Shown here: positions 1 through 64,000 of the stretch, piece by piece | How the letters are laid out: every line of letters begins with the position of its first letter | Numbering within the stretch: position 1 is the stretch's first letter | From: a virus | Virus record (IMG/VR): IMGVR_UViG_3300035158_000293 | Coordinates: 1-64,000 of that record | DNA: 64,000 nucleotides | Reading direction: 5' to 3' (one strand) | Program-made: the position numbers and the translations under genes | The notes under the pieces: generated by a model | Databases searched by the model: none | The model's input: the letters and a program-made list of their open reading frames with translations, nothing else | Told to the model about the DNA's origin: nothing

Positions 1-881
1 GACGCATCGATCCATAAGGAGTCGATACTTGTACAAACCAGCGTGGCGTTGCGGTAGACATATGCGTTGAGCTTGCTGTCGTTTGCCGCAAACGTACCAC
101 CGCCCGCCATAGCTGTTGCTGTCAAGGTTACAAAAGCCTGTGTCGAGGCTGTCACGGTGGCCAGCGTCTGGCCCGGTCCGATTAGGATGGCGCTATCTTC
201 AAACTCCCAATCGCAATTATTGTCCCGCATATCAATGAGTGGGGACGTAGCAGCGAAAAAAGAAAAGGTCACGTTCCTGAATTTAACATTAGAGCCGTGC
301 CACTTGTTGGTTACGGTTCCAAAGGAAAGACTTGGTCTGCCGGAATGTGTCAGTTCCCCTTCGAACAAGATGTTCGACACATCCTTGTCTGCCGTGTCAC
401 AATTGACAGTCATATCGTCGAGAATAAGGATGCGCCCACCCTTTGACCCCAAGGCGTCGATGGCGTCGTCGAAATTGTCGTAATCCGCTCCAGCAGGAGC
501 AAGCGTAACGGTGCGGTCCGGCACAGCTTCGGCTGCCAGAGTGTCCAGCGCTTCCGTCATTTTGGTGGGATTCGGGGTCGGCCAGTCGGCAGGCGTAGTG
601 GGGGTGTAAAGCACGTCGATAGGGCGAATGTGATCGCCGACAGTTCGAGAGAAGAAACTGGAGTTCAAGAAATCCGTAGTTCCGCCTGCACCAACCTTAA
701 CTTTTTCATCAGAACCGACATAGGGTGCGAACTCCAACCCATCCTCGGTCGCGTTGACACGGACAGCTAAACCGCTTGCTCCGGTGTAAGCCGCAGGAGT
801 GTCGTCCAACCCTATAAAGTCGGACGCACCAACTACAACACTTCCTGAACCTGCGTTTATAGGGTACCGTAAGATTCCCAT
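1..881 (-). CDS. Tail spike / tail fibre protein, truncated by window start
   Basis: Not in the ORF track because there is no stop in the window. Manual translation from ATG 881: MGILRYPINAGSGSVVVGASDFIGLDDTPAAYTGASGLAVRVNATEDGLEF... The FxGLxDTPxxYTG..VRVNxxxDGLEF motif is typical of phage fibres. DYDNFDDAIDALGSKGGRILI resembles the cap of a beta-helix tailspike. Confidence 0.7.
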   Translation of the reverse strand, partial: MGILRYPINAGSGSVVVGASDFIGLDDTPAAYTGASGLAVRVNATEDGLEFAPYVGSDEKVKVGAGGTTDFLNSSFFSRTVGDHIRPIDVLYTPTTPADWPTPNPTKMTEALDTLAAEAVPDRTVTLAPAGADYDNFDDAIDALGSKGGRILILDDMTVNCDTADKDVSNILFEGELTHSGRPSLSFGTVTNKWHGSNVKFRNVTFSFFAATSPLIDMRDNNCDWEFEDSAILIGPGQTLATVTASTQAFVTLTATAMAGGGTFAANDSKLNAYVYRNATLVCTSIDSLWIDA

Positions 882-884
882 GTG

Positions 885-1250
885 TTACACCTCAATCATG
901 ATTTCCACGTCAATGGCGGCATTACCTCCGAGAGGCGTAACCGCACAAAAAAGCAAGTGGTCGTCTGTTTTGCTGGCTGCACCCTTGTCATGATAAGCCT
1001 TGTCAATATCCGTTATATCCATGCGTTCAGGGGGTGTCGCTGTTGCGCCTTCCCATAAGAGTAGTGAATCCAAGTCTATCCCGCTGGTAATGGTGCGTAG
1101 TTCTAAATTGAAAGACGTCGCCGTGCCGCTGGTAACAACAGCGGTAACTTGTTTAATTTTACCCACACGAGGAGCCGAAAAAGACTGTTCAGCCTCTACA
1201 CCATCGACCAAACCCTCAAAGGTCAATTCGGTACGATACAATCCCGACAT
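885..1250 (-). CDS. Hypothetical protein, beta-rich, probably virion structural
   Basis: 121-aa ORF packed between neighbours with gaps of a few nt. Confidence 0.65.
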   Translation of the reverse strand: MSGLYRTELTFEGLVDGVEAEQSFSAPRVGKIKQVTAVVTSGTATSFNLELRTITSGIDLDSLLLWEGATATPPERMDITDIDKAYHDKGAASKTDDHLLFCAVTPLGGNAAIDVEIMIEV

Positions 1251-1254
1251 CGTG

Positions 1255-4200
1255 TTAGCTCCTCTTGGAAGCGTTCAAAGCTTTTTGAATCGCCTCATGA
1301 ACCTCTGGAAACTTTTTCTTGAAAGCCTTCGGTGCCGCCGCGTACAAAGCCAACTGCCGCTTGTCTATATTTGCTTCCTGCAACCCAGTATAGCACGCCA
1401 GCGCGAGGTCGGCAACACACTCCGCGAGAGTAATTATGGCTATCGGCAATTCAACACCCGCACGCGCCTCTTTGTAGCTGTATGTATTGGCGTTGTAAAG
1501 GCGTATGTCGCCCTCAACAATTTCCCCCGGAACCACCGTGTTGGGAACGTCCAAGAACTCCACCACTACGTCTGACAAACCCAACCGCTCGGAGAAGGCA
1601 GGGATTTGCTCCTTGATCTTGCAGACAAAGGGGGTGTCCTCTGTTTTTGACGTTGTGTCAAAATCCACCCGCACCGCGTCATCGGTTTTTCCCGTCAACT
1701 CCATGTATTCTGCCGCAACCGGCAACAAAACCTCACCTAGCGCAACCTCGTGCGCCTGTAACGCTTCTACCAAGCTTTTGTGACTCCCCGGAACTCCAAC
1801 CACAATCCTGTAATTCACACCGTCGCGGCGCAATACTGCGGATGTGTGTGCTTTACCGCCCTCGAACACCAACGTGTTCACTCGTGTAAACACCGGTGAA
1901 CCCTTCAAATCCATGTCAGTAGTCTGCCCCGCAACCAACGGTACAGAAGCTTCGGGTTTGTCTGTGATGTGCTCCAAAAGTGCTTGGACACGCTGGCACG
2001 CCAACGGCTCCAACGTGGTTAAGGCAGTCATGTGTTCTTCGATACTCTCCGTCAAGTACTCCTGTGCGTGCTCGGGCAAGACTACGGACGCAAGCGCCTC
2101 CAAATCCTCCTCGGACACATCCACAAGCCCAAAGAGATCAGAGTACACACGCTGTCGAATTTGTTCTTCGGTTTCCCCTTCTGTCAGGTTTTTGGCAATG
2201 TCTGCATCCAGACGCGGTGTTGCCTGTCCTGTGTTGGAAAACTTCCGACGCATTTTGAGCACTTGGTCTGCCGCGTAGTCGCTAAACCGAGCAGGGCCAT
2301 TGAAGCTGTTCCACTCCTCCTGCAAAAGCTCACGTTCATGTGCAAGTAACGCCTTTACACCAAGCGCTTTGGCCGCATCCTCACAAAAAGCATCGAAACC
2401 CTCGGAAAGCCAACGCATGAACACCGGGGATTTCATCTTGGTAGCCTCGGTCAGCGCGGCACGGTGCCTAACATTGTTCTGCAAAAACGCCGTTAGGCAC
2501 CTCTCCCGTACCTGCCGCGTCGCTTCTCGTTCCTGTTTCCTCACGGTAAATCGCGACCTTGCCTGTACACCACGTACAAAACGTGTCCACGCTGTGTGTA
2601 GTGGGGCTTCGTCTTCTGTAAGCACCTCGCACCGATTGGGGTGTACAGTCTTCACGTCAGCTACAAATTGCTGGAACCCTTGTTTGCTATCTTCGGGCGC
2701 GTTCGTATCGAGATGCTGCGCCCACCTGTTGCGGAAGGTGAAAGGGTGCTTTTCTGCGTAATCCAGCAAGCCTTCCACTACGGCATTCAATGGTATTGAG
2801 CACCCCTTCGTCGTGTGCAACCAATCAAGGTAACGCCCATATGCCCGCTCAAACTCGACGACGCTCTCTGCAAACGCGGTGCGCAAAGCACTTCGCAGGT
2901 TGCTTGGCAGGTCTTCATGTCGCTTGAATCCTTTCAAATAAGGCTTCAACTCGGGGACGTAGACCTCTATATGGGCATCGCGGCTCAAAGCGCGAGGGTG
3001 GAACAATACACTTTCACCAAAACAAGCATCATCGGAATAGAACACCAGTTTCAAACTACCAACCGACCCTCGAGCACTTTCCAATCTGCACATATTGAGT
3101 GGGTTTTTGAGCATGATGCCCCGGCGACGATACTTGCGATCTTTGTATAACTCAAAATCATCCACCGTGAGTTCTGACAAACGCCTCGACATGCTCTCAT
3201 GGACGGCTTCCGCTTCCCCACAATTGTCCCGCGCGATTATGTGACGTGTTATCTCGGTTGAAGGTAAGGCGTTTGATGTTGAAAGTGCTTCGTCGAGTAT
3301 TCGCTCTTCTTCGACTACGGACTTGTCCAGAGGGGATGTAACAAACAAGTCAACCAAAGAGCCCTCAGTCTCTTGAAGTCTCTTATGCGCCTGCGCCTTT
3401 GCTTTGGCCAACCATGCTTGTCCTTTTTTGTTCTTAATCGGCGCGTCCATAATTCGACGAGCGATGCGACTAACGGCGGGTGACAGAACGCTCTTCCATT
3501 GATGGGGCGTCAAGTCCTTTTCGTTGTCGATCACAAAGAAGTTTTTCTTCCCGAAAAGCTGTTTGTATTTATCTAAATTGCGATGGGCTCCGCGCCATGC
3601 GTCGTCAATATACGACGGAGGAACATCGCGGCCCCCGGCTTCCGCACGTTTTTTGTTGCGTTCGAGGGCCTTTTCCAGACTCGTAGTAACAAACACCATA
3701 TAGACGTCGTAACCGTTGGCCCGCAACCGCTGAACAGGCTTGAAAATTCGGTCGAAAGCCCACCCTGTGCTGTCAACAATAACCCCTCGACGCTGCTGGG
3801 CGTAGTACCGCAATTCCTTTTTCTTTAGATCACGGGCACGAGTAAACAAGTTGTAATGCCAACCAGCTTCCCCAAAAGGAATACCAGATTCTCGAAGGAA
3901 CTTTTCGAGGTGGCGATCTTGACTGATGACTTTGAACCCCGTACCAGCGAACATTTCCTCGCCTACAGCACTTTTACCAGAACCGCCAGCACCGGCCAAG
4001 AAAATAGCTTTGAGTTGTTGGGGGTCTCTGTAACCCTCTGTCAACCCTAAAGCCTCGGTGAGTGGACGCCCTAAAACCTTATCGAGGCTTTCATCCACAT
4101 CACTCGGGTCCACCAAAACCAAGCCGTCCATAAGGTCATCAGGCGTGTAAGGGTAGTCGCAGGTGTACAATGCTTCCACAATTGTACGTTTGCGGTGCCC

Positions 4201-4560
4201 AACGTCTTCACAGTAAGCAACCGCGGCTTTCACGACATCCAAACCATACACAGCCGCGAACTTCGTGAGGGCAGCATCATACTCGTCTTCATCAAGCGGG
4301 GGCGGTGGATCGTTGTCTTCTATCCAATTAGCCCGCAGATACAAAGCCTCACACAAACGCTTTGTCTCAACGGAAACTTCCACACGTTCCCGGTCTGCTG
4401 TAGTCAGGTTGCGTAAACGAAAAGACTCCCCGGTGGGAGTATGTACCGCGAACCACTTGCCGGATTCCGAATAAACGGGTAAAAACGCTCCGACAGGATC
4501 GGCGGTCGTGCTATCTTCAAGCACGACGTGACGATAACTGTAAGGATCGTAGACTTTCAC
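1255..4560 (-). CDS. 1101-aa modular protein with internal zeta-toxin/AAA_33-like P-loop kinase domain
   Basis: KAIFLAGAGGSGKS (Walker A), VISQD, GVIVDSTG and GYDVYMVFVTTSLEKALERNKKR..GGRDVP at ~3400-4035. Confidence 0.8.
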   Translation of the reverse strand: MKVYDPYSYRHVVLEDSTTADPVGAFLPVYSESGKWFAVHTPTGESFRLRNLTTADRERVEVSVETKRLCEALYLRANWIEDNDPPPPLDEDEYDAALTKFAAVYGLDVVKAAVAYCEDVGHRKRTIVEALYTCDYPYTPDDLMDGLVLVDPSDVDESLDKVLGRPLTEALGLTEGYRDPQQLKAIFLAGAGGSGKSAVGEEMFAGTGFKVISQDRHLEKFLRESGIPFGEAGWHYNLFTRARDLKKKELRYYAQQRRGVIVDSTGWAFDRIFKPVQRLRANGYDVYMVFVTTSLEKALERNKKRAEAGGRDVPPSYIDDAWRGAHRNLDKYKQLFGKKNFFVIDNEKDLTPHQWKSVLSPAVSRIARRIMDAPIKNKKGQAWLAKAKAQAHKRLQETEGSLVDLFVTSPLDKSVVEEERILDEALSTSNALPSTEITRHIIARDNCGEAEAVHESMSRRLSELTVDDFELYKDRKYRRRGIMLKNPLNMCRLESARGSVGSLKLVFYSDDACFGESVLFHPRALSRDAHIEVYVPELKPYLKGFKRHEDLPSNLRSALRTAFAESVVEFERAYGRYLDWLHTTKGCSIPLNAVVEGLLDYAEKHPFTFRNRWAQHLDTNAPEDSKQGFQQFVADVKTVHPNRCEVLTEDEAPLHTAWTRFVRGVQARSRFTVRKQEREATRQVRERCLTAFLQNNVRHRAALTEATKMKSPVFMRWLSEGFDAFCEDAAKALGVKALLAHERELLQEEWNSFNGPARFSDYAADQVLKMRRKFSNTGQATPRLDADIAKNLTEGETEEQIRQRVYSDLFGLVDVSEEDLEALASVVLPEHAQEYLTESIEEHMTALTTLEPLACQRVQALLEHITDKPEASVPLVAGQTTDMDLKGSPVFTRVNTLVFEGGKAHTSAVLRRDGVNYRIVVGVPGSHKSLVEALQAHEVALGEVLLPVAAEYMELTGKTDDAVRVDFDTTSKTEDTPFVCKIKEQIPAFSERLGLSDVVVEFLDVPNTVVPGEIVEGDIRLYNANTYSYKEARAGVELPIAIITLAECVADLALACYTGLQEANIDKRQLALYAAAPKAFKKKFPEVHEAIQKALNASKRS

Positions 4561-4967
4561 CGTTTTTCCATTCGTTTCAGAGCCCTGAAAGCTAACGAGG
4601 CTCCGCGGCGCGACTCGGACACCGTGGAAGCCTCTTCTTCGTATTCGTCGTCTTCAACCAAAATCACCCGGCTGTTCCGCGAGTTAATAAGGGGTGTAGC
4701 TGGAATACCTTCGTCGTCAACATCCGCAAAGTCCATGTCTTCGTCCACGTCGTCAATATCGTCTTCCTCTTGAAGGCGTTGACGTAGCTGCCCAAGAGTC
4801 AAATGCGTGGGCTGGTGTGTGTTGTTGTTTTTTCGTCTTGGGGATGTTGTATGTCGTGGCTTTTTACCTTTGCCCAAAGCTGCCAAGGTATTAACGGCGT
4901 TGTCGTCCGTTTGACTTTCTTGGAATGTCAAAGGCGCTGGTTGTCGTGGAACCGGTCGATTCCCCAC
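4557..4967 (-). CDS. Hypothetical acidic protein
   Basis: GTG start with an upstream AGGGGG SD; 4-nt overlap with the next gene. Confidence 0.65.
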   Translation of the reverse strand: MGNRPVPRQPAPLTFQESQTDDNAVNTLAALGKGKKPRHTTSPRRKNNNTHQPTHLTLGQLRQRLQEEDDIDDVDEDMDFADVDDEGIPATPLINSRNSRVILVEDDEYEEEASTVSESRRGASLAFRALKRMEKR

Positions 4968-5002
4968 AGTTGCCCCCTATTCCTACTACAAAGTGAACGG
5001 TA

Positions 5003-5038
5003 GAAAGAACGGGGGCACACTCTATGAGCGGCCCCCGT
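5003..5038 (-). terminator. Putative intrinsic terminator
   Basis: Minus strand reads ACGGGGGC-14 nt-GCCCCCGT then TCTTTCT, just downstream of the 5073..6023 gene. Confidence 0.55.
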
Positions 5039-5072
5039 GTAATTGCGAGCGCGTTGATACTACCGTGCCGCT

Positions 5073-6023
5073 TTAACCGTCTTCTTCGTCCTTGGGACGG
5101 CTCTCTCCAAGGCTTTCGAGAATCTGACCGGCGAGTTTCGGGCCGGACGACGGGCTGTAATCGACGGAAGCCGCGAGGTTCTTCTTCTTGCCTTTCTTGG
5201 GCGATTTTTTCTTGCCTTTCTTCTTGCCCTTCTTCTTGCCTTTTGTGGCCTTGGCTTTCTTCTTGGTGGCTTTCTTAGCCTTGGCCTTGCCTTTGCCTTT
5301 CTTGCCTTTCTTGCCTTTCTTCCACGACTGGTGCTGCTTCTTGAGTTGCGCGGCGTGCTTCTGGACGTACTTTTTGTACATCTTAATCATGGTGGGGTTG
5401 CCACCCTGCTTGTAGAAGCTTGTCCGCGTGTAGTCACCACCCTTATAGCCGGTTCCGGGCTCTGTCTTTTCGATGAAGCCCTTGAACATCATAGCACCGA
5501 GCATGGCGTTGACCAGTTCAGCCCCTTTAGCGCGGGACTTGTGAATCTTCTTGAAGTCACCCTTCTTCCACTCGAAAACGCCATCGTCCTCTTCGTCGTC
5601 TTCGTCTTCACTCAGGAGGCTTGTAATAGCTGCAATGCGAGCCTTGTCCTGAAGCGAGTCATCGGGCATGATGTTCTCGACGTAGTAGCCGAACATGTCC
5701 ACGAGGTCGTCCTGATCGACATGCTCCCACACGTCTGTTCCTGCAAGGAGTCTGCGGACGTGTGTTTCTTCGTCCTCGTAGTCGTCCTCGTCGAGTTCTG
5801 CCTCGTCGATGAATTCAACTTCGTCCTCTTCGTCGATCCTGAAAGCGACGGTCTGGATGGCTTCCTCGAGGTCTTCATCCTCGAACAGATCGGAAAAGTC
5901 TACAAAGTCCAAGAACCCTTCGATGACTTCACCCTCAAAAGTAAGGGTGCCGTCTTCGTTGAACAGGATGCGTTCGACGTCCCCATCGAAGCTGCCCCGG
6001 TCATTTGTCAGTATGATAGGCAT
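5073..6023 (-). CDS. 316-aa protein with very acidic N-half and Lys-rich C-terminal tail (possible head core/DNA-condensing protein)
   Basis: GGAGG SD; D/E-rich first ~150 aa; KKGKKGKKGKGKAKAKKATKKKAK tail. Confidence 0.75.
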   Translation of the reverse strand: MPIILTNDRGSFDGDVERILFNEDGTLTFEGEVIEGFLDFVDFSDLFEDEDLEEAIQTVAFRIDEEDEVEFIDEAELDEDDYEDEETHVRRLLAGTDVWEHVDQDDLVDMFGYYVENIMPDDSLQDKARIAAITSLLSEDEDDEEDDGVFEWKKGDFKKIHKSRAKGAELVNAMLGAMMFKGFIEKTEPGTGYKGGDYTRTSFYKQGGNPTMIKMYKKYVQKHAAQLKKQHQSWKKGKKGKKGKGKAKAKKATKKKAKATKGKKKGKKKGKKKSPKKGKKKNLAASVDYSPSSGPKLAGQILESLGESRPKDEEDG

Positions 6024-6067
6024 TTTAGCCTCCTCGTAGTTACAAAGTCCTTTGGTTTTCCTTTTGG

Positions 6068-6097
6068 TATTCTACCTGATGTTTGAAGCTTGTCCAA
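6068..6097 (-). promoter_or_regulatory. Putative sigma70-type promoter
   Basis: TTGGACA ... GG-TAGAAT upstream of 6023. It overlaps a 9-bp inverted repeat (6090-6098/6117-6125) and lies next to the palindrome at 6134. Confidence 0.45.
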
Positions 6098-6143
6098 CAC
6101 AAAAACAAGGTTTGCCGTTGGACAAACGCGCTTTGACGTTGTG

Positions 6144-9100
6144 TCAAAACTGCTCGGCGATGTCTTGCGGAACCGAGAGAATGAGCTTACCGCCGGAGTA
6201 CCGCACAGGTGTATCATCCGGCAACCTCAAAAACTCGGCCCTCTGCATCACCTCTTGCGCCTTTGATCGGTCAAATTCAATCTCGACCAAACCGTCGGCG
6301 TCATCGTCGTCCTCGGACTCTGAAAGACCCACACCAATGAGCGCGGCGTCTTCCTCGGTCAGAGTTACTACCATATCACCAGATTCCGTGAACGTGACGT
6401 CTGCCTCTGAAGATACGCCGCGTTCATCGGCGTAGTTCGTAAACTTGGCAATGTCGGCTTTCGGAATCGTTATCCTGATTTCGTCTACTTCTTCTTCCAC
6501 GGACTCAGCAAACATGTCTTCAGCGTCGTCAGCCATTTCTTCTGCCGCAGCCTCGATTTCACGTTTGGGAGCCCCTTTGAATTCTTGTGTTAAAAGGTCA
6601 ACGTAAGCGCGTTCAAGCCTTCTACCACCACCGAACCGCTTATAGAGACGAACAGCTTCCAGATAGATAGGTTCGATATTCACTACCTGAAGCTGAATCT
6701 CGTCCGCGTCCATATCTTTTGGGTTGCCGAAGACTTCGTTGATGATCTCATCACCGTTTGTATGCTGGCTCCGCGCTTCGTCGGTTTGACGTTGTCTGAT
6801 CGCTTTCTGCACCTCTTTCGGGAGCCGCTTCACGCTGACCTTTTTCCCAAGGTGCTTACCAAGGTGAACGTGCTTGCCCACATCGCCTACAAACTGGTTG
6901 AAGCCTTGAGGACTGAATGGCCGATTACTCATACCATACGCCTCGGTCCCGATGATAACAGTATAACGGTCAAACGCATCCTCACCAGCGTCGTACACAA
7001 CGACCTTCTGCGCTTCATCCACGGACTCGCCGGTCATGTATTGACGCAAGCGCTTCCGAATACGTTGCTGTATCTTTTGCGGCAACCTATTCATGGGGAC
7101 TTTCTTCCACTTTGGATTTATTTGCAAATCCCAACTAGCGGGTCCGATTTCGCCTGCGTACATATCGACGCCGTACCCGATGTCGAAGACCGTTTTGCCA
7201 ATAACAACAATGTACTGGTCCTCATACCGACCGGAATCGTACACGGTTATCTTTGGCTTCTTAGCTTCATCCACCGTTTCCGCCATCCCCTCGTACTTCT
7301 TCATGATCCGCTTGGACGCCTGTGTAGCCCATTTCTTGTTCTTGTCGATCCTGCCCTTGATCAACTCTGAGGAAACCCACGCGAAATCTTTTGGGCGCAT
7401 CTTCACCTTGTAGGCAAACGTGAGCAACTTGTTCAAGCCTTTGAACACTTCCTGATCTTGACCCTTGAGGTCATAATTGTCACGCAACTCATAGAACATC
7501 GCCCGTGTGTTCGGTGTGGTTCCGAAGTCACCGTCGGGTTTGTAGTGCTTCATTATGGGATTGCTGGTCACACTATCCATGTGTGCCGTGAACTGTTTCT
7601 TTTCGGCCTCGTACACCGCTTCCTCCTTTGACCGCATCATGTTGATGACGATCTGAATGGCGTCCTCGGTATCTTTCGCGCCCTTGTTGATCGCGTTGGT
7701 AATCATGGAGTCGATGATGTCCTCGTCAGGCTCGTCGAAGATGTCCTCGGCGGCATCCATAGCGGCCTGTTTGACCGCTTCTCGGTCGATGTCCGCTTCG
7801 TAGAGCGATTCATTCATCTCTTGCACGAACTCTTTCACCGCTTCCTTGTAGAGGTCAACTATAAGCTGTGGAGCTTTCTTGACGTTCTTGACGTGAATTT
7901 CCTCGTCCGCCCATTCCTCCTCTTCCTCGTCCATGACGGTAACTCGGAGCTTCTTGTCGTCGTAGATAGCCCGAAGCTCGATGGTGAATTCCTCGTTGTT
8001 CGCTTTGGGTTCCTTACGGGTGAAGACCCAAGTGTAAGAGTCGTAGTCGGAGTCGGTTTTGTACTGAAAACCTGCACGCCGAGTTTCATCGACGAAGGTG
8101 TTTTCAATCATGTACTTGAACTGCTTGTGAGGCCGACGCGCTTCCTGATCCGCGTAATACTCGTACCAAGAGCCCCATGTCGTGAGGTAAATCTTGCCTG
8201 TTTCCCCATCGTACAGAAGCGTGGGCTTGTACGTGTCGCCCATGTTGATGTAGTAGGCCGGGTACTCCGCGGTGAAGTCATCTCCGCGGTCTTCGTCTGG
8301 TTGAAGGTACTCCACACCAAAGCCGTCTACGAGATCGTTGATTTGTTTCAGAGCATCCTCTCCACGACCACTTTTAAGGATGTTCTTGACCTCCTTCGCA
8401 GTATCCGTGTCCACTTTGAAAGCTTTGGCAAGGTCGCGGATAGCCGGGCGAGCATCACCGATGGAAAGCTTGCGAGCTTCGTCGAGAGCTTCACCGATCA
8501 TCATAGCACCACACTCGGGACATTCGGTTTCATTGCAGGGTGTGCCTCTTTCGTGACGCATCTCATGCCCACAAGCAGGGCAGACGCACATTTCAGCGCC
8601 ACCATCACCCTGATAAGGACCACCTTGACCCATTCCATCCCCTCGACCCTCGTCAACCTCTACCAGTTGACGCAGGCCCCATATTTTGCCTTCGTCGTCG
8701 AAGCGATTTTCGTTGATCTCTTCAAGCATTTCTCGGGTCTTGCCATACACCGGCTCCACACCCTCGGCTATCAGGATGTAGTTATAACCCTTGACAACCA
8801 TACGGTTGGCGACGCGAACTTCGGACTCCGTGAGCCTCATTGGTTGTGCCTCCGTTTCCTTTGTTTCCGACCGGCCCATAGTACCCAAACTGAGGTATAG
8901 CCCGGTTTCTTTTTCAATCCAAGGTTTTAGCTGGTCAGCATAAAGACCTTCTGCCTCGGCCTTGGTGGTACGACTACCTTTTCGGGTCGCACGAACCAAC
9001 TCGACATCATACAGGTCTTTGCCTCTGTCGTAATGTATGACAAGGTAATTCGCGCTGGTCTTATTGCGCCCAATGCGAATGTTGACTGTCTTGTTCTTTT

Positions 9101-9527
9101 CGGAATAGCTTACTTGCTTGCTACCCATCATGTAAAGCGCCTTGTTACCACCTATTTGCTGAAGGACTGTTTTCGCCCAAGGCGGTACCGCTTCTTCCAA
9201 ATTCTCTCTTACTGTTTTCTTGAGGTGTTTGACATGGCGATTGATCTGTGACTGCTTACACTCGAAACGACCACCAACACGATACCCATTCGTGCCTATG
9301 TAGTTATCAAGAGGAGCACGGTACAGATCACCGTCTGGCCCTTGGAAATACTCGAACTTGCCAAGGAACATCTTGTGACCTTTACTCTTCTCTTCGCCCT
9401 CCCCTATGTCCGGGCAACCCGAATCCCACGATCCGGGTCCGACATCTGCGGGTCGGCGTATAATCTCTACTTTGGCCTTTGTAAATCCCGGAACAGGGTT
9501 GCACTTCTTCTTCCGTTTTTTCGGCAT
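6144..9527 (-). CDS. ~1127-aa modular protein (putative internal head polyprotein)
   Basis: Start moved to MPKKRK (AGGAG SD). Small modules (QQIGG...TGLYLSL; CVCPACG...CPECG; YINMGDTY; two YD(S/A)G...LP domains) are separated by (L/V)xE|A motifs. Confidence 0.75.
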   Translation of the reverse strand: MPKKRKKKCNPVPGFTKAKVEIIRRPADVGPGSWDSGCPDIGEGEEKSKGHKMFLGKFEYFQGPDGDLYRAPLDNYIGTNGYRVGGRFECKQSQINRHVKHLKKTVRENLEEAVPPWAKTVLQQIGGNKALYMMGSKQVSYSEKNKTVNIRIGRNKTSANYLVIHYDRGKDLYDVELVRATRKGSRTTKAEAEGLYADQLKPWIEKETGLYLSLGTMGRSETKETEAQPMRLTESEVRVANRMVVKGYNYILIAEGVEPVYGKTREMLEEINENRFDDEGKIWGLRQLVEVDEGRGDGMGQGGPYQGDGGAEMCVCPACGHEMRHERGTPCNETECPECGAMMIGEALDEARKLSIGDARPAIRDLAKAFKVDTDTAKEVKNILKSGRGEDALKQINDLVDGFGVEYLQPDEDRGDDFTAEYPAYYINMGDTYKPTLLYDGETGKIYLTTWGSWYEYYADQEARRPHKQFKYMIENTFVDETRRAGFQYKTDSDYDSYTWVFTRKEPKANNEEFTIELRAIYDDKKLRVTVMDEEEEEWADEEIHVKNVKKAPQLIVDLYKEAVKEFVQEMNESLYEADIDREAVKQAAMDAAEDIFDEPDEDIIDSMITNAINKGAKDTEDAIQIVINMMRSKEEAVYEAEKKQFTAHMDSVTSNPIMKHYKPDGDFGTTPNTRAMFYELRDNYDLKGQDQEVFKGLNKLLTFAYKVKMRPKDFAWVSSELIKGRIDKNKKWATQASKRIMKKYEGMAETVDEAKKPKITVYDSGRYEDQYIVVIGKTVFDIGYGVDMYAGEIGPASWDLQINPKWKKVPMNRLPQKIQQRIRKRLRQYMTGESVDEAQKVVVYDAGEDAFDRYTVIIGTEAYGMSNRPFSPQGFNQFVGDVGKHVHLGKHLGKKVSVKRLPKEVQKAIRQRQTDEARSQHTNGDEIINEVFGNPKDMDADEIQLQVVNIEPIYLEAVRLYKRFGGGRRLERAYVDLLTQEFKGAPKREIEAAAEEMADDAEDMFAESVEEEVDEIRITIPKADIAKFTNYADERGVSSEADVTFTESGDMVVTLTEEDAALIGVGLSESEDDDDADGLVEIEFDRSKAQEVMQRAEFLRLPDDTPVRYSGGKLILSVPQDIAEQF

Positions 9528-9565
9528 CGTTGTTGTGCTCCTAATGACTACGGAACTCGTTGTTT

Positions 9566-11842
9566 TCAAGCAAGCTGCGCTTTGAGGAACGCCTTGGTCT
9601 CTTTCGCACCATACCCGCGCCAACGCTTGAGTGCTTTGAGAAGCGTGGGAATGTATGCCTTAACTTTAGCATCTGAACCTTTCTCCACGCGACGCTCCAT
9701 CTCACGAATCGGGTCCATCGCTTCGATATTTCTACCACTCATGTCAGACGCCCAACCCCGCGCTAACCTCAACGCTTCTTGCATATCGGAAACCTTCACA
9801 GCTTCAAAAATGGATCGAACGCCCTCCGTACTTTCATACACGTCGGACGCTTTCACTTGCTTGTCGAAGTTGACTTTGGCCCCCTTCGCTGGGCCGGGGG
9901 TACCCTCCATCCGCCAAACAGTCTTGCCTTTGTACGTTCCAATGGGGAACAGCGTGCCGTGGACAGTAACCCACGAACCTTTGGAAGTTACAGCCGAGGG
10001 ACCAGCGATACCACCGGCTTCCATAGCCGAAAGCGTGCCATTGCGATTGAAGAGGTAGTCACCGTCCTTCACACGCCGGGCTTCGTCGAGTTCACTCTCG
10101 GGGAGTTTATCCACTTTAGCGATTGCCTGCTCGATGACCTGCAACGGGGACGCGGCCTGTATACGCTTGCCACCTACAGAAACCCACCATTGCGGTTTCC
10201 GAAGCGCCAAGTCGTTGCGGATGGTTACTTCCTTGGCCGTGTTTTGATTGACCAGTTTAATTTCACCACCCGTCGAACCCCCACTACCGTCGCTCTCCAC
10301 AGGTACATACTGTGTCACGACCCAATCGCCGAACTTCTGTCCTTGTTTGATGCGGGCTTCGTCAATGGATTCGTCTACTTCAAACTTGCGGAGTTTGTCT
10401 GCGTCAAGTTTTGCATGGAAAGCGCCGTAACCATACTTCTTGACCAAAGCCTTCCCATAGGGATCACGTAACGGTATCCGATACGTTACTTCATCGTCAA
10501 AACCGTACTCGTAAACTTCGATCTCCTTGTTACCAATCTCAAAGTCACAAGCTAGTTTACGGCCTTCGTCAATGGATTCTGGTATTACACGAGCACCAAC
10601 GCGCTTCGCGGCTTTCTTGATGTAATTGATGTATGTCTGGCTCACGTTGCCGTGCGGTTCCCCCAAACTGATCCGGTTGCCGCTACGTTGTGCGAGCGCG
10701 TTGCTGAACGTACTGTGGTACGAGGACATGAGGAAGGTATCCCCACCCTTCTCTTCCACCCACAAATTCTTGCCGGGCTTGACGTCTGTGTCACCGTCAA
10801 CAAACTTGTCTACTACGCGCTTGTCGCTCTTCTTCATTTTATACCCGGCGACTTCATCCACCATGACTTTCTCGTGCAGTTCTTCTTCGCTCAAGCCAAC
10901 GACTTCAGCAATCGCTTGTAGTGCCGCGGAAAGCTCCCAATCCGCTTTGGCATCTTCAACAGCTTGGAGTAACGCGGGACTTACTTGTGTGCTCGCGGCT
11001 ATGGCAGCGAGTTTTTTGTCGTCAATGTCCTCACGGCGCATCCGGGCGGCGCGTAGGCGCTTGGCCCGGTGCTTCTTTGCGGCTTTCTTCGCAATACGGC
11101 TCCGCTTGGGGTCCACCCGTTTACCGGAGCGTTTGCGCTTCTTACGCCAGAGTTTGCGTTTGCGTTTTTCTTTCGCGGTCATACGCCGCTCGTCGAGAGA
11201 CTCACCAAAAGTGTTCGCGCGATTGTCTGCCCACGCAACATAAGAGGTGAGAACAGGCTCTTCCCAATGCTCATCCCACACAACGGTGGTGGCGTTGGGT
11301 TCGTCCATGACGATGTAATAAGAGTTACCCTCTCTACCTATGCGCTTCCCTCTTCCGAGGTTTGCCCTTGCACCGTCTTCGTCCACCTCTTCGAGTATTG
11401 ATAGGACGTCTTCCAACAGACTCTTGGCCTTGCCTGCGTTCGCACCAACCATTTTCTTCAAAGGCTTGAGCAGTTTTTTCGCTACCTCTTTCTTCGTTTT
11501 TGCGTCGATCCGCCAAAAACGAAGAAGCCCCTTCTCCACACCTTGTTGGGTAAGGGGTGCGTAGTCCTCCAAGAACTCCTTGGTGTAATACGGATCGTCC
11601 TCTTCGTCGAGAGACTCACCCGTCTTCTTGCGCTTCTTCTTGAGATCAGCGAGGGTCTTTTTGTGCTTCTTCTTGCAACCCTCCTCCATCTTTTCGAGAA
11701 TCGTGTCCAGCAGGTAGTCAGCTTTATGGCTGTCGCCTTCCGACACGGCTTCATCGAAATCTCGGACCAACTCCTTGGGCACGTTGGTCTGAACTACGAG
11801 GTGAACAAACGCGGGTTCGGACGCGAATTCTCTGCAATTCAT
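9566..11842 (-). CDS. 758-aa modular protein (putative prohead core/internal protein)
   Basis: Repeated ES(L/I)DE motifs; an R/K-rich segment RMTAKEKRKRK...AKKAAKKHRAKR reminiscent of T4-like prohead core proteins. Confidence 0.7.
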   Translation of the reverse strand: MNCREFASEPAFVHLVVQTNVPKELVRDFDEAVSEGDSHKADYLLDTILEKMEEGCKKKHKKTLADLKKKRKKTGESLDEEDDPYYTKEFLEDYAPLTQQGVEKGLLRFWRIDAKTKKEVAKKLLKPLKKMVGANAGKAKSLLEDVLSILEEVDEDGARANLGRGKRIGREGNSYYIVMDEPNATTVVWDEHWEEPVLTSYVAWADNRANTFGESLDERRMTAKEKRKRKLWRKKRKRSGKRVDPKRSRIAKKAAKKHRAKRLRAARMRREDIDDKKLAAIAASTQVSPALLQAVEDAKADWELSAALQAIAEVVGLSEEELHEKVMVDEVAGYKMKKSDKRVVDKFVDGDTDVKPGKNLWVEEKGGDTFLMSSYHSTFSNALAQRSGNRISLGEPHGNVSQTYINYIKKAAKRVGARVIPESIDEGRKLACDFEIGNKEIEVYEYGFDDEVTYRIPLRDPYGKALVKKYGYGAFHAKLDADKLRKFEVDESIDEARIKQGQKFGDWVVTQYVPVESDGSGGSTGGEIKLVNQNTAKEVTIRNDLALRKPQWWVSVGGKRIQAASPLQVIEQAIAKVDKLPESELDEARRVKDGDYLFNRNGTLSAMEAGGIAGPSAVTSKGSWVTVHGTLFPIGTYKGKTVWRMEGTPGPAKGAKVNFDKQVKASDVYESTEGVRSIFEAVKVSDMQEALRLARGWASDMSGRNIEAMDPIREMERRVEKGSDAKVKAYIPTLLKALKRWRGYGAKETKAFLKAQLA

Positions 11843-11864
11843 GGTTGTCTCCGACGGTTCGGAC

Positions 11865-12248
11865 CTAGTCGAGACAACCCATGTGAGCGAACTGTCCCGA
11901 CGGCAAAACTTTTAGGTATCCGGGCATCTCGATCAGACACCCGCAAACGCAACACCTAATATAACGTGGTTCATGGTGTTGTCCAATAGTTTGCCCCGGT
12001 TTTTGACGCGAAGTCAAACGTCGGTACAGTTTGATGTGATATGCGAACCACCCGAAAACGGCAGGGTTGTTCTTATAACGTGTGTGTAAATCGCTAAACT
12101 CCTCAACACAAGCCGGACACACAGAAGCGTAGTTTTCACCCGTCTTAATTTTCGGAAGCGGCGGAACGGCAACTACTGTGTCACCGCAAATAGCACATTG
12201 AAACACGTAACACACTTGACTCTCGAGCAATGGCATCATCCTTTGCAA
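11865..12248 (-). CDS. Zn-ribbon hypothetical protein
   Basis: CAIC, CPAC, CCVC and HMGC motifs. Confidence 0.6.
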   Translation of the reverse strand: MQRMMPLLESQVCYVFQCAICGDTVVAVPPLPKIKTGENYASVCPACVEEFSDLHTRYKNNPAVFGWFAYHIKLYRRLTSRQKPGQTIGQHHEPRYIRCCVCGCLIEMPGYLKVLPSGQFAHMGCLD

Positions 12249-14581
12249 AGCTCTGTGTAACGGTCTTCAACATACTCGCGAGCCTCTTCACAGTCCGCGA
12301 AGAACTCCATATCCCCGGTCCTCTCCTCCTCGGGAAACGTCAAATTCTCGTGGTAGTACCCAATGTCGTGCCACGGCACCAACCTGCGGAAAACTTTGAC
12401 AACGTAAATAGTCCTGCCCCCGTAGGGAAGCTCCACCGTGAGGATGGTAAACTGCGCATCTGTGTTGCGCTTCACATCCACAATGGTACACGGTGGTGGA
12501 CCCTCACGCAAGAACAAGCTCACAGCATCCGATAAACGCGACGGGCCGTCCCCTTGCTTCACACGTTCTGCAAACGCGAGAATAATCTGTTTCAAAGCCA
12601 AACCGCTCGGTAAGCCGTAGTGATCCGAAACCTCATACAACTCTGTCTTGACCTCCTCAAGAGCCGCCTCCACAGCCTCCCATCGGCTTTCGTCCTGCGT
12701 CTTTTTCTTGGTCACTTTCGTTTTCTCCTGCCCCTCGGCTTTTGTATTTTCTGTTGTTGAAGTTTTTGTAGAAGCGACCTCTCCCGATAACTCGTAATAA
12801 GCCAACACAGCGGCCAACTCCTCTGCGGCCCACGTAGTATCAGGGGGGAAAGGTTTAGCATAGCCTTCCAAACCGTGTCTGATCCTATGACACAGGTGAC
12901 AAATTGCCTGTTTGACTTTTTTGCCTCTGATCCAACACAATGAATGGTGGCGTGTCTGTCCACAACAAGAACACACCTTCGTGGCAACATCTCCGTCTTT
13001 TATCTTCTGTGTGGCTATTATAACTTTTTTCTCCCAAGTGCTACGATATTGACAACTTGTGCATCGTACACCATGCGAACCCAACCTGCCGGATTTGTAC
13101 TTTAATGGGTATTCCTTAGCGCACTCTGTACACCAGAAGTAACCCTTTTTAGGCTTGCTCACCTTAGCCTCCTGTTTGATTTTTTGCGGCTCCTCAACCT
13201 TCTTGACACGGCGCTTGGCCCTGTGTTTTATGCGTTTTTTGTTTTTACTGGTTGCTCCGTTGAGAGGGTTTTGGTAACACCACTCATCCACATCCTTGCG
13301 AACAAGAGTATTTCGAGCAGTACCCCACTTCCGTAGTGCGGCCTCGCCTTCAGGCAAACCTAACGCTTTCGGTGTGTCCTTCGGGATAGCTTCGCGAGCC
13401 TTCCACATGCACACCCTGCAAACGATGTGAAAGCCATCAACAGAGCCACCTGTAAAATGTGAAAGAGGCCGTTCCACGCCACACTCCACACAGACCCTGA
13501 CCCCGCGATATTTCGGCGTATCCTCGTACTTCGCTTCATCCCGCGCCAGCGTTTCCGAAAGGACACAAACTTGACAAACGGGCGTGGACGACCGCAACTG
13601 TGACTTCCGGTAGTAAGCAGGTTTGTAAATGTACCCACAACGTGAACACTTGACATAACTGTATGTTACGTCTGTCTCCCTTTTAGCGGCCAAGAATAAC
13701 TGAGCCTTGCGCACGTTGGCACGAAAGACCCCGTCTGGACGTAAAGGTCGCACGGTCTTGCCTGTGGCTTTTACAAGGAGGCCATCATACGCCCGTTGGC
13801 ATAGCTTGCACCAATCTGTGTTTGCCGTGGTATAAAAAAGAGTCTGCGGTAGCGCGTCACCGCACAAAGGACAAACGCTCGTTGTGTCGTCCGCTTCATC
13901 GTAACCCTTTTTCAACGTCCCCCGTACAAAAACACAATCGGTGCAAACTTCCCCTTTGCCCCCCGACTTGTATGTGTTCTCTACTACGTCGCCACACACC
14001 TCACATCGAAAACACCCCTCCGATGGAGTTTGACTTTGTGTCAAAGGCGCGTCCAACACTTCTTCAGGACATTGTGTTTCCGTTTCTCCCAATCTCAAGC
14101 TTTCAGCCTGTTTGTAAGCCTTGTTCGCTCGTTCGACATCTCCAAGGGCTGTATAAAGATCGCCCACAAGGGCATAAAACTCTACATCGCGATCCTCACA
14201 AGACTCCTGCAAAGCGCTTTTCAAGCTCGTTTCTGCGCCGTCTGCTTCGTTCAAGTGGAGCAACACTCGCGCCTGTTGTAGATGCGCCCTCGCAAAGTTG
14301 GGTCGCTGTTCCACAACCCGTGCAAAGTTTTTTAGGGCCTCTTCCCAATCCCCCTTGGAAGCCCACACCAACCCTAAAAGGTAGAAAGTCCGGGGGTCTT
14401 TGGGTCTCGATCTCGCGGCTATCTCTGCATGATGGTATGCTCCCGGTCCATAGTTTAAGGCAACCAGAAGCTCCACAAGATCACACCGAGCCTCGAAATC
14501 GTTGGGGTCACGTTTTAAGCGTTGTTTCAAAAAATGTACCCGTAGGAACCTCTCCGTATCAGTCATTTCTCTCTTTGACAT
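12236..14581 (-). CDS. TPR-repeat protein with multiple CxxC zinc fingers
   Basis: Start moved to MSKREM. N-terminal TPRs (FYLLGLVWASKGDWEEALKNFARVVEQRPNF) are followed by about six pairs of CxxC motifs. Confidence 0.8.
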   Translation of the reverse strand: MSKREMTDTERFLRVHFLKQRLKRDPNDFEARCDLVELLVALNYGPGAYHHAEIAARSRPKDPRTFYLLGLVWASKGDWEEALKNFARVVEQRPNFARAHLQQARVLLHLNEADGAETSLKSALQESCEDRDVEFYALVGDLYTALGDVERANKAYKQAESLRLGETETQCPEEVLDAPLTQSQTPSEGCFRCEVCGDVVENTYKSGGKGEVCTDCVFVRGTLKKGYDEADDTTSVCPLCGDALPQTLFYTTANTDWCKLCQRAYDGLLVKATGKTVRPLRPDGVFRANVRKAQLFLAAKRETDVTYSYVKCSRCGYIYKPAYYRKSQLRSSTPVCQVCVLSETLARDEAKYEDTPKYRGVRVCVECGVERPLSHFTGGSVDGFHIVCRVCMWKAREAIPKDTPKALGLPEGEAALRKWGTARNTLVRKDVDEWCYQNPLNGATSKNKKRIKHRAKRRVKKVEEPQKIKQEAKVSKPKKGYFWCTECAKEYPLKYKSGRLGSHGVRCTSCQYRSTWEKKVIIATQKIKDGDVATKVCSCCGQTRHHSLCWIRGKKVKQAICHLCHRIRHGLEGYAKPFPPDTTWAAEELAAVLAYYELSGEVASTKTSTTENTKAEGQEKTKVTKKKTQDESRWEAVEAALEEVKTELYEVSDHYGLPSGLALKQIILAFAERVKQGDGPSRLSDAVSLFLREGPPPCTIVDVKRNTDAQFTILTVELPYGGRTIYVVKVFRRLVPWHDIGYYHENLTFPEEERTGDMEFFADCEEAREYVEDRYTELCKG

Positions 14582-14846
14582 CTGCGTCGCCCCTGTTTGA
14601 TCTGTCGGCAATTCTATCGGCACACGCCTGTAACCATGTGGAATACTGCCGCTCTTTCGGTCGGTAGTAATTCGCCTGAACCCGAAGCCAGCGCACCAGC
14701 CCATCATCAGCCCCTCGCCCTGTGGTTATAATTTCCAGCCACCGCTTGGCCCGTTCCGCCGCCTCTGCAAGCTCAAAGCGGCGGGCATCCACACAATAAA
14801 GCCTGAGCACGTTGATCAAACGGTCGCGGAAGTCCTCATGTGACAT
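14559..14846 (-). CDS. Hypothetical protein
   Basis: Start moved to MSHEDF; packed between neighbours. Confidence 0.55.
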   Translation of the reverse strand: MSHEDFRDRLINVLRLYCVDARRFELAEAAERAKRWLEIITTGRGADDGLVRWLRVQANYYRPKERQYSTWLQACADRIADRSNRGDADVKERND

Positions 14847-14848
14847 GA

Positions 14849-15334
14849 CTAGTTTTTCTTCTCTGGCGAGGCCATTACTGTGACCCACAAACGTAGACCG
14901 AGTTCCTTTGCCCACTTTTTGAGCGCCTCGTGGAGCTTGTCACAGTTGGCTCCTGCGAGTGCGTACAACGGATCGATAATAACGACTTTCGGGGCAGACT
15001 CGGAGTAGACACCCCCCTTGAGAGTTTTGACGGACTCCGCGTATTTGCGCTTGATGTACCCCAATTTGGTCTCGCTGTGGTTGAAGTGGCAAATCCACAG
15101 AGTTGTGACTTGATTGAGGCTGAGGTGTTCCAACCGCCTCGTTAGGGACACCTGCCGCATGTCACCGTTGAAGAGCACCGTACTCTTTCCCTCGTCGGAA
15201 GCGCTTCTGACGACCTTGTCGAGAACCACCGTAGTCTTGCCGGTGCCTGCTGAACCTGCGAGAAAACCAACCTCACCCACATCAATGGAATCGTACCGCA
15301 GATCGGCGTCGTCTGTGTTGAAAACTTTGGACAT
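14849..15334 (-). CDS. Small RecA/DnaB-fold P-loop ATPase
   Basis: FLAGSAGTGKTT (Walker A), VLFNGDM and VVIIDPL (Walker B), LKKWAKELGLRLWVT. Confidence 0.75.
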   Translation of the reverse strand: MSKVFNTDDADLRYDSIDVGEVGFLAGSAGTGKTTVVLDKVVRSASDEGKSTVLFNGDMRQVSLTRRLEHLSLNQVTTLWICHFNHSETKLGYIKRKYAESVKTLKGGVYSESAPKVVIIDPLYALAGANCDKLHEALKKWAKELGLRLWVTVMASPEKKN

Positions 15335-15380
15335 ACTGCCCCCTTGGGAAAAGCTTGTCTGCAAAATAAAGTGTAGTTAC

Positions 15381-16073
15381 TCAGCCGCCCAAGAGCCCTT
15401 CAGCGGCCAACCAATCCATTATCTCCGCTCGTGCGGCTTGAAGCGTGGGGTGGTCCCCGTTGCCTGCGTGTAGTGCCAACGCAGTCAAAATAGCCTGCAC
15501 CGGAGGGGTCCGCTTTGCTTGACCGCGCCTTCCGGGAGGAGTGAACATTATCTTGTACTGAATGTCACCCCCCTGCGCGAGCGTCTGCCCAATCTCGTTC
15601 TCTGGCACGTTGCTCTCGCTGGTGTCATCCTCGGCATCTTCCTCGGGTGCGTTTTCCGCCTCTATGTCCCCCAAAGGCGGACGAAACTCGCCCAGCGCCT
15701 CTTTCGCGTGCGTTGCAAAATCAGGAGCATCCTCGTCCAACTCGTCAGGCTCGGGTTCCTCTACAAGGACCGCGGTGTCGTTGTCGTCGGTCTCGTCCTC
15801 GTCGGAACCCTGCAACGCCTCGGGAATGTCGTAGTCCCCGCTGGCGTATCTCTCCCGCAATTCGGGTGCAACCTCCTCCCGGTCATCGACCGAAAAGCCC
15901 ATCAATTCGTGGAGCATATAAGGCGTCCACGACGGGAACGCAGGAACGAAGCCCCGCTTGCCCTTTTTCTCTCCATCGCTCTCGATCCAACCCTTCTTGT
16001 GGGCTGAACGCACGGTGCTCGGGGAAACATCTGCAAGCTCCGCTACCTCATTGGCATCGAGTTTGTCACTCAT
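15381..16073 (-). CDS. Helix-turn-helix DNA-binding protein (MerR/excisionase-like N-terminus, acidic C-terminus)
   Basis: LDANEVAELADVSPSTVRSAHKKGWI; GGAGG SD. Confidence 0.7.
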   Translation of the reverse strand: MSDKLDANEVAELADVSPSTVRSAHKKGWIESDGEKKGKRGFVPAFPSWTPYMLHELMGFSVDDREEVAPELRERYASGDYDIPEALQGSDEDETDDNDTAVLVEEPEPDELDEDAPDFATHAKEALGEFRPPLGDIEAENAPEEDAEDDTSESNVPENEIGQTLAQGGDIQYKIMFTPPGRRGQAKRTPPVQAILTALALHAGNGDHPTLQAARAEIMDWLAAEGLLGG

Positions 16074-16102
16074 AATGCCCTCCACGTCTGTGAATGTGTA
16101 TA

Positions 16103-16468
16103 TTATTTGTTTTGCTTATGTGCTTGTTTTATCCACGCCGCCAAGCGATGTACGACGTCGTTGGACGTGTGCCCATCGAATTCAGGAGCACACTCCGTAG
16201 TGCGTATATCGCAATCGTCGAGCAAGCCCCAAAGAGCTTCAGGAAGATGATACGAGATGTCGCCGGTCGGAAGGTGCATACCGGCGATAAACCAACCCGG
16301 CGTCCTTTTACCGTCGTCGTGACACCGAGCACGCCACGCCTTTTTGGGGTGACTAAGCATGAGCGCTATCAAAAGGTGGTTCCGGTGCGCGTACAACTCA
16401 CCGAACGTATGATAGCCGTCTGACAAAGCTTCGGGGGCCTCCCCGCCAAACTCACGTCTGTTCTGCAC
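16103..16468 (-). CDS. WDGH-type conserved phage protein
   Basis: SDGYHTFGELYAHR...GWFIAGMHLPTGDISYHLP...APEFDGHT. Confidence 0.7.
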   Translation of the reverse strand: MQNRREFGGEAPEALSDGYHTFGELYAHRNHLLIALMLSHPKKAWRARCHDDGKRTPGWFIAGMHLPTGDISYHLPEALWGLLDDCDIRTTECAPEFDGHTSNDVVHRLAAWIKQAHKQNK

Positions 16469-16515
16469 GGTGCAATCCTCTCGTGCGGTGTCGTCAAAAC
16501 GTGTACCGCAAATAA

Positions 16516-16560
16516 AGCATATGTCACGATTCGCAGTCTGTCAAGGATTTTTCAAAAAAT
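16516..16560 (-). promoter_or_regulatory. Strong sigma70-type promoter
   Basis: TTGACA (16539-16544), 17 bp, TATGCT (16516-16521), with an A/T-rich UP-like tract upstream. Confidence 0.8.
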
Positions 16561-16659
16561 AATCCGGTGGAAGGAGATTTGAAAAAGATATGGCGTGTAA
16601 CGCACAACGCAACGTGTATGGATACAAATACGAGTTTGACACAACGTCAAGGCAATTTC

Positions 16660-16929
16660 TCACTTCCCGCGGGCACGTTCATGACGATCCACAAACGCCT
16701 GTAGTTCTTCCGCGGATACATCCTCCCCTATGAGCACGTCCGCCAAGTCCTCATGCTCTTCAAGTATCTTGGCCACGTCTTCATCTGAAAGGGGTTTGTC
16801 CGGCCCACCGTTTTCGTCTGCCACTTCTATGACCTTCAGAATGCCTTTGTACAACTTGGTAGACCGCAAGCTGTCACCACACGTTGACGTTGTGCGTTCC
16901 TGTGGCTCTCTAACTTTTGTGTCGGACAT
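16660..16929 (-). CDS. Hypothetical protein
   Basis: 89-aa acidic ORF in operon context. Confidence 0.55.
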   Translation of the reverse strand: MSDTKVREPQERTTSTCGDSLRSTKLYKGILKVIEVADENGGPDKPLSDEDVAKILEEHEDLADVLIGEDVSAEELQAFVDRHERARGK

Positions 16930-16933
16930 GGAT

Positions 16934-17320
16934 TTAAGTCCCGAAAAGCCAATTCAACAGTTCTCTCACGAATATAATAAGCAGAGAGGCCGTACCAGTC
17001 ACTACCGCTGTAATTATTGCGGCGCGTTCCTTGCCTCCCATTTTGTGTTCGTTCATTTCGTGGATTTTCAACGGGGTACACTTGTATTCCATATCGCTTC
17101 TAGACTTGTCTATGGTGGCCAAAAGCTCCAAAGCACGCTCGATGTCTTCGGGGTCCAAAGCGTCACCGAAGACATCGAGTCTTTCCCTAAGCTCACCAAC
17201 GGCAGTATTCAAAGCCGCAATGTCATCTTGTGCTGTGGCGTGGTAGTGTTCGAAGAGTTCTCGAAGCAACTCCAACGCGGTCTTGTTTCCGTTCCCGCTG
17301 TTGTTGGTCATGTTACCCAC
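16934..17320 (-). CDS. Coiled-coil protein with C-terminal transmembrane segment
   Basis: Hydrophobic C-terminus AAIITAVVTGTASLLIIFVRELLNWLFG. Confidence 0.6.
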   Translation of the reverse strand: MGNMTNNSGNGNKTALELLRELFEHYHATAQDDIAALNTAVGELRERLDVFGDALDPEDIERALELLATIDKSRSDMEYKCTPLKIHEMNEHKMGGKERAAIITAVVTGTASLLIIFVRELLNWLFGT

Positions 17321-17358
17321 CGAGGCGTTGACGTTAATCGGAGCAATAAACCTTCCGT

Positions 17359-17386
17359 ATTATACCCCTCTTGGCCCTGTTGTCAA
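17359..17386 (-). promoter_or_regulatory. sigma70-type promoter
   Basis: TTGACA (17381-17386), 16 bp, TATAAT (17359-17364). Confidence 0.7.
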
Positions 17387-17754
17387 CTAGACCGAGGCAG
17401 CACACGACGTTTGAACCTGCGAACATGGGGCAAGGGCACGTAGACTTCATCCCCTTCAATCGTCGTAATGACGCACAACCCACGCTCAGGCTCAAAACTC
17501 ACCTGCCTCGCCATAAACTTCTCAACAACGGAGTCGAGGTAGTAAACCTCAAAGGTCATGGTCTCTCCACCACCCATCTCTTGCATAACCTCACGATTCT
17601 TTTGCCATATACCCTGCTGTAACGCCTTCGAAGATATGCCGAACTCCTCAGCCAAATCCTCTGTAAACGTAATGTCGTTGCGCCTGCCTTGCTGATACTC
17701 GTTTAGTCTCTGAAAGTAAGCATTTACCGCGGCTTCAATCTGAAATTCATTCAT
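17383..17754 (-). CDS. Hypothetical protein, possible HTH
   Basis: TEDLAEEFGISSKALQQGI; overlaps the ferredoxin stop. Confidence 0.6.
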   Translation of the reverse strand: MNEFQIEAAVNAYFQRLNEYQQGRRNDITFTEDLAEEFGISSKALQQGIWQKNREVMQEMGGGETMTFEVYYLDSVVEKFMARQVSFEPERGLCVITTIEGDEVYVPLPHVRRFKRRVLPRSS

Positions 17755-17944
17755 CGCTTTGCTTATCTCCTCTCTGCATGGTTATGGCTTTGACCGGACA
17801 CGTTTCTGCACATGTAGCACACCCTGTGCAACACGACAGCACGTTGCAAACACCTTCACGGTCAACAATAAGGGCTTCAGAGGGGCATACTTGGACACAT
17901 AAAGTACAGCCCACACAAACGGATTGGTCTACTACGGCCTTCAT
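17747..17944 (-). CDS. 2x[4Fe-4S] ferredoxin
   Basis: CVGCTLCVQVCP and CTGCATCAETCP motifs. Confidence 0.9.
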   Translation of the reverse strand: MKAVVDQSVCVGCTLCVQVCPSEALIVDREGVCNVLSCCTGCATCAETCPVKAITMQRGDKQSDE

Positions 17945-18141
17945 AACTTCATCCTTCGGTTATAGCAGGAGTACCCATGTTGGAAATACCTGACATCCGG
18001 GCCTGTAGGGTGTTTGCAGTATGCGGAATCCGAATACGTCCCCCGCACCCTGTATACGCAATCCTTGCACTTCAAACACCGCTGCCAAAACAACGGGATA
18101 ATCCGGCCCCAATACGATCTCATGAAGTCTGTCATCTGCAC
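17941..18141 (-). CDS. Small Cys-rich hypothetical protein
   Basis: CKDCVY...CKHP; ATGA overlap with the ferredoxin. Confidence 0.5.
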   Translation of the reverse strand: MQMTDFMRSYWGRIIPLFWQRCLKCKDCVYRVRGTYSDSAYCKHPTGPDVRYFQHGYSCYNRRMKL

Positions 18142-18743
18142 CTTGTTTGGTCCTTAGTGTAAATGAACAGACAGCCTTGTTGACCTCCAATATACATGGT
18201 GTCCATCTGTAACACCAACGAAGGATCGACACCGCGCACCGCGTGGACTACCATACCTCTGTCCCAAGCGGATTTAGGAATGGTATAAGGGTTGTCTCCC
18301 ACCTGACCGTGCCCCAACCACGCCTCACCTATTGGCAGGAACAAACATAGCGCACTATGAAAGCGCGTAACAAGGGCCTTTAATGTTGAAAGTGCAGGCT
18401 CATAAGGCAGGTATTCAAGGATACCCAACGCAAGAATGACATCGTATTTGGAAAGCCGATGTATAATCTGTGACACATCGCCTATATGCAGTTCATCGTA
18501 GAGGTCTCGAATCCACGGCAACCGCGTTATTTGAGCTTCCCAAATCTCGACGCCTTCTATGTGTACGCGCCATTCTTCAGGGTAAACACGCCCTGCGGGG
18601 GCTTCAAGGTGTTCACGGAGCAACAAACCCCATTTGCCGTAACCAACCCCGAGGTCTAAAACAGAATTGGGGCGTACCGACTCGATTACAGACAGCACCT
18701 TCGAAACGTGGTAGTGTGGTGTACCGCCCATCGGTAAACACAT
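18132..18743 (-). CDS. Class I SAM-dependent methyltransferase
   Basis: SVLDLGVGYGKWG (motif I), IEGVEIW, YDELHIGDV, YDVILALGILEYL. Confidence 0.85.
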   Translation of the reverse strand: MCLPMGGTPHYHVSKVLSVIESVRPNSVLDLGVGYGKWGLLLREHLEAPAGRVYPEEWRVHIEGVEIWEAQITRLPWIRDLYDELHIGDVSQIIHRLSKYDVILALGILEYLPYEPALSTLKALVTRFHSALCLFLPIGEAWLGHGQVGDNPYTIPKSAWDRGMVVHAVRGVDPSLVLQMDTMYIGGQQGCLFIYTKDQTRCR

Positions 18744-18758
18744 CTTGAATATGGAGAC

Positions 18759-19052
18759 TTACGCCTCAATGTCAATCAATGTCCCCACACCAAGGAGCAT
18801 AGCCCGTAGGTTTCTACTGCTGTCCTGAAAAGCTCTTCGTCCCTTGTCTTGTGCGCGTTTCACGCCTTGTCGTACTTCCGCTGCCCTCTGGCGTGTGACG
18901 TCCATGTTCTTCTTGCCCTCAAGCCCTCGAACGGGCTTGGCTTTGGCATCGGCTTGCAATTCCGACGTGACATTCCGCAGAGCCTCAACCCCTATGGCAT
19001 TAGGCCCTGTATACACAGCGTGAATCTGCGCTGGTTGTATGTGAATCCCCAT
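18759..19052 (-). CDS. Hypothetical protein
   Basis: 97-aa ORF with SD. Confidence 0.55.
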   Translation of the reverse strand: MGIHIQPAQIHAVYTGPNAIGVEALRNVTSELQADAKAKPVRGLEGKKNMDVTRQRAAEVRQGVKRAQDKGRRAFQDSSRNLRAMLLGVGTLIDIEA

Positions 19053-19070
19053 TGGGAGTCCCTTTCGTAG

Positions 19071-20621
19071 TTATGAAACGCTTTTGGCGAATTTAACGGC
19101 GGCATCACGACTTTTGAAGCCACTTATTGCTCGATGACTCCATCCATACCATTTACCGTCCTTACTGCTCTTGCCGACGGAGCAAACCGCGTTGTCCGGT
19201 TTTGCCAACTCCGGCTTGATCCCGTACTCCTGTGTGAGTTTTTCAGCGTCTTCAGGCGAGCCAATGTAGTGACCCTCCGGTGTGTACGCGCTGTCTATTT
19301 CAATAGCATCGTCACCACCTAATACGTAACGCTCTTTTCGCACCTCGTAACCGTCGTGCTTTTTAGTGCTTATGACCTTTTTGTCGTCGCCCCAGCCATC
19401 CTCCAAAAGCGCCACTTTTTTCAATGTCTGGTGCAACAGGTGCCATCCAGCTTCTTCAACAACATACCCGTGTTTTGACACAACGTCAAAGCTCGTGGCT
19501 ACCTCGAACGACTGTATACCATCCCCTTCATCAGAAAGGTCATCATGTATCGCTTCTTCGACCTCTTCTGTATCTTGGTCAGCTTCTCCATCCCCGGATA
19601 CTTCATCATCGGCACTACCCTTGCGACCAGAACCACTCTTGCTGGTTTTGTCCTTTTTCTCCCTTTGGTCAGGCTTTGGGCTATCAGCTTTTTTAACAGC
19701 TTGCTCTTTCTGTTTTTGTGCCGTTTTGTTTTTATCATCCGACCCCTCTTTATCAGTAGCCTTCTCGCTGTCAGATTGCCCTTTCTCGGCGTTTTCTTCC
19801 TCCCCGCCTTGCTCTATACCCTCAGCATCCTCTGGTTCATCCTCCGCCGCATCAGCATCATCATCCTCGTCATCTGAACGCAATCCCGGCTGTTCCAAAA
19901 CTTTGCCGACGGGATTGATCTTCAATTCGGGCAGATCGAAATGTTCCTTTGTAGCCTTGGCCGCGACAGGCGAGGGCATACCGGATGCAATCTTATCATC
20001 GTAATAATTCTGGACGTCTTCGAGATCGAAGGTGTATTCCGGCTCGTCCAAGGTCTCACTTTCCGGGTCGGATTCCGGGGCTTGTTCCTTCTTGGTTACT
20101 ACGGGGTTTTCCGGTTCTTCCTCTTCCGATTCTTCCTCTTCCGGCGGTATTTGGGGTCGAGGTTTTTTCTCGGCTTCACGCTCTTTCTCGGCTTCAATAA
20201 CTGAAGCTAACCACTCTGCAACGCTCTCTTTTACGGGGGGCACTTCCCACTCACCATTGATGAAAACCAAATAAGGTTCCACGGTGTCTTCAGGTAACGA
20301 CCGGGCATAAACTACACCCCCGGTCTCCACAAGAGAAGTTTCCCAATCCGATGCGGAAGCATCTTCATCAGGCCGTAGGTACGTGGGATCGAACGATGTA
20401 ACCCTCAAAATTAACGGGAGGCCGCCCGCGCGACTCGCGCATAGAGCGGCCTCCTTGAGCGTTGTATCGCACCACGTTGTGAGATGTACAACAGAAGGAT
20501 CACCCTCCACCACCTCATTCAGAAAAGGCTTTACACTCGTGGTGAAACGAGCGCGTAGACCCTTCCTGCAAATATCGGCAAAATGCCGTGTTGTCGTGGC
20601 GTGGTAAAGGACATCTGTCAT
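19071..20621 (-). CDS. 516-aa protein: Tpt1/KptA-like ADP-ribosyltransferase fold, charged linker, C-terminal KWYGWSHRA domain
   Basis: LYHATT...ICRKGL...VVHLT...GGLPLILRV at the N-terminus; CSVGKSSKDGKWYGWSHRAISGF at the C-terminus. Confidence 0.7.
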   Translation of the reverse strand: MTDVLYHATTTRHFADICRKGLRARFTTSVKPFLNEVVEGDPSVVHLTTWCDTTLKEAALCASRAGGLPLILRVTSFDPTYLRPDEDASASDWETSLVETGGVVYARSLPEDTVEPYLVFINGEWEVPPVKESVAEWLASVIEAEKEREAEKKPRPQIPPEEEESEEEEPENPVVTKKEQAPESDPESETLDEPEYTFDLEDVQNYYDDKIASGMPSPVAAKATKEHFDLPELKINPVGKVLEQPGLRSDDEDDDADAAEDEPEDAEGIEQGGEEENAEKGQSDSEKATDKEGSDDKNKTAQKQKEQAVKKADSPKPDQREKKDKTSKSGSGRKGSADDEVSGDGEADQDTEEVEEAIHDDLSDEGDGIQSFEVATSFDVVSKHGYVVEEAGWHLLHQTLKKVALLEDGWGDDKKVISTKKHDGYEVRKERYVLGGDDAIEIDSAYTPEGHYIGSPEDAEKLTQEYGIKPELAKPDNAVCSVGKSSKDGKWYGWSHRAISGFKSRDAAVKFAKSVS

Positions 20622-20648
20622 GGTGCTTACCTCTGTGTGTCAAAGCGA

Positions 20649-20882
20649 TTACGAAGCCTCTTCGCTGCTCACAATGATAGCACGGCAGGTGTAGTCCGTA
20701 CCACCCACGTCCGCCGTGATTGTGATCTCCCGAGGTATCGCCTGACCGTCACCGGGCTTGGTGACAGCGTCCAGCGCAAGATCACCAATAGCGAGGTGAG
20801 CATCGGCGCAATCTATCGCTTCCTGCTCTGTGTCGTAGACGTGCAAACAGACAGAACACTCGTACTTGGTTACTGCGGGCAT
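20649..20882 (-). CDS. Small Zn-finger-like hypothetical protein
   Basis: YECSVCLHVYDTEQEAIDC; AAGGAG SD. Confidence 0.6.
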   Translation of the reverse strand: MPAVTKYECSVCLHVYDTEQEAIDCADAHLAIGDLALDAVTKPGDGQAIPREITITADVGGTDYTCRAIIVSSEEAS

Positions 20883-20900
20883 TTGTTTCTCCTTTGTTGT

Positions 20901-23900
20901 TTAAGACAGCGCTTCAACTTGGGCCCTCAAATCGTCAATTTGCTCTTGTTGCTCCTGAATGGCCCGCACCAACATGGCGACCATGTCCTGATGCTGACGG
21001 ACCTGCCAGACTTCCTCGTTCTCGTCTTCAGGCTCAATAACCATGCTGGGTAGGGCTTCGACCATCTCCTGAGCAACGAAGCCTGTTTTTTCCCACGCCT
21101 TTTCGCGGTCCAATTCCAACCCGTCCGGCCCGAAGGAATAAGCAAACTCGGTGTAACTACGAGGCTGGAGCGCCAGTACTTCCGCAAGGCCCACCTCGAT
21201 GTCCCGGATGTTCTCTTTAACCCGCTCGTCAGATGCTGCGGCACCCCATGAGAGGACGCTACCCGAATTCCAAGTAAGCTGCTGCCCAGCGGTCCCAGCC
21301 GCAGGAGGAAGCTCATAGGTGACACTCGCTGAACTGCTCGAGTTTGCCTTGATTCCGGTGGTCTGGCCGTTATCGCTCATCAAAAGGCCACCACCCTTGT
21401 CCACAGAGAACCACGGGGTCGTTGAAGTGCCGCTCGTCAGATAGAGGTAGTGTGTCGAGCCGCTCTTCGTTCCAGTAAGCTGAACTGTACCATACCCGGT
21501 GCCCTGATAATCCTGCAAGGTTAATGTGCCGGTTATCTGAACACCCCGGACAGAAGCGCTGTCGTTGTAGACAACCAATTCAGCGTCAGCTATGCTCGTG
21601 ACATCCCAGCCAACCACAAACCGATTCGTAGAATCCGTCGCGAGGCGTGTGCCGGTGCCCGTACCCTTTCCAAACACAAAAGAGTGCGAGTGGCCCACGT
21701 CCAAATACTGGCCTACGCCTAAACCCGCCGTGGTACCATCTACGTTGACGTAATTTCCGAACGCGACGTTGTACCCGCCACCAACGGTGTTATTTGCACC
21801 TGCAACGAGGTTCGAGCCGCCAGCGCTTATTGTGTTGGAGCCGCCCCCCAAAATCACACAACTGTTTGCACCCGATCCTGTGTGACTGATCGTGTTGTCG
21901 GAACCGCCAATGATAGCACAGTCGCTTGATCCGCTCCCGCTGATCGTGTTGTCATGACCTGCCAAGATACCGCTGTAACCACCTGTGGAGGAGACGACGT
22001 TCGTGTCACCGCCAAGCACAACGCTTCGCTCGGTAGTGGCGTCGTTGTTGTCGCCCACGAATACACCCGAACGAGTCGCGGTCGCGGTACAGTCGTCCCC
22101 GCCGATAACCGCCGAGTATGCTCCTATCGTTCCAACCCCGGAAGGTGCGTAATTCATGCGCACCGCACCGTAATTGGTCGTCACCTCATTGTAGAAGCGG
22201 CAATACAGGTCGTTCCCCGTGTCCTCAGCCTCAAAACCGTTCGAGCCGTCGGACAACTGGATTGCATACTGCGATCCGCTGGACGTGCCGCTCTGGTCAA
22301 CCCAACCGAGGTTCCCTGAACCGTCCGTCTTGAGCACTTGATCGGCAGAGCCGTCATTGGGGAATTTGTACGTCGTATCGCCTGACAGCGTGTCAGCCGT
22401 TTTGAACGCAATGTAGTCGGTGGCGTAACCACCACCAGAGTGCATCCGAATGCCGTCACCCGTCGAGCCCATCGAGAGTATCTCGAGAAGCCCTTGCTTG
22501 ACTTGGAGCCACCCTCCCAAACCGACCGTATTGGCATCCGACACATCCGTGTCCTGTCCAATCGCGGTACTTCCTGCACCCGAGCAGGTAGCTTCAAAGC
22601 CAATGGCGATTCCCTCAGCAGCCGTCACAGAGGTATCTCGACCAATTGCAATACCATCCTGCGCAGCGATTCCACACACGGCAGTCTCGCCAATCGCGAT
22701 GGCGTAGTCATCGCGAGCTTTTGCGTCGTGACCCAAGGAGATATTGTATGTTTTTGTGGAGTCGCCACTCCCATACCCGATGGCAATACCACTCAAACCA
22801 GCCGTCGAAAGATTACCTATGCTGATCCCGTTATTTCCGGTGACACTACCACCCTGAACACAGAAACCGTACTGCCCGTTTGAATTTCCATCCCCCAACA
22901 CGACACCCTTGTCTGTGCCTCCCAAAATTCTTAGGTCGTCTTCATCAGCTTCGAACACAAGCTCTTCGAACCCGTCAAGAACTCGCGTTACCCGGAACTG
23001 CGAATCCTGTGTCGAGGTGCTGCTCGTCCAACTCCCGTCGGTCCTGAAACCGATTTTACCTGCAAGTGCGGCTGCGGGACTGCCTGCATCGTAGTAATAC
23101 TGGTCAAAACGCAAAAGCGTGCCTGTGTTGCTCATCGACGCAGCATTCGCTTGGTTTTCGAGGGTCAGAATATCGTAATCAGCCGTGACCGTTCCTGTAC
23201 CGGAAATAGTATCGCCGCCGCTTACCCCGCCCGCGTCCTCCCATGAAAGTGTACCGTCGCCAGCGGTTGTTAAAACTTGACCGTTCGTACCATCGTCATC
23301 CGGCAAGACCCAAATCTGATCGGCTGTCAAAGCGGGGGCTTCGAACCCAACGTAGTTTGAAGAACCAGAGTCGTACCAACGGAATTCACCTGCGTTCCAA
23401 ACACAAGCGTAACCCGAGCCAACGGTGAAATCGGGCTTGTCACTAGCGCCCTTGTAAAAACCAACGGAGAAGGTGTTATCTGCTGGTGATGTGAGCCTGT
23501 CTGCGGCACCGTTGCCTTGGCCCCAAACAAACGTGTTTGTGTTGGCTCCCGTGTCGGTATAGAGGCCCCCAACAAACGAGTAGTCTTCCGACGCTGTTGT
23601 TTGATACCCACAAGCAAAAGCCGCCTCGCCGGAAGCCTCCGTATCGTAACCCGTTGCCACAGCGTACTGATCACTAGCCGTGGAACCGTCGCCCATTGCA
23701 AAACTGAAGTTTCCGCTGGACGTGGAGCCGTCGCCCATTGCAACGCTGTAATCGCCACCTGCCACGGAGTCACGCCCCATAGCAACACTATATATCCCGT
23801 TGGCCTGCGTGTCACCACCTGCGGCAAAACTCGTACCGCCAGCGGCGGTTGTGTCACGCCCTAATGCGACAGCGTAGTTGGCCGTTGCAGATACACCGTG

Positions 23901-24284
23901 ACCTATTGCGATACTGCAAAGGCTGCTTGCAACAGCATCCTCACCCAACCCTATGGAAGAAGCGCCAAGAGAACCGAGACCTCCCGGAAAGTACCCTACT
24001 CGGAAAGCTCCGTCGTTTGTTGTGTTGTTGTAGAAGCGGAAGTACAGATCGTTCGCGGAATCGGCTGCCTCTAATCCGCTGGACCCGTCGTTCATTTGAA
24101 CATCGTGGTCCACACCGCCGGGGCTTGCGCCAGACGCATCCAAGTTTTTCCAAACTGCGCCGTCGTAGCCTTGAAAATTAGTACCGTTGAAGCGCACCGT
24201 ACCTGCGACTTCTTGCGGGGTATCAGTAAAGACCCAAGGGCCAGCTTTACGAAGGGGTATTGACATCTCGGCCTCCATATACAC
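20901..24284 (-). CDS. Tail fibre with YadA-head-like repeats and C-terminal intramolecular chaperone (peptidase S74 type)
   Basis: 14-residue S(V/F)AMGxxSxAxG repeats, G/S/T-rich composition, SDERVKENIRDI...GFVAQEM...LVRAIQEQQEQIDDLRAQV. Confidence 0.9.
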   Translation of the reverse strand: MYMEAEMSIPLRKAGPWVFTDTPQEVAGTVRFNGTNFQGYDGAVWKNLDASGASPGGVDHDVQMNDGSSGLEAADSANDLYFRFYNNTTNDGAFRVGYFPGGLGSLGASSIGLGEDAVASSLCSIAIGHGVSATANYAVALGRDTTAAGGTSFAAGGDTQANGIYSVAMGRDSVAGGDYSVAMGDGSTSSGNFSFAMGDGSTASDQYAVATGYDTEASGEAAFACGYQTTASEDYSFVGGLYTDTGANTNTFVWGQGNGAADRLTSPADNTFSVGFYKGASDKPDFTVGSGYACVWNAGEFRWYDSGSSNYVGFEAPALTADQIWVLPDDDGTNGQVLTTAGDGTLSWEDAGGVSGGDTISGTGTVTADYDILTLENQANAASMSNTGTLLRFDQYYYDAGSPAAALAGKIGFRTDGSWTSSTSTQDSQFRVTRVLDGFEELVFEADEDDLRILGGTDKGVVLGDGNSNGQYGFCVQGGSVTGNNGISIGNLSTAGLSGIAIGYGSGDSTKTYNISLGHDAKARDDYAIAIGETAVCGIAAQDGIAIGRDTSVTAAEGIAIGFEATCSGAGSTAIGQDTDVSDANTVGLGGWLQVKQGLLEILSMGSTGDGIRMHSGGGYATDYIAFKTADTLSGDTTYKFPNDGSADQVLKTDGSGNLGWVDQSGTSSGSQYAIQLSDGSNGFEAEDTGNDLYCRFYNEVTTNYGAVRMNYAPSGVGTIGAYSAVIGGDDCTATATRSGVFVGDNNDATTERSVVLGGDTNVVSSTGGYSGILAGHDNTISGSGSSDCAIIGGSDNTISHTGSGANSCVILGGGSNTISAGGSNLVAGANNTVGGGYNVAFGNYVNVDGTTAGLGVGQYLDVGHSHSFVFGKGTGTGTRLATDSTNRFVVGWDVTSIADAELVVYNDSASVRGVQITGTLTLQDYQGTGYGTVQLTGTKSGSTHYLYLTSGTSTTPWFSVDKGGGLLMSDNGQTTGIKANSSSSASVTYELPPAAGTAGQQLTWNSGSVLSWGAAASDERVKENIRDIEVGLAEVLALQPRSYTEFAYSFGPDGLELDREKAWEKTGFVAQEMVEALPSMVIEPEDENEEVWQVRQHQDMVAMLVRAIQEQQEQIDDLRAQVEALS

Positions 24285-24319
24285 AAATCGGCGAAAGCGC
24301 CGAACGTAGCGTTGAGTTT

Positions 24320-24347
24320 ATTATACCGCCTATTACATGTTCAGCAA
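24320..24347 (-). promoter_or_regulatory. Putative sigma70-type promoter for the tail fibre gene
   Basis: TTGCTG, 16 bp, TATAAT (preceded by GG). Confidence 0.5.
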
Positions 24348-24354
24348 GCCTCAC

Positions 24355-24624
24355 TTAAAAAAGCACCCTCAAAAGGTATTGCCACAACGCCAACCCCAAA
24401 CACGAGCCCAAAAGACCGCCAGTCACCGCACCAAAACGCACATACTGTTTTTCTGTCCGGGCCTTCAGGGACAGGGTAGCGTCAACCCACCAATCCCCAA
24501 CCCAAATCGCCATCAAAACCCCCACACAAGGTAAGAGTGTGCAGAGGACTAAAGAGACTAAGCATGCACCGTGCAAATATCGAGAAAAGCGTCCGTCGGG
24601 GCCATACATAGCACACCTCAACAT
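24355..24624 (-). CDS. Small two-TM membrane protein
   Basis: Two hydrophobic segments; TAATG overlap with the giant gene stop. Confidence 0.5.
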   Translation of the reverse strand: MLRCAMYGPDGRFSRYLHGACLVSLVLCTLLPCVGVLMAIWVGDWWVDATLSLKARTEKQYVRFGAVTGGLLGSCLGLALWQYLLRVLF

Positions 24625-27600
24625 TATGCGTCGTCGGGCACCAAAAATGGTGTGAAGGCTTTAACGAGGCGTGTGCCTGTCCATCCATCAAAACCGTAGT
24701 CATAGAAGAAATTCTTGAAGTCGCCGCGGGCGCGTTCGATTTCCTCGGGGGAAGCTTTGCCCTTTCTCACCTTTCGACGAAGGCGGTCATACTTAGCAAT
24801 CTCGCGCTTCAATTGCCCGTCTTTGTAAACCTTGCGCAGTTTTTCACGCTCGCGCTTGGTGAGCCTCAGTTTCTTCATCACGTTGACCATGTGGACCTTC
24901 AAACTACGCCACATCTTGCCAACGTCGGGCACGAGCCCAAAACCCGGTTCGTCGATACCAGACCAGCCGGGGTGGTCCGCTCCGTAGACAGACTGCGTGT
25001 ATTCACGAGACGTTATTTTCTCTGCCACGTCTTTCGGGGGTGGCCCCTCGAACCCTGCAAGCGCTTTGATCCCCTCTTTAGCAGAGAATGTAATGGTGCG
25101 AATCCGGGGGAAGTCCTCGGGGTCAGCTTGCCGCAAGTGAATGTAGTCGGCATCGTCGGAACCTTTGTCCACGTCACCGTACTTGTACCCGTGATCCTTG
25201 GCCCACTTCTTGGCCTTTTTCACAGTCCACTTGTCTTTGGCAAACAGGAGAGATTGAATTTTGGAAGCTTCCGCCAACGCACGAACAGCATTCTCCGAAA
25301 GCTCCCCAACAGCCGTTGTCGGGGTCGAAGACTCTTCCAACGGCTTCGTGAGTAGTTGCGACGCGGTTAGGTAATCCATGCCGTACCCGTTCATAAGTAC
25401 AAACATGGCTTCCTGTTCCGTCAGGTGAGCTAACTTTTCAGGAAGTGTTTTTGACGCTGCATCAATCGACTCCCCCAAAAGCCCACGGCGGTCCTTCGAG
25501 CCCTTCTTACGCTTTGAATTTCGCGAACGTGGGCGAACCTTCGCATTACGACGGCTACGGTTGGATCGAGAAGGCAACCGCGACTTGCTCTTGAGCCTCC
25601 CGTAAAAACACCCTTCCTGTGTGGCGTCTGTAACAGATTCCCAATCTGTAAGCTCGGCGCTGTGTTCCGGTAGTACGAAACAGGCCACACCCGCAAGGGA
25701 TTTCTCAGGTACGACCACTCCGGTCGCCGTGTGAGGTAAAACCTGCTCCAACGAGCCCTTATCGAAGATAAGGAATCCGTCAACACCCGGCTTTGATGTT
25801 GAAAGTGCCGTGTTTTCACAAAGTTCGATACCCTCCGCATGAGGGCGTCCAACCACGGCTTCAGGAACGTGATACAGTAGTTTCGCGTTGACTTGTGCGC
25901 TGTACTTGTATGCGTTCCACCACCATTCAAACGGCAAAGACTGTAAAGGCAAGATGCCCGTATTGATGTTCGTGTCCTGCCACAACACCGTGCCGGGGCC
26001 ATCCCAACGGTATTTGCTGGGCACGCCTGTTACAACTACGTCCCGCACACCCTTGTCCTGCAAATACCTGTTCACGCTGTCCACGTCATGCGGGTATCCC
26101 GCACTCTTGTTTCCAAACGTATCGGTCTCAGGTGTCGGTTCCGTCCTATCTCGATTGGGTTGCACACCGTACTCGGTAAACCCTGTGAATTTTCTCATAC
26201 CTCCCGGTGCCTTGTCCACCTTGACGGCCATGTGCAGATCGCCCACCGCTACACACTCCAAAATAGACTCGCCAACCGGTATCATTTGATACGCCCCAAG
26301 CAACACTTCGCCCAAACGCTTGTAATAATCCTCAAGCTCCCAATCGAAGAATTCGTTTCCAACGGGCGCTGTCAATCTCTCCCCGTAAGCCTTGAGCATA
26401 TTTCGTAGACCCATCTCCTTGATCTCTTTCTTGAACATCGGAACAAGCTTCTGTTCCATCGGGTCTGGATCACCCGGAATCCAGAACATATCCTCGGGAT
26501 TCTCCATGTCGGGCGCTTCAATGTCGTACCACTCCGTGAACTCCTTTGTGGGTTCAGTAGCGCCTTCCTCGTCCCCCCAAACAAGAGACCACACGCCTTG
26601 GTCCACCTGCGGCGTTATGTAACTTGCAATCCGTGTCGCAACCGCAATCCAACGCGGTTTGACGTTGCCGGGAGCCGCCTGATCAATCGCTTTCGACAGC
26701 GAGTTGGCAAACGAAAGCGGTGAGAACCTGATTGCAGCCTCATACACCTTGGGATCGGGCTTGGTGCGTAGTTTCTTGCTCTTCTTGCTAGGCTCCCCAA
26801 ACGTGATAACCCCTTCCTCGTACATATCCACGAATTGATCGTCGTAAATCACGTTGATCGTCGCGGAACCCATACGCACGAAGAACACAGGGTCGCCGTC
26901 CTCGTCTTTCAACGCACCGATAACCTCAACACCGTTTCCGCTGTCGTCGTAAACAACGGAACCGTATTTGAGTGTGTGACCATCCTTCTTCAAAGCGGTG
27001 AAGAAGTCTGTTTTCTTAAGGTGTACCGGACGCGGACGCGGGAACTTCGAGTAGTCATACGTATCGTCTTTCCCTATAAAGACCAATTTGTCGAGTTGAT
27101 CCGGCTTGTGTTTGACAAACTCGAAGTACCGACCCATATCCTGCGGGATGCGCCCGCTACGCAAGTCCCCCAAAAGCCACTTGTAGATGTCCTGCTTTGC
27201 TGTCTTGTTCTTGAAAGCCGAACGATCTTTCGGGGTCCACTTCTTGGTGAGCGCTTTGAGTAATTTGCGCTTCTCAACAGGGTTGTGCTCCGAAGGGTGA
27301 AACTCCACGAGACTCTGGACGTCGTGCGCACTCTGCACATTGCCGGGTTCATGGCCGAGCGCTTCGAGAATCGTCGCGATGTCAAAATCTGCGGATTCTG
27401 GAAGCTCCGGCATCTCGATTTTGCCTTCGTCCATGAGGCTCACGAAATCGCTGTCGTATGCGTAACGCAGACTACCATTGTGGGTATAGAAAATCACCGG
27501 ATCGTCCGGGTCGCTAGATTCGATTACGCCCACAAGCTCGAACACATTGCCGTCTGTGTCCTTTATGAAGCCCCCAAGGGACAAGGGCTGACCAAAGGCT

Positions 27601-30600
27601 GAAAACACCGCGTAGAGGTCCGTCTCCTCAAACGGGTATCCGTCGATTACGTCCATCTCCCATTCTTCGTCGTCCTGTACAAGTTGACGAATCTGCTCTG
27701 CAATGGCTTCGTCTCTGAAGTACGCGGTGTTCTTCGCGTCTGTAGAAGAGAGCCGGACGCCTGCTGCTTTCTCCTCTGAATACGGACCTTCACCATATTC
27801 CTTCGCGGTTATGTTAATGTCAGCCTTCACCATACCCCAAGCCTCGTCCTTTGAAGCAAGGTGGTCCGCGTACCCGGACACCAACACCCAATGTGGTATG
27901 CCGATGTTGTGTGTACCCTTCTTATACACACTACCCATGTATATTGCATCTAGGTTAGCATCGCCTGCACCCACCGCGGCTGGATTAACGCGGGTGATGA
28001 CCCAAGGATACCCTCTGTGAACTCCAGAGGCCACATGTGTCCCACCGACGCTCTTAAGTTCCAACCACACCGGACCACTTAATGGCAGCAAGTCATCTGG
28101 CAGATTTGCGAGCGTGTCTTCGGGTTCTGTTTCGGGTTCTGTTTCGGGTTCTGTTTCGGGTTCTGTTTTCTTTTGTGTTGCGGTTACATCAGACACCACA
28201 ACCTGACCGGACACCGTTACTATCTGTTCAATGGTAGGTGCATTGGCACCAAAGTCTTCTGGAGAGATTTGCCAAAGATCGTCGGACATCAAAGCCTTCT
28301 CAGCGGTGTCGTGCATACCATAAGGAGCCCAAACACCATCCACAGGATCGTAAGCGTAGAGTATGAACAGCTTCCCCAAATCCTCACTCTGAGGTACAGC
28401 CGCACCCGCAATCTTTTTTGCGGTTATTATGTACTTGGCTTTGGGATTTTCAAATGCCGTGGCTGTGTTGATCGACGCAACATCGAGCGTAGGTTTGTCC
28501 ATAGTAATGACAGTACCTACTGGTTGCTGCTCGACCCAAACCTCGACTGCTTGCTGTGCAGCGGCCAACGTGAGAAACTCGCCGAAAACTTTGTCTTCAA
28601 AGTTTACATTTACCGTTGAGCCGTTTAGCGCGTATGCGCGAGAAACCCCTGCGTCATTCATAACATAAACTATGCCCCAACCGTTCACAACATCTGTCTT
28701 CACGATGTTGTAGTCGTCGCGGCTTATGGAGGTTTCTGTAAACACGGTATCAGGAGCTACATAACCGCTATGTGCGGTGTGCTGTTTTCCTTTGAGTCCC
28801 TTGTGTAATTCCGTGCTGTTGCCGGGGTCCAAATTCGAGGCATGTGCAATACCTTTTTCGATGGCTTTATTCAAGCTCCGAGCGTCGTCCACCACAGACC
28901 ATTTGGAAGCGAGCCAAACTAGGAATTTCGAACCCACAGCCGTCACCGCGACGCCGTGTCCGTTGACAATAGCGGAGAAGAAAAGTTCCCCTGAGTCCGC
29001 TGGAAGTGGTTCGGTAGTCGTCGCGGAAATTGGAGCGTGAAGGCTCAAATGATTGAACGTGCCGCCAACTATGTCATGCACAAACCCCACTTCCCCCGCC
29101 AATTCAAATTGTACCATCGGAACTACGTCTTCCGGGTTGTGCGAGGACGCTGCGGACACAACAGACCAAGTATCACCCCGCTTGTCCGTCACGGCGGCCA
29201 CGTATTTATCCTTGGTTTTCAATACCGCCACACCATAACCGTTCATGACATCCGCAAAAACGACTTCACCGGGAAGTGTTTCATACAACGGATTTGGTGC
29301 GGAGTAGGTAAACATAGCTTTCTGACTTGTCTGTGTGTAATCCTGCGCGGCCTCGTCCTTGAAAGCCGACATTAAACCTACCAAGTCATTCGCGACCAAA
29401 CTTGTAACGGTCATTTGGATCGATCCAGCAACAACAAGCCTCTTCTCGAGGAACGCCCAAGTACCCTTCTGCGTCAAGAACTTAGTTACTGCCCACCAAT
29501 CTCCTTTGTCGTCTTCCCTTCCCACAACAACTACGGGTGTACCACCGACAACCCCGGCGTACCAAAGCTCTTCTCCGGGTTCCAACGGATACTCTGGAGC
29601 GGTCTTTTGCGGCACCGTCTCCCCTGTGCTGGAATACGTTATGTCACCCTCGTTCGGAAGCACCGGTTTGTCGGTACCTTCCGGTTTTGAGGGTAGTGCA
29701 TCGAGACTATACGGGCCTTCGCCCTGCTCGGCCACCAAGTTTTGATCTATCACCGTCAACGCACCCACCTTGGCGTCTATTATGGTGTCAAATTCACCCA
29801 AATCAGTCCAACCGTCTGCATCCGTGTATACCCAAACATGAGGTGCTTCGAAAGCGTCTACCGAAACAACCCAAGGATAACCCCTGTAAACACCGGCCAA
29901 ATCTATAAGATCGGGATCAACATCCAACTCTTCGAGACTGACAGGTAATTTCAAGTGCCCTTCTTCACCTGAAGCGCCGTGTTCGTAGGTGTCTGCCAGA
30001 GTGTATTTCATGTTCTTAAATGGCCCGTCTTTGTCTTGATCTTCGACAACATCAGCAATTGCAACCTTTGCCCGATACGTCGCCGCACCATATGAATTCA
30101 CAAAATCACCTTCCCCAAAAACGGGATGCCATTTGGCGGATTCTGTAGATGTTACCCCCTTATGCGAAAGCGGCATGTAAGTGTGTGCTGTGAAACCTTT
30201 GCCGCTTACGTAAAGAACAACCCAAGGGTAGCCGGAAACGACGCCATAACACACAAGCTCCCCGTCCAACCCCCTTGTCGACGGGAATTCCAGTTTGTCG
30301 TCCTCTTCCGGTTTTTCAAACTCTGGTTCAGGTGTGTCGGTGTACGGGCCTTCCTGTGCGTAGGTAGCGTCTATTTTTGCCGACATGACACCGTATAACT
30401 CAAACGGCGTCTTGCTTGGTTTTTCATGTTCTATCCACTCAGCACTTCCATGATTGTAATGCCATCCCCAATAAGCACCCCCCATCTCCGCTATAACCCA
30501 AGGATACCCTTTGTAAACACCTTGCTTAACAACCGTACCCACGGTACCCTTTAGCGTCGGGTATTCTGGCTCTTCGCTATCCGAGGTGTCTGCCGCTTTG

Positions 30601-33600
30601 GGCTTCGTCACTTTGGGCAAGGTTAATTTGACGGGATTCTGCCCAACTACATTGAACATAAACTCGGCTCCCGCCTTCGCCGCCTGTGCGCTGTCATACT
30701 CTTTCGACAAAATAACCCAACCGTCTGCGTCACCTTCGGCTTCCATCTTGCTTGTGGTGTAGTAAGCGAATCTGTACTTGTTACCATACTTCAAAACCGC
30801 GCAAGGGAAACCCTTTACGCTGAAGTACTCAACCACCTCACCGCCGGGTTCAAACCCGCTCGTAACTGTTTCGGCAGTCACCTCCGGTACGGGTAGTGGC
30901 TTGCCTGTTACTTTCTGCTCTGCCGCCTGTGATTTGTCCTTCAAATCAGACTGTTTGATCTTCTGCATATCTGCGGGGTTGAGGTCCGCATACGGCCCCT
31001 CTTGCATACCGCTCACTTGCTTTTGAGCAGCTTCCTTTGCAGCCTCTTGCGTAGACTGAGGCAGTAATGTCTTGAGCCATGACCCCGTGGCGTCGGCATA
31101 ATTGACCCAGTACGTTTTCTTGTCCGCTGTCTGCGTAAAGCTCACCGCCACCGGCCAACCATTTACAACGTCCGCCCAAACAAGGATTTCCTCGGAATCT
31201 GAGGGCTTAAACGGGGGTGCGGTCTTGACGCCGACCGGATGTGTCCCGTAGTCCTGATCCACTTTCTCCCATTTGGTATCCCAAGCGACTGTTTTGATCA
31301 TGCCGCCGGACACTTTGATAGGCTGGTCCAGTTTAACGCGGGGTGCAGGGTGTGCGCTGATAATCGTACCCTCCACCGTCACCTTTTTGGCACCCTTCAA
31401 CCAGTCCACTATCATGACTTCGCGTCGAACCTTGTCCCCAATGTCGAAGCCATACTGCTCGAGCATCTCCCAAGCGTTGGCCGCGGTTACTTTCGCCGTT
31501 TTGTGGTAAGCCTTTTTCAAAACAGGCAACGCAGAATTGTATTCAGTAGACGCTGTGAAATCTTTTTTGGAGCCGTAAGCCTTGCTGCGCTCCTTGTACC
31601 ACTCACTTATTTCCTCGGCTGAAGCTGCGTCGGTAAACGGCAAAGGAGGAATCTCAAAACCACCTTGAGGTAGTTTTTGGAAGTGTCTCAACGCTTCTTT
31701 TCGAATGTCCTTGAGTACCGGCAACCAATTCGGGTGATACTCAACCGTCTTCCAAAGCTCCCACTTGGTAGCTTTCTTGTTCGTGGCATAAACACGCAAG
31801 ACCTGATCGGTACCTTTTCCATACACGCGGAATGCGAGCCGATACCCATTTATGACGAAGCTGTCGGGGGCGAGCTTTTTCTCACCTTTTTTCGTGCCTA
31901 GCTGTTTGTATTTTTCGGCTTCGTCCAAAGGCACTTTGATTTGTGACACAATGTCAAAAAAGCCCGCCTCGTCCAACGGCTCCAACCCGTTCTCCACACC
32001 GTAACGCTGTATGTCCGTTATCGGTTTTTGGAAGGTCTTCAAACCGGCCATGAAGGGTTCCAAGTAGTCCGCCGCCGCATCGAGGCCATAATGCAACGCA
32101 ATGTTCCGCGCCTCTGTAATCCGCACAGCGTGTAACCCAAAAGGTGTGCCTTCCACCGGTACACCTCTTGCAATGTCTCCTGCCAGTTTCTTTGGTGAAA
32201 TCGGTGCGTTCCCCCAATTCGCTTTGTCAAGCACACGTTTCACCACAAAACGAGGCACACCGTGCTCGGACGGAAGAGGTCCAACGGCAAGCATTGCCGC
32301 GCCTTTTTGTAGTAACACGACGCCTTTCTCTTTGTCCTTCTCCTCGTAACCCAGTTTTTTGATGTCTGAAACGATGGAGGCGAAGGTCGCCGCCTTGTTT
32401 GCAATCTCATACCCGGCAACACGCTGGTCAATGCCGGGTGCCTGATAAGCCCCACCAAACTCGGTGTCGAGGTACGCCTCCACGTCGTAAGGTAGTCGTG
32501 TTTGCTGTGCCTCCCGCAAAGCCCTGAATATGTCTTTCGGGTATGCGTTTTCGTCGATAGGCCCTCGAAGTAAAACTTGCGCGGATTTGCGGATGTTCGC
32601 AAAGTGCCCCTTCGTGTAATCGGACCTGTCGGAGGCTTTTTTGTAGTGGTCCAAGATGGCGATCAACTCGCGACCACATGCCCGCATACTCTCCGCGGCG
32701 GCTTCTTGCTCTTTCTCGGTTGTGGCTTCTTGATATGCTTTAAGGTGTTTTTTGAGGCGCTTGTCAACCTCGTCGACCTCGTCAAGGGCACGCTCAATAG
32801 AGCTTACCCACGCCTTGTCATCGCGAGGGTCATCCGCATCTCGAGCCTCCCGTAGTGCTTGTGAAAGGCTCACGCCCGTAACCTCGTAACACGCTTCCGA
32901 CCCCGTTATCACTCTGACACCCTTGCCTTGGTGCTTCTTGATGTGCTCGTACAACGCTTCGGCATCACCCCCTTCCAACAAACTACGGTCGAAGTGATAA
33001 AAGAACGCCTCTGCATCTGGACGTGTCCCGAAGAAAGCCTCCATGACACGTTGGCGATCTTCAAAAACAACGGCTGTATCGACAACACGCGCTTGCTGAA
33101 GCGGTTTTATGTATGTTTTGATACAACCCTCGGCCTTTCGAATCAAATTACGCAGAGAGCCGCCTGCGCCGCGCACGGACTCCTCTACGGACGTGGGGCT
33201 GACCAACAGTTTTCGTCTTTCGCGGTCATAATGGAGTTCACCCGCACCACCTGAAAGCGAAATACCCACCACACCCTCCACAAACAGATCGATGTCGGTA
33301 GTCGCGATCTGTTTGTTCGGGGTGCTCGCATGCGTCACGCGCCGGTCAATAGCGTCAAGCGCGTTCCTGATGCTTTGCTGTGTTACGTCCTTGGCGCGAC
33401 CGGTAACAGACCTAGCCACCTCGCCCAAGTTAAATTCCTGCTTGACTTTACCCTTCAGGTTTTTCTCGACGTAAGCCTTGAAAACCGCAAGCGTGTGTGT
33501 CGGGACTTTCTTCGCTTTGGCGGGTCTACGACGTCGCCGTAATTGTGAAAGCAAATCGTAAGGTGCCCACGACCCTGTCGGGAAATCCATGATAATACGG

Positions 33601-35198
33601 GTCTTGCCGTCATGGGAAATCAACGTGATCCGATTACGGGAACCGGTGTGGAGGATGGAAGCCTTTGTGTAAACCACATCACCGATCTCAATCTGTAGAT
33701 TGTCGTACTCGTCCGACTCGGTGAGGTTGGTAACAGGCTGGTCACTCACGCCTTCTTCAAATCCGTAGTCCGGGTTGTCTTCCGGCTCTCCGGGGGACGT
33801 GAAACAATCCACCCCGCCGTTGACTGGGTACACCCCGTGGAAAAGCTCCCATTTTTCTGATAGGCCGGGGCCGGTCGGAAGCTCCAAAGTACGGTTGGTG
33901 GCAACAAGCTCCACCTCGACGACATCCACACCACGGCGCTTGACTTTTGCGGTCGCCGTATTCCGAAGCGTAGTCCCTTCAGTTGGAGACAGGATGATAC
34001 TGGACCGCTCCATCGGCCAGTACGCCTGCACAACGTCGCCGGGTTTGACTGTTTTCAGCCAACCCAAATAACGGGCCTCGTCGAAACCCTCTGTAATCCG
34101 TTCCAGAGTCATGTCTTCGTCCTCACCACTTCCTACCCTTACATCTGTCAAATCGAACCAAGTGGTATTGTAGGACGATTCTGGCAAATGCAAACCGGAC
34201 AAGGCTTCCACGATGTGCGCTCGGTGTGTAACGCCTTGCGCGTTTTGTGGATCACTTTTTGTTTTTTTCTGATCCGTAGTCCCCAAAGTCTCAAAAGTCC
34301 CGTTTCTCTCTGTGCGGCGCACGTTTTTTGACATGACCTGCTCCAAAACACTCTCGTTTGTGGCTTTCAGACTTTCCCAATCGGCTTTCAGTTCTGTCCA
34401 CGCGGTATAAAGGCGTCCATCTACCCCGCGCTTCACCTTGTCCGTCATCAATTCGGTAAATTCCTGCGGCTGGAACACCTCCCAAAAGTCCTTGCGGAAC
34501 GCCCTAAATCCAGCGTTGCCCTGCTCGAACCACTCCTGCGCTTTACCGCGCTCCTTCTCATAACGCTCGTACAAGTCCACCAACGCTTGACGAAAACGGG
34601 CGTGTACCTCGATTGGTGAATTGACATATGCAACGTCGTCAGCGTCGGTGTAGTCACTCGAGGGTTTCTTTCGGGGAGACGCTTTGGCAACAGCGGAAGC
34701 CACCCTGTCGAATTTGTCGCGCCCAAGCTCCGCAGCTTGAACATTGTGTGTAAACTCGTGAGTGAACCACTTCAAGGTTTCACGGTCGCGCAGTAGTTTG
34801 CTGAACCATTCCTTCAACGCCGCTTCTTTTTCGGCCTTGGAATCGGCTTTACGGTGCTTGCGCAGGGCGTCGACCTCCCCCGGTGCTTTGAGCAATATGG
34901 CAGGGGGTCGAGTAGTGTATGACGAGTGCCCTTTGAAAATGTTTTCGTCGAGCAAGAGTAAGTACAGTTTGCCGTCCGGCAAGTGTTCAACCAACTCGGG
35001 GGCCTTCTTTTTGAGCAACCTGCCCACATTGATGACGAAACTGAACATGTTGCCCCAATCGCGAACGACCCGCTTGAACGGGCCGGGGCCGGGTTGTGCA
35101 ACGCTCTCTCCTGCGGTCGGGGCGTGGCGCATTATGGTTTCGTAGACGTCGCGAGCTATGCGCACAGCTTCGACGTCCTGCTTGCGTTCGTTCAGCAT
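24624..35198 (-). CDS. 3524-aa giant modular protein: N-terminal zincin (HEXXH) domain, ~11 x ~100-aa repeats, further modules
   Basis: Uninterrupted 10.6-kb ORF with AAGGA SD; FTHEFTHNVQ...YVNSPIEVHAR; recurring (V/Y)xG(Y/W)P(W/V)V...EGPY units. Confidence 0.9.
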   Translation of the reverse strand: MLNERKQDVEAVRIARDVYETIMRHAPTAGESVAQPGPGPFKRVVRDWGNMFSFVINVGRLLKKKAPELVEHLPDGKLYLLLLDENIFKGHSSYTTRPPAILLKAPGEVDALRKHRKADSKAEKEAALKEWFSKLLRDRETLKWFTHEFTHNVQAAELGRDKFDRVASAVAKASPRKKPSSDYTDADDVAYVNSPIEVHARFRQALVDLYERYEKERGKAQEWFEQGNAGFRAFRKDFWEVFQPQEFTELMTDKVKRGVDGRLYTAWTELKADWESLKATNESVLEQVMSKNVRRTERNGTFETLGTTDQKKTKSDPQNAQGVTHRAHIVEALSGLHLPESSYNTTWFDLTDVRVGSGEDEDMTLERITEGFDEARYLGWLKTVKPGDVVQAYWPMERSSIILSPTEGTTLRNTATAKVKRRGVDVVEVELVATNRTLELPTGPGLSEKWELFHGVYPVNGGVDCFTSPGEPEDNPDYGFEEGVSDQPVTNLTESDEYDNLQIEIGDVVYTKASILHTGSRNRITLISHDGKTRIIMDFPTGSWAPYDLLSQLRRRRRPAKAKKVPTHTLAVFKAYVEKNLKGKVKQEFNLGEVARSVTGRAKDVTQQSIRNALDAIDRRVTHASTPNKQIATTDIDLFVEGVVGISLSGGAGELHYDRERRKLLVSPTSVEESVRGAGGSLRNLIRKAEGCIKTYIKPLQQARVVDTAVVFEDRQRVMEAFFGTRPDAEAFFYHFDRSLLEGGDAEALYEHIKKHQGKGVRVITGSEACYEVTGVSLSQALREARDADDPRDDKAWVSSIERALDEVDEVDKRLKKHLKAYQEATTEKEQEAAAESMRACGRELIAILDHYKKASDRSDYTKGHFANIRKSAQVLLRGPIDENAYPKDIFRALREAQQTRLPYDVEAYLDTEFGGAYQAPGIDQRVAGYEIANKAATFASIVSDIKKLGYEEKDKEKGVVLLQKGAAMLAVGPLPSEHGVPRFVVKRVLDKANWGNAPISPKKLAGDIARGVPVEGTPFGLHAVRITEARNIALHYGLDAAADYLEPFMAGLKTFQKPITDIQRYGVENGLEPLDEAGFFDIVSQIKVPLDEAEKYKQLGTKKGEKKLAPDSFVINGYRLAFRVYGKGTDQVLRVYATNKKATKWELWKTVEYHPNWLPVLKDIRKEALRHFQKLPQGGFEIPPLPFTDAASAEEISEWYKERSKAYGSKKDFTASTEYNSALPVLKKAYHKTAKVTAANAWEMLEQYGFDIGDKVRREVMIVDWLKGAKKVTVEGTIISAHPAPRVKLDQPIKVSGGMIKTVAWDTKWEKVDQDYGTHPVGVKTAPPFKPSDSEEILVWADVVNGWPVAVSFTQTADKKTYWVNYADATGSWLKTLLPQSTQEAAKEAAQKQVSGMQEGPYADLNPADMQKIKQSDLKDKSQAAEQKVTGKPLPVPEVTAETVTSGFEPGGEVVEYFSVKGFPCAVLKYGNKYRFAYYTTSKMEAEGDADGWVILSKEYDSAQAAKAGAEFMFNVVGQNPVKLTLPKVTKPKAADTSDSEEPEYPTLKGTVGTVVKQGVYKGYPWVIAEMGGAYWGWHYNHGSAEWIEHEKPSKTPFELYGVMSAKIDATYAQEGPYTDTPEPEFEKPEEDDKLEFPSTRGLDGELVCYGVVSGYPWVVLYVSGKGFTAHTYMPLSHKGVTSTESAKWHPVFGEGDFVNSYGAATYRAKVAIADVVEDQDKDGPFKNMKYTLADTYEHGASGEEGHLKLPVSLEELDVDPDLIDLAGVYRGYPWVVSVDAFEAPHVWVYTDADGWTDLGEFDTIIDAKVGALTVIDQNLVAEQGEGPYSLDALPSKPEGTDKPVLPNEGDITYSSTGETVPQKTAPEYPLEPGEELWYAGVVGGTPVVVVGREDDKGDWWAVTKFLTQKGTWAFLEKRLVVAGSIQMTVTSLVANDLVGLMSAFKDEAAQDYTQTSQKAMFTYSAPNPLYETLPGEVVFADVMNGYGVAVLKTKDKYVAAVTDKRGDTWSVVSAASSHNPEDVVPMVQFELAGEVGFVHDIVGGTFNHLSLHAPISATTTEPLPADSGELFFSAIVNGHGVAVTAVGSKFLVWLASKWSVVDDARSLNKAIEKGIAHASNLDPGNSTELHKGLKGKQHTAHSGYVAPDTVFTETSISRDDYNIVKTDVVNGWGIVYVMNDAGVSRAYALNGSTVNVNFEDKVFGEFLTLAAAQQAVEVWVEQQPVGTVITMDKPTLDVASINTATAFENPKAKYIITAKKIAGAAVPQSEDLGKLFILYAYDPVDGVWAPYGMHDTAEKALMSDDLWQISPEDFGANAPTIEQIVTVSGQVVVSDVTATQKKTEPETEPETEPETEPEDTLANLPDDLLPLSGPVWLELKSVGGTHVASGVHRGYPWVITRVNPAAVGAGDANLDAIYMGSVYKKGTHNIGIPHWVLVSGYADHLASKDEAWGMVKADINITAKEYGEGPYSEEKAAGVRLSSTDAKNTAYFRDEAIAEQIRQLVQDDEEWEMDVIDGYPFEETDLYAVFSAFGQPLSLGGFIKDTDGNVFELVGVIESSDPDDPVIFYTHNGSLRYAYDSDFVSLMDEGKIEMPELPESADFDIATILEALGHEPGNVQSAHDVQSLVEFHPSEHNPVEKRKLLKALTKKWTPKDRSAFKNKTAKQDIYKWLLGDLRSGRIPQDMGRYFEFVKHKPDQLDKLVFIGKDDTYDYSKFPRPRPVHLKKTDFFTALKKDGHTLKYGSVVYDDSGNGVEVIGALKDEDGDPVFFVRMGSATINVIYDDQFVDMYEEGVITFGEPSKKSKKLRTKPDPKVYEAAIRFSPLSFANSLSKAIDQAAPGNVKPRWIAVATRIASYITPQVDQGVWSLVWGDEEGATEPTKEFTEWYDIEAPDMENPEDMFWIPGDPDPMEQKLVPMFKKEIKEMGLRNMLKAYGERLTAPVGNEFFDWELEDYYKRLGEVLLGAYQMIPVGESILECVAVGDLHMAVKVDKAPGGMRKFTGFTEYGVQPNRDRTEPTPETDTFGNKSAGYPHDVDSVNRYLQDKGVRDVVVTGVPSKYRWDGPGTVLWQDTNINTGILPLQSLPFEWWWNAYKYSAQVNAKLLYHVPEAVVGRPHAEGIELCENTALSTSKPGVDGFLIFDKGSLEQVLPHTATGVVVPEKSLAGVACFVLPEHSAELTDWESVTDATQEGCFYGRLKSKSRLPSRSNRSRRNAKVRPRSRNSKRKKGSKDRRGLLGESIDAASKTLPEKLAHLTEQEAMFVLMNGYGMDYLTASQLLTKPLEESSTPTTAVGELSENAVRALAEASKIQSLLFAKDKWTVKKAKKWAKDHGYKYGDVDKGSDDADYIHLRQADPEDFPRIRTITFSAKEGIKALAGFEGPPPKDVAEKITSREYTQSVYGADHPGWSGIDEPGFGLVPDVGKMWRSLKVHMVNVMKKLRLTKREREKLRKVYKDGQLKREIAKYDRLRRKVRKGKASPEEIERARGDFKNFFYDYGFDGWTGTRLVKAFTPFLVPDDA
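28119..28166. repeat. 12-bp tandem repeat x4 (TTCGGGTTCTGT), encodes (TEPE)n linker
   Basis: Four exact copies, in frame. Confidence 0.95.
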
Positions 35199-35263
35199 TT
35201 TGCGGTCCTTTAGCGGCGCTCTGTTTTATGCGGCGCGACAGCGAACAGTATTGCCGCCGTCAT

Positions 35264-35272
35264 ATTGTACCA
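35264..35272 (-). promoter_or_regulatory. Extended -10 promoter candidate for the 3524-aa gene
   Basis: TG-G-TACAAT about 65 nt upstream of the ATG; no good -35. Confidence 0.45.
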
Positions 35273-35345
35273 TCAGAACACAGTCTATGAACCACAAAAG
35301 TCGCTTTTTTCGTCGCGGTAGTCTTTTTGACGCTGTGTCAATGTT

Positions 35346-35430
35346 GCTTATGTGTGGAGTTCACCCCGCTTATGTGTGGAGTTCACCCCGCTTATGTGTG
35401 GAGTTCACCCCTCTTATGTGTGGAGTTCAC
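35346..35430. repeat. 22-bp direct tandem repeat x ~4 (GCTTATGTGTGGAGTTCACCCC)
   Basis: Copies at 35346, 35368, 35390 (exact) and 35412 (partial, one change); no spacers. Confidence 0.95.
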
Positions 35431-35750
35431 TCAGGCTTAGCTTTGAAGTGTACACAGTAAGACCCTTTGTTTGGACCCTCTGCCCAATCACTTGCAGACC
35501 CTTCGCGAACGCTTGGACAAGCGGGTTTGCGTAGTGGTTCTGTTTTCCCCGTTACCTTGTTTACGCGCTCCGTTGGAAAACGTGGATGCCCACAGCGTTG
35601 TTCAGAAGCCGTGTTAGGGTATAAGGTCGAAGGCTCATAATACCTGCACTCTGAGCACGGGCGGTGCATCCTCCGGGTTATACCGCGTAACCAAAGAAAC
35701 ACACAGCAACAAACAGCTAAACTAAGAAGCACAATTGCCGTGGTGATCAT
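35427..35750 (-). CDS. Membrane-anchored Cys-rich hypothetical protein
   Basis: Start moved to MITTAIV (GGAG SD); N-terminal TM, CSECRYY. The stop codon lies in the last 22-bp repeat. Confidence 0.65.
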   Translation of the reverse strand: MITTAIVLLSLAVCCCVFLWLRGITRRMHRPCSECRYYEPSTLYPNTASEQRCGHPRFPTERVNKVTGKTEPLRKPACPSVREGSASDWAEGPNKGSYCVHFKAKPE

Positions 35751-35937
35751 CGCACTCCTCCATCCACTCTTTAACTGCGGCATAGAATTTCGCGCCGGGG
35801 GGTCGCTCCCACGGCATAAGGTCGGACTTGCGCAAACGTAGTGGTGGACCTGTTCGAGGTAACGCGAAGATGTAACCCTTGTACTGCACGACGCGAGGAC
35901 CACATAAAAACCCGTTTTTGATGCGTATGCAAGGCAT
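35722..35937 (-). CDS. Hypothetical protein
   Basis: Start moved to MPCIRIK. Confidence 0.5.
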   Translation of the reverse strand: MPCIRIKNGFLCGPRVVQYKGYIFALPRTGPPLRLRKSDLMPWERPPGAKFYAAVKEWMEECDDHHGNCAS

Positions 35938-35965
35938 TGGAAACCCCTGTCTTAAAACGTCTGAA

Positions 35966-36286
35966 TCAACCCACAGCCTCATACTCTTCAATGACAGCGG
36001 GAACCCAAACAGTCGCGTGAGACACGCTGAATCCATCGGGGTAGTGCCAGACGTAATCCACGGGTTCACCCGTTATGCGAAAGGTGATGGTACAAATGAG
36101 GCCCATACGCACAGTAACCTTGGAGCCGACATGCGGGACTACGCCACCGGGGAGGGTTATCTGTGGGTGAATGTCCAGCCGCTCATCGTCACAGTCGAGC
36201 ATCACCGCAATTTCAGTAAACTCAATGCGCATAGGGGAGGGAACAGCCTTTCGCCTTAGCTCTCTTATTAGCTTTTCTTCGTTCAT
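35966..36286 (-). CDS. Hypothetical protein (paralog of 36857..37129)
   Basis: Shared PxxGSxVxV...V(W/Y)VPAV pattern. Confidence 0.6.
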   Translation of the reverse strand: MNEEKLIRELRRKAVPSPMRIEFTEIAVMLDCDDERLDIHPQITLPGGVVPHVGSKVTVRMGLICTITFRITGEPVDYVWHYPDGFSVSHATVWVPAVIEEYEAVG

Positions 36287-36287
36287 G

Positions 36288-36881
36288 TTATTCCTCTGTT
36301 TTTACGTGTCCAATTTGTTCATCAACCCAAGCCAGAATCCTCTTGGTAGCTGCAAGGGTTTCAGCGTGGTCGTAATCGTCGTCAAGAGGGTCTTTCGTTG
36401 CCAGCCTAAAATCCTTGGAGCTACATTTAGAGTAAGCACAACACCGCAAACAAAAAACACCTCGCGGGTGAGTCTTCTCTAAGAATTTACACAAAGCACA
36501 AGGCCCGTGCCAATCAGGGCTCCATTGGTCCACACCCTTTCCTTGAGCCTCTAGAATTCCAGCCCACTTCTCTCGGACCTTCTCCCACACCTCAAGCGGC
36601 ACGTCCTTAACCCCAACCATCCTTTCCTCGGACATGTTTGACTCCTTAACTGCCCTAACAGATTCACGAAGCAGCCTGTCGGCTTCTTCCTTCGCCTCCT
36701 TGTTATCGGGGTGGAGTAAACACCTTGCGCAAAGCCCCTCGTAAGGGCCATACATACGGTTAGCGCATGTACGGCACCAGCCCAATCCCGTGAACATAGA
36801 AGCGGGAGTGCCATCCAAGCGATAATCCTTGACGTAGTTGTTCTTGTGGCTTGGCTCTAAGGTGCCTCTGTCTCTTGACAT
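36288..36881 (-). CDS. Cys-rich hypothetical protein
   Basis: AAGGAG SD; the start codon sits inside the palindrome (TGACACA-ATG-TCA). Confidence 0.7.
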   Translation of the reverse strand: MSRDRGTLEPSHKNNYVKDYRLDGTPASMFTGLGWCRTCANRMYGPYEGLCARCLLHPDNKEAKEEADRLLRESVRAVKESNMSEERMVGVKDVPLEVWEKVREKWAGILEAQGKGVDQWSPDWHGPCALCKFLEKTHPRGVFCLRCCAYSKCSSKDFRLATKDPLDDDYDHAETLAATKRILAWVDEQIGHVKTEE

Positions 36882-37129
36882 TGTGTCACTCCTTTAGCTC
36901 GCTGATCCACGACAACAGCGGGAACGTAAACCACACAACATGCGTCGCCATTACCAAAGCGGTGGTACTCGTAACGCGGTGGACTATCGAGAATTTTGAG
37001 TTTTGTTGCAGGTCCATCCGGGTGGCGCATCACCGAAACCTCTGATCCAGCAACAGGGATTACGTCAACAGGCAGAGCAACACTACCCTCCTCGCACGCC
37101 AATATAACAGTAACACCCTGACGTACCAT
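36857..37129 (-). CDS. Hypothetical protein (paralog of 35966..36286)
   Basis: GGAGG SD; shared motif. Confidence 0.6.
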   Translation of the reverse strand: MVRQGVTVILACEEGSVALPVDVIPVAGSEVSVMRHPDGPATKLKILDSPPRYEYHRFGNGDACCVVYVPAVVVDQRAKGVTQCQETEAP

Positions 37130-37564
37130 TTAGCCCTCCACGCCGAAGGGTACATCGTATATCTGCCCCTGCTCTGGACGCCACGCGATAATGCGATAGC
37201 TCGCGTTTTCACGGTCACAAGCATAATACGCCGTACCTACCTTGTTCCACAGCACCCCTGCTACGTTGCGTCGCACAGAGAGTGTTTGCCCGCCTGCGGT
37301 CAGTATCTCGAGCGCCTTCTGGCTCTCTGGCGGTTCGCCTGTACGCCAACGGCTTTGCCATTCACACGCGGCCTCGCCTCCTATTTTATACAAGCCTGTA
37401 CCGTCGAGACACAGGTGCTTTTTGTCCGCCTTGGAACAGCGCACGTAGTAAAGCGGAACATCGGCTTCGATAACCGCCGCAACCAGAGCTTTCGCTCCAC
37501 AGGAACACGGCGCAAGGTTCTCCGCAATAAAACCGTGTGTGCCCTCTCTATGACGCTGATCCAT
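37130..37564 (-). CDS. Lar-like zinc-finger protein
   Basis: Start moved to MDQRH; LAPCSCGAKA...YYVRCS...EAACEW. Confidence 0.5.
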   Translation of the reverse strand: MDQRHREGTHGFIAENLAPCSCGAKALVAAVIEADVPLYYVRCSKADKKHLCLDGTGLYKIGGEAACEWQSRWRTGEPPESQKALEILTAGGQTLSVRRNVAGVLWNKVGTAYYACDRENASYRIIAWRPEQGQIYDVPFGVEG

Positions 37565-37577
37565 AGCCGCTTCTTTC

Positions 37578-37946
37578 TCAGAAGTGCGTCTCGTAGTTTT
37601 CTTCGGGATCATAAGCCCACTCCCATTCCTCTGCACGAATCCAGAAAATGTAAAGGGTATCCACGGCGGACAATGCCATAGCCCCAGTCGATTCACGGAC
37701 ATCCACCAAACGAAAGAGCAAAGCGGCTGTCCCTTCTTCTTTTTTGCTCTTCTCGCGCCAATAATAGCGACGCCCACCGTGTACGGGCGGGATGCCATCA
37801 TACCACAAACCGGGGATACCGCTGTTCAATGCTTGCCGATACGTAGCGACTTTGTCGGCCACCAATTTGCACAGCTTTTGTATTTCTCTCACCGGATCGG
37901 AATACTCCACACCACACCCCCTGAAACGGCTGCCAACACCGCTCAC
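37578..37946 (-). CDS. Hypothetical protein
   Basis: GTGA overlap with the upstream gene. Confidence 0.55.
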   Translation of the reverse strand: MSGVGSRFRGCGVEYSDPVREIQKLCKLVADKVATYRQALNSGIPGLWYDGIPPVHGGRRYYWREKSKKEEGTAALLFRLVDVRESTGAMALSAVDTLYIFWIRAEEWEWAYDPEENYETHF

Positions 37947-38458
37947 TCACACATATATTCTTCTGTTCTATACCGGTCAAGCAAAAAACACTCAATTAAA
38001 AAAACAAACAGCAAGACGCCCCCAATCGCGAACCCACGTAGCACACCACGAGGCAAGGCGAAGAAGAGCATCAAACTCGCCCCAAGTAACGCGCCGTACA
38101 CCACAAGGGTCAAAAACCAATTGCGGTCGGGTGGTGCATGTGTAAACGGGTCCGGCTTGGATCGGGCAATGTACGCCTCCGCGCTGTCGGGCATGTATTG
38201 TCCGTTGTAGTAAGCCACGCCGTGTTCACACGTCCGGCATCTTTCACGCTCTCCGCACGCCCCTGTAACGTAACGCGACCCGCCGCATACCGGACACCAA
38301 TTGTTGGTGATGTACCACGGCAGATGCTCGCGAGCCCAACTCCATGTAATACGTGGTTTTCGTGACACGGACACGATGTAACCCTCCTGTGTTGTGATAC
38401 CCTCGAGGTCCAAAGCTGTATCTCCTAAATAGGCGGCAAATCCTTCTCGTCCGCCCAA
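37943..38458 (-). CDS. Zn-finger membrane protein
   Basis: CPVCGGS...CRTCEHG and two C-terminal TM segments. Confidence 0.6.
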   Translation of the reverse strand: MGGREGFAAYLGDTALDLEGITTQEGYIVSVSRKPRITWSWAREHLPWYITNNWCPVCGGSRYVTGACGERERCRTCEHGVAYYNGQYMPDSAEAYIARSKPDPFTHAPPDRNWFLTLVVYGALLGASLMLFFALPRGVLRGFAIGGVLLFVFLIECFLLDRYRTEEYMCE

Positions 38459-38991
38459 TCCACTACCTTGTCCCGCTTGACTTCAATGGTTGGTGGGAGC
38501 GTGTACCAAGTGCCGTCATCGCGCCGGTGTAATTTGGCCGGTTGACATTGTGTCAAGTTAGAGCACGCATCAACACACGGAAGCCAGTCGGAGGGATTGC
38601 CGGTTTTGAATGAGCAACCACACGCCTCACCGTCGTTCCAATAAAGCCCGTCGTAGCCGTTGTCCTGAAGCCACCGCCTGACAAGGTCCGGCAGGATGTC
38701 GTCCATATCGCGGATGTGCCTGCATTCCTTGACATCCACACAATCCCGACCAAGCACTATGCCAAGCCCGCCGGGGCCGGAGTTCAAGCCCCGTATGGAT
38801 GCCATATCGGTCACAAGCACAGCCTCGCATTGCGGACACTCACAAACATGCGTCTTGTACTGAGCGTCACCGTGTTTGCACTCGTCGTAGTCCTTCCTCT
38901 GCATCACGTATCGCAAGTGTTTCCAAACAACCTCACCGTGATACCGACAAGCGGGACAAGATACAAGCTCCAACGTCACTTTTTCACTCAT
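38425..38991 (-). CDS. Cys-rich protein; C-terminal domain paralogous to 42983..43270
   Basis: LVRRWLQDNGYDGL...CGC matches IVKKYLRENGFDGL...CAC. Confidence 0.65.
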   Translation of the reverse strand: MSEKVTLELVSCPACRYHGEVVWKHLRYVMQRKDYDECKHGDAQYKTHVCECPQCEAVLVTDMASIRGLNSGPGGLGIVLGRDCVDVKECRHIRDMDDILPDLVRRWLQDNGYDGLYWNDGEACGCSFKTGNPSDWLPCVDACSNLTQCQPAKLHRRDDGTWYTLPPTIEVKRDKVVDWADEKDLPPI

Positions 38992-39409
38992 CGTTTTCTC
39001 CTTGGTCGGAACCACGTAACGCATCCCATATTCTCACCGCTTCCTCCTCAGAATATCGCCAAGACCCGGCTGCCCCGCAGCTACGACATTTCACTTGATA
39101 CCGCTCCTTGTCATGCGTGACGTATGTTTCAGAAGACAGGTCAGAAGACAGGCAAAAAGGGCACGGACCCGGCGTGTGCGGAAACTGAGGCAGAATCAGG
39201 TAGTGTGTGAATTTCCCTGTAACATCGGGAGGCACTTTGTGCCGGAATTCGAGCACCAGCATAGTTCTATCGACGGGATCGCGATAACCCACAATCGCAG
39301 GCCGTGGCACTTTATCCCACTCCGTGATCTCGCGCCATATACCTACGACATTTGGGTTGAATTCCAAGCCCCGCTGAGGGTTGTTTGTTTTTCGTTCCTC
39401 TGTCATCAA
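38984..39409 (-). CDS. Lar (restriction alleviation)-like zinc-finger protein
   Basis: PCPFC...YQVKCRSCGAAG...SEEEAVRIWD. Confidence 0.65.
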   Translation of the reverse strand: MMTEERKTNNPQRGLEFNPNVVGIWREITEWDKVPRPAIVGYRDPVDRTMLVLEFRHKVPPDVTGKFTHYLILPQFPHTPGPCPFCLSSDLSSETYVTHDKERYQVKCRSCGAAGSWRYSEEEAVRIWDALRGSDQGENDE

Positions 39410-39490
39410 ACTGTCTCCGCTTTGTGTGGTATACCAAGATAAACGACGGGTGTGTCGTCAGTTTACAACACACCCGCCTGTCCTCTCGTA

Positions 39491-39733
39491 CTACCCTCGG
39501 GGAATGTGAGACCCTTTCGTGCCGTGCAACGGGCAATTGTCATCCACCGCCGGGTAGCCGCGAGCCGTCAAACCAGAGCAGGTACACTCTCTAGGCTTCT
39601 CGGCCTCCCGCTTCGCTTTCCGCGCCTCCCGCTGATCTCCTGCGGATGCGCCGCAACTCGGGCAACCCATAAACCATGCGTCACGCTCGAGTCCCATACC
39701 GTAGAGCTTTCCGCACTTTGAACACTTCGCCAT
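39491..39733 (-). CDS. Small double-Zn-finger protein (family of three)
   Basis: MAKCSKCG.LYG...CPSCG...CTC...CPLHG; AAGGAG SD. Confidence 0.7.
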   Translation of the reverse strand: MAKCSKCGKLYGMGLERDAWFMGCPSCGASAGDQREARKAKREAEKPRECTCSGLTARGYPAVDDNCPLHGTKGSHIPRG

Positions 39734-39784
39734 GTCAATCTCCTTCCAGCGCCCGCCAAGATTAAACCGTAGTCCCGCCCGTTC

Positions 39785-39964
39785 CTATTCTTCCTTCTCC
39801 TCTGTATCTTCCTCGCCTTCCTCGCCTTCCTCGCCCTGTTCCTGCATAAGGCGCGTGTAACAATAGGGGCAAAGCTGTGGAAACGCCGTATGCTTCCAAC
39901 CCTTCGGAACAATGCAGCCGAAACGCTTACCGCCTTCCAGACAATTCGGGTTTGCACAACGCAT
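39785..39964 (-). CDS. Small Zn-binding acidic protein
   Basis: CANPNC...CPYC; AAGGAGG SD. Confidence 0.55.
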   Translation of the reverse strand: MRCANPNCLEGGKRFGCIVPKGWKHTAFPQLCPYCYTRLMQEQGEEGEEGEEDTEEKEE

Positions 39965-40023
39965 GTTGCCCTCCTTACTCATTTTCCGAATACACGTCTA
40001 CGCTATCTTGAATTGCGGCACAC

Positions 40024-40365
40024 TCACACCTCTTCCTGCCGCAAATCAAAAACCTTAAAATGGCCGCTGTCGGGCATCGGGCAGTCAAAAAGCACCTCGC
40101 ACCGGAAGCGATATTCGTCCATGATCCCAAACGAGGAAAAAACCTCACCCCGAACGTCCAAAACAAGGTGCTCTTCACTACGCTCGACCTCGTGTTTTGG
40201 CTTTAGCTCGCAGTAATCGTTTCCAGCCTGAAACTGTTCTTGCAACCACTTCCCGTACACGAAGTTAGCGGCCTCGTACACATCCGTGACGCCCTTCACG
40301 TAGTACAGATGGAAAGTGTCGTACTCACCGTATTGCCCCTCGCGCACTTTGAATAGACAGTTCAT
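40024..40365 (-). CDS. Hypothetical protein
   Basis: Start moved to MNCLFK (GGAGG SD). Confidence 0.6.
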   Translation of the reverse strand: MNCLFKVREGQYGEYDTFHLYYVKGVTDVYEAANFVYGKWLQEQFQAGNDYCELKPKHEVERSEEHLVLDVRGEVFSSFGIMDEYRFRCEVLFDCPMPDSGHFKVFDLRQEEV

Positions 40366-40520
40366 TCCAACTCCTCCGGTTTTAATTGTGGTCGCAAGGG
40401 AACCCATTTGGTTTGTTTGCAGGCGATACATTTCATCTGTATCTCTGCCCCTTGTTTTGTCGTCCTCACTTTCCCGTTACTTGCCATCACGTTGTGGCAC
40501 TTCGAGCATGTTAGCACCAT
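40362..40520 (-). CDS. 52-aa Zn-ribbon protein (below ORF-track cutoff)
   Basis: Manual translation MVLTCSKCHNVM...MKCIACKQTKWVPLRPQLKPEELE; GGAG SD and ATGA overlap. Confidence 0.6.
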   Translation of the reverse strand: MVLTCSKCHNVMASNGKVRTTKQGAEIQMKCIACKQTKWVPLRPQLKPEELE

Positions 40521-40522
40521 GA

Positions 40523-40762
40523 CTACTCCTCCTCGGGTTTTGGGACACCTCGCGCTCTTCGCAACCGATCTGTCTGCGGGTTTGCAATTACAAAGTCGTC
40601 AGGCACTCTGTGGATTGTCACCTGTGTCTCGTCGGGGGAGGGTTGATTGGGGAGGCGTCTTTCTAAAATGCTCTCGTGGTCACTCGTAACGTAAACGAGC
40701 ATCCTTGGATTTAGGAACATGTGCCGCTTCCCTTTGCTGTCCTCAACTGCTACCATCTTCAT
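40523..40762 (-). CDS. Hypothetical protein
   Basis: Start moved to MKMVAV; ATGA overlap. Confidence 0.6.
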   Translation of the reverse strand: MKMVAVEDSKGKRHMFLNPRMLVYVTSDHESILERRLPNQPSPDETQVTIHRVPDDFVIANPQTDRLRRARGVPKPEEE

Positions 40763-41229
40763 TTGTCGTCCTCCATGTACGTAAAAGTCAAACCCAACTC
40801 TCTTGCCAATTTGATCTCCCGCACCATCTGTTCGGTCATGTACCGGCCTTCGAGAGGCACGGTGCAAGCGTCGGTGGGTTCGGTGGCGTGTCCGTAAATC
40901 CACACCGCCGGAGGGTTACAACTCTCGCGCCCAGCCAACGGGCACGCACTACACACCCCGTCGCAACCCTTGAAAACCTCACCCGCACATGCCACCATGC
41001 GGAGCAGGTGTTCACTTATGCGTAGGCCAGCTTCCCGGTCCCTCGGGACGGTGCTGTCAAGGCACTTCCCAAACGTAAACAATTGGGGAGCAACCGGTAT
41101 ACATCCGGCGTCGATGACTTCGCGCACGGCAGAGCTGAATACACTCAAATGCGTATAAAAGCGTGCAATCCGCTCAGGATTCGTGCATTCACCCTCTGAC
41201 ACCGGGCTTATTATGTAGACGTATCTCAT
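40759..41229 (-). CDS. DUF4406 / nucleoside-deoxyribosyltransferase-like protein, copy 1
   Basis: YVYIISP...G.IPVAPQL...LD...DREAGL...WIYG...MVREIKLARELG. Confidence 0.65.
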   Translation of the reverse strand: MRYVYIISPVSEGECTNPERIARFYTHLSVFSSAVREVIDAGCIPVAPQLFTFGKCLDSTVPRDREAGLRISEHLLRMVACAGEVFKGCDGVCSACPLAGRESCNPPAVWIYGHATEPTDACTVPLEGRYMTEQMVREIKLARELGLTFTYMEDDK

Positions 41230-42212
41230 ATGTCACCATCCCTTTCAATGGTCCACTTGCGGACTACTTGCCTCCGCCAATAAGGTTCATCCCTCTGGTC
41301 CTTAATCGTTATGGTGTCACTCTCCCGCTCAATGAGCCACTCGCGGAGTTTTTGTTGCTGCCACCGGAGTTCGTCTTCTTGGTTCGCGAGCGGCATAGCC
41401 ATCCGAGCGTAATCTGCGGCCTCAACAAGACAAGGGTGAGCAGCGGCGTAGTTACCAGACGAAGAACGACGTTCAACGCCTTTGGCCTCTTGGCAAGCCT
41501 GTGTTATAAACGGGTGATATACCCCAAAAAACAATGCCCTATCCGCAAAAGCCTCTGCCAGTTCGGTAAGTCTGTCAAGCCCGATTCTAAGCTCGCGGAT
41601 CATCCGAAGGGTATCCATAAAAGGCAACTCCGCAAGCACACGAAAATTGACTCGCTTGCGCCCTGCGAAGAGCTTGTCTACCCTCTCCTTGGGGTAATGA
41701 TCGAGTAGCGTTTCTCGTGTAACGCCCCTCCGTCGCCCTTCCCTCTTCATGAGCCACTCGCGAAGTTTTTGCTTCAACCACTCACGCTCTGCCGCCACAA
41801 CGTCTTCGACAGCGGGATTAGCAACGCTTAACTCGCGCCGCCTTCTAGGGCAATTAATCGCAGAAGCCACGACACGATTGGCGGACCTCATAACTATACG
41901 ACGCACATCGGATATTGATGCGTTGTGGGCGTCGTAGAGGCAGTCTTCTGCAATGGTGGGGCTGTACAGGCCCCCATCCCGCGTTGGACACCCGCGCTCT
42001 GCGATGTCCCTTACTAATTTCCACAGATGATCAAGGCCGATTCTGAGTTCGCAGATGAACCAGATGGCATCTTCAAAGGGCAGGTCTGCGAGCGTGCGCC
42101 AAGCTATTTTGGTGCGCCCTGCGAGAAACTTGTTTAGTTCCTCCGAAGTAAGGTTCCCCCGGTTTTCCATCAAAGTTTCACTACTAATGTACTTCACCCT
42201 TCTCACCTCCAT
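41226..42212 (-). CDS. Tandem double Imm5-like helical protein
   Basis: Two copies of the FLAGR..I..R.LA(D/E)LP...W.xQKLREWL module. Confidence 0.65.
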   Translation of the reverse strand: MEVRRVKYISSETLMENRGNLTSEELNKFLAGRTKIAWRTLADLPFEDAIWFICELRIGLDHLWKLVRDIAERGCPTRDGGLYSPTIAEDCLYDAHNASISDVRRIVMRSANRVVASAINCPRRRRELSVANPAVEDVVAAEREWLKQKLREWLMKREGRRRGVTRETLLDHYPKERVDKLFAGRKRVNFRVLAELPFMDTLRMIRELRIGLDRLTELAEAFADRALFFGVYHPFITQACQEAKGVERRSSSGNYAAAHPCLVEAADYARMAMPLANQEDELRWQQQKLREWLIERESDTITIKDQRDEPYWRRQVVRKWTIERDGDI

Positions 42213-42712
42213 TCAACATGCAGGCCCAGCTCCCGAGCCAGCTTGATCTCCCGCGCCATGCCTTCGGAGACATAACGCCCGTCGACCTCGATGGTTCTAG
42301 TGTCGGTGGGCTCGGTGACGTAGCCGTAGACCCACGCTTGGGGAGGCTTAACGGGGTTTTTTAGTTCACCCGGCGGACACAAACGATACAACCCCAAACA
42401 TTTATCAGTAGCCGGGTTTGCGGAAGCCACCAACCGCAGCATTCTAATCCCGACGCGCATGCCCATCTCCCTTTCCTCGGGGCTGTTGTCGTCGAGGTAG
42501 AGGCCAAACGCGAGCCAATGTGGGGCGATGGGGGCGTGACCGGCCTCTATGACCTCTCGGACGGCATCGCGGAAAATGAGCCTCCGCTCTCTTCTTTTTT
42601 GGGCTTCCCCGGAAATGATCACGCAGGGTAGCTCACAATCGTTCCACGCACTAGCAACGCGCGGTGTGTTATCTCCCGCTGACACCGGGCTGATAATATA
42701 GATGTATCGCAT
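42203..42712 (-). CDS. DUF4406 / nucleoside-deoxyribosyltransferase-like protein, copy 2
   Basis: YIYIISP...GHAPIAPH...LDDNSPEEREMG...VSEGMAREIKLARELG. Confidence 0.7.
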   Translation of the reverse strand: MRYIYIISPVSAGDNTPRVASAWNDCELPCVIISGEAQKRRERRLIFRDAVREVIEAGHAPIAPHWLAFGLYLDDNSPEEREMGMRVGIRMLRLVASANPATDKCLGLYRLCPPGELKNPVKPPQAWVYGYVTEPTDTRTIEVDGRYVSEGMAREIKLARELGLHVEWR

Positions 42713-42735
42713 TTAGTCGCCCTCCTCATGTAGTT

Positions 42736-43005
42736 TCATGCGTCCCTCTCAGCTTCGTCTCGACAATCCAAAAAGCCACCGTCCGCTTCCACGCCTGTAA
42801 ACTCATAAATCGCATACAGGCTGGAGGGACCGTCCGGTCCCATCACCCGCCCACCATCCTCACCGCGACGCATTACGGACATTTGGCCGCTATCGGCCTG
42901 CACGAATAGCCAAAGATTTTTAGGCCATGAGCGTCGCAACCTCTCCAACGCCCTGATCACCTTTGCCTCTTCCGTAGACAAATCAGACTTCGGAATTAGG
43001 AGCAT
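42736..43005 (-). CDS. Hypothetical protein
   Basis: Start moved to MLLIPK (AAGGAGG SD). Confidence 0.6.
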   Translation of the reverse strand: MLLIPKSDLSTEEAKVIRALERLRRSWPKNLWLFVQADSGQMSVMRRGEDGGRVMGPDGPSSLYAIYEFTGVEADGGFLDCRDEAERDA

Positions 43006-43270
43006 CGTCGCCCTCCTTCTTCGGTTGTGGAACCGTTCGATAACAGGAACACACACCCTCCGCAACGCACGCAAGACATCTCCTCTGCCCCTCTGCGCAC
43101 TCCCAGCGGTATACAGGCACGCATTTAGAAATATCGGTGTAGCATCCCATGAGGGCGTCAATACCGCACGCGCACCCGGCCTCTTTATGCGCCAGCCCGT
43201 CGAATCCGTTCTCGCGCAGGTACTTCTTGACGATGTCTTTCACCGTAATGTCAGCGTTCATCTTGTTCAC
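42983..43270 (-). CDS. Cys-rich NG(F/Y)DGL-family protein
   Basis: Paralog of the C-terminal part of 38425..38991. Confidence 0.65.
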   Translation of the reverse strand: MNKMNADITVKDIVKKYLRENGFDGLAHKEAGCACGIDALMGCYTDISKCVPVYRWECAEGQRRCLACVAEGVCSCYRTVPQPKKEGDDAPNSEV

Positions 43271-44480
43271 CCTCCTTCGGGACGGGTTTGTAACGGACTA
43301 CGTCCTTTCTAAAGACACGGTACGTGAAAATATCAGCTTCTCCCGGCTTGCGATAACACCCATTCAGGGATTTCGCGTCGAGGTCATCGTCAAAGTAGGC
43401 CCGGATAACCCGCCCGTCGGTCAACTCAAAATCGACCCTCTCTTCTTCCTCGACGTCCTCCGGCCAGCCCTCGACCCAACCGTCAGCGTCGGCATCGCTG
43501 GTGTCGCCCTCCTTCTTCGAAACGAACTTATGGCGAACGACATCTTCCTCGTAGATGACCGGGCTGAAGGCTTTCATGTTGCTATATGGCCGACAATAGT
43601 AGCCACTTGTTGTCGGTACTGCATCGAGGGCTCCATCGTCTTCGTCTTCGTCTTCGTCTTCGGCAATAATGGTACACCGAAGAACTTGTCCGTTGGTTAG
43701 CTCAAAGTCGAAGGTAGCACCCTCTTCGATCTCTATCGGATAGCCTTCGACCCAGCCGCCCGTGTCGTCCTCGCTGGTGTCGGGTGTCGCGATGGGCCGG
43801 TAACGGACTACATCGCCTTGGTAAATGCCAGACCAATGGTTTCCCTCCTGATCGGGGCGCTGATAGCGTTTTGTCGCGTATGTGTATCCGTCCCGAGTTT
43901 GGCACCCTCGAATGATCTGCCCATCGGTCAACTCGAACTCATACCAATCTCTCTCGTCGCGCCAGTCCACCTTTTCAGGGCGTGCCGGGTATCCCTCGAC
44001 CCATCCGTCGTCCTCGCTGGTGTCGGGCATCGTGATGCCTCGGTAACGGTTTACGTCGGGCTCAAGAAAACTCCCGTCTATTATGCCATCATCTTGGACG
44101 GCTACTGGCCGGACACCGACATCGCCATCGTCCTCGGTGTCATCGGGTGTGTTGGCTTCATCTCCACCAAAGCCACATCTTTCGGTAGTCCCGACAGCGC
44201 ACCCGGCCAGTTCTTGGCAAGTGAACCTACGCACAACACCAGCCTTAACCACCACGCATCCGAAAAACCTGCTTAAAGGCTGAACGAAGTGTGCCTGATC
44301 GCGCATTTCGCGCACGCTTGCCAAGCCTTCGTATGGCCGGTAAACCACACACAGACCGTCACTTTCGTCAAGGCAGATTGCTACAATTTGGTAAACCCCT
44401 CCTTTGTAATGCACCATGACCCTATTCTGATACGTCTTGTGGAGCTTGTCGGCCACTTTGTAAGCTGATTCATCGCTCAT
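43251..44480 (-). CDS. DUF1653-like N-terminus plus three WVEG(Y/W)P repeat modules
   Basis: HYKGGVYQIV...VVYRP...FVQPLSRFF; three copies of GWVEG.P...FELT(D/N)G...DVVR. Confidence 0.75.
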   Translation of the reverse strand: MSDESAYKVADKLHKTYQNRVMVHYKGGVYQIVAICLDESDGLCVVYRPYEGLASVREMRDQAHFVQPLSRFFGCVVVKAGVVRRFTCQELAGCAVGTTERCGFGGDEANTPDDTEDDGDVGVRPVAVQDDGIIDGSFLEPDVNRYRGITMPDTSEDDGWVEGYPARPEKVDWRDERDWYEFELTDGQIIRGCQTRDGYTYATKRYQRPDQEGNHWSGIYQGDVVRYRPIATPDTSEDDTGGWVEGYPIEIEEGATFDFELTNGQVLRCTIIAEDEDEDEDDGALDAVPTTSGYYCRPYSNMKAFSPVIYEEDVVRHKFVSKKEGDTSDADADGWVEGWPEDVEEEERVDFELTDGRVIRAYFDDDLDAKSLNGCYRKPGEADIFTYRVFRKDVVRYKPVPKEGEQDER

Positions 44481-44697
44481 GGTGTTTCTCCTTTACCTTC
44501 TTACTGTACTTTTTTGAGGGTCGGGGGTGTATCACACAGAACTCAACACATGCGATGTCCAGAACTTCACTACTAGGCGACGTGCAACACCCCTCGCCGG
44601 TGCGTTCATGTCGCATGAACATAGGGCAGGCTTCACAGCCCAACTTTCGGATGCGCCACTCAGGTAAAACCTTCATGTATGGCAGGTCTTGTAACAT
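44470..44697 (-). CDS. Small Cys-rich protein
   Basis: CEACPMF...C; GAGGA SD. Confidence 0.55.
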   Translation of the reverse strand: MLQDLPYMKVLPEWRIRKLGCEACPMFMRHERTGEGCCTSPSSEVLDIACVEFCVIHPRPSKKYSKKVKEKHHER

Positions 44698-44711
44698 CCT
44701 TAGTCCTCTTG

Positions 44712-45164
44712 CTATTCTATGTATATCGTTGGCTCTTTACAGTTTTCGAGCGCCCACCTTGCCCACCACCGCAACCAGTCGAGCCTAGCCTGATTGAATT
44801 TGTCTGTGGCTTTTGCCTCCTCGATACTACTAAGCAGTTCCTCGGTGATAATCACGCACTTGTCACCTCCATCGCACTCCAGAACCTCGATCCCGATGTC
44901 TCTGATAAAATTACCCCATGCGGGATACGATGGGTATATCTCATTGCTGTAGGTAGGCTCACAATTGAGGGGGTCGTGCTGCGAATGGGGAAACGCAGGG
45001 TGCTTCGTCGTGTCCATAGGGCAGGACGGGTCCAGCGTTCGCCCATCTTCTATGCGTTGAGCATGCCCCCAGCAAAGGCGTTGCTTGAAAACGGTATCTC
45101 CATCTCCTATAAGATCAGTGTCCTTCACGATTTCGTATTCTCCGACGGTTATTCTTGTTCCCAT
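44712..45164 (-). CDS. Hypothetical protein
   Basis: Start moved to MGTRIT (GGAGG SD). Confidence 0.65.
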   Translation of the reverse strand: MGTRITVGEYEIVKDTDLIGDGDTVFKQRLCWGHAQRIEDGRTLDPSCPMDTTKHPAFPHSQHDPLNCEPTYSNEIYPSYPAWGNFIRDIGIEVLECDGGDKCVIITEELLSSIEEAKATDKFNQARLDWLRWWARWALENCKEPTIYIE

Positions 45165-45216
45165 CTTAGTCCTCCTGTTCAGCCACCCGGTTGGAGGGTA
45201 GCACGTTCTGTTGCCC

Positions 45217-45438
45217 CTAAATCGATCTGACCCAGTACCTGATCCCGGTCTGTTTTTTCCAACACTTCTCGCAGATTCGAGGTTTACACACAACCTTGGA
45301 AGTATCTGTTTCCTCCACTACTACGGTGAGGTGTGACTTAGGGGGGCTATCCGTTTGCTGGGCCTCCCCGCACATTTCACACACCCACAGATAATAGGTG
45401 CGTTTTGTTTGGCCCTTGCCCTTCTGCTCGGTACCCAT
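45217..45438 (-). CDS. Small Zn-ribbon protein
   Basis: Start moved to MGTEQ; CEMC...CEKC; palindrome 20 nt upstream. Confidence 0.55.
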   Translation of the reverse strand: MGTEQKGKGQTKRTYYLWVCEMCGEAQQTDSPPKSHLTVVVEETDTSKVVCKPRICEKCWKKQTGIRYWVRSI

Positions 45439-45483
45439 TTGCCCTCTCGCGTTCACTTGACACAACGTCAAAAACTGGTGTAG

Positions 45484-45858
45484 TCAATCGTCCTCACGAT
45501 TTCGATACACACGCAAAAGCTCCTCGCACACCGCTTCGCCGAGCACTTTGCACGCATCGGGAAAGCGGCGCATCAACTCGATAGGTACATCGTCAAGACA
45601 GTCTTGGCCCGTGAGAAGGCCAAAAAGCACACGAGCACCGTCTTTCGAGGCACTCCACCCGATGATTCCGATGCCTTCGTCGAGGGTGCCGTCCGTGTAG
45701 ACGCTGACTGTGGCATAGGTGGCCGTATCACCATAATCGGGAAAGGTACCTGACACCTCGACATCGCCGGTGATCCGCTTCCCATCGAGTTCGGAAAACT
45801 CGATGCTGTCCTTGTTTACGTCTACCCCGAGGTTTTCAATTAACATTTCGACGTGCAT
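45484..45858 (-). CDS. Hypothetical protein
   Basis: Start moved to MHVEML (AAGGAG SD). Confidence 0.65.
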   Translation of the reverse strand: MHVEMLIENLGVDVNKDSIEFSELDGKRITGDVEVSGTFPDYGDTATYATVSVYTDGTLDEGIGIIGWSASKDGARVLFGLLTGQDCLDDVPIELMRRFPDACKVLGEAVCEELLRVYRNREDD

Positions 45859-45902
45859 GTTGTTCTCCTTATGTGTTGGCACTCGTAGTAGGCCGGTGCC
45901 TT

Positions 45903-46469
45903 TTAATCTTCCTCTCGCGCAATCAACCACTCGCGAAGGCGTTGCTTCTGCCACTCGAGTTCGGACTCGATTTCGGCTTCCTTAACAGCCTCTAAAGCAG
46001 CAAGAGAAGCGTGATACACGCAACTGGCTGTAGCGCGTGCCGTAACGATATTTGTCGTATCATCCCGGCACTCCACGAGAGCATCTGCGGCGTGCCGGGC
46101 AGCTACGCATACAGAGCCTTCTCCCTCTTTTGTATCAATGTTGTTGAGGGCATTTTGCGCTCGCGTGGCAGCAAAGTGAGCCTCGAAGCGGTCCTCCCCC
46201 CGTGCCGCCGCTACTGCCTCGTGAGGGGTGTTGTCATAGGGCCACAGGTGCAACACCCGCTCTGCGTAGTCGGCGGCCAAACCGGGCAGGTGCGCGACGC
46301 CGATTTTGAGATTGCCTATTAATCGCAGGGCTTCTGCCATCTGCAAGTCCGCCAACGACCGCAGAGCGATCCGGGTGCGTCCTGCAAGAAACTCGTCTAC
46401 AAGCTTCCTGACAAAATACCAGTACCCCTTGACTCCTGCCATCAACTGTTCTCGTGTGACGTACTTCAT
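45903..46469 (-). CDS. Imm5-like helical protein
   Basis: LAADYAERVLHLW...PHEAVAAAR...WQKQRLREWL. Confidence 0.7.
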   Translation of the reverse strand: MKYVTREQLMAGVKGYWYFVRKLVDEFLAGRTRIALRSLADLQMAEALRLIGNLKIGVAHLPGLAADYAERVLHLWPYDNTPHEAVAAARGEDRFEAHFAATRAQNALNNIDTKEGEGSVCVAARHAADALVECRDDTTNIVTARATASCVYHASLAALEAVKEAEIESELEWQKQRLREWLIAREED

Positions 46470-46750
46470 TTGTCCTCCAATGCGGGCGCAGTAAAATGCT
46501 TGTCGTAACGCAACGGCTTGTAAAAGTAAACCTTGTCTGCGTCATAAGGCTCCAAACCACGCGGGGTCGCCGCAAACCACCCTTCCTGTAGTTTGTGGAT
46601 TGTTACGAGCGTCCGCACACCCTGTGACTCTTTAAGGACAAGACACGCCTGATGTGAGGGGTTTGGGTTTAGGGGCAAGCGGTCTATAATCCAGCTTCCG
46701 CCCAAAACATAGAGCAGCTTCTCTAGCGGCAACTCAAATTCACTACACAT
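46466..46750 (-). CDS. Hypothetical protein
   Basis: ATGA overlap with the next gene. Confidence 0.5.
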   Translation of the reverse strand: MCSEFELPLEKLLYVLGGSWIIDRLPLNPNPSHQACLVLKESQGVRTLVTIHKLQEGWFAATPRGLEPYDADKVYFYKPLRYDKHFTAPALEDK

Positions 46751-47018
46751 CGCCTTTCTTCTCCTCAACAAGACGCTCGATAAGGCGGTGGCGGACAATG
46801 TCGACCACGCACACCTGCTTATAAAATATGCTGGATACTGCGCAACTCATGGAGATGCTATATCTGTCGTCTAAATCAAGCTCTCCCTGCTCGTTTGTAG
46901 TAACTGTAACGAGGAGCCCGTTGCGCAAATTACATTCAAATCGATCCCCCGGCTGTCTTTTCTTGGGGTAGCCTTCAATCCACCTATTCGGGTCGGTGTT
47001 GGGCGTGTTGCTGTTCAT
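46743..47018 (-). CDS. Single WIEGYP-module protein
   Basis: WIEGYP...FECNLRNG...DIVRHRLI. Confidence 0.65.
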   Translation of the reverse strand: MNSNTPNTDPNRWIEGYPKKRQPGDRFECNLRNGLLVTVTTNEQGELDLDDRYSISMSCAVSSIFYKQVCVVDIVRHRLIERLVEEKKGDV

Positions 47019-47030
47019 GTGTCTCTCCTA

Positions 47031-47327
47031 CTAGTCTGGTACACCGAAGGGTTCTAGGTCTTCAATTTGCACGGAACAAAATCCGCAATCGGGAACGTGG
47101 ATACGCACATTCCCCTCTTCGTGAATATCAGGACCGCACACTTTCACTATCCTTCTCTGATACTCTTGCAAACACTTTGGGGGGTTCTTTGATTTCAATA
47201 CTGCGTAACCGGACGGATACGCTTCTCGTATTGCTTTCCCGGCTTCCTCCATCCACGCATTTCGCGCTTCAGACGACATGCGGTATATCACGTCGAACGG
47301 TGTGTTGACTGCCTCTTCAAGTGTCAC
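47031..47327 (-). CDS. Hypothetical protein
   Basis: AAGGAGG SD upstream; fills the gap between neighbours. Confidence 0.55.
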   Translation of the reverse strand: MTLEEAVNTPFDVIYRMSSEARNAWMEEAGKAIREAYPSGYAVLKSKNPPKCLQEYQRRIVKVCGPDIHEEGNVRIHVPDCGFCSVQIEDLEPFGVPD

Positions 47328-47355
47328 GACTTACCCTCCTTGTGCCCTGTTTTGA

Positions 47356-47436
47356 CTACTTTCTCCACTCAACATCCAATCCCCACTTTTTTGCCAGTTC
47401 AATCTCCTGCGCCATACCTTCGGAGACGTACTTCAT
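47356..47436 (-). pseudogene. 26-aa remnant of a DUF4406-like gene
   Basis: MKYVSEGMAQEIELAKKWGLDVEWRK matches the C-terminus of 42203..42712 (YVSEGMAREIKLARELGLHVEWR). Confidence 0.75.
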
Positions 47437-48086
47437 TTGTCCGTCTCCCTCTCAATCAACCACTCGCGAAGGTGTTGCTTCTGCCACTCACGCTCTTTGC
47501 CTAGATCGCTGGCGTCGGTATTGGCGTCTAAATCGTAGGCACAGATGGCAGCCTCGGCAGCATTGGCAGTATCAAGAGCAGCCCCAAGATCAAGAGCAGC
47601 CCCAAGAAACGGGGTATCTGATGAATAAACAGTCTCGGCAACTTTAAGTGCATGGTCAACCGCCAAAGCAACACGCCAGATAGCCCTCGCACGTAGAGAG
47701 GTGGGATCGACGGCAAAATAGGATACATGATCACCATAGGAATAGGAAAAATAGGTAAGCGGCGCAGGCTCCTCGAGATAAGCTGAATAGGCTACATATG
47801 CGGCCTTCCCTTCCCGTATCACCGCAATTGCCTTATGAGGGCTCCTATCTTTGGGGAATCTCGTCTTCCAAAGATACAACACGCGCTCCGCAAAGTCTGC
47901 GGCCAGCGTAGGCAGGTGTTCGATCCCAATCCCGAATTTCCCAATTAACCACATAACGTCTCGCATAGGCAGGTCTACCAACGAACGCAAAGCAACCCTT
48001 GTACGCCCTGCGAGAAACTTGTCAATTCGCTCATGGTCAGAAAGGCTCATATGGGGCATGATTTGTGCTCGTGTGATATATTTCAC
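47433..48086 (-). CDS. Imm5-like helical protein
   Basis: LAADFAERVLYLW...PKDRSPHKAI...WQKQHLREWL. Confidence 0.7.
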   Translation of the reverse strand: MKYITRAQIMPHMSLSDHERIDKFLAGRTRVALRSLVDLPMRDVMWLIGKFGIGIEHLPTLAADFAERVLYLWKTRFPKDRSPHKAIAVIREGKAAYVAYSAYLEEPAPLTYFSYSYGDHVSYFAVDPTSLRARAIWRVALAVDHALKVAETVYSSDTPFLGAALDLGAALDTANAAEAAICAYDLDANTDASDLGKEREWQKQHLREWLIERETDK

Positions 48087-48331
48087 TAGTCTCCCTCCTT
48101 AACTTCCCGCCACCGGACAATCGTTTTCGCTGGAAGCCAACCCTCTTTCCCGAAAACGAAATAGCGACGTGGGGTATCTACAGAGACCCATACAAGAGGC
48201 ATCCAGTTACCTGCACGTCTCTCTAAAAAACAAGACTTAACCACGACACGCTCGCCGGTTTCGGTTTCTACTTCTATCAGGTCTTTGCGGCCCAATGGGG
48301 GCACTTCATACCATTCTGACTGATTACTCAT
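48086..48331 (-). CDS. Hypothetical protein
   Basis: Overlapping start/stop at both ends. Confidence 0.6.
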   Translation of the reverse strand: MSNQSEWYEVPPLGRKDLIEVETETGERVVVKSCFLERRAGNWMPLVWVSVDTPRRYFVFGKEGWLPAKTIVRWREVKEGD

Positions 48332-48798
48332 GGTTGCCCTCCTTCGGATACTGCATCCACTCTCTGCCGTCGAGCGTCTGATTTCACAAAGCGCCCGGTT
48401 TTAGGATCGCGCTTGCGTTGTCTGTTGTGTAAGCGGTTGTGTTCGGAAATAGTCATTAGTTTAAGGTTGGATAATCGGTTGTCGCTCCTGTCTCCATTTA
48501 TGTGGTGTATTACGTGTCCTTTGGGCAGAACATTCCCGGCTGACAACCAAACAAGTATGTGCTCTCTGACATATCCGTTTGAATCGCCTATGGGGTGTGA
48601 CGCCCCGACACGAATAAGCACATACCCCATTTGGTCGCGCAATCTACCAGAGTTCCATCGGTAGTGTTTTGAGCCTTTGGGTTTTGGACTTTTACCCCTT
48701 CCGTCCGGTAAATCTTTTACCTCACAACCCAAAGCCTTTGCTTGTTTAGCACGCCTATGTTTAGTAGATTTGCTCACGGGGCCAGACTTTCTAGCCAC
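48328..48798 (-). CDS. HNH endonuclease (free-standing, homing type)
   Basis: GTG start with GGAGG SD; HYRWNSGR...GYVREHILVW...IHHINGDRSDNRLSNL...EHNRLH. Confidence 0.9.
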   Translation of the reverse strand: MARKSGPVSKSTKHRRAKQAKALGCEVKDLPDGRGKSPKPKGSKHYRWNSGRLRDQMGYVLIRVGASHPIGDSNGYVREHILVWLSAGNVLPKGHVIHHINGDRSDNRLSNLKLMTISEHNRLHNRQRKRDPKTGRFVKSDARRQRVDAVSEGGQP

Positions 48799-49615
48799 AG
48801 GGAACCTCCTCCCATTTACGCCCGTCGAGTTCGGGCAGCTTGTGCATTTTCCTGTCGACCATGATCTGCTTGAAAAAGAATGGGGTGCTGGACTCGACGC
48901 ATTGATCGCGCACACTACGCACCCAATCGGGGTGCATGGGTCGCGCGTTCGGCCCTGACTCGCCGCCGACGATTACCCAGTCGATGCCGTCAATGTCAAC
49001 CGGGAATTCGGTGCCGCTCCAACATGCGAGACAATCACCACATCCCCCGCAACCTGTTTCGTGGATAGAGAGCCAGCGGCGCATATCCACCGGCCCCAAC
49101 ATCGGCTCAATACTGAGAAACCGCACCGCCGCCGGTGTCTGAATCAGGTAGCGAGCCCTCTTGTCGAAGGTACCCTGATTTTCAGCGGTTGCACCCAACC
49201 AAACATTGGGGAGTGGGGATTTGCCCAACCTCCTGAAAAACCGCAACATCCGATCAGCACGTTTCGTGAGTATCTGGTAGATGTGCTGTGGTGTTTTTGA
49301 CGCAACGTCAAGAATCCGCGTTATCCACGCATCGGGAACCCGAGGGTGAAAGAGATCGCCCATCGACGAAACAAATACCCGACGGGGTTTCGTCCATCGG
49401 AGTGGTTTCTCAAGCTGGGATTCCACAAAAGTCGTTTTTCCGTTCCAACGACCGTCCGTTATAACCTCAGAATACTGGGGTGTATTGGGGTTCACGGACA
49501 AACGCTTACCGTCCCGCTCCGCGTAACAATTCTCGCACCCCTCAGAAACCTTACTACACCCTATAACCACATTCCAAGTGGCGTCCGTCCACTCAATGCG
49601 CGATTTGTCTGCCAT
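48791..49615 (-). CDS. Phage Gp37/Gp68 (DUF5131) family protein
   Basis: SRIEWTDATWN..IGCSKVSEGCENCYAE, VFVSSMGDLFH, QILTKR, DWVIVGGESG, PFFFKQ. Confidence 0.92.
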   Translation of the reverse strand: MADKSRIEWTDATWNVVIGCSKVSEGCENCYAERDGKRLSVNPNTPQYSEVITDGRWNGKTTFVESQLEKPLRWTKPRRVFVSSMGDLFHPRVPDAWITRILDVASKTPQHIYQILTKRADRMLRFFRRLGKSPLPNVWLGATAENQGTFDKRARYLIQTPAAVRFLSIEPMLGPVDMRRWLSIHETGCGGCGDCLACWSGTEFPVDIDGIDWVIVGGESGPNARPMHPDWVRSVRDQCVESSTPFFFKQIMVDRKMHKLPELDGRKWEEVPCG

Positions 49616-49709
49616 ACAACAGCCCCCTGCTCGTTCGGTTTGGTTGGCGTCTTGCGAGCACTACAACGGTCACTTGCCGCCCCCGCGCTCGCAAAACGGG
49701 CACAACCAG

Positions 49710-50624
49710 TCAACACCCGCTGGTTGTCTTCTCTATGATTACCCGGTGCCGGACGACATCGGCCTTGTACAAGTAGTAATCCTCGGGGAGACCTTTAGAA
49801 TTAGGTCGGCGGTATGGGCGGTCTGCAAGCACGCCTACACACGTTTGAACACCCTTAATGAGCCGCCCGTCAAGCAACTCACACTCAAGATGGACTCCCA
49901 ATTGGTGACGCGACAACCCATCTATCCAATCGGTGTACGTTTTGCCCTCCGCAAGCAGGGCTGCCAGTTTTTTGATGGCTAGCCGGTAAGCTTTGTGGCG
50001 CACGCGGTCGCTGTCGTACTCCTCCGTCACGGTGCGGCCCGTAGGTAGATGGATTGCACTGAGGCGACCTCCGGGGAGACAGTTTTCTGTGAAAGGCGTC
50101 TCGTGTCGGTAATCGGTGATGTACAAGTCAAGAGGGTCAATCGGTATCGCGGCCTCTTCCTTGGTCCAATCCCGCGCCAACCAAGCATCCCAATACGCCT
50201 TGTCCGCCTGCGCCTTTTTCCCTTTCGGCTCCACCGCCCACCAATAACCCTCATACGGGTCCACCTCGCCTCCCCAATACTCGGAGTAGTGGTCGGGGTC
50301 TTTACGCACCAGATTCGCACGATGCGAAATGTGGAGGCGCGGATCGCCCAACCAAATCGGAGGAGACGTTAATGGTGGCTTCGCATCTGTACACCACTCT
50401 TCTCTGCGCCGACTACCCTCGCAAAGGCAACAAGCCTTGTAAAAGTCCAACCAATCCTCATGCCCCCGCCACATCCTCACAATCGGATGCTGCCCCCACG
50501 GACCCTCTGGATTGGCGCAAGCTTCTCGAATTTGGTCACATTCCTTAACCTGATTCCGCAAACGCTTGTCATCGAGTACACGGGCGCACCTTGCGAAATC
50601 GCTATACGGTAGAAACGTCTGCAT
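49710..50624 (-). CDS. Pyrimidine-dimer DNA glycosylase-like (MSMEG_6728/DenV family) protein with C-terminal extensions
   Basis: MQTFLPYSDF..CARVLDDKRL..QVKE...HPIVRMWRGHE...PIWLGD..LHISHRANLVRKDPDHY. Confidence 0.85.
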   Translation of the reverse strand: MQTFLPYSDFARCARVLDDKRLRNQVKECDQIREACANPEGPWGQHPIVRMWRGHEDWLDFYKACCLCEGSRRREEWCTDAKPPLTSPPIWLGDPRLHISHRANLVRKDPDHYSEYWGGEVDPYEGYWWAVEPKGKKAQADKAYWDAWLARDWTKEEAAIPIDPLDLYITDYRHETPFTENCLPGGRLSAIHLPTGRTVTEEYDSDRVRHKAYRLAIKKLAALLAEGKTYTDWIDGLSRHQLGVHLECELLDGRLIKGVQTCVGVLADRPYRRPNSKGLPEDYYLYKADVVRHRVIIEKTTSGC

Positions 50625-50645
50625 TCGTTGCCCCTTCCTTGCGGT

Positions 50646-50996
50646 TCACTCCCCGCCGATCTCTATACGGCGTTTCAGGAGGCACAACCGCACCATGAAT
50701 GATTTAAGTAGCCGAAGAGCCTCTAAATAAGACCTGTTGTGGTGCTCATTTTCGGGGTGCGTGACGTATAGGTCGGCTTGTGCGCATCCTTTAAGGGTGG
50801 CAATAGCCTCTTCCAAAATCTCTATCCGACGTGTTACACGCGCCAATGCAGGCTCTCTCTCGCGTTTGGCCAACGCATCTTGTGCTTGTTTTGTTTCGTT
50901 GTGGAACGCTTCCACACATTCCAGACTACAAAAATTCCGGTACTCGGTGAAACCATCCTTTATGCAAGCCCCGCAATGTACACAGGTTGATTCCAT
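50646..50996 (-). CDS. Zn-finger/coiled-coil hypothetical protein
   Basis: Start moved to MESTCVHCG; FCSLEC. Confidence 0.6.
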   Translation of the reverse strand: MESTCVHCGACIKDGFTEYRNFCSLECVEAFHNETKQAQDALAKREREPALARVTRRIEILEEAIATLKGCAQADLYVTHPENEHHNRSYLEALRLLKSFMVRLCLLKRRIEIGGE

Positions 50997-51007
50997 TGCA
51001 CGCCCCT

Positions 51008-51352
51008 TCAACGCCGTCGTTTGCGCCGGTACTTCCTCTGTCCGGCCACTTGTAGTTTGTCCCGGTAAGAGACTGACACCTCGTTCTCTTTGACTTTTTT
51101 GACGCGGAACGGAACGTCGGCTGTGCGGAGTGACCGTATGATCTTTTTGCCAACTTTCCTCCACCCCGCTTCTGTGAACCAGAAGAAGACCTTGTGAGTC
51201 ATCCCGTGCCCCGGCAAACGCAGACCCGCCGCTTGCATTATCTCACCGGGGGCCAAGGCACCCGCTTCACTACACTCCCAATTGACCCACATGGCGTCAC
51301 AGCCATGCCAACTCCTCATGTCCTCGTTATAAACTTCAATCCGCCGGAACAT
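51008..51352 (-). CDS. Hypothetical phage protein
   Basis: FWFTEAGWRKVG...YRDKLQVA. Confidence 0.65.
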   Translation of the reverse strand: MFRRIEVYNEDMRSWHGCDAMWVNWECSEAGALAPGEIMQAAGLRLPGHGMTHKVFFWFTEAGWRKVGKKIIRSLRTADVPFRVKKVKENEVSVSYRDKLQVAGQRKYRRKRRR

Positions 51353-51397
51353 CCTCGTGTCCCCCTAATTAGGATGTGATGGCCAGTCCTTCTGGAA

Positions 51398-51631
51398 CTA
51401 CGACCCCATGTACTCGCTGTCGTCTGTCTGCCAGTCGTGTACGGGGCAATTGCTGAAAAGTGTACCGTCTCGGCAGGTGCATTTCAAAGCCTCTGCCTCC
51501 TTTGCTTCCTTCCGACGTAAGTCCCGTTGCGCTTGCGCTGACATGCCGCACTCGGGGCAACTCTGAAAGATCGCGTTGCGGTTTGCCAGCGTCAACCCGT
51601 AGAGGAAACCGCAATTTGAACACTTTGCCAT
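51398..51631 (-). CDS. Small double-Zn-finger protein (family of three)
   Basis: MAKCSNCG.LYG...CPECG...CTC...CPVHDW. Confidence 0.7.
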   Translation of the reverse strand: MAKCSNCGFLYGLTLANRNAIFQSCPECGMSAQAQRDLRRKEAKEAEALKCTCRDGTLFSNCPVHDWQTDDSEYMGS

Positions 51632-51666
51632 GACTGCACCTTTCTGGACAGTTTACGGGAAGCGTG

Positions 51667-51703
51667 AAAAGGGCCGCACCACCCTTTTCAAGAGTGGTGC
51701 GGC
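51667..51703 (-). terminator. Putative intrinsic terminator
   Basis: 10-bp stem GCCGCACCAC/GTGGTGCGGC (51673-51682/51694-51703) followed on the minus strand by CCTTTT. Confidence 0.65.
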
Positions 51704-51713
51704 TTGCGTGATG

Positions 51714-51983
51714 TCAATAACTCCAGCGCGGGTAATCGTCGTCGTCACGGGACCAACCATGAATTGGACAGCTCGAGTCACGACTACGTTCGCCAGCGAA
51801 ACTTCCCGGTGGGCAAGTACAGCGCGGCCCCTTGTTTCTCTGCCGCGTTTCCCGCCGCGCCTCTCGACGTATTTCGCGCTGCTCCCGTGCCGATGTGCCG
51901 CACTTGGGGCAACCCTGAAGGATCGCGTTGCGATCCGCCTTTGTCGCCCCGTAAAGATGATCGCAATTTGAACACCTCGCCAT
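51714..51983 (-). CDS. Small double-Zn-finger protein (family of three)
   Basis: Start moved to MARCSNC; same GAAAGGTGYAGTCATG leader as 51631. Confidence 0.7.
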   Translation of the reverse strand: MARCSNCDHLYGATKADRNAILQGCPKCGTSAREQREIRREARRETRQRNKGPRCTCPPGSFAGERSRDSSCPIHGWSRDDDDYPRWSY

Positions 51984-52087
51984 GACTACACCTTTCCGTG
52001 CCCCAAATAGGTCCGCCAATTGGTAGTACTTCCCCGCTTTCTGCTGTCCACGCTGCCCGAGGTTGCGTTTTTAGGTCCACTTGGGGA

Positions 52088-55000
52088 CTATTCCGCGTCC
52101 GCCTCTTTTATGAGCGTCGTGAGGCCCTCTGGCGCGTTAAACGGGTTCGAGCCTTCGGCAGCTTGGAACCAGACTCTCGTAGTGGCCCCTTCCACGAATT
52201 CCCGCAGGGCTGCGTCACTCTCGAACCTCGCAATTATTATATCACCGATTTTTGCCTCATACAAGTTTTTTCTCGGAAAAGATTGCAAAACAAGCAAATC
52301 GTCGGGTCCGGGGCTCTCGATACCATAAGGCCCGAAGGCACACTCTGAAAGGGATTTCAGGGCGTTGACGAACTCCATACCCTTGACCGGGAAGTCCCAC
52401 GGATCGCGTCGGCCTGCAAGCCACCGCCCGAAATACCGGAAGAACGCATTGGGGTCGTCGAAGCCGCGCAGTTTGGCGACCCGCACAATCTCTCCCGCGT
52501 GTACGCTGTACAGCACGTCCAACGTCAGCTTCACTACCTTGTCAAGGGTGGCCTTGTCTGGATTGTAAAGCGGGTGAGGCTCTTCCTCGGGTTCATAGAA
52601 CGAAGCCAGCGTATCCGCCTCCATTTGGAGCTTGCGCTCGAGCTTTTTCAGAATGCTCTCCGCCGCCGTCTTCTGTTTTGGTGTACCTGCGGGAAAGCTT
52701 CTTTTGCTCCCCTCCTGTAGTATTCCGCGGCGCTCCTCTGCAAGCACCCCGTGATGTACCTGTTCAGGGTGCAAACGTGCCACGGCGTCGCTCTCCTGCA
52801 CCTTTTTCAGGTCCACGAAACCACCACGGTCCACAAGTAGTACCTTGTTGCCGGTAACGATGACATCGCCGATTGACATGGACGTGTGATCGATGCCCTT
52901 CTGTTTGAGCAGTTTTCGCGCTTCCCCGTGCGGGCTCCACAACCGCGCCTGCATCGCTCGGAACAGCTTCTCGGGGTCGCGTTCCTTCACCTTGCCAAGC
53001 AGGATATGGGTTTTCCGCAGGTTTTTGGGGTCGGGTAGTGCGTCGTGATCCTTCGCCCAATCGAAACCCATGCCAAGGTCGCGACTCACGCCGGTTTTCA
53101 TGTACCATATTTCGGTGTCACCCTCTGCCAAACCCGGAACGTACCGTGCCGCAACATTGAGGTTGCGATACTCGGTCACTTCGTTGACGGGACTACCCTC
53201 GGCAAGAGGCACCATAACGACACCGCCAATACCGAACACCGCCGGGTGGATGTCCTCCGTGAAATGTTTCGGGAGGCCCTTGACGGGTTTTATCTGCTTG
53301 CGTTTGGGGTACAAGTACTCCGCGTAGTCAAGAAGGGTCTTGCTCAAATCCTTCTCAACGAAGAACGAAGCGCCTTTCACAATCCGACGCCCTCCTCGAC
53401 CCCTCTTAACGCGCCAACCCGCTCGAACCAAACCGCGTATCAGGTCGCGCCCTTTGAGAGGCACGCGCTTGTTCGTTCCAATACCTACGGGTACGTTAAT
53501 CCGCGTGTGCAGGTGCTTCCGTACCCGTCCCGCACGCAGAGGAGGGAACTGTTCGGCAAACCCGTCGGTGTCTTCGTAGTCGGCTTGCTTCTTTTGCTGT
53601 TCTTCCTCTTTTTCCTTCGACGTCTGCGCTTTCGCTTTTGCCGCTTCTGCCTGCGCCCTGTTGAACGCTATCTCGCCCACAAGCTGATCGACGGGCAACA
53701 ACTCCATAAATTTTGCTGGTCGGTCTGATTGTGAGATGGCTACCATGCCCTTGTCTTCGTCGTAAGCCTCCACACGTCGTATAACGGTGGGTTCCTTTGC
53801 GTCTCGGCCTGCCGCGGTTTCCCACTCGGTGCCTACATAACCGGGTTTAACGAGCTTCTTCGCCGCCGCTATGTCCCGGCCTTCTGCAAGGTCATTTGAC
53901 ATTGTGTCACTCGACTCCGCTTTCAAACCGCGTATCATGCTGTCGAGATAGCGGTTGAGTTTTGTGATGCGTAGTCCACCCTCGCGTTTCGCCAAAGCGT
54001 CAAGGTCATCTTCGGTCCAACGCGCTTTTGTTTTCACACGCGCCACAAACGTGTCCAACTGCTCCGGGGCTTTGAATTTGTAGACCGGATTCATGTCACG
54101 ATTGTTCTGTGTGAGGTTTTTGAAGAGCGCACGGGGAACATTCGCACCCCGTGTGTCCTTTGTACCGGCATAACGGGGTTTTGCCGCTTTGCCGGGGGCT
54201 GTTTTCGGCAAATCGTAGTCGACATAAAGGGCAAACTCGTCAACCACCCCGCGCCCCGGCTGCTTCGACCACTCGATTTCGATGGGTTTCCGCGCTTCGA
54301 CAATATCACATCTATTACCTTCGGTAATAGTATGTGTATTTGTCGGCACCTCAGAATCGTCCGGTTTTGACGTTGTGTCAATCGAAACACCCCGCTCGAT
54401 ACGGTCGATAATGCGGAGAATCTCCTGCACGGTGTAGTCACAATCCTCCGCCTCGCCCACCGTAACCTGCTGGTTCACGTTGCGGGCGAGTGCGTTCAGC
54501 TTGTCGAGGGTCCAGTCACGCCCCTGTGCTACGTTGAACGCAAACGCGGACGCTGTAACCTGATCCGGGAACTTGTACGTGAACTCTCGGCTGTTCTCCA
54601 ACGTAATGCGCACAACGGCTTTATCGTTTTTAATCCGCAGGATGCGTGTGCCGTCCACCCGCGCCGTCCGGTAAACATAACGGTCGGGTGCGGAGTCCTC
54701 CACCGTGAGACTCACCTCTATGGTGTTTGCATCCGGTGCAACCGCTTCTGTTTTGGCGGCTATGCGGGAGCGCGGTAGTGTGACCAACGCTTCACCCTTC
54801 TCGAGCTTCGTCATGTCGGTCTGTTTCACCGCAGGCTCGTTGCGGCCCTTGCCGATGGGATACTTGTATGCGTCCCCGCCCTGCCACGGGTAAACCGAGA
54901 GGTCCGACACGGCGGCCTGCTTCCTCACTACCTCTTCCATAAATTCAGGCAGCACGCGCTCCACCGCCTGCGTCACAGCCACCGCGTCAACGTCGGGGGA

Positions 55001-58000
55001 ATCAATCTGCACGGAGTAAACCGACGCCGTCTGCCCATCGCCCACGGCAGCGGACGCACGAATAACGGAGCCAACGACCTGCTCGCCTCGACGTATCGTC
55101 ACACCGCTTTCGTCTCTGCGAAGTGTAACGCGCTTACCGTCTCCGTAGTGAACATCCCGAGTGATTATCGGCGCACGCCACTTGGATTCCCCAAACGTGC
55201 CGCGCGAAGTCTTCAAGGCTACTTCCGGGATGTCATACTTGTGAAGCGTGCTGTTGCCTCTCGGCATCTGCCCCACATGCGCCGCGGCGCTGGTCATCGC
55301 TTGTGCAAACGTGGGGAAGGTGCTCCACAAACGATATGCGTTCACATCGTTGCCCTCATTGACATACACACGGAACGGCCCGTCGGTGGAACCGCTCTCG
55401 GTAGTGAACATGACCGACCACCCGTTTACGAGGTCGGACCCGACGTACTGCTCCTGCGGCTCCAAAAATTCGACGATGCTCTCTTGGAACGGGTTCTTAT
55501 TCCGCGGGTAGTAAATGTCCGTATCCGGGTCGTAATAGCAACCCTCGCGGGGGTCGTAATAAACCACCTTGCCCGTGGGCGTCTGGAAAGGCCCCTCGAG
55601 TCCTTGGCGCTTCTTGTACCGTGTGCGGTCAATTGTGCCAAGGCGTTTCCAGCCCTCGCCCAAGAGCCCAACGCCGTCTGTCCTATCCCCACCGTGAATC
55701 AGGTTGTACCGCGCAAGACTGTCGAGATAAACGCGCCCGTTCAAAAGCATGAACGTCGGCTGTCCCGCGTCTCCCCGGTCAACGTACACCAAGTCATCGA
55801 GACGCTCGACGGGGTGCTTGACGCGCTCCCCGATGTCCCGCAGAGCCTGCTCGGTAGTCACCTTGCCTTTTTGAACCTGCGCCGCGATAACAGCGGCCAG
55901 CTCGGGTGAGATATTTGGGAAGGCGTTGTGTACGTCCACGGCATTCGTGGCGCTTTTAAGCATGTTGTCACCCGCCTCCGTAGTCTCCTGCGCCAAACCC
56001 GCGTTCTGGCCTTGGTCGAGTGCCGCAAACCCGCGGTCTGTTGCCGGTAACGTCACCGACGTGTCTGCGGTTTTGCCTTCTTCTGTTTCCTCTGGCGGCA
56101 CAAACGGTATTTGTGCGCCGAACAGCGGATGCAGGTCAGCCGGATCGGGAGCAAACGGGGCGCTTCCGGCACCCGCCTCAATGGTAGTCATGGGCGTGGA
56201 AGCCGCGTCCTGTAAGGGGTTCAGCAGGGCGTGGCGGTAGTCGGCTCTGTGCGCCAAAATACGCCCACGTTCAACAATTCCACCCCTGAAGAACGCTAAA
56301 CTCCCTTCCACCCGCGTGAATTTTGGAAAATGTGTACCCGCCACACTCTCACACACCTCCCGTTTACGCAACACGGGCATACCGCTCACAGTCTTACCCA
56401 CAACCTCATACGCACCTGCGGCTATCCCGTACCTTCCCCGACCCATTACGCTTTCTTTCAAGCCTTCCGTACCTTTTCCCTTTCTCCTTCCTTCCTCCTC
56501 CATTGACATTGTGTCAACATCGAAACCCTGCACGCCATTTTCCGTCTCGCTGACCTCTTCCGGTAGTGTCTGTCCGCCCTCTTCTCCCTCGACCTTCACT
56601 CCCGCCTTTTTAGCAACCGTCATGGTCCACGGCGTCCAGCTCACGTACATCTCCTTCGTCGTCGAACTTATGGACACCGAACCGTAATCTCCCGACACGT
56701 TGCAGGACAACCTTCTGCTTCCACTCACGGGTTCCCAATCTGGATGTGGCGTACCTTTCACCTTCGGGTCGTAGTGCATTGCGTTTTGCTCTTTCATCCA
56801 CCGGTCAATCCTCTTTACCTCCCTGCCTCTCACGTCCAGCCTCTTCAACTCCGCGTCTGCCCAGTCACTCGGGTCGCTGTTGGGATTCGCGAGTTCCTTC
56901 TCCACCCGCTTGATAGCATCCCGTATGTACGGCTGGAGTAACTTGGGTGCTTTACCCACGTTCTTCTTCGCTTCCGCTACGAGCTTCCTGTACTGCTCCC
57001 TTTGTTCCTCCTGCGTACCGGCTCCCTCTTCCAGCCTCAGAACCTTTCGTGCGAGTTTGCCCGTCTCTCCCTTTGCTTCATGCAGATTACCCATCCCGCT
57101 TTCCTCACTCTCTTTCGCGAGTGTCGGGTCCGCCGTAATGTGATCCTCGTTGTCATTCGTGAGCAACCCGAAGCCGAGTAGTCTTTCCCTTGCACCTTCC
57201 TCTTCCGGCTCTGCGGGTTCGGGGTTCGCTTGTTTCTGCACCTTCTGGCTCTCGGGGGTTTCGGTTCCCGCATCCCTCGTGTATTCCTCAAGAAACGCTT
57301 CAATCATGGCGTCGCACTCTTCCGGCAGGTCTTCGTACATCCCGTGTATTTCCTTGACCAGACTGTGTACCTCCTCGAACGTGTTCGGCACGTCGTAAGC
57401 TTTCCCTTTGAGCACTACGAGCGTACCCGCTTCCGTCTTCTTCACTCCCCACGTTCCGAAGCGGCTTGTGATCATACCCGCCTCAATCGTACCCTGATAC
57501 GTCTCTGCGATTTCCTCAAAGTACGGCTGTTGCTTCCTCCTATCCACGCAATCGAGGCACATCGTCCGTGCTTCCTCGTCCACCACGACGGGTTCATCTT
57601 CCGCAAGCACCGTGTTGCACGACGCACACCTCTCTATGTCGAGTGGAACGTAGTCCCATGTGATTTGCGCTTTTTGCCTTTGCTCTTCCAGCTTCAACTC
57701 ACCCACCGCACGGTCGAACGCTTGCCGGAACAAGTCTGTGAAATACTCCTCGTCCTCTATTTGCGGCATGTGCATCCACGCCGCTCTCGCAAGCTGTTTT
57801 GTGAGCGCCACACCCTCGTTGTTCCTTGCCGCGTAGTTCGTTGCTTCCCTTTGGAGCTTGGGGGACAGCTTCTCGGTTGTGTCCTTCCGATACAGCTTTG
57901 CTATTTCATCCCCGAAGCGTTTCTGTTTGCTCTCGGAAACTACTGTACTTTCGTTCGGTTCATTTATTGACATTGTGTCAAACTCCCTTCGGTGGGTTTG

Positions 58001-61000
58001 ATTGTGCTCGTTTTTACCCTCTGAGAACGCACATGCGCGTCCATGCGCGTTTTTCTTTCGTGGGTTGGTGCCTCGTGTCATGTCGATGTCGAAAATGCTT
58101 TCTCGCGCATCCTCGTTCGTTTTTCGTTTTTGGGTGGTTTGCGCCTCGATCTCCGTACCGAAAACGTGCTGTGTAAAGGCGGATTCACCTAAAACCTCGG
58201 CCTTTACACGCTCCACATTACGGAAGTTTGTCTTCTTGAGAACGTCTACCCCGCCATGTCCGAGGGCTTTTTCACACCCCGCGGCAATTGCTCGGGCATT
58301 GCCGTACACGGGAAGAACGTAGTCGTCGCGATCTTTACCGAAGATAACCGCCGCCCCGACAATCTTGTTTGCACCTCGGAATGTAATGGGCTCTGTCACT
58401 CTGACATTCGGGTACTGGCTCTGCAAGGCGGTTGTCGTTGGACGATTCAAAACAGGACCGAGCTTGTCCACAAGGGCCTCAAGCTCCTTCCTGATTTTCG
58501 GGTTGTGTTGGTCGGTACGTCCCGGCCCTTCGTAGTTACGAACCCACGCTTTGAGGAAGTCCTTTATCTCTTTCTCCGCGGTCCTCCTGATCTTGACAGG
58601 GTCCACGTTTTGTGACGCGGCCATGCGCTCTATGTACTTCGCCACAAAACCCTCAAACGTATCCCGCCTTTGTGCCAACGCTTTGTCACGTTCACCTTCG
58701 ATATACTCACGCTCCCAATCTGCAAGGTCCGGGTCTTGGTAGTTGTACCGGGCCTCGAACTCTTCGTCGGGTTCGGGGTCAAATTCCTTAACCGTGTACT
58801 TCGTAATCGCCATGCCTGCCGGTGCAGCCATTACTGCAACCGATCCGGGGTCGGGAAGCTGGTCTTCGTCGGTTTTTGCTGTGCGCGTTTCTATTTGCAC
58901 GGCGAAAAGCATAGGGTCTCCGCCGAATTTGTTTGTGGCGTCCCTCGCGGAACTCAATGCTGTGAGGAAGTTTTGTGTGAAGTAGTTACCATCAAGACTT
59001 GCGAGGGCTTGATTCTTCTGATCCCAAACTTTCTGCTTCTGATTGAGTTTGAAGCCTTGTTTTAGAATCGACCTCCCAAACTTGGTAGTGGTACCGTGGA
59101 AGTACAACGCCTTGGCTTCGGTTAGATTTGACGTTGTGTCAAAACCCTCCCAAAAGTCGTCATCGAACTCGATTTCGATCTCCATACCCGGAAGCTCAAT
59201 TTCAATCTCGTTGTCATCCTCGTCTTCGTCGCCGTCTTCTCCGTCGGGATTTGTACCCTCTGGACTCGTGTATTTCCCGGTCAACAGATAGCCGTCGGAC
59301 GATGGCATTGTCGATGAATCTCCCTTTACAATGGCGTCCTTTCCGGGATGCGTAGTTGTGATACTGTGCTCCGGGTGTTCGCCTGCGCAAGTCTCCTCCT
59401 CTTCGGCTGCTTCATCGGACTCCGTTACCGGTATCTTCGTTCGGGCCAACGCATCTGCAAACGTGGCAAACCTTGCCACCTCAACCTCGCCTTGCATCAC
59501 CACAAAAGGCTCGTCCCCGTACTCCTTTACGTCGATGCTGTACTCTGTCTGTTCCTTTTCTTTCTTAGTCTGGAACAGCCCTTTGTCGCGTTCTGAATCC
59601 TTGTCCGCAAAACGCTCGCGTTTTTGGTATGATCCTGTCCTTATGCTCCGCAATTTTGTACGAAGGTTCTGTAGCTTCTCCGCGAAGTCATCCAAAACAG
59701 AGTAAGTGTAATAGACAGTTTGTCCGGTTTTCCTGCCCGTCTCAACATTACGGCGTATGCTAGCCAAAGCCTCGCGAGCATACGCGCTGGTTTCAAAGGC
59801 CGTCACCACGTCATCTTCTTGGTCGTCGGAAACGAAGAACACCTTTACGGGACCATCCACGCCTGCGGGCATGATCGCTTTGTCATACTCGACACCAGCA
59901 ATCACGACCCCTGCGTCGAACACTTCGTAGTTGTCGAGGTCTTCGCCATATATGAACTCGTGTTTGCCGTAAACAGGGTAATACGGCAACGCTTCTTCTG
60001 TATCGTCGGCTTCTGTCACACTCTCGTTCATGCGGGCCTTGATCCAGCTCTTGAAGCGGCTGTTCTTATCCTTTGCGGACACGATCTCTATTGTGTAGTC
60101 GGACTCGAGCTTTTTGATCTCTTTGAGGAGGTCCGCCTTTTCATCCCAAGTATCTCCATCTAAAGCGTGTTTCATTCTCAAAATGTCGGGCCACTCTTCC
60201 GACGGTTTGTCTCGCCACTCCATGTAATTGGTTACGTCCTCAAGCTGACTGATCCCTATGAGCAATTCGGACCCTTTGGGAATCTTCAAATCCCGATCTT
60301 TTATAATCCACTCGCCCTCGTTCTTGTAAACCTGTCCAATGAGCTTCAATCCCTCTGTTATTTTGCGCTCAAGCTCTTTCATAGGGACTTCGTCCAAAGC
60401 ATCGGCGAAGCGCTTGTAAGTGTAGTCCTCCTCACGAAGCTTTGGAATGCCGACCTTCTTCAACCACTTTGCAATATCTCGCGGTCCTCGGATTTTCTTG
60501 GGCGGGTTTTTTCGGGCTACGTCCGCCAACTTGCTGTGGCCAGCTATGTGTCGATTTTCCATCACAAGTGTTTTGTATTTCGAATCACTCTTGAACGCCT
60601 CTATCATGTATTCGAACACGTTGCGGTAAACCTGTGTTAAACCTATCGGGGTCTTGCTCGCGTCAAACAAACGGTAGAGCGCGTCACAATTCTTGGCGGT
60701 GAGATACATGGGGTTATCGTACATAACGCGGCTAACGGCGTTCTCTTCAACAAACGCACGCCCCGGCATCTTCAACGCGGCTGACTTGTTGAACAAGTAT
60801 TGGATGTCCTCGGAGCTACTGACACCCGCAGCGCCTTCGAGCCGTCTCTTTTTCAATGACTCAAGGTGAGACGGCTTGTACACGTCGAACGACAGGTAGA
60901 AAAATTCCGGTATGTCCGCGTCGGTGTAAGACGCCTCGACCAATGGCCGACCTGCAAACGTGGCCGTGTGCTCGTTTGTATCACCGTTAGGTAAACCCTT

Positions 61001-62902
61001 CATGTTCGTCTCTCCCAATTTATTGGTGCCACTCTCCAAAAGACCACGCTCTTTCAGTTTGTTGTAAGCCTCGTCCCCCAGCTTGTTTGCGATACTGTAC
61101 GGCATGTTCTTGAACACGTCGTTAATTATGTAGCCGGGTTCGGCTGCACCCCGCGAACGTCGGAAGAATGGGAGAAGCTGATCCAGTATGCCGTCTACTG
61201 TGTGCCACTTATTACTGCTGGGTTTTTCTTTTTTGATCCGCTTGGCAAGCTCGGCAAGTGTGGCCTTGCGTACTTCCTGCGGCTCAAAGAACTGGTAGTC
61301 GAGAAGGCCCGTACCGGAACCCTCGCCGTACTCCTCTATGAACTCCTCACGAGTCATAGGTACAAACTGTCCGTAACGCTCACCTCTGACGTAAACCTTC
61401 GTGATCTGACGAGGTGACACCCGCCCAATGAACAACGCTTGAGGCTCCTGACCCTTGTCCAGTAGTCCGAACGAAACACTCGGTCGGAAAGACTTGGGGT
61501 ACGACTTCCTCCAAAGATCGTCCTCGCGTTCCTGTTCTGCCGGGTTTTGACTGAACAGGTCTTTACCCTGCACCGTGAACCGCAGGATAACGGGTCCGAA
61601 CTTTTCGGCTGTTTTGTAGTCCGGCGCGACAAACAACCCACGGTCAAGCCGCTTGCCTCCTGAATAGTGCGGGTAAAGACGGTGTGTTGGCTTGGTGGCG
61701 TCGACGCCTTTGCGGACAAACTCCAAGGCGGTTTTTTGGTCTGTGCCGTGGAACAGTTGGAGTTTGGTGTTGGGCCGTAGCCGTGCGATGCTTCCGCGCT
61801 TGCCTTCATGGAGAGCTTCGGATTCCTCCATCCGCTCCCGCGTTCCAACGCCCTCATTCACCAGCCGTAGTTCGCCATGAGGCACGTCAAACGGGTTGTC
61901 GTAACCTTTGTCAACCGTTCGGAACCAAACACGCCTGTCAGAGCCTTCGGCAAACCGTTTGATAGCCGCATCTGTCTTTGCCACGGCCACTACCTTGTCA
62001 CCTTCCCTGACGTTGTACAGGTATTTGCCACGGTGTGTCTGCGTAATAATGTAATCACCGGGTGCGGGTGACGACCACCCTTGTGTACTCTCAATTTTGA
62101 GGTTCCTCTGCGCAAGTTCCTTCATGTGTGCCTGCGTCAACTTTTTTCTGCGGGATCGGCGTTTGCGCGGTTTCATGCCGGGTCGCGCATGGCTCATAGG
62201 CACTACCTGCACGTCGGTGATACCGCTTTTCTTCAACCAATTCTTAACACGGGACACCATGTTCTGATCAAGCACCAGCACCTTGTCCAACCATTCAGGA
62301 CGAAACTTGAAATCCCCTCCCCGCAACCATTCGTCTTCTTCCGCGTACTGTTCCATGAAAGCGTCGAGCATCATACCGCGCTTGACGTCCCAAAAATCAC
62401 CGACGAGGTAGTCCTCATATTCTTCCTCTTCGAACGGCTCCCCATCTTCATCAAACACACCTCCCTGAGCAGCGGCGGACGCCAACTCGTCGGGGGTTTC
62501 AATAACCCCGCCCTCCGCGTCAAAAAACTCCTCATACGGGAAGGTATCCATAGCCATGCCGTATGCTTGCTCCGCAGCAACATCGGTCATTTCGGGAGAC
62601 TGTGCGAGGACGTATTCAACAGCCGTTGGGTTTTCGTCAAACCAGTCCTCGGTGTAGTGGACCTCTGTAAAGTGTGATTCGAGTGGTTTGCGATGGAACG
62701 CTAAAATCACATCGTGATGTGTCCCGAACATCCCACCTTCAAGCGGATAAGTCGAAAGGCTGACGAAAGCGGGTCCGCCCATGTATGATGCGTTGGCTTT
62801 CAACGTCCGGGATTTGAGGATGTCCCTGAGAGCTTTGTAGTGTGTGGTGTGAAAGAAGTGCTTGGTCTGCGCTTCGAACAGAGAAATTCCGCTGTTACCC
62901 AT
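52088..62902 (-). CDS. 3604-aa polyvalent protein: three ART-fold domains, YodL-like and OCRE-like modules, other modules
   Basis: Uninterrupted 10.8-kb ORF with AAGGA SD; FFHTT..FVSLS, LFHGT..GLFVA, YFHGT..GNYFT; HTSMSIGDVI..VDRGGF; YYDPREGCYYDPDTDIYY. Confidence 0.9.
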   Translation of the reverse strand: MGNSGISLFEAQTKHFFHTTHYKALRDILKSRTLKANASYMGGPAFVSLSTYPLEGGMFGTHHDVILAFHRKPLESHFTEVHYTEDWFDENPTAVEYVLAQSPEMTDVAAEQAYGMAMDTFPYEEFFDAEGGVIETPDELASAAAQGGVFDEDGEPFEEEEYEDYLVGDFWDVKRGMMLDAFMEQYAEEDEWLRGGDFKFRPEWLDKVLVLDQNMVSRVKNWLKKSGITDVQVVPMSHARPGMKPRKRRSRRKKLTQAHMKELAQRNLKIESTQGWSSPAPGDYIITQTHRGKYLYNVREGDKVVAVAKTDAAIKRFAEGSDRRVWFRTVDKGYDNPFDVPHGELRLVNEGVGTRERMEESEALHEGKRGSIARLRPNTKLQLFHGTDQKTALEFVRKGVDATKPTHRLYPHYSGGKRLDRGLFVAPDYKTAEKFGPVILRFTVQGKDLFSQNPAEQEREDDLWRKSYPKSFRPSVSFGLLDKGQEPQALFIGRVSPRQITKVYVRGERYGQFVPMTREEFIEEYGEGSGTGLLDYQFFEPQEVRKATLAELAKRIKKEKPSSNKWHTVDGILDQLLPFFRRSRGAAEPGYIINDVFKNMPYSIANKLGDEAYNKLKERGLLESGTNKLGETNMKGLPNGDTNEHTATFAGRPLVEASYTDADIPEFFYLSFDVYKPSHLESLKKRRLEGAAGVSSSEDIQYLFNKSAALKMPGRAFVEENAVSRVMYDNPMYLTAKNCDALYRLFDASKTPIGLTQVYRNVFEYMIEAFKSDSKYKTLVMENRHIAGHSKLADVARKNPPKKIRGPRDIAKWLKKVGIPKLREEDYTYKRFADALDEVPMKELERKITEGLKLIGQVYKNEGEWIIKDRDLKIPKGSELLIGISQLEDVTNYMEWRDKPSEEWPDILRMKHALDGDTWDEKADLLKEIKKLESDYTIEIVSAKDKNSRFKSWIKARMNESVTEADDTEEALPYYPVYGKHEFIYGEDLDNYEVFDAGVVIAGVEYDKAIMPAGVDGPVKVFFVSDDQEDDVVTAFETSAYAREALASIRRNVETGRKTGQTVYYTYSVLDDFAEKLQNLRTKLRSIRTGSYQKRERFADKDSERDKGLFQTKKEKEQTEYSIDVKEYGDEPFVVMQGEVEVARFATFADALARTKIPVTESDEAAEEEETCAGEHPEHSITTTHPGKDAIVKGDSSTMPSSDGYLLTGKYTSPEGTNPDGEDGDEDEDDNEIEIELPGMEIEIEFDDDFWEGFDTTSNLTEAKALYFHGTTTKFGRSILKQGFKLNQKQKVWDQKNQALASLDGNYFTQNFLTALSSARDATNKFGGDPMLFAVQIETRTAKTDEDQLPDPGSVAVMAAPAGMAITKYTVKEFDPEPDEEFEARYNYQDPDLADWEREYIEGERDKALAQRRDTFEGFVAKYIERMAASQNVDPVKIRRTAEKEIKDFLKAWVRNYEGPGRTDQHNPKIRKELEALVDKLGPVLNRPTTTALQSQYPNVRVTEPITFRGANKIVGAAVIFGKDRDDYVLPVYGNARAIAAGCEKALGHGGVDVLKKTNFRNVERVKAEVLGESAFTQHVFGTEIEAQTTQKRKTNEDARESIFDIDMTRGTNPRKKNAHGRACAFSEGKNEHNQTHRREFDTMSINEPNESTVVSESKQKRFGDEIAKLYRKDTTEKLSPKLQREATNYAARNNEGVALTKQLARAAWMHMPQIEDEEYFTDLFRQAFDRAVGELKLEEQRQKAQITWDYVPLDIERCASCNTVLAEDEPVVVDEEARTMCLDCVDRRKQQPYFEEIAETYQGTIEAGMITSRFGTWGVKKTEAGTLVVLKGKAYDVPNTFEEVHSLVKEIHGMYEDLPEECDAMIEAFLEEYTRDAGTETPESQKVQKQANPEPAEPEEEGARERLLGFGLLTNDNEDHITADPTLAKESEESGMGNLHEAKGETGKLARKVLRLEEGAGTQEEQREQYRKLVAEAKKNVGKAPKLLQPYIRDAIKRVEKELANPNSDPSDWADAELKRLDVRGREVKRIDRWMKEQNAMHYDPKVKGTPHPDWEPVSGSRRLSCNVSGDYGSVSISSTTKEMYVSWTPWTMTVAKKAGVKVEGEEGGQTLPEEVSETENGVQGFDVDTMSMEEEGRRKGKGTEGLKESVMGRGRYGIAAGAYEVVGKTVSGMPVLRKREVCESVAGTHFPKFTRVEGSLAFFRGGIVERGRILAHRADYRHALLNPLQDAASTPMTTIEAGAGSAPFAPDPADLHPLFGAQIPFVPPEETEEGKTADTSVTLPATDRGFAALDQGQNAGLAQETTEAGDNMLKSATNAVDVHNAFPNISPELAAVIAAQVQKGKVTTEQALRDIGERVKHPVERLDDLVYVDRGDAGQPTFMLLNGRVYLDSLARYNLIHGGDRTDGVGLLGEGWKRLGTIDRTRYKKRQGLEGPFQTPTGKVVYYDPREGCYYDPDTDIYYPRNKNPFQESIVEFLEPQEQYVGSDLVNGWSVMFTTESGSTDGPFRVYVNEGNDVNAYRLWSTFPTFAQAMTSAAAHVGQMPRGNSTLHKYDIPEVALKTSRGTFGESKWRAPIITRDVHYGDGKRVTLRRDESGVTIRRGEQVVGSVIRASAAVGDGQTASVYSVQIDSPDVDAVAVTQAVERVLPEFMEEVVRKQAAVSDLSVYPWQGGDAYKYPIGKGRNEPAVKQTDMTKLEKGEALVTLPRSRIAAKTEAVAPDANTIEVSLTVEDSAPDRYVYRTARVDGTRILRIKNDKAVVRITLENSREFTYKFPDQVTASAFAFNVAQGRDWTLDKLNALARNVNQQVTVGEAEDCDYTVQEILRIIDRIERGVSIDTTSKPDDSEVPTNTHTITEGNRCDIVEARKPIEIEWSKQPGRGVVDEFALYVDYDLPKTAPGKAAKPRYAGTKDTRGANVPRALFKNLTQNNRDMNPVYKFKAPEQLDTFVARVKTKARWTEDDLDALAKREGGLRITKLNRYLDSMIRGLKAESSDTMSNDLAEGRDIAAAKKLVKPGYVGTEWETAAGRDAKEPTVIRRVEAYDEDKGMVAISQSDRPAKFMELLPVDQLVGEIAFNRAQAEAAKAKAQTSKEKEEEQQKKQADYEDTDGFAEQFPPLRAGRVRKHLHTRINVPVGIGTNKRVPLKGRDLIRGLVRAGWRVKRGRGGRRIVKGASFFVEKDLSKTLLDYAEYLYPKRKQIKPVKGLPKHFTEDIHPAVFGIGGVVMVPLAEGSPVNEVTEYRNLNVAARYVPGLAEGDTEIWYMKTGVSRDLGMGFDWAKDHDALPDPKNLRKTHILLGKVKERDPEKLFRAMQARLWSPHGEARKLLKQKGIDHTSMSIGDVIVTGNKVLLVDRGGFVDLKKVQESDAVARLHPEQVHHGVLAEERRGILQEGSKRSFPAGTPKQKTAAESILKKLERKLQMEADTLASFYEPEEEPHPLYNPDKATLDKVVKLTLDVLYSVHAGEIVRVAKLRGFDDPNAFFRYFGRWLAGRRDPWDFPVKGMEFVNALKSLSECAFGPYGIESPGPDDLLVLQSFPRKNLYEAKIGDIIIARFESDAALREFVEGATTRVWFQAAEGSNPFNAPEGLTTLIKEADAE

Positions 62903-63007
62903 TGTTTTGTCCTTCCGTAAAGTGCGGCGGCTTCACCGGAAGGGCCGTTCAAAAAGGACCGTTTCACGGAAGTTACGACCGCGTTCGTGGAATTCGTTTA
63001 CCGGTTG

Positions 63008-64000
63008 TTATGCGAGCATGCCGTAGCCGTCACCAACCTCCAAATCACCTTCAGCCGAAACCATCATGGTTCCGCATTTGGGGCACTCCATGCCCCGCGC
63101 GGTTGACTGTTTCGGTCCTGTGGAGTAACCACAGCCCGGACACCGCATGAGCCCCACAGACATCGCAAAACCACCGCTGGAGAAACCACCCGTGCTCGCA
63201 GTTGTAGTGACTTCCTTGAGCCTTTTTGCGGTCTTGCCTGTGAAGCCGCTCTCTTGATACTTCTTGTACGCCAACTTGTCGAACTTGCCTTTCTTGGCTT
63301 CCCTCTCAAACTGATCCCGCATCATCTCTGCGGCTCTCTGACGTATCTGTGGAGTAACGTCGAGATAAGGAATGCCTACAACCTTGGAGGCACCTTTGTA
63401 CGCCGCATTGGACAGAGTGAGAAACTTCTTCACCGCCTGCTCGCGGTCGTAGTCACCTTTGGCGACGTGGTTGATCATCGACCTGCAAGCTTGCTGCCAT
63501 GCGGGTTCCGCGGCCATTTGAATCGTTTTGACAATGAAGTCCGCCATCTTCTTACCATACGGCGTTTCTTCATCGCCTTCTCCTTCATCGAGGTGTTCCA
63601 CGCTCTCCATGAACATGCGGACCTTGCGCTGTATCTCCGCCAACCGTGCTGTTTTGTCTAATTTGAAATTGTCGTCCTCTTCATCCTCGTCGGGGTCGTA
63701 CTTAGGGCGCGTAGCCTTGATAACAGCCATTAAGTCAACCGCCTCGTTCAACGCTTCGGGAAACAACTCACGACGTCGTGCTTTGACCCGTTCTATCATA
63801 GGCTCCCATGAACCATATCCGGGATCAAGACGCTCACCATACTGACGCAACGTGTCGGGTGTCATGTACCTTTCTTGTCCGCGCTCTTCAAAGCGTAGTA
63901 ACACGCGGCAATCACTCCCGTCGCTCTCGTTTGGGCCGTTTACAAACAACAGACCGACACTCTCCAAATGCACCGACGATTCCCCGATGATTTGCATAGG
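63008..64000 (-). CDS. Modular protein with C-terminal Zn ribbon, 5' end probably outside the window
   Basis: Open to the window edge; LNE|A, LDE|G and LKE|V motifs; CPGCG...CPKCG. Confidence 0.7.
   Translation of the reverse strand, partial: PMQIIGESSVHLESVGLLFVNGPNESDGSDCRVLLRFEERGQERYMTPDTLRQYGERLDPGYGSWEPMIERVKARRRELFPEALNEAVDLMAVIKATRPKYDPDEDEEDDNFKLDKTARLAEIQRKVRMFMESVEHLDEGEGDEETPYGKKMADFIVKTIQMAAEPAWQQACRSMINHVAKGDYDREQAVKKFLTLSNAAYKGASKVVGIPYLDVTPQIRQRAAEMMRDQFEREAKKGKFDKLAYKKYQESGFTGKTAKRLKEVTTTASTGGFSSGGFAMSVGLMRCPGCGYSTGPKQSTARGMECPKCGTMMVSAEGDLEVGDGYGMLA

Follow-up and report, generated by a model that had tools for sequence, protein, structure and literature searches.

A large uncultured phage carries one 15-letter palindrome that is repeated at ~5,000-base intervals, within genes and in some early promoters. 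In the window (the whole 64-kb stretch of DNA that was analysed), TGACRTTGTGTCA is present in 13 exact copies, against a mean of 0.01 in 100 shuffles, none of which reached 13; at up to one mismatch there are 16 copies versus 0.19 in shuffles (Table 1). The initial annotation had reported these 13 copies together with three one-mismatch copies (14031, 35328 and 49298 on the minus strand), and all of them are present, the exact ones at the very positions and on the strands that it gave. It was also right in counting three intergenic copies, which are those at 16637, 45458 and 35328, and in noting a stop codon in the 6134 copy and a start codon in the 36876 copy. Its 'divergent' copy at 12004 (TGACGCGAAGTCA) we rejected: this word has only the TGAC/GTCA arms in common with the motif and is within the chance level, because ~3.5 TGAC-N5-GTCA words remain in the coding DNA of the contig after synonymous shuffles.

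Table 1. Copies of the palindrome in the window and in promoters, and the parB gene
Location	Strand	Feature	Context
Window 1648..1660	+	exact copy	inside 1101-aa ORF 1255-4560, read F-D-T-T-S-K; with flanks TTGACGTTGTGTCAA
Window 6134..6146	+	exact copy	stop codon of ORF 6144-9623 supplied by its TGA (on the - strand); next gene starts 111 bp downstream
Window 14031..14043	+	one-mismatch copy TGACTTTGTGTCA	inside ORF 12236-14707
Window 16637..16649	-	exact copy	intergenic, between ORF ending 16468 and ORF starting 16730
Window 19476..19488	-	exact copy	inside ORF 19071-20621, read F-D-V-V-S-K; TATGTT 17 bp after its TTGACG, a possible internal promoter
Window 31944..31956	-	exact copy	inside 3524-aa ORF 24624-35198
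Window 35328..35340	+	one-mismatch copy TGACGCTGTGTCA	intergenic, upstream of the 3524-aa ORF, which starts at 35198
Window 36876..36888	+	exact copy	holds the ATG (CAT at 36879-36881) of ORF 36288-36881; also within 3' end of ORF 36857-37129
Window 38543..38555	+	exact copy	inside ORF 38425-39024, read L-T-Q-C-Q in the second frame
Window 45458..45470	-	exact copy	intergenic, 14 bp past stop of ORF 45484-45954
Window 49298..49310	-	one-mismatch copy TGACGTTGCGTCA	inside ORF 48791-49615
Window 53897..53909	+	exact copy	first of five within 3604-aa ORF 52088-62902
Window 54368..54380	+	exact copy	within 3604-aa ORF 52088-62902
Window 56504..56516	+	exact copy	within 3604-aa ORF 52088-62902
Window 57968..57980	+	exact copy	within 3604-aa ORF 52088-62902
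Window 59129..59141	+	exact copy	within 3604-aa ORF 52088-62902
G000 111135-112457		orphan ParB-family protein, 440 aa	outside the window; own promoter carries the site
G000 112521		parB promoter copy	64 bp upstream of parB, as TTGACA-17-TAAGCT
G001 28392, 28813, 31799, 41592		promoter cassette copies	identical build at all four
G001 5404	reversed	one-mismatch copy	build same as G001 cassettes

The 123.8-kb contig (G000) holds 25 exact copies and the adjoining 95.8-kb contig (G001) another 14, which gives 39 in ~219 kb. The conserved unit is 15 bp, TTGACR-TTG-TGTCAA: among the 25 copies T precedes the 13-mer in 24 and A follows it in 21, and the letters beyond show no conservation. The 3-bp centre is asymmetric yet invariant in each genome (TTG in 25/25 here, GCG in 17/17 in the relative G012), a constancy that binding by a simple symmetric dimer does not account for. 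Copies are spaced more evenly than random placement would give, both in G000 (CV 0.60, P=0.005) and in the two contigs together (CV 0.69, P=0.012). In G000, where all large genes and 102 of 121 crude ORFs are on the minus strand, 14 copies are in plus and 11 in minus orientation, and no orientation switch is seen along the genome.

The palindrome is best read as constrained as DNA and not as protein. Synonymous-codon shuffles (n=200) left 8.2 copies in G000 against 25 observed, a figure made up of eight untouched boundary or intergenic copies and a mean of 0.2 regenerated of the 17 intragenic ones; in G001, 6.4 copies were left against 14 observed. Selection thus acts on the DNA, as the initial annotation had proposed. 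The 21 intragenic exact copies of both contigs use two readable frames (18 and 3), and in 8 of the 39 copies the third frame, which reads TGA, supplies the upstream gene with its stop codon. The description of the copies as lying mostly inside genes fits the window (11/16) but holds less well over the whole genome: of the 39 exact copies, 18 are between genes or on a gene boundary, as compared with ~7% of non-coding DNA by crude ORF calls.

Features that the initial annotation had missed are the 15-bp unit itself, the identity of its half-site with the -35 hexamer TTGACA and the use of some copies as promoter operators. The motif forms the -35 element and spacer of sigma70-type promoters in four early-gene cassettes and in front of the orphan parB gene. 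In each G001 cassette an UP element is followed by TTGACA, the remainder of the motif in the role of spacer, TGnTATACT, a conserved hairpin in the 5'UTR and a Shine-Dalgarno site. Strong promoters without the motif are also present, and the motif therefore marks a regulated subset. Nonetheless, repression cannot be the main role of the lattice, because most copies lie outside promoters (promoter copies: 1-2/29 in G000, 6/16 in G001 and, among relatives, 3/37 in G013, 8/19 in G011 and 0/16 in G012).

The protein encoded by parB matches the Pfam families ParB_N and HTH_ParB, and it is the only one among the proteins common to all relatives in which a sequence-specific helix-turn-helix was found. 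Profile searches retrieved Caulobacter ParB (6t1f, E=2.6e-25), Noc (7nfu) and KorB (8qa8, E=1.6e-8), so that by sequence it is nearer to chromosomal ParB/Noc (E 1e-25 to 1e-21) than to KorB. Its structure model (pLDDT 72) superposes on ParB-parS (6t1f, TMt 0.72), on KorB-KorA-DNA (8qa9, TMt 0.73) and on Noc (0.63), the Noc structures matched being 7nfu, 7ol9 and 6y93. The family PF13614, which detects ParA-type ATPases only, had no match in any of five records; phage ParB is therefore an orphan, like Noc and KorB. Since G000 ParB has GFRRHAA where relatives have GERRxRA, its nucleotide chemistry may differ.

Uncultured relatives, with portal proteins 46-55% and ParB 33-39% identical and the same RecA-ParB-FEN gene order, retain the lattice with altered letters: TTGACAYTGTGTYAA, GTGACAGCGTGTCAC, TTTACGCWGCGTAAA and TAGACA-N3-TGTCTA. 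Counting up to one mismatch unless marked exact, there are 37 copies of TTGACAYTGTGTYAA in 95 kb of G013, 19 of TTRACAYTGTGTYAA in 143 kb of G011, four exact copies with the core TGACACSGTGTCA in 24 kb of G009, 17 exact ccaGTGACAGCGTGTCACtgg in 156 kb of G012, 14 exact ATTTACGCWGCGTAAAT in 74 kb of G008 and three exact TAGACA-N3-TGTCTA in 20 kb of L171. Spacing is again more even than random in G012 (CV 0.40, P=0.0002) and G013 (CV 0.62, P=0.003), and not significantly so in G008; in L136, L138 and L143 (~20 kb each) no clear lattice was seen. In six of eight records with a definable motif (G000/G001, G008, G009, G011, G013 and L171), the region up to ~250 bp upstream of parB contains the phage's own version, in most cases as the -35 with its spacer, and the short fragments L167, L169, L170 and L181 have this arrangement too. 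The two other records lack such a copy, the nearest one being just beyond the 3' end of parB in G012 and ~1.5 kb upstream in L175. No cognate copy was found in the 200-260 bp upstream of parB at loci L136/L176, L138, L143, L173/L174, L177, L179 and L180. A histidine at the first position of the recognition helix accompanies TGACA-type arms in most phages; the exceptions are L175 (GTGACA-type sites without the histidine) and L177 and L179 (histidine with a different upstream palindrome). This link between ParB and motif is correlative, and the relatives are not independent of each other.

Based on these data, the palindrome is best explained as a double-stranded DNA site read by a phage-encoded dimeric protein. 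This reading, already put forward in the initial annotation, is strengthened by the codon shuffles, the even spacing, the weakness of RNA hairpins and the family-wide conservation with changed letters; the binding protein itself is still a candidate. The most likely reader is the orphan ParB. We consider it somewhat more probable than otherwise that the copies are parS/OB-like sites of this protein, with an operator role at a few promoters and the role of a loading lattice across the genome.

A less likely alternative is that another conserved phage protein, such as an unrecognised repressor or nucleoid-type protein, reads the site, in which case the copy in the parB promoter would only make parB a member of its regulon. 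Candidates exist among shared proteins of 195, 312, 366, 279 and 173 aa with no informative family match, and both the two motif-bearing records without a copy before parB and the imperfect recognition-helix correlation would fit. However, none of these candidates shares the recognised helix-turn-helix of ParB. Members of the ParB family bind palindromes of ~13 to 16 bp, a range that includes parS and NBS. The OB core of KorB is 13 bp (PMC11790492). Relatives with the motif lack homologues of the proteins made from the motif-bearing early cassettes, so that these proteins cannot be the common reader. On the other side, the available text on Cluster O mycobacteriophages judges their ParB-like domain protein unlikely to be involved in genome stability (PMC4351075).

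It is improbable that the copies are docking or decoy sites for the host transcription machinery (sigma70 region 4, RNA polymerase or a host regulator). The half-site does equal the -35 consensus, and at six or more places a well-formed promoter uses it as its -35. The half-sites of relatives are all -35-like too, the hexamers of the family being TTGACA, GTGACA, TTTACG and TAGACA. Yet most copies are not followed by a -10 element, and sigma binding needs neither a second half-site nor an invariant centre. Letters that differ between related phages would suit a phage protein under co-evolution more than a host factor that is conserved. The host scan suggested by the initial annotation agrees: none of 101 genomes from the only candidate host order, itself a weak assignment, contains the 13-mer, as compared with seven matches for a reversed control, and hence no host regulon in that order uses the motif.

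We think it quite improbable that the site acts as a single-stranded hairpin with a 6-bp stem and a 3-nt loop, either in RNA (terminator, processing or stability signal) or in extruded or replicating DNA (N4-type promoter used by a virion RNA polymerase, or a signal for priming or origin function). TTGACR/TGTCAA around a TTG loop matches the hairpin geometry of N4 early promoters, two variants (R at position 6 of this motif, TGTTAA in G013) retain a G.T wobble on the TTG strand, three ORFs of 3300-3600 aa in the phage are without annotation, and a primase and a helicase lie next to the parB module. However, predicted RNA folds are weak (mostly -3 to -6 kcal/mol; z below -2 in one of eight), no U-run follows the copies, and these occur in both orientations in a genome with a single direction of transcription, without any orientation switch. 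Orientation, as the initial annotation had argued, and likewise folding favour double-stranded DNA over an mRNA hairpin. Moreover, in the perfect 15-bp palindromes with a single central base (G008, G009, G011) a 3-nt loop would break pairs, and the two giant ORFs of the window have no RNA-polymerase match in Pfam or PHROG. Enzyme targets (T5-like nick sites, cleavage or packaging sites, or modification by phage N6/N4 methyltransferases) are very improbable: the genome encodes two N6_N4_Mtase proteins, with the stop codon of one gene in copy 73394, and regular spacing would suit nicks or a packaging series, but methyltransferase sites are 4-8 bp as opposed to an invariant 15 bp, and copies built into promoter -35 elements and spacers, that of parB included, point to regulation.

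Several known systems resemble the ParB lattice proposed here. Noc of Bacillus is a ParA-less orphan ParB paralogue with dozens of palindromic NBS dispersed over the chromosome and not clustered at the origin; it marks its bound DNA as a body and tethers it to the membrane via an N-terminal amphipathic helix. Phage ParB shares with Noc the lack of ParA and, in its putative sites, the dispersed palindromic arrangement, whereas its N-terminus is lysine-rich, its tail acidic and its putative site different, and promoter operators are no feature of Noc. Plasmid RK2 has 12 OB sites in 60 kb, or about one per 5 kb. Its KorB is an orphan ParB-family global repressor and CTP-dependent sliding clamp, and OB is a 13-bp odd-length palindrome, TTTAGCGGCTAAA, found at some promoters and also far away from them (PMC11790492). 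The likeness extends to orphan ParB, odd-length palindrome, density and the mix of promoter and other sites, but our replicon is a ~219-kb phage with evenly spaced and mostly intragenic copies. The ParB/parS analogy of the initial annotation fits and gained from the site in the orphan parB promoter, while its analogy to stoperators failed on orientation and lifestyle. Cluster A stoperators (L5 gp71; 24-30 copies, consensus GGTGGMTGTCAAG) are likewise 13-bp sites in many copies genome-wide, one of which overlaps the -35 of an early promoter, and they have TGTCAAG in common with our motif; their phages are temperate and have an immunity repressor. They are, however, asymmetric and co-oriented with transcription (PMC4351075), unlike the copies here, and no tyrosine-integrase match was found in our phage.

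We found no paper describing a lattice of ParB-type docking sites in such phages. Among published cases, the nearest is a 17-bp repeat, TGTTCGG-NNN-CCGAACA, of Corndog and its relatives in mycobacteriophage Cluster O; the function of this repeat is left open in the text available (PMC4351075). According to the same text, these apparently non-temperate phages have >30 copies genome-wide, within genes as well as between them, facing either way relative to transcription and mostly away from promoters, with invariant arms and an asymmetric centre (TTT/AAA in 29/34), and a dimeric DNA-binding protein is predicted (PMC4351075). Our phage also appears non-temperate and shares the scattered both-way palindrome and the near-constant asymmetric 3-bp centre; the repeats differ in sequence and length, no similarity was found between the phages, and that text draws no link between repeat and ParB-like protein. 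New here are the copies embedded in promoters, including that of parB, the lattice letters that co-vary across the family and the phage's own version before parB.

It is thus tempting to propose the following scheme. ParB would be made early from its sigma70-type promoter, in which a copy of the site supplies both the -35 hexamer and the spacer. On accumulating, it would bind this promoter and the four likewise-built early-gene cassettes, occluding host RNA polymerase, limiting its own synthesis and shutting off early genes. By analogy with ParB/parS, Noc/NBS and KorB/OB, the remaining ~30 copies, within genes or on gene ends at about every 5 kb, might serve as loading sites from which nucleotide-bound ParB clamps slide, so that the phage chromosome and no other DNA would be fully covered. 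Such coating may result in silencing, in compaction into a replication focus or in self-marking of the phage genome.

The initial annotation had described 13 exact copies of the 13-mer TGACRTTGTGTCA in the window, and all of them were recovered, positions and strands included, whereas dinucleotide-preserving shuffles (n = 100) contained 0.01 copies on average and none reached 13. Its three one-mismatch copies are present as well, bringing the total with at most one mismatch to 16 against 0.19 in the shuffles. Alignment of the 25 exact copies found in the complete contig (G000), of which the window is the first 64 kb, defines a unit of 15 bp, with a T before the core in 24/25 and an A after it in 21/25, and shows no conservation in the flanks beyond these 15 bp. 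The palindrome, TTGACR-TTG-TGTCAA, is built of two TTGACA half-sites flanking an invariant asymmetric TTG centre; one of its forms is TTGACATTGTGTCAA, and a G variant also occurs. The use of both orientations holds too (14 copies on '+' and 11 on '-' in G000) in a genome that has a single main transcription direction: by crude ORF calling 102 of 121 ORFs of G000 lie on the - strand, and ORFs cover 93% of the DNA.

When viral contigs were scanned for the 15-mer, the matches listed were mostly single chance ones, and among them only G001, a record of 95,753 bp, stood out. Its beginning is 100% identical to the last 141 bp of G000, itself a single virus contig of 123,798 bp, and its end is 87% identical to the start of the window (Table). 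Moreover, the gene order of G008, an uncultured relative, is continuous across the junction between the end of G000 and the start of G001. Because of this overlap, end similarity and synteny, we treat the two records as one genome of ~219 kb (or two very close strains), with 25 exact copies in G000 and 14 in G001, that is, 39 in 219,410 bp. Pfam matches among the phage genes include a T4-type portal, terminase, ribonucleotide reductase, RecA, SbcCD-like proteins, a flap endonuclease, two N6/N4 methyltransferases and one Cas8c. A second over-represented palindrome, CGCACATGTGCG, found in 7 places, turned out to be the repeat core of a short CRISPR array within a type I-C cas operon and is unrelated to the lattice of 15-bp sites. 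None of the short, uneven CRISPR spacers resembles the 15-mer, and in the host search the repeat matched no species genome.

Coordinates of the main features of G000 and G001, and palindromes of the relatives
Feature	Record	Position	Details
Overlap of the two records	G000; G001	123658-123798; 1-141 (locus L115)	
Similar ends	window; G001	1-499; 95255-95753	
One-mismatch copies	window	14031, 35328, 49298	
Copies whose TGA ends the upstream gene (examples)	window; contig	6134; 73394, 79780, 119297	
Copies in early promoter cassettes	G001	28392, 28813, 31799, 41592	cassettes at 28405, 28826, 31812, 41605 (loci L116-L117)
Fifth promoter copy	G001	5404	one mismatch, reverse orientation
parB promoter copy	G000	112521	64 bp upstream of ParB start codon
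Strong same-type promoters lacking the palindrome (examples)	G000; G001	95355, 17386; 34066, 15053	
ParB	G000	111135-112457	440 aa
Family-A DNA polymerase	contig	115880-119110 (locus L003)	N-terminal UDG-like domain
Large terminase	contig	100610-103489 (locus L002)	959 aa; intein-like insert, weak Intein_splicing match at residues 189-404
Copy in the terminase's intein-like insert	contig	102365	
Giant ORF	window	24624-35198	3524 aa; almost no Pfam or PHROG match
Giant ORF	window	52088-62902	3604 aa; almost no Pfam or PHROG match; five palindrome copies, all in one orientation
Giant ORF	contig	63008-67837	1609 aa; no Pfam match
Giant ORF	G001	77615-87511	3298 aa
Type I-C cas operon	contig	67969-72472 (loci L001, L004)	Cas8c/Csd1, E=7e-93
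CRISPR array	contig	68.9-69.4 kb	7 perfect and 2 degenerate repeat cores
tRNA genes (17)	G001; contig	3810-7496 (L115); 78140-78212, 121329-122027	12 clustered beside a motif-bearing promoter; none in the window
42-bp-periodic coding repeat	G001	50270-51302 (L117)	core CGTCGATTCCA, 7 copies, in a 664-aa ORF, probably a repeat-containing structural or fibre protein
Palindrome TTGACAYTGTGTYAA	G013		37 copies (at most 1 mismatch) in 95 kb
Palindrome TTRACAYTGTGTYAA	G011		19 copies (at most 1 mismatch) in 143 kb
Palindrome core TGACACSGTGTCA	G009		4 exact in 24 kb
Palindrome ccaGTGACAGCGTGTCACtgg	G012		17 exact in 156 kb
Palindrome ATTTACGCWGCGTAAAT	G008		14 exact in 74 kb
Palindrome TAGACA-N3-TGTCTA	L171		3 exact in 20 kb
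Palindrome (G/T)TGAC-N5-GTCA(C/G/A)	L175		5 exact in 21 kb

The initial annotation placed the constraint on nucleotides rather than on the encoded peptides. This view is borne out by synonymous-codon shuffles within each ORF (n = 200), since the observed numbers of copies, 25 in G000 and 14 in G001, compare with means of 8.2 and 6.4; in G000 the shuffled sequences retained 8 copies, those situated outside the shuffled codons, and regenerated a mean of only 0.2. As synonymous shuffles fail to regenerate the copies, the constraint acts on the DNA. The 21 intragenic copies occupy two readable frames, D-[TVI]-[TMV]-S (18 copies) and x-T-Q/L-C-Q (3 copies). The third frame reads TGA, and in 8/39 copies this triplet is placed exactly so as to terminate the upstream gene, an arrangement that looks like a means of fitting a site into a gene end at no cost to coding. 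Intergenic or gene-boundary copies make up 18 of the 39, compared with ~7% of non-coding DNA according to the crude ORFs. According to 5000 random-placement simulations, gaps between copies are also more even than random, both in G000 (CV 0.60, P=0.005) and in G000 and G001 combined (CV 0.69, P=0.012). The same is true of the uncultured relatives G012 (CV 0.40, P=0.0002) and G013 (CV 0.62, P=0.003); the spacing in G008, which has tandem pairs, is not evener than random.

Relatives were gathered by portal and ParB searches of viral contigs and by a ParB search of metagenome contigs; an initial protein-pattern scan with ParB alone had found none. No cultured relative was detected by megablast of 10 kb or by tblastn of a 409-aa ORF, and tblastn with ParB against cultured phages gave only distant N-terminal matches (27-42% identical, covering no more than 56% of the query). 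The uncultured relatives have portals 46-55% and ParBs 33-39% identical to those of our phage, and the gene order RecA-ParB-FEN-SbcCD-terminase-portal is common to them. De novo word and palindrome counts revealed a distinct 15-bp-type palindrome in every one of the longer records, with a similar density throughout (Table). A clear lattice was not seen in three fragments of ~20 kb each (L136, L138 and L143). Within orthologous genes the positions of sites turn over, the one position in common being in the SbcD-like gene of G011 and G013, so that it is the density that is maintained rather than particular copies. The palindrome array claimed for the window is thus confirmed and extends to G001 and to related phages, and we consider the palindrome very probably to act at the level of DNA, as a binding site that is conserved across the family and recognised by a phage protein.

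As for the identity of this protein, we lean towards the orphan ParB-family protein of the phage. It matches Pfam ParB_N (PF02195, E=6.5e-10) and HTH_ParB (PF17762, E=7e-6), and its profile matches include Caulobacter ParB (6t1f, E=2.6e-25), Spo0J, Noc (7nfu) and KorB (8qa8, 1.6e-8). The AlphaFold model (mean pLDDT 72, residues 45-250 mostly >85) aligns over ~200 residues to DNA-bound ParB, KorB and Noc chains and superposes on ParB-parS 6t1f with a TMt of 0.72, on KorB-KorA-DNA 8qa9 with 0.73 and on Noc 7nfu with 0.63. Taken together, the profile matches and the superposition identify a bona fide ParB-family member. Among nine aligned phage ParBs, AENS..R is invariant and GERRxRx is present in eight, the protein of G000 having GFRRHAA at the same place; we take GERRxRA to be the arginine patch and ENxxR the box of the ParB nucleotide-binding motifs. 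Besides ParB, none of the proteins common to all four long relatives has a recognised sequence-specific DNA-binding domain, the others being replication, recombination or structural proteins or unknowns.

A further link comes from the position of the sites. Of the eight records for which a motif could be defined, six have their own version of it within ~250 bp upstream of parB. This copy supplies the -35 and spacer of the parB promoter in G000, G009 and G011. G013 has two copies, at distances of ~125 and ~240 bp, and one of them supplies the -35 and spacer of a promoter. The -10 is overlapped by a two-mismatch copy in G008, and in the metagenome locus L171 the distance from the copy to the parB ORF is 43 bp, a TGnTATAGT element following directly. 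In the two remaining records the nearest copy is elsewhere, just beyond the parB 3' end in G012 and ~1.5 kb upstream in L175. If a 250-bp intergenic window has a chance of ~25% of containing a copy, given the intergenic enrichment, the binomial probability of at least 6/8 is ~0.004, a value that treats as independent relatives that are not. Among 13 metagenome ParB loci, a cognate-type 15-mer is found just upstream of the gene in five (L167, L169, L170, L171 and L181), is absent there in seven (L173, L174, L175, L176, L177, L179 and L180) and is ambiguous in L168. Phages with xxxACA arms have His as the first residue of the recognition helix, and G008, L136 and L143 have Asn, Tyr and Asn, respectively. 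L175 breaks this rule, and L177 and L179 have His together with another upstream palindrome, so the correspondence lends ParB weak support as the reader.

The initial annotation had mentioned ParB/parS among possible analogies, and the cognate copy before parB in six of the eight motif-defined records agrees with it. A ParABS partition system, in which an adjacent ParA ATPase accompanies parS sites clustered near the origin, fits less well. The ParA-type domain PF13614 has no match in any of five records (G000, G001, G011, G012 and G013, two of them at least 98% complete), and the sites are dispersed and evenly spaced instead of being clustered at an origin; for these reasons we do not class the lattice as a partition system.

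Some copies are part of promoters. Four in G001 are found within near-identical early cassettes of ~100 nt, in which an A/T-rich UP element is followed by TTGACA and by a 16-17-bp spacer whose first nine bases are the remainder of the palindrome. Downstream are an extended -10 (TGnTATACT or TATAAT), a conserved 5'UTR hairpin (GGCTCC..GGAGCC), a strong Shine-Dalgarno sequence and genes for small cysteine-rich proteins with CxxC pairs, which have no homologue in relatives that retain the motif. A search of the early region for Rfam RNA families found none. The copy before parB in G000 is of the same build (TTGACA-17-TAAGCT). Could the palindrome then simply be a promoter element? A -10-like hexamer follows 16-18 bp after 6/16 copies in G001 and 1/29 in G000 (copies with at most one mismatch), the background being 5% and the TAAGCT of the parB promoter scoring under the threshold. 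Since most copies have no following -10, a promoter-only reading is rejected. Conversely, there are further strong promoters of this type without the palindrome, which makes it an operator-like add-on marking a subset of promoters.

A regulator of the host might also account for such sites. The only host clue for the phage clade, and a weak one, is a 3.2-kb contig (L166) that carries a ParB homologue (36% identity) and is binned in an uncultured Pirellulales MAG. In 101 sampled genomes of this order, chosen on that clue, the 13-mer was found in none (the reversed control gave 7), so no host regulon in that order explains the sites, as far as the weak host assignment goes. Sites of the parS, OB and NBS type are replicon-specific palindromes of 13-16 bp in near-invariant copies; ours has 15 bp, 39 exact copies and no occurrence in the genomes of the candidate host order (0/101).

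Another suggested analogy, with mycobacteriophage stoperators, has to be abandoned. Cluster A stoperators are asymmetric, co-oriented with transcription and belong to temperate phages with an immunity repressor, whereas here the arms are palindromic, the copies point both ways (14 and 11) in a one-direction genome, and the tyrosine-integrase domain PF00589 has no match in any of the same five records, two of them at least 98% complete. An RNA hairpin would be compatible with dyad symmetry; yet the eight window copies that were folded gave -3.1 to -10.8 kcal/mol with z < -2 in only 1/8, which agrees with the original preference for a double-stranded DNA site. N4-type hairpin promoters, which have a 5-7-bp stem and a 3-nt loop on the template strand, in one orientation and in the early region only, are matched by the 6+3 geometry but not by weakly folding copies that run both ways across the genome.

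The closest published description is that of the 17-bp repeat of Cluster O mycobacteriophages, present in 34 copies in Corndog, with invariant 7-bp arms, a 3-bp centre that is mostly TTT/AAA, no orientation rule and most copies off promoters (PMC4351075). The function of these repeats was left open in that 2015 report, and its main text does not link them to the ParB-like domain protein that Cluster O phages have (PMC4351075). Compared by description, both palindromes have dyad arms around a 3-bp centre, exceed 30 copies, occur in either orientation across the whole genome and belong to a non-temperate phage, a resemblance of kind. By analogy, the mechanistically nearest system may be KorB/OB of RK2, where a ParB-family CTP clamp loads at a 13-bp palindrome, slides as far as 1.5 kb and acts as a repressor of promoters (PMC11790492). 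The closest parallel for an orphan ParB whose sites are scattered across a whole chromosome is Noc/NBS. CTP switches of the ParB family are described as regulators beyond segregation on plasmids, ICEs and a virulence plasmid (KorB, BisD, VirB), and ParB-dependent thymine dioxygenases employ ParBs without a DNA-binding domain (PMC13229309). A 2025 survey of the ParB fold reports many orphan ParBs in phages, their functions being unstated in its main text (PMC12704722). In the main texts searched we found no account of a phage-wide lattice of ParB sites, and supplements (e.g. that of PMC12704722) may list such phage ParBs.

What the lattice is for we can only infer. Tentatively, and with more doubt than for either the site or its reader, we propose that a clade of large, apparently lytic, uncultured phages combines an orphan clamp, a nucleotide switch of the ParB type, with a phage-specific lattice of evenly spaced loading sites in coding DNA, the TGA of the motif being borrowed for stop codons. 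The clamp might coat the entire viral chromosome, switch off early promoters and its own gene, and, as no copy of the site turned up in the candidate host order, mark phage DNA as self: a chromosome-identity and silencing system derived from a segregation protein. The result is a testable pairing of one orphan phage ParB with one 15-bp site, represented by 39 mapped copies, six putative promoter operators and relatives in which letters of the site have changed. It bears on how a large phage turns off its early genes, how it keeps its own DNA distinct from that of the host and why some phages carry dozens of identical intragenic palindromes. The natural series of site variants offers a ready-made system for the study of ParB specificity and, if the proposal is true, the long-unexplained repeats of Cluster O mycobacteriophages would also be explained.

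What the first reader, a model, noticed from the sequence alone, without database searches (positions are those of the whole stretch)
1255..64000. A set of putative polyproteins punctuated by prohead-protease-like (L/I/V)-x-E cleavage motifs
Seen: module boundaries repeatedly read ES(L/I/V)DE|x or (L/V/I)xE|(A/G/S). In the 758-aa protein: GESLDE|E, GESLDE|R, ESIDE|G, ESIDE|A, ELDE|A, SIFE|A. In the 1127-aa protein: NLEE|A, EVDE|G, ALDE|A, SLYE|A, AVYE|A, TVDE|A, SVDE|A. In the 3604-aa protein: SLFE|A, ALHE|G, PLVE|A, SVTE|A, NLTE|A, NLHE|A, DIVE|A, NLYE|A. They also occur in the 1101-, 516-, 3524- and 329-aa ORFs. Known: T4 gp21 cleaves after (L/I)-x-E, and T4 internal proteins carry a ~10-aa leader ending in E. 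The 3604-aa protein starts with the 10-aa MGNSGISLFE. Inference: about 30 kb of the window encodes capsid-packaged polyproteins that are cut into dozens of small effectors and injected with the DNA.
Basis: partly seen in the sequence, partly recalled or inferred. Interest (0 to 1): 0.8.

Follow-up and report, generated by a model that had tools for sequence, protein, structure and literature searches.

The report
Phage polyproteins with head-protease junction motifs
An uncultured T4-type giant phage strings many small proteins into very long chains whose joints carry the short signal that T4-type head proteases cut, so the chains are probably loaded into the capsid and cut into separate proteins, although no cut has been observed.

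Summary
The bare (L/I/V)-x-E motif is not special: it is 1.3x over shuffles both in the candidate proteins and in all other ORFs. The extended joint, E-S-(L/I/V)-x-E followed by A or G, is special. There are 14 copies against 1.0 expected in the 7 candidates and 3 against 1.7 elsewhere. It recurs in a relative, G003, at 4 against 0.2. It also tops an unbiased k-mer scan.

In the 1127-aa protein (6144-9527), homology-defined module borders fall on the motif sites, and stand-alone homologues begin at the residue after the predicted cut. Across IMG/VR records, one module is fused behind such a joint in 16 of 18 records that carry a T4-type (S77) protease, and stands alone in 9 of 10 records without a detected S77 gene.

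The window's contig has no protease. A sister contig, G035, overlaps both of its ends and carries an S77 protease fused to a scaffold, a gp23-type capsid gene and tail genes.

Verdict: these are probably prohead-protease-cut cargo polyproteins, a new variant of polyvalent proteins. Evidence is weak for the 3524-aa ORF and absent for the tail-fibre ORF. Packaging, cleavage and injection are inferred. The scan noted this theme before on other genomes.

The parts
52088..62902 (-). 3604-aa multi-module ORF (P0001). It has strong joints at P1 = 10, 366, 656, 964, 1262, 1942, 2478, 2869 and 3549, and three paralogous H-x-T (ART-like) modules that start 5-17 residues after joints 10, 366 and 1262.
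   Evidence: [LIV]xE[AGS] is 29/12.5, z = 4.7. The match of residues 1262-1350 to a G003 ORF starts at the joint. Pfam finds nothing over threshold, PHROGs gives only phrog_13298 (unknown function, residues 2425-2465), and PDB has no sequence relative.
62873..62902 (-). 10-residue N-terminal leader MGNSGISLFE, ending in L-x-E before Ala. It is a candidate capsid-targeting and cleavage leader.
   Evidence: It has the same form as the 10-residue T4 IPIII leader (PMC9026906, passages seen). Function is not tested.
63008..64000 (-). C-terminal 330 residues of a 1609-aa ORF (genome 63008-67837). Joints ALNE|A (1365) and HLDE|G (1418) lie in the window.
   Evidence: Residues 58-185 are homologous to a 568-aa ORF of G003 that sits in the same place upstream of a motif-bearing 1373-aa ORF.
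9566..11842 (-). 758-aa ORF with six joints: ESLDE at 11603-11617 and 11189-11203, ESIDE at 10565-10579 and 10358-10372, SELDE at 10082-10096, RSIFE at 9803-9817. The predicted pieces are about 70-210 aa.
   Evidence: ES[LIV]xE is 4/0.1, z = 16. There is no internal repeat by BLASTP, so the joints are not copies of one duplicated module.
6144..9527 (-). Joints are ENLEE 9192-9206, VEVDE 8649-8663, EALDE 8478-8492, ESLYE 7797-7811, EAVYE 7608-7622, ETVDE 7266-7280, ESVDE 7014-7028 and RQTDE 6777-6791.
   Evidence: Module borders come from 167 alignments to 149 database proteins. Alignment starts cluster at 110-118, 289-294 and 839-842, next to sites 112, 293 and 838. Alignment ends cluster at 345-351 and 913-918. 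PHROG families of about 100 aa match single modules.
1255..4560 (-). 1101-aa ORF. A Zeta-toxin/AAA_33-type P-loop kinase module (residues 177-347) is preceded by PLTE|ALGLTE|G (169/175; 4036-4068). A further joint is ILDE|A (424; 3289-3303).
   Evidence: Zeta_toxin 6.2e-15. The homologous module of the G003 1373-aa ORF follows IESVDE|G (34% identity, E = 1e-29).
19071..20621 (-). 516-aa ORF. An ART-like H-x-T module sits at the very N-terminus, followed by SVIE|A (143), a long acidic stretch, and a Tad6-like (Thoeris inhibitor family) C-terminal module at 421-506.
   Evidence: (Tad6 4.5e-27). The motif excess is weak ([LIV]xE[AG] 5/1.7, z = 2.6).
24624..35198 (-). 3524-aa ORF (P0002), a weaker candidate. 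It has an N-terminal HExxH module (HEFTH at residues 147-151, window 34746-34760), few strong joints (GFDE|A 374, PLDE|A 1077 and 1093), and about 100-aa repeats between residues ~1320 and 2470.
   Evidence: (ES[LIV]xE 2/0.2; [LIV]xE[AG] 13/9.0).

Best explanation
The 758-, 1127-, 1101-, 1609- and 3604-aa ORFs are chains of small, mostly unrelated protein modules. The 516- and 3524-aa ORFs may be too, with less certainty. The joints between modules read (E)-(S/A/T/N)-(L/I/V)-x-E followed by Ala or Gly. The phage is a roughly 220-kb T4-type myovirus. Its head protease (Peptidase_S77, the gp21 family) lies on the part of the genome missing from this contig.

The proposed mechanism has these steps:
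1. The chains are made late.
2. They enter the prohead core.
3. The S77 protease cuts them after the Glu of each exposed joint. The same protease is expected to trim the capsid protein and to cut up its own scaffold-like C-terminal half.
4. The released modules stay in the head and enter the host with the DNA. They include a Zeta-type kinase, a Tad6-like anti-Thoeris module, ART-like modules and zinc ribbons.

Shown here:
- The motif excess.
- The motif's position at module borders.
- Its recurrence in independent phage lineages.
- Its link with S77 genes.
- The T4-type head genes.

Inferred, not shown: packaging, cleavage, and delivery into the host.
For: 1. Excess of the extended motif. ES[LIV]xE is 14/1.0 in the 7 candidates and 3/1.7 in the other 103 ORFs. 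It replicates in relative G003 (portal 46% identical): 4/0.2 in ORFs of 1000 aa or more and 2/0.9 in the rest. It tops an unbiased k-mer scan.

2. The motif sits at module borders. In ORF 6144-9527, the alignment starts and ends of 167 domains from 149 database proteins cluster at sites 112, 293, 350, 838 and about 917. Stand-alone homologues of one module start Met-Ala-x-x-Pro-x-Trp, which matches the chain right after NLEE|A. The p3604 match to G003 begins at residue 1262, which is joint NLTE|A. Paralogous H-x-T modules begin 5-17 residues after joints.

3. Other lineages show the same pattern. Unnamed metagenomic giants (1808-2490 aa) read ESLTE|A, SIEE|A, IVSE|G and ESVDE|A at the same borders. 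Of the 80 IMG/VR loci kept out of 221 relatives, 52 of 56 internal copies of that module have [LIVMF]xE within -8..+5 of the border. Only 3 of 18 copies that start their ORF do.

4. Link with the protease. S77 is present in 16 of 18 records where the module is internal, and the two misses are 42% and 12% complete. It is present in 1 of 10 records where the module stands alone, and 6 of those 10 are at least 90% complete (Fisher p = 7e-5). In all 16 records the chain lies within about 2.4 kb of the S77 gene and on the same strand; I worked this out by hand from the coordinates. In L058 the chain is followed by small ORFs that start with 9-11-residue leaders ending in L-x-E.

5. This phage's own head genes. 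The portal is gp20-like (2489 phage records). Contig G035 overlaps both ends of this contig in the same orientation: 141 bp at 100% identity and 499 bp at 87%. It carries S77 (E = 1.5e-22) fused to a coiled coil, gp23-type MCP (2.3e-48), sheath, tape measure and baseplate genes. That protease-scaffold ORF has the largest [LIV]xE excess of all G035 ORFs of 150 aa or more (28/13.3, z = 4.8). The MCP N-terminus has RIDE|A and INE|V just before the conserved mature part.

6. Selection acts on the peptide, not the DNA. Codons at 31 joints vary synonymously: five Ser codons, four Leu codons and four Ala codons.

7. Known rule. T4 gp21 cuts after L/I-x-E, first seen at a Glu-Ala bond, and a 10-residue leader targets internal proteins to the head (PMC9026906, section 2.5 and passages).
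Against: - No protease gene lies on the window's own contig. The link runs through a sister contig whose second overlap is only 87% identical, so it may be a related strain rather than the same genome.
- The bare LxE motif is generic (1.3x in both sets), and [LIV]xE[AG] is also 2.4x in the 35-52 kb control genes.
- Many matches lie inside folded modules. Residues 224 and 231 fall within the Zeta domain, and the SLYE|A site (577) lies inside a conserved module (alignments 565/566-633/646). A motif match alone therefore does not define a cut.
- The scaffold-like sites mostly have Ser, Lys, Thr or Glu after the Glu, not Ala or Gly.
- p3524 shows little excess, and the 3298-aa giant on G035 shows none (12/11.5).
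- For the zinc-ribbon module, most outside homologues are preceded by E-K, not by the motif.
- The record-level association is not corrected for shared ancestry. The S77 records may be one clade.
- Phage N4's giant virion RNAP is packaged uncut (PMC5512222, passages), so large size does not imply cleavage.
Confidence: 0.6

Rival explanations
1. The chains are uncut polyvalent proteins. The joint motif would be a linker or docking signature, for example a short acidic helix cap or a tag that binds the scaffold core. The whole chain would be packaged, or would act in the cell, as one polypeptide.
For: Phage N4's 3500-aa virion RNAP is packaged unprocessed (PMC5512222, passages). The giants have few strong sites per length. 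The P1' preference for Ala or Gly differs from the scaffold-like sites.
Against: A plain linker does not need a fixed hydrophobic-x-Glu register. Stand-alone homologues begin exactly after the Glu. The fused state goes with S77 genes. Short N-terminal leaders of the same form occur on neighbouring small ORFs in L058.
Confidence: 0.2
2. The chains are cut at the joints by another protease. This could be the HExxH module at the N-terminus of the 3524-aa ORF, a zincin-like peptidase as proposed for polyvalent proteins, or it could be a host enzyme. The cutting would then happen before packaging or after injection.
For: HEFTH is at residues 147-151, with a downstream Glu-bearing helix (SPIEVHA, 194). 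G003 has a stand-alone 264-aa ORF with a similar pair of motifs. ESM Atlas leads point to LPD23, LPD1 and SprT-like clusters, with scores of 0.84-0.87, which makes them leads only. Iyer et al. propose release by embedded peptidases (PMC5512222).
Against: No Pfam or PDB match supports it. The AF2 model is unusable (pLDDT 38). BLASTP to the G003 ORF is not significant (E = 0.055). Nothing ties a zincin to a Glu|Ala rule, whereas the S77 family has exactly that rule. The motif goes with S77 genes in other phages.
Confidence: 0.1
3. The motif is a by-product of composition, of helix periodicity, or of DNA-level boundary sequences used for module shuffling.
For: Bare [LIV]xE is 1.3x over shuffles in every protein set. 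The proteins are Glu-rich (8-13%).
Against: The extended motif is 14x over shuffles only in the candidates, replicates in G003 and tops an unbiased scan. A 3298-aa giant of the same lineage has none. Codons at the joints vary synonymously.
Confidence: 0.04

Closest known systems
T4 internal proteins (IPI-III) and Alt with the gp21 prohead protease
   Same: Head type: gp20-like portal, gp23-like MCP and an S77 protease in the lineage. Cut rule: hydrophobic-x-Glu, often before Ala. Short N-terminal leader (10 residues in p3604). Cargo that counters host defence.
   Different: T4 cargo proteins are single small proteins, each with one leader. Here up to about 3600 residues and many modules hang on one chain with internal joints. 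The joint also has extra conserved positions (Glu-Ser before the hydrophobic residue, Ala or Gly after the Glu). Cleavage and packaging are not shown.
Polyvalent proteins of phages and conjugative elements (Iyer, Burroughs, Anand, de Souza, Aravind 2017, PMC5512222)
   Same: Very large multi-module phage proteins encoded among virion genes, with conflict-type modules (kinase, ART-like, possible zincin). They are predicted to travel with the DNA, and the authors draw the analogy to RNA-virus polyproteins.
   Different: That paper proposes release by embedded peptidases (zincin-like, or a C-terminal assemblin-like one). The word 'linker' does not occur in its main text, and the passages I read describe no joint motif. 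Here the joints carry the site of a separately encoded T4-type protease. None of the paper's hub domains is confirmed here.
Ejection and inner-body proteins of phiKZ, 201phi2-1 and SPN3US, cut by gp175/gp245
   Same: Head-internal proteins cut at several sites after Glu by a diverged gp21 homologue and delivered to the host (PMC5694885 and PMC9026906, passages).
   Different: Their motif is (S/A/G)-x-E or A-x-E. [AGS]xE is not enriched here (223 against 263.0 expected). Those cuts mostly remove propeptides and do not separate unrelated modules.
Phage P1 Dar proteins (DarA, DarB, DdrB)
   Same: Large head-packaged anti-restriction proteins, some of them processed (PMC5512222, passages).
   Different: No sequence relation was found and the head type differs. 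P1 processing is not known to use repeated joints.

Membership tests
T4-type head maturation system (S77 protease and its substrates) | A Peptidase_S77 (gp21-like) protease encoded by the phage | tested here: inconclusive
   It is absent from the window's own contig, which is 75% complete. It is present on G035, which overlaps both contig ends (E = 1.5e-22), and in the syntenic relative G003 (E = 2.9e-21).
T4-type head maturation system (S77 protease and its substrates) | gp20-like portal and gp23-like major capsid protein | tested here: met
   The portal at 98798-100609 matches 2489 phage records, mostly T4-like. Gp23 matches on G035 at 2.3e-48 and on G003 at 2.3e-40. The own contig has only a weak 328-aa Gp23-like ORF (E = 0.005).
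T4-type head maturation system (S77 protease and its substrates) | Substrates cut after Glu in L/I-x-E | not testable with these tools
   Motif presence, position and excess are shown. Actual cleavage needs proteomics or an enzyme assay.
T4-type head maturation system (S77 protease and its substrates) | An N-terminal capsid-targeting leader of about 10 residues on cargo proteins | tested here: inconclusive
   p3604 starts with a 10-residue leader ending in LFE|A. Of 123 ORFs, 12 have [LIVMF]xE[AGS] at residues 6-25, and I computed no chance expectation for that. Targeting function is untested.
Polyvalent proteins (Iyer et al. 2017) | Many unrelated globular domains in one phage polypeptide | tested here: met
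   Separate modules match separate small protein families and stand-alone proteins.
Polyvalent proteins (Iyer et al. 2017) | Encoded among virion or late genes | tested here: met
   On the joint G000+G035 map, and in G003, the chains lie between the portal and the protease/MCP genes. All are on one strand, with tail fibres interspersed.
Polyvalent proteins (Iyer et al. 2017) | Hub domains of the class (zincin-like MPTase, ART, DarB-type methylase-helicase, and others) | tested here: inconclusive
   There is only an HExxH motif plus ESM leads below 0.9. A profile of the H-x-T modules hits Tpt1 and PARP10 at E = 0.2-1. No Pfam match was found.
phiKZ-type inner-body or ejection proteins | Cleavage motif (S/A/G)-x-E | tested here: not met
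   [AGS]xE is 223 against 263.0 expected in the large proteins (z = -2.8).

The most novel reading that the evidence does not exclude
In T4-type phages, fusion behind an S77 joint may be the general way into the capsid. Small anti-defence and takeover proteins that stand alone in phages without a detected S77 gene are strung into chains of up to about 3600 residues here. A single N-terminal leader would carry the whole chain into the prohead, and the maturation protease would then cut it. On this reading, the phage would load well over 10,000 residues of distinct cargo modules per copy set. This would be a dsDNA-phage counterpart of RNA-virus polyproteins, and the joint motif could be used to read out the injected proteome of uncultured phages from sequence alone.
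Probability: 0.4. Interest if true: 0.8.

Novelty: new variant of a known kind. Interest (0 to 1): 0.62.

Why it matters
If the joints are real cut sites, a simple sequence rule would delimit the injected proteome of T4-type phages, including uncultured ones. It would split giant ORFs of unknown function into dozens of testable small proteins, many of them likely anti-defence factors; a Tad6-like module is already among them. It would also explain why such phages carry ORFs of 3000 aa and more, and it would add a trans-acting, capsid-confined processing route to the polyvalent-protein concept. I found no paper describing protease-site joints in phage polyproteins (full-text searches; Iyer et al. 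2017 passages). Supplementary files were not seen and may hold more. The scan itself has noted the same theme on at least eight other genomes, so this looks like a recurrent class and not a one-off.

Tried and rejected
- Structure prediction. AF2 without an alignment gave mean pLDDT 43.7 for the 758-aa ORF and 38.0 for p3524 residues 1-330. Both are too poor to define domains or to search folds, so no fold search was run.
- Word-indexed homologue searches with p3604 found nothing, either at near length over the whole protein or among shorter proteins for residues 1-1300.
- phmmer of both giants against PDB found nothing.
- The 758-aa ORF has no relative in IMG/VR.
- tblastn of the 1127-aa ORF against cultured phages found only 7 records, each matching a single module.
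- A weight matrix built from 31 outside joints gave 5 hits in the candidates (0.6 in shuffles) and 2 in the other ORFs. It is too tied to the AT-rich training lineage to be useful.
- An exact 40-base scan of the metagenome collection for the contig end found nothing. The protein route then found G035.
- Peptidase_S78 is absent from the own contig and from 13 S77-less records, so the protease of those phages remains unknown.
- BLASTP of the p3524 N-terminus against the G003 HExxH ORF is not significant.
- Sheath (PF04984) and Baseplate_J Pfam models missed G000 and G003. PHROGs later found sheath and baseplate genes on G035.
- Considered and dropped: an N4-like virion RNAP (no PHROG or Pfam match) and DNA-level boundary sequences.
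- I did not use complex prediction. An enzyme with its substrate peptide is a poor case for that tool.

Full report
WHAT THE WINDOW IS

The window is the first 64 kb of a 123,798-bp viral contig (G000) that is linear and estimated 75% complete. Nearly all genes lie on the minus strand.

The large ORFs in the window are:
- 1255-4560: 1101 aa.
- 6144-9623: a 1159-codon frame. The ATG at codon 33 gives the 1127-aa protein 6144-9527.
- 9566-11842: 758 aa.
- 12236-14707: 823 aa, TPR repeats.
- 19071-20621: 516 aa.
- 20901-24284: 1127 aa.
- 24624-35198: 3524 aa.
- 52088-62902: 3604 aa.
- 63008 onward: the tail end of a 1609-aa ORF (63008-67837).

Pfam names only a few pieces: Zeta_toxin/AAA_33 in the 1101-aa ORF (residues 177-347), a Tad6-like module in the 516-aa ORF (421-506), and YadA_head plus Peptidase_S74 in 20901-24284. 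That last ORF is therefore a tail fibre. The two giants have no Pfam hit over threshold, one PHROG hit of unknown function, and no sequence relative in PDB. The 35-52 kb block holds small non-structural genes such as a pyrimidine-dimer glycosylase and DUF5131.

CHECKING THE OBSERVATION

All the quoted strings are present. Three corrections are needed:
- The '329-aa ORF' is a fragment of the 1609-aa ORF.
- The claimed span includes many genes that have nothing to do with the motif.

Statistics (400 shuffles per protein set):
- Bare [LIV]xE is 1.3x over shuffles in the seven candidates (268/207.4) and also 1.3x in the other 103 ORFs (481/373.9). It is a general property of proteins, not a signal.
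- ES[LIV]xE is 14 against 1.0 expected in candidates, 3 against 1.7 elsewhere and 0 at 35-52 kb.
- ES[LIV]DE is 5 against 0.07 in candidates and 0 elsewhere.

A scan of all gapped 3-5-mers, made without reference to the hypothesis, puts ESI.E, ESV.E, GE.LD, AL.EA, ES.DE, E.LDE, DEAR, LDEA and L.EA among the top patterns of the candidates. The remaining ORFs are led by Lys runs and zinc-ribbon CxxC patterns. The tail fibre (1/2.6) and the TPR protein (4/2.4) show nothing.

DO THE MOTIFS MARK MODULE BORDERS?

AF2 without alignments failed (pLDDT 43.7 and 38.0), so I used homology instead.

A full HMMER search of the 1127-aa ORF against 1.84 billion representatives gave 2735 hits at E <= 0.001, nearly all of them to single modules. 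I re-aligned the best 149 locally, which gave 167 domains. Alignment starts pile up at residues 110-118, 289-294 and 839-842. Alignment ends pile up at 345-351 and 913-918. These positions are beside the motif sites NLEE|A (112), EVDE|G (293), ALDE|A (350), SVDE|A (838) and QTDE|A (917).

Ten stand-alone homologues of the first module begin Met-Ala-(x)-x-Pro-x-Trp or similar. The chain reads ...NLEE|A-V-P-P-W. The predicted cleavage product would therefore start where the free protein starts.

One counter-example: the SLYE|A site (577) lies about 12 residues inside a conserved module.

In the 3604-aa ORF, three paralogous modules with an H-x-T motif begin 5-17 residues after joints 10, 366 and 1262. 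A fourth copy opens the 516-aa ORF. A profile of these modules touches Tpt1 and PARP10 only at E = 0.2-1, so 'ART-like' is a lead. A search of residues 1-2900 against 27 related viral records gave a match that starts at residue 1262. That match lies in a G003 ORF where the same H-x-T motif sits about 20 residues from the start.

The Zeta-type kinase module of the 1101-aa ORF follows PLTE|ALGLTE|G. Its G003 homologue (34% identity, E = 1e-29) follows IESVDE|G.

OTHER LINEAGES

Unnamed metagenomic proteins of 1808-2490 aa carry the same modules with ESLTE|A, SIEE|A, IVSE|G, ESVDE|A, ESLDE|A and similar joints.

Over all three well-defined modules, 33 of 125 internal module starts have [LIVMF]xE[AGS] within 8 residues, against a background of 0.11. 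For the zinc-ribbon module alone, most homologues are preceded by Glu-Lys instead of the motif, which counts against a universal rule.

For the first module, 29 of 34 internal copies have [LIVMF]xE at -13..+6. Three of those 29 matches lie inside the module itself. Background is 0.32.

In IMG/VR, 221 stretches encode this module and the best 80 were kept:
- 56 copies are internal to longer ORFs, and 52 of these have [LIVMF]xE at -8..+5. The other four read VYRE|S or VYRE|A.
- 18 copies start their ORF, and 3 of these have the motif.
- 6 copies have short leaders, and 2 of these have the motif.

Many of these loci are close relatives, so the counts are not independent events.

LINK WITH THE PROTEASE

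29 records were searched for Peptidase_S77, and 17 have it.

Cross-tabulated:
- Internal copies: 16 of 18 records have S77. The two without are 42% and 12% complete.
- Stand-alone copies without the motif: 1 of 10 records has S77, and that match is weak (E = 3.7e-9). Six of these ten records are at least 90% complete.
- One record with a short motif-bearing leader and no S77 (40% complete) was left out of the table.
- Fisher's exact test gives p = 7e-5. This is not corrected for relatedness.

From the coordinates, which I worked out by hand, the chain lies on the same strand within about 2.4 kb of the S77 gene in all 16 records.

In L058 (a 169-kb record, 95% complete) the gene order is as follows:
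1. Head maturation protease (phrog_207).
2. A 110-aa ORF.
3. A 502-aa chain made of several small PHROG families.
4. Small ORFs that begin with 9-11-residue leaders ending in L-x-E.

Peptidase_S78 was found in none of 13 S77-less records.

THE PHAGE'S OWN PROTEASE

The contig has no S77, no S78 and no match to the G003 protease. The evidence for a protease elsewhere in the genome is:
- Head type. The portal is gp20-like.
- Relative G003. It is a 74-kb contig with a portal 46% identical, and it is collinear with G000 from DNA polymerase through terminase and portal to the 1609-aa homologue. It has an S77 protease fused to a coiled coil (E = 2.9e-21) followed by a gp23-type MCP. Its 1373-aa ORF carries HESLDE|A, GESLDE|A, AIHE|A and IESVDE|G.
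- Sister contig G035. The ORF that runs off the start of G000 led to this 95,753-bp contig. Its bases 1-141 equal G000 123658-123798 at 100% identity, and its bases 95255-95753 match G000 1-499 at 87%, in the same orientation. It therefore bridges both ends of G000, giving a joint map of about 219 kb. The 87% overlap means it may be a related strain.
- Genes on G035. It carries S77 (E = 1.5e-22, a 570-aa protease plus coiled coil), gp23-type MCP (2.3e-48), tail sheath, tape measure and baseplate wedge.
- Scaffold signal. The G035 protease-scaffold ORF has the strongest [LIV]xE excess of all G035 ORFs of 150 aa or more (28/13.3, z = 4.8). This is what one expects of a T4-type core protein that gets cut to pieces.
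- Capsid propeptide. The MCP has RIDE|A and INE|V just before its conserved mature N-terminus. G003 has VVNE|A at the same place (residue 81). A 328-aa Gp23-like ORF on G000 has ELQE|A at residue 72.

EVIDENCE AGAINST, AND LIMITS

- A 3298-aa giant ORF on G035, just upstream of the head genes, has no motif excess ([LIV]xE[AGS] 12/11.5, ES[LIV]xE 0). The 3524-aa ORF has little. Size alone does not bring the motif, and not every giant is a jointed chain.
- Motif matches also occur inside folded modules.
- The scaffold-like sites prefer Ser, Lys, Thr or Glu after the Glu, while the joints prefer Ala or Gly.
- Codons at 31 joints vary synonymously. This argues for selection on the peptide and against DNA-level boundary sequences.

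WHAT IS KNOWN

- T4 gp21 cuts after L/I-x-E, first seen at a Glu-Ala bond. It cuts core proteins into many pieces and removes leaders of 7-65 residues. The first 10 residues of IPIII suffice for head targeting (PMC9026906, section 2.5 read in full, other passages).
- The phiKZ, 201phi2-1 and SPN3US proteases cut ejection proteins after (S/A/G)-x-E or A-x-E (PMC5694885, passages). That motif is not enriched here.
- Iyer et al. 2017 defined polyvalent proteins, predicted that they travel with the DNA, and proposed release of domains by embedded zincin-like or C-terminal assemblin-like peptidases. The word 'linker' does not occur in the main text, and no joint motif appears in the passages I read (PMC5512222). 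Supplements were not seen.
- Three full-text searches found no paper on protease-site joints in phage polyproteins.
- Earlier notes of this scan describe the same theme on at least eight other genomes. These are unchecked notes and I did not test them.

VERDICT

The best reading (about 0.6) is that five to seven ORFs of this window are cargo polyproteins of a T4-type jumbo phage, jointed by S77-protease sites. This is a new variant of polyvalent proteins and of T4 internal-protein biology. It rests on sequence evidence only.

Noticed in passing
window 20901-24284 (-); genome 85319-87259 (-): Two tail-fibre ORFs (1127 and 646 aa) have YadA-head-like repeats and a C-terminal Peptidase_S74 intramolecular-chaperone module. 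The first one sits between the 3524-aa and 516-aa ORFs.
   Followed up: partly
window ~27789-31241 (residues ~1320-2470 of the 3524-aa ORF): An array of about 100-residue repeats with a core like V-x-N-G-(W/Y/H)-(P/G)-V-A-V, often ending in E-G-P-Y. It has no known family. It may be a structural (fibre or decoration) part of the protein and not cargo.
   Followed up: partly
window 34746-34760 (HEFTH, residues 147-151 of the 3524-aa ORF): An HExxH motif with a Glu-bearing helix about 45 residues downstream. G003 has a stand-alone 264-aa ORF with a similar pair of motifs. ESM Atlas leads point to LPD23, LPD1 and SprT-like clusters at 0.84-0.87. It may be a zincin-like peptidase, but this is unconfirmed.
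   Followed up: partly
G035 (L103-L108) against G000 ends: A 95.8-kb IMG/VR contig overlaps both ends of the window's contig (141 bp at 100% identity, 499 bp at 87%), implying a genome of about 219 kb. It holds the head and tail genes and a third giant ORF (3298 aa, with a NUDIX module at residues 1557-1643) that has no joint motif.
   Followed up: yes
genome 78223-79209 (-), outside the window (L012:1372-2358): A 328-aa ORF has an N-terminus like the capsid-protein propeptide (26% identity to the G003 MCP over 137 aa; Gp23 E = 0.005). It is much shorter than an MCP and sits among methyltransferase and thymidylate synthase genes. It could be a truncated capsid paralogue or a vertex or decoy protein.
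   Followed up: partly
window 8478-8663 (residues 294-350 of ORF 6144-9527): A small Gly-rich zinc-ribbon module (G-x-G-x-G-G-P-x-Q-G-D-G-G, then two CxxC pairs) accounts for most of the 2735 database hits. It occurs alone (75-100 aa) and in many multi-module proteins. A second copy ends the 1609-aa ORF.
   Followed up: partly
window 19071-20621 (-): The 516-aa ORF joins an ART-like N-terminal module to a Tad6-like C-terminal module (Thoeris inhibitor family) through about 230 residues of extremely acidic, low-complexity sequence.
   Followed up: no
31 joint sites listed: The P1 Glu uses GAA in 22 of 31 joints, while GAA makes up 469 of 1034 Glu codons in the same genes. This is a mild, unexplained codon bias at the joints.
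   Followed up: no
I did not examine it.
   Followed up: no
window 4557-4967 and 11865-12248 (-); genome 97467-98306 (-): Small ORFs next to the chains, and the conserved 279-aa ORF next to the portal, have hydrophobic-x-Glu followed by Ser or Gly within their first 9-22 residues. They may be leader-bearing head proteins. I computed no chance expectation.
   Followed up: no
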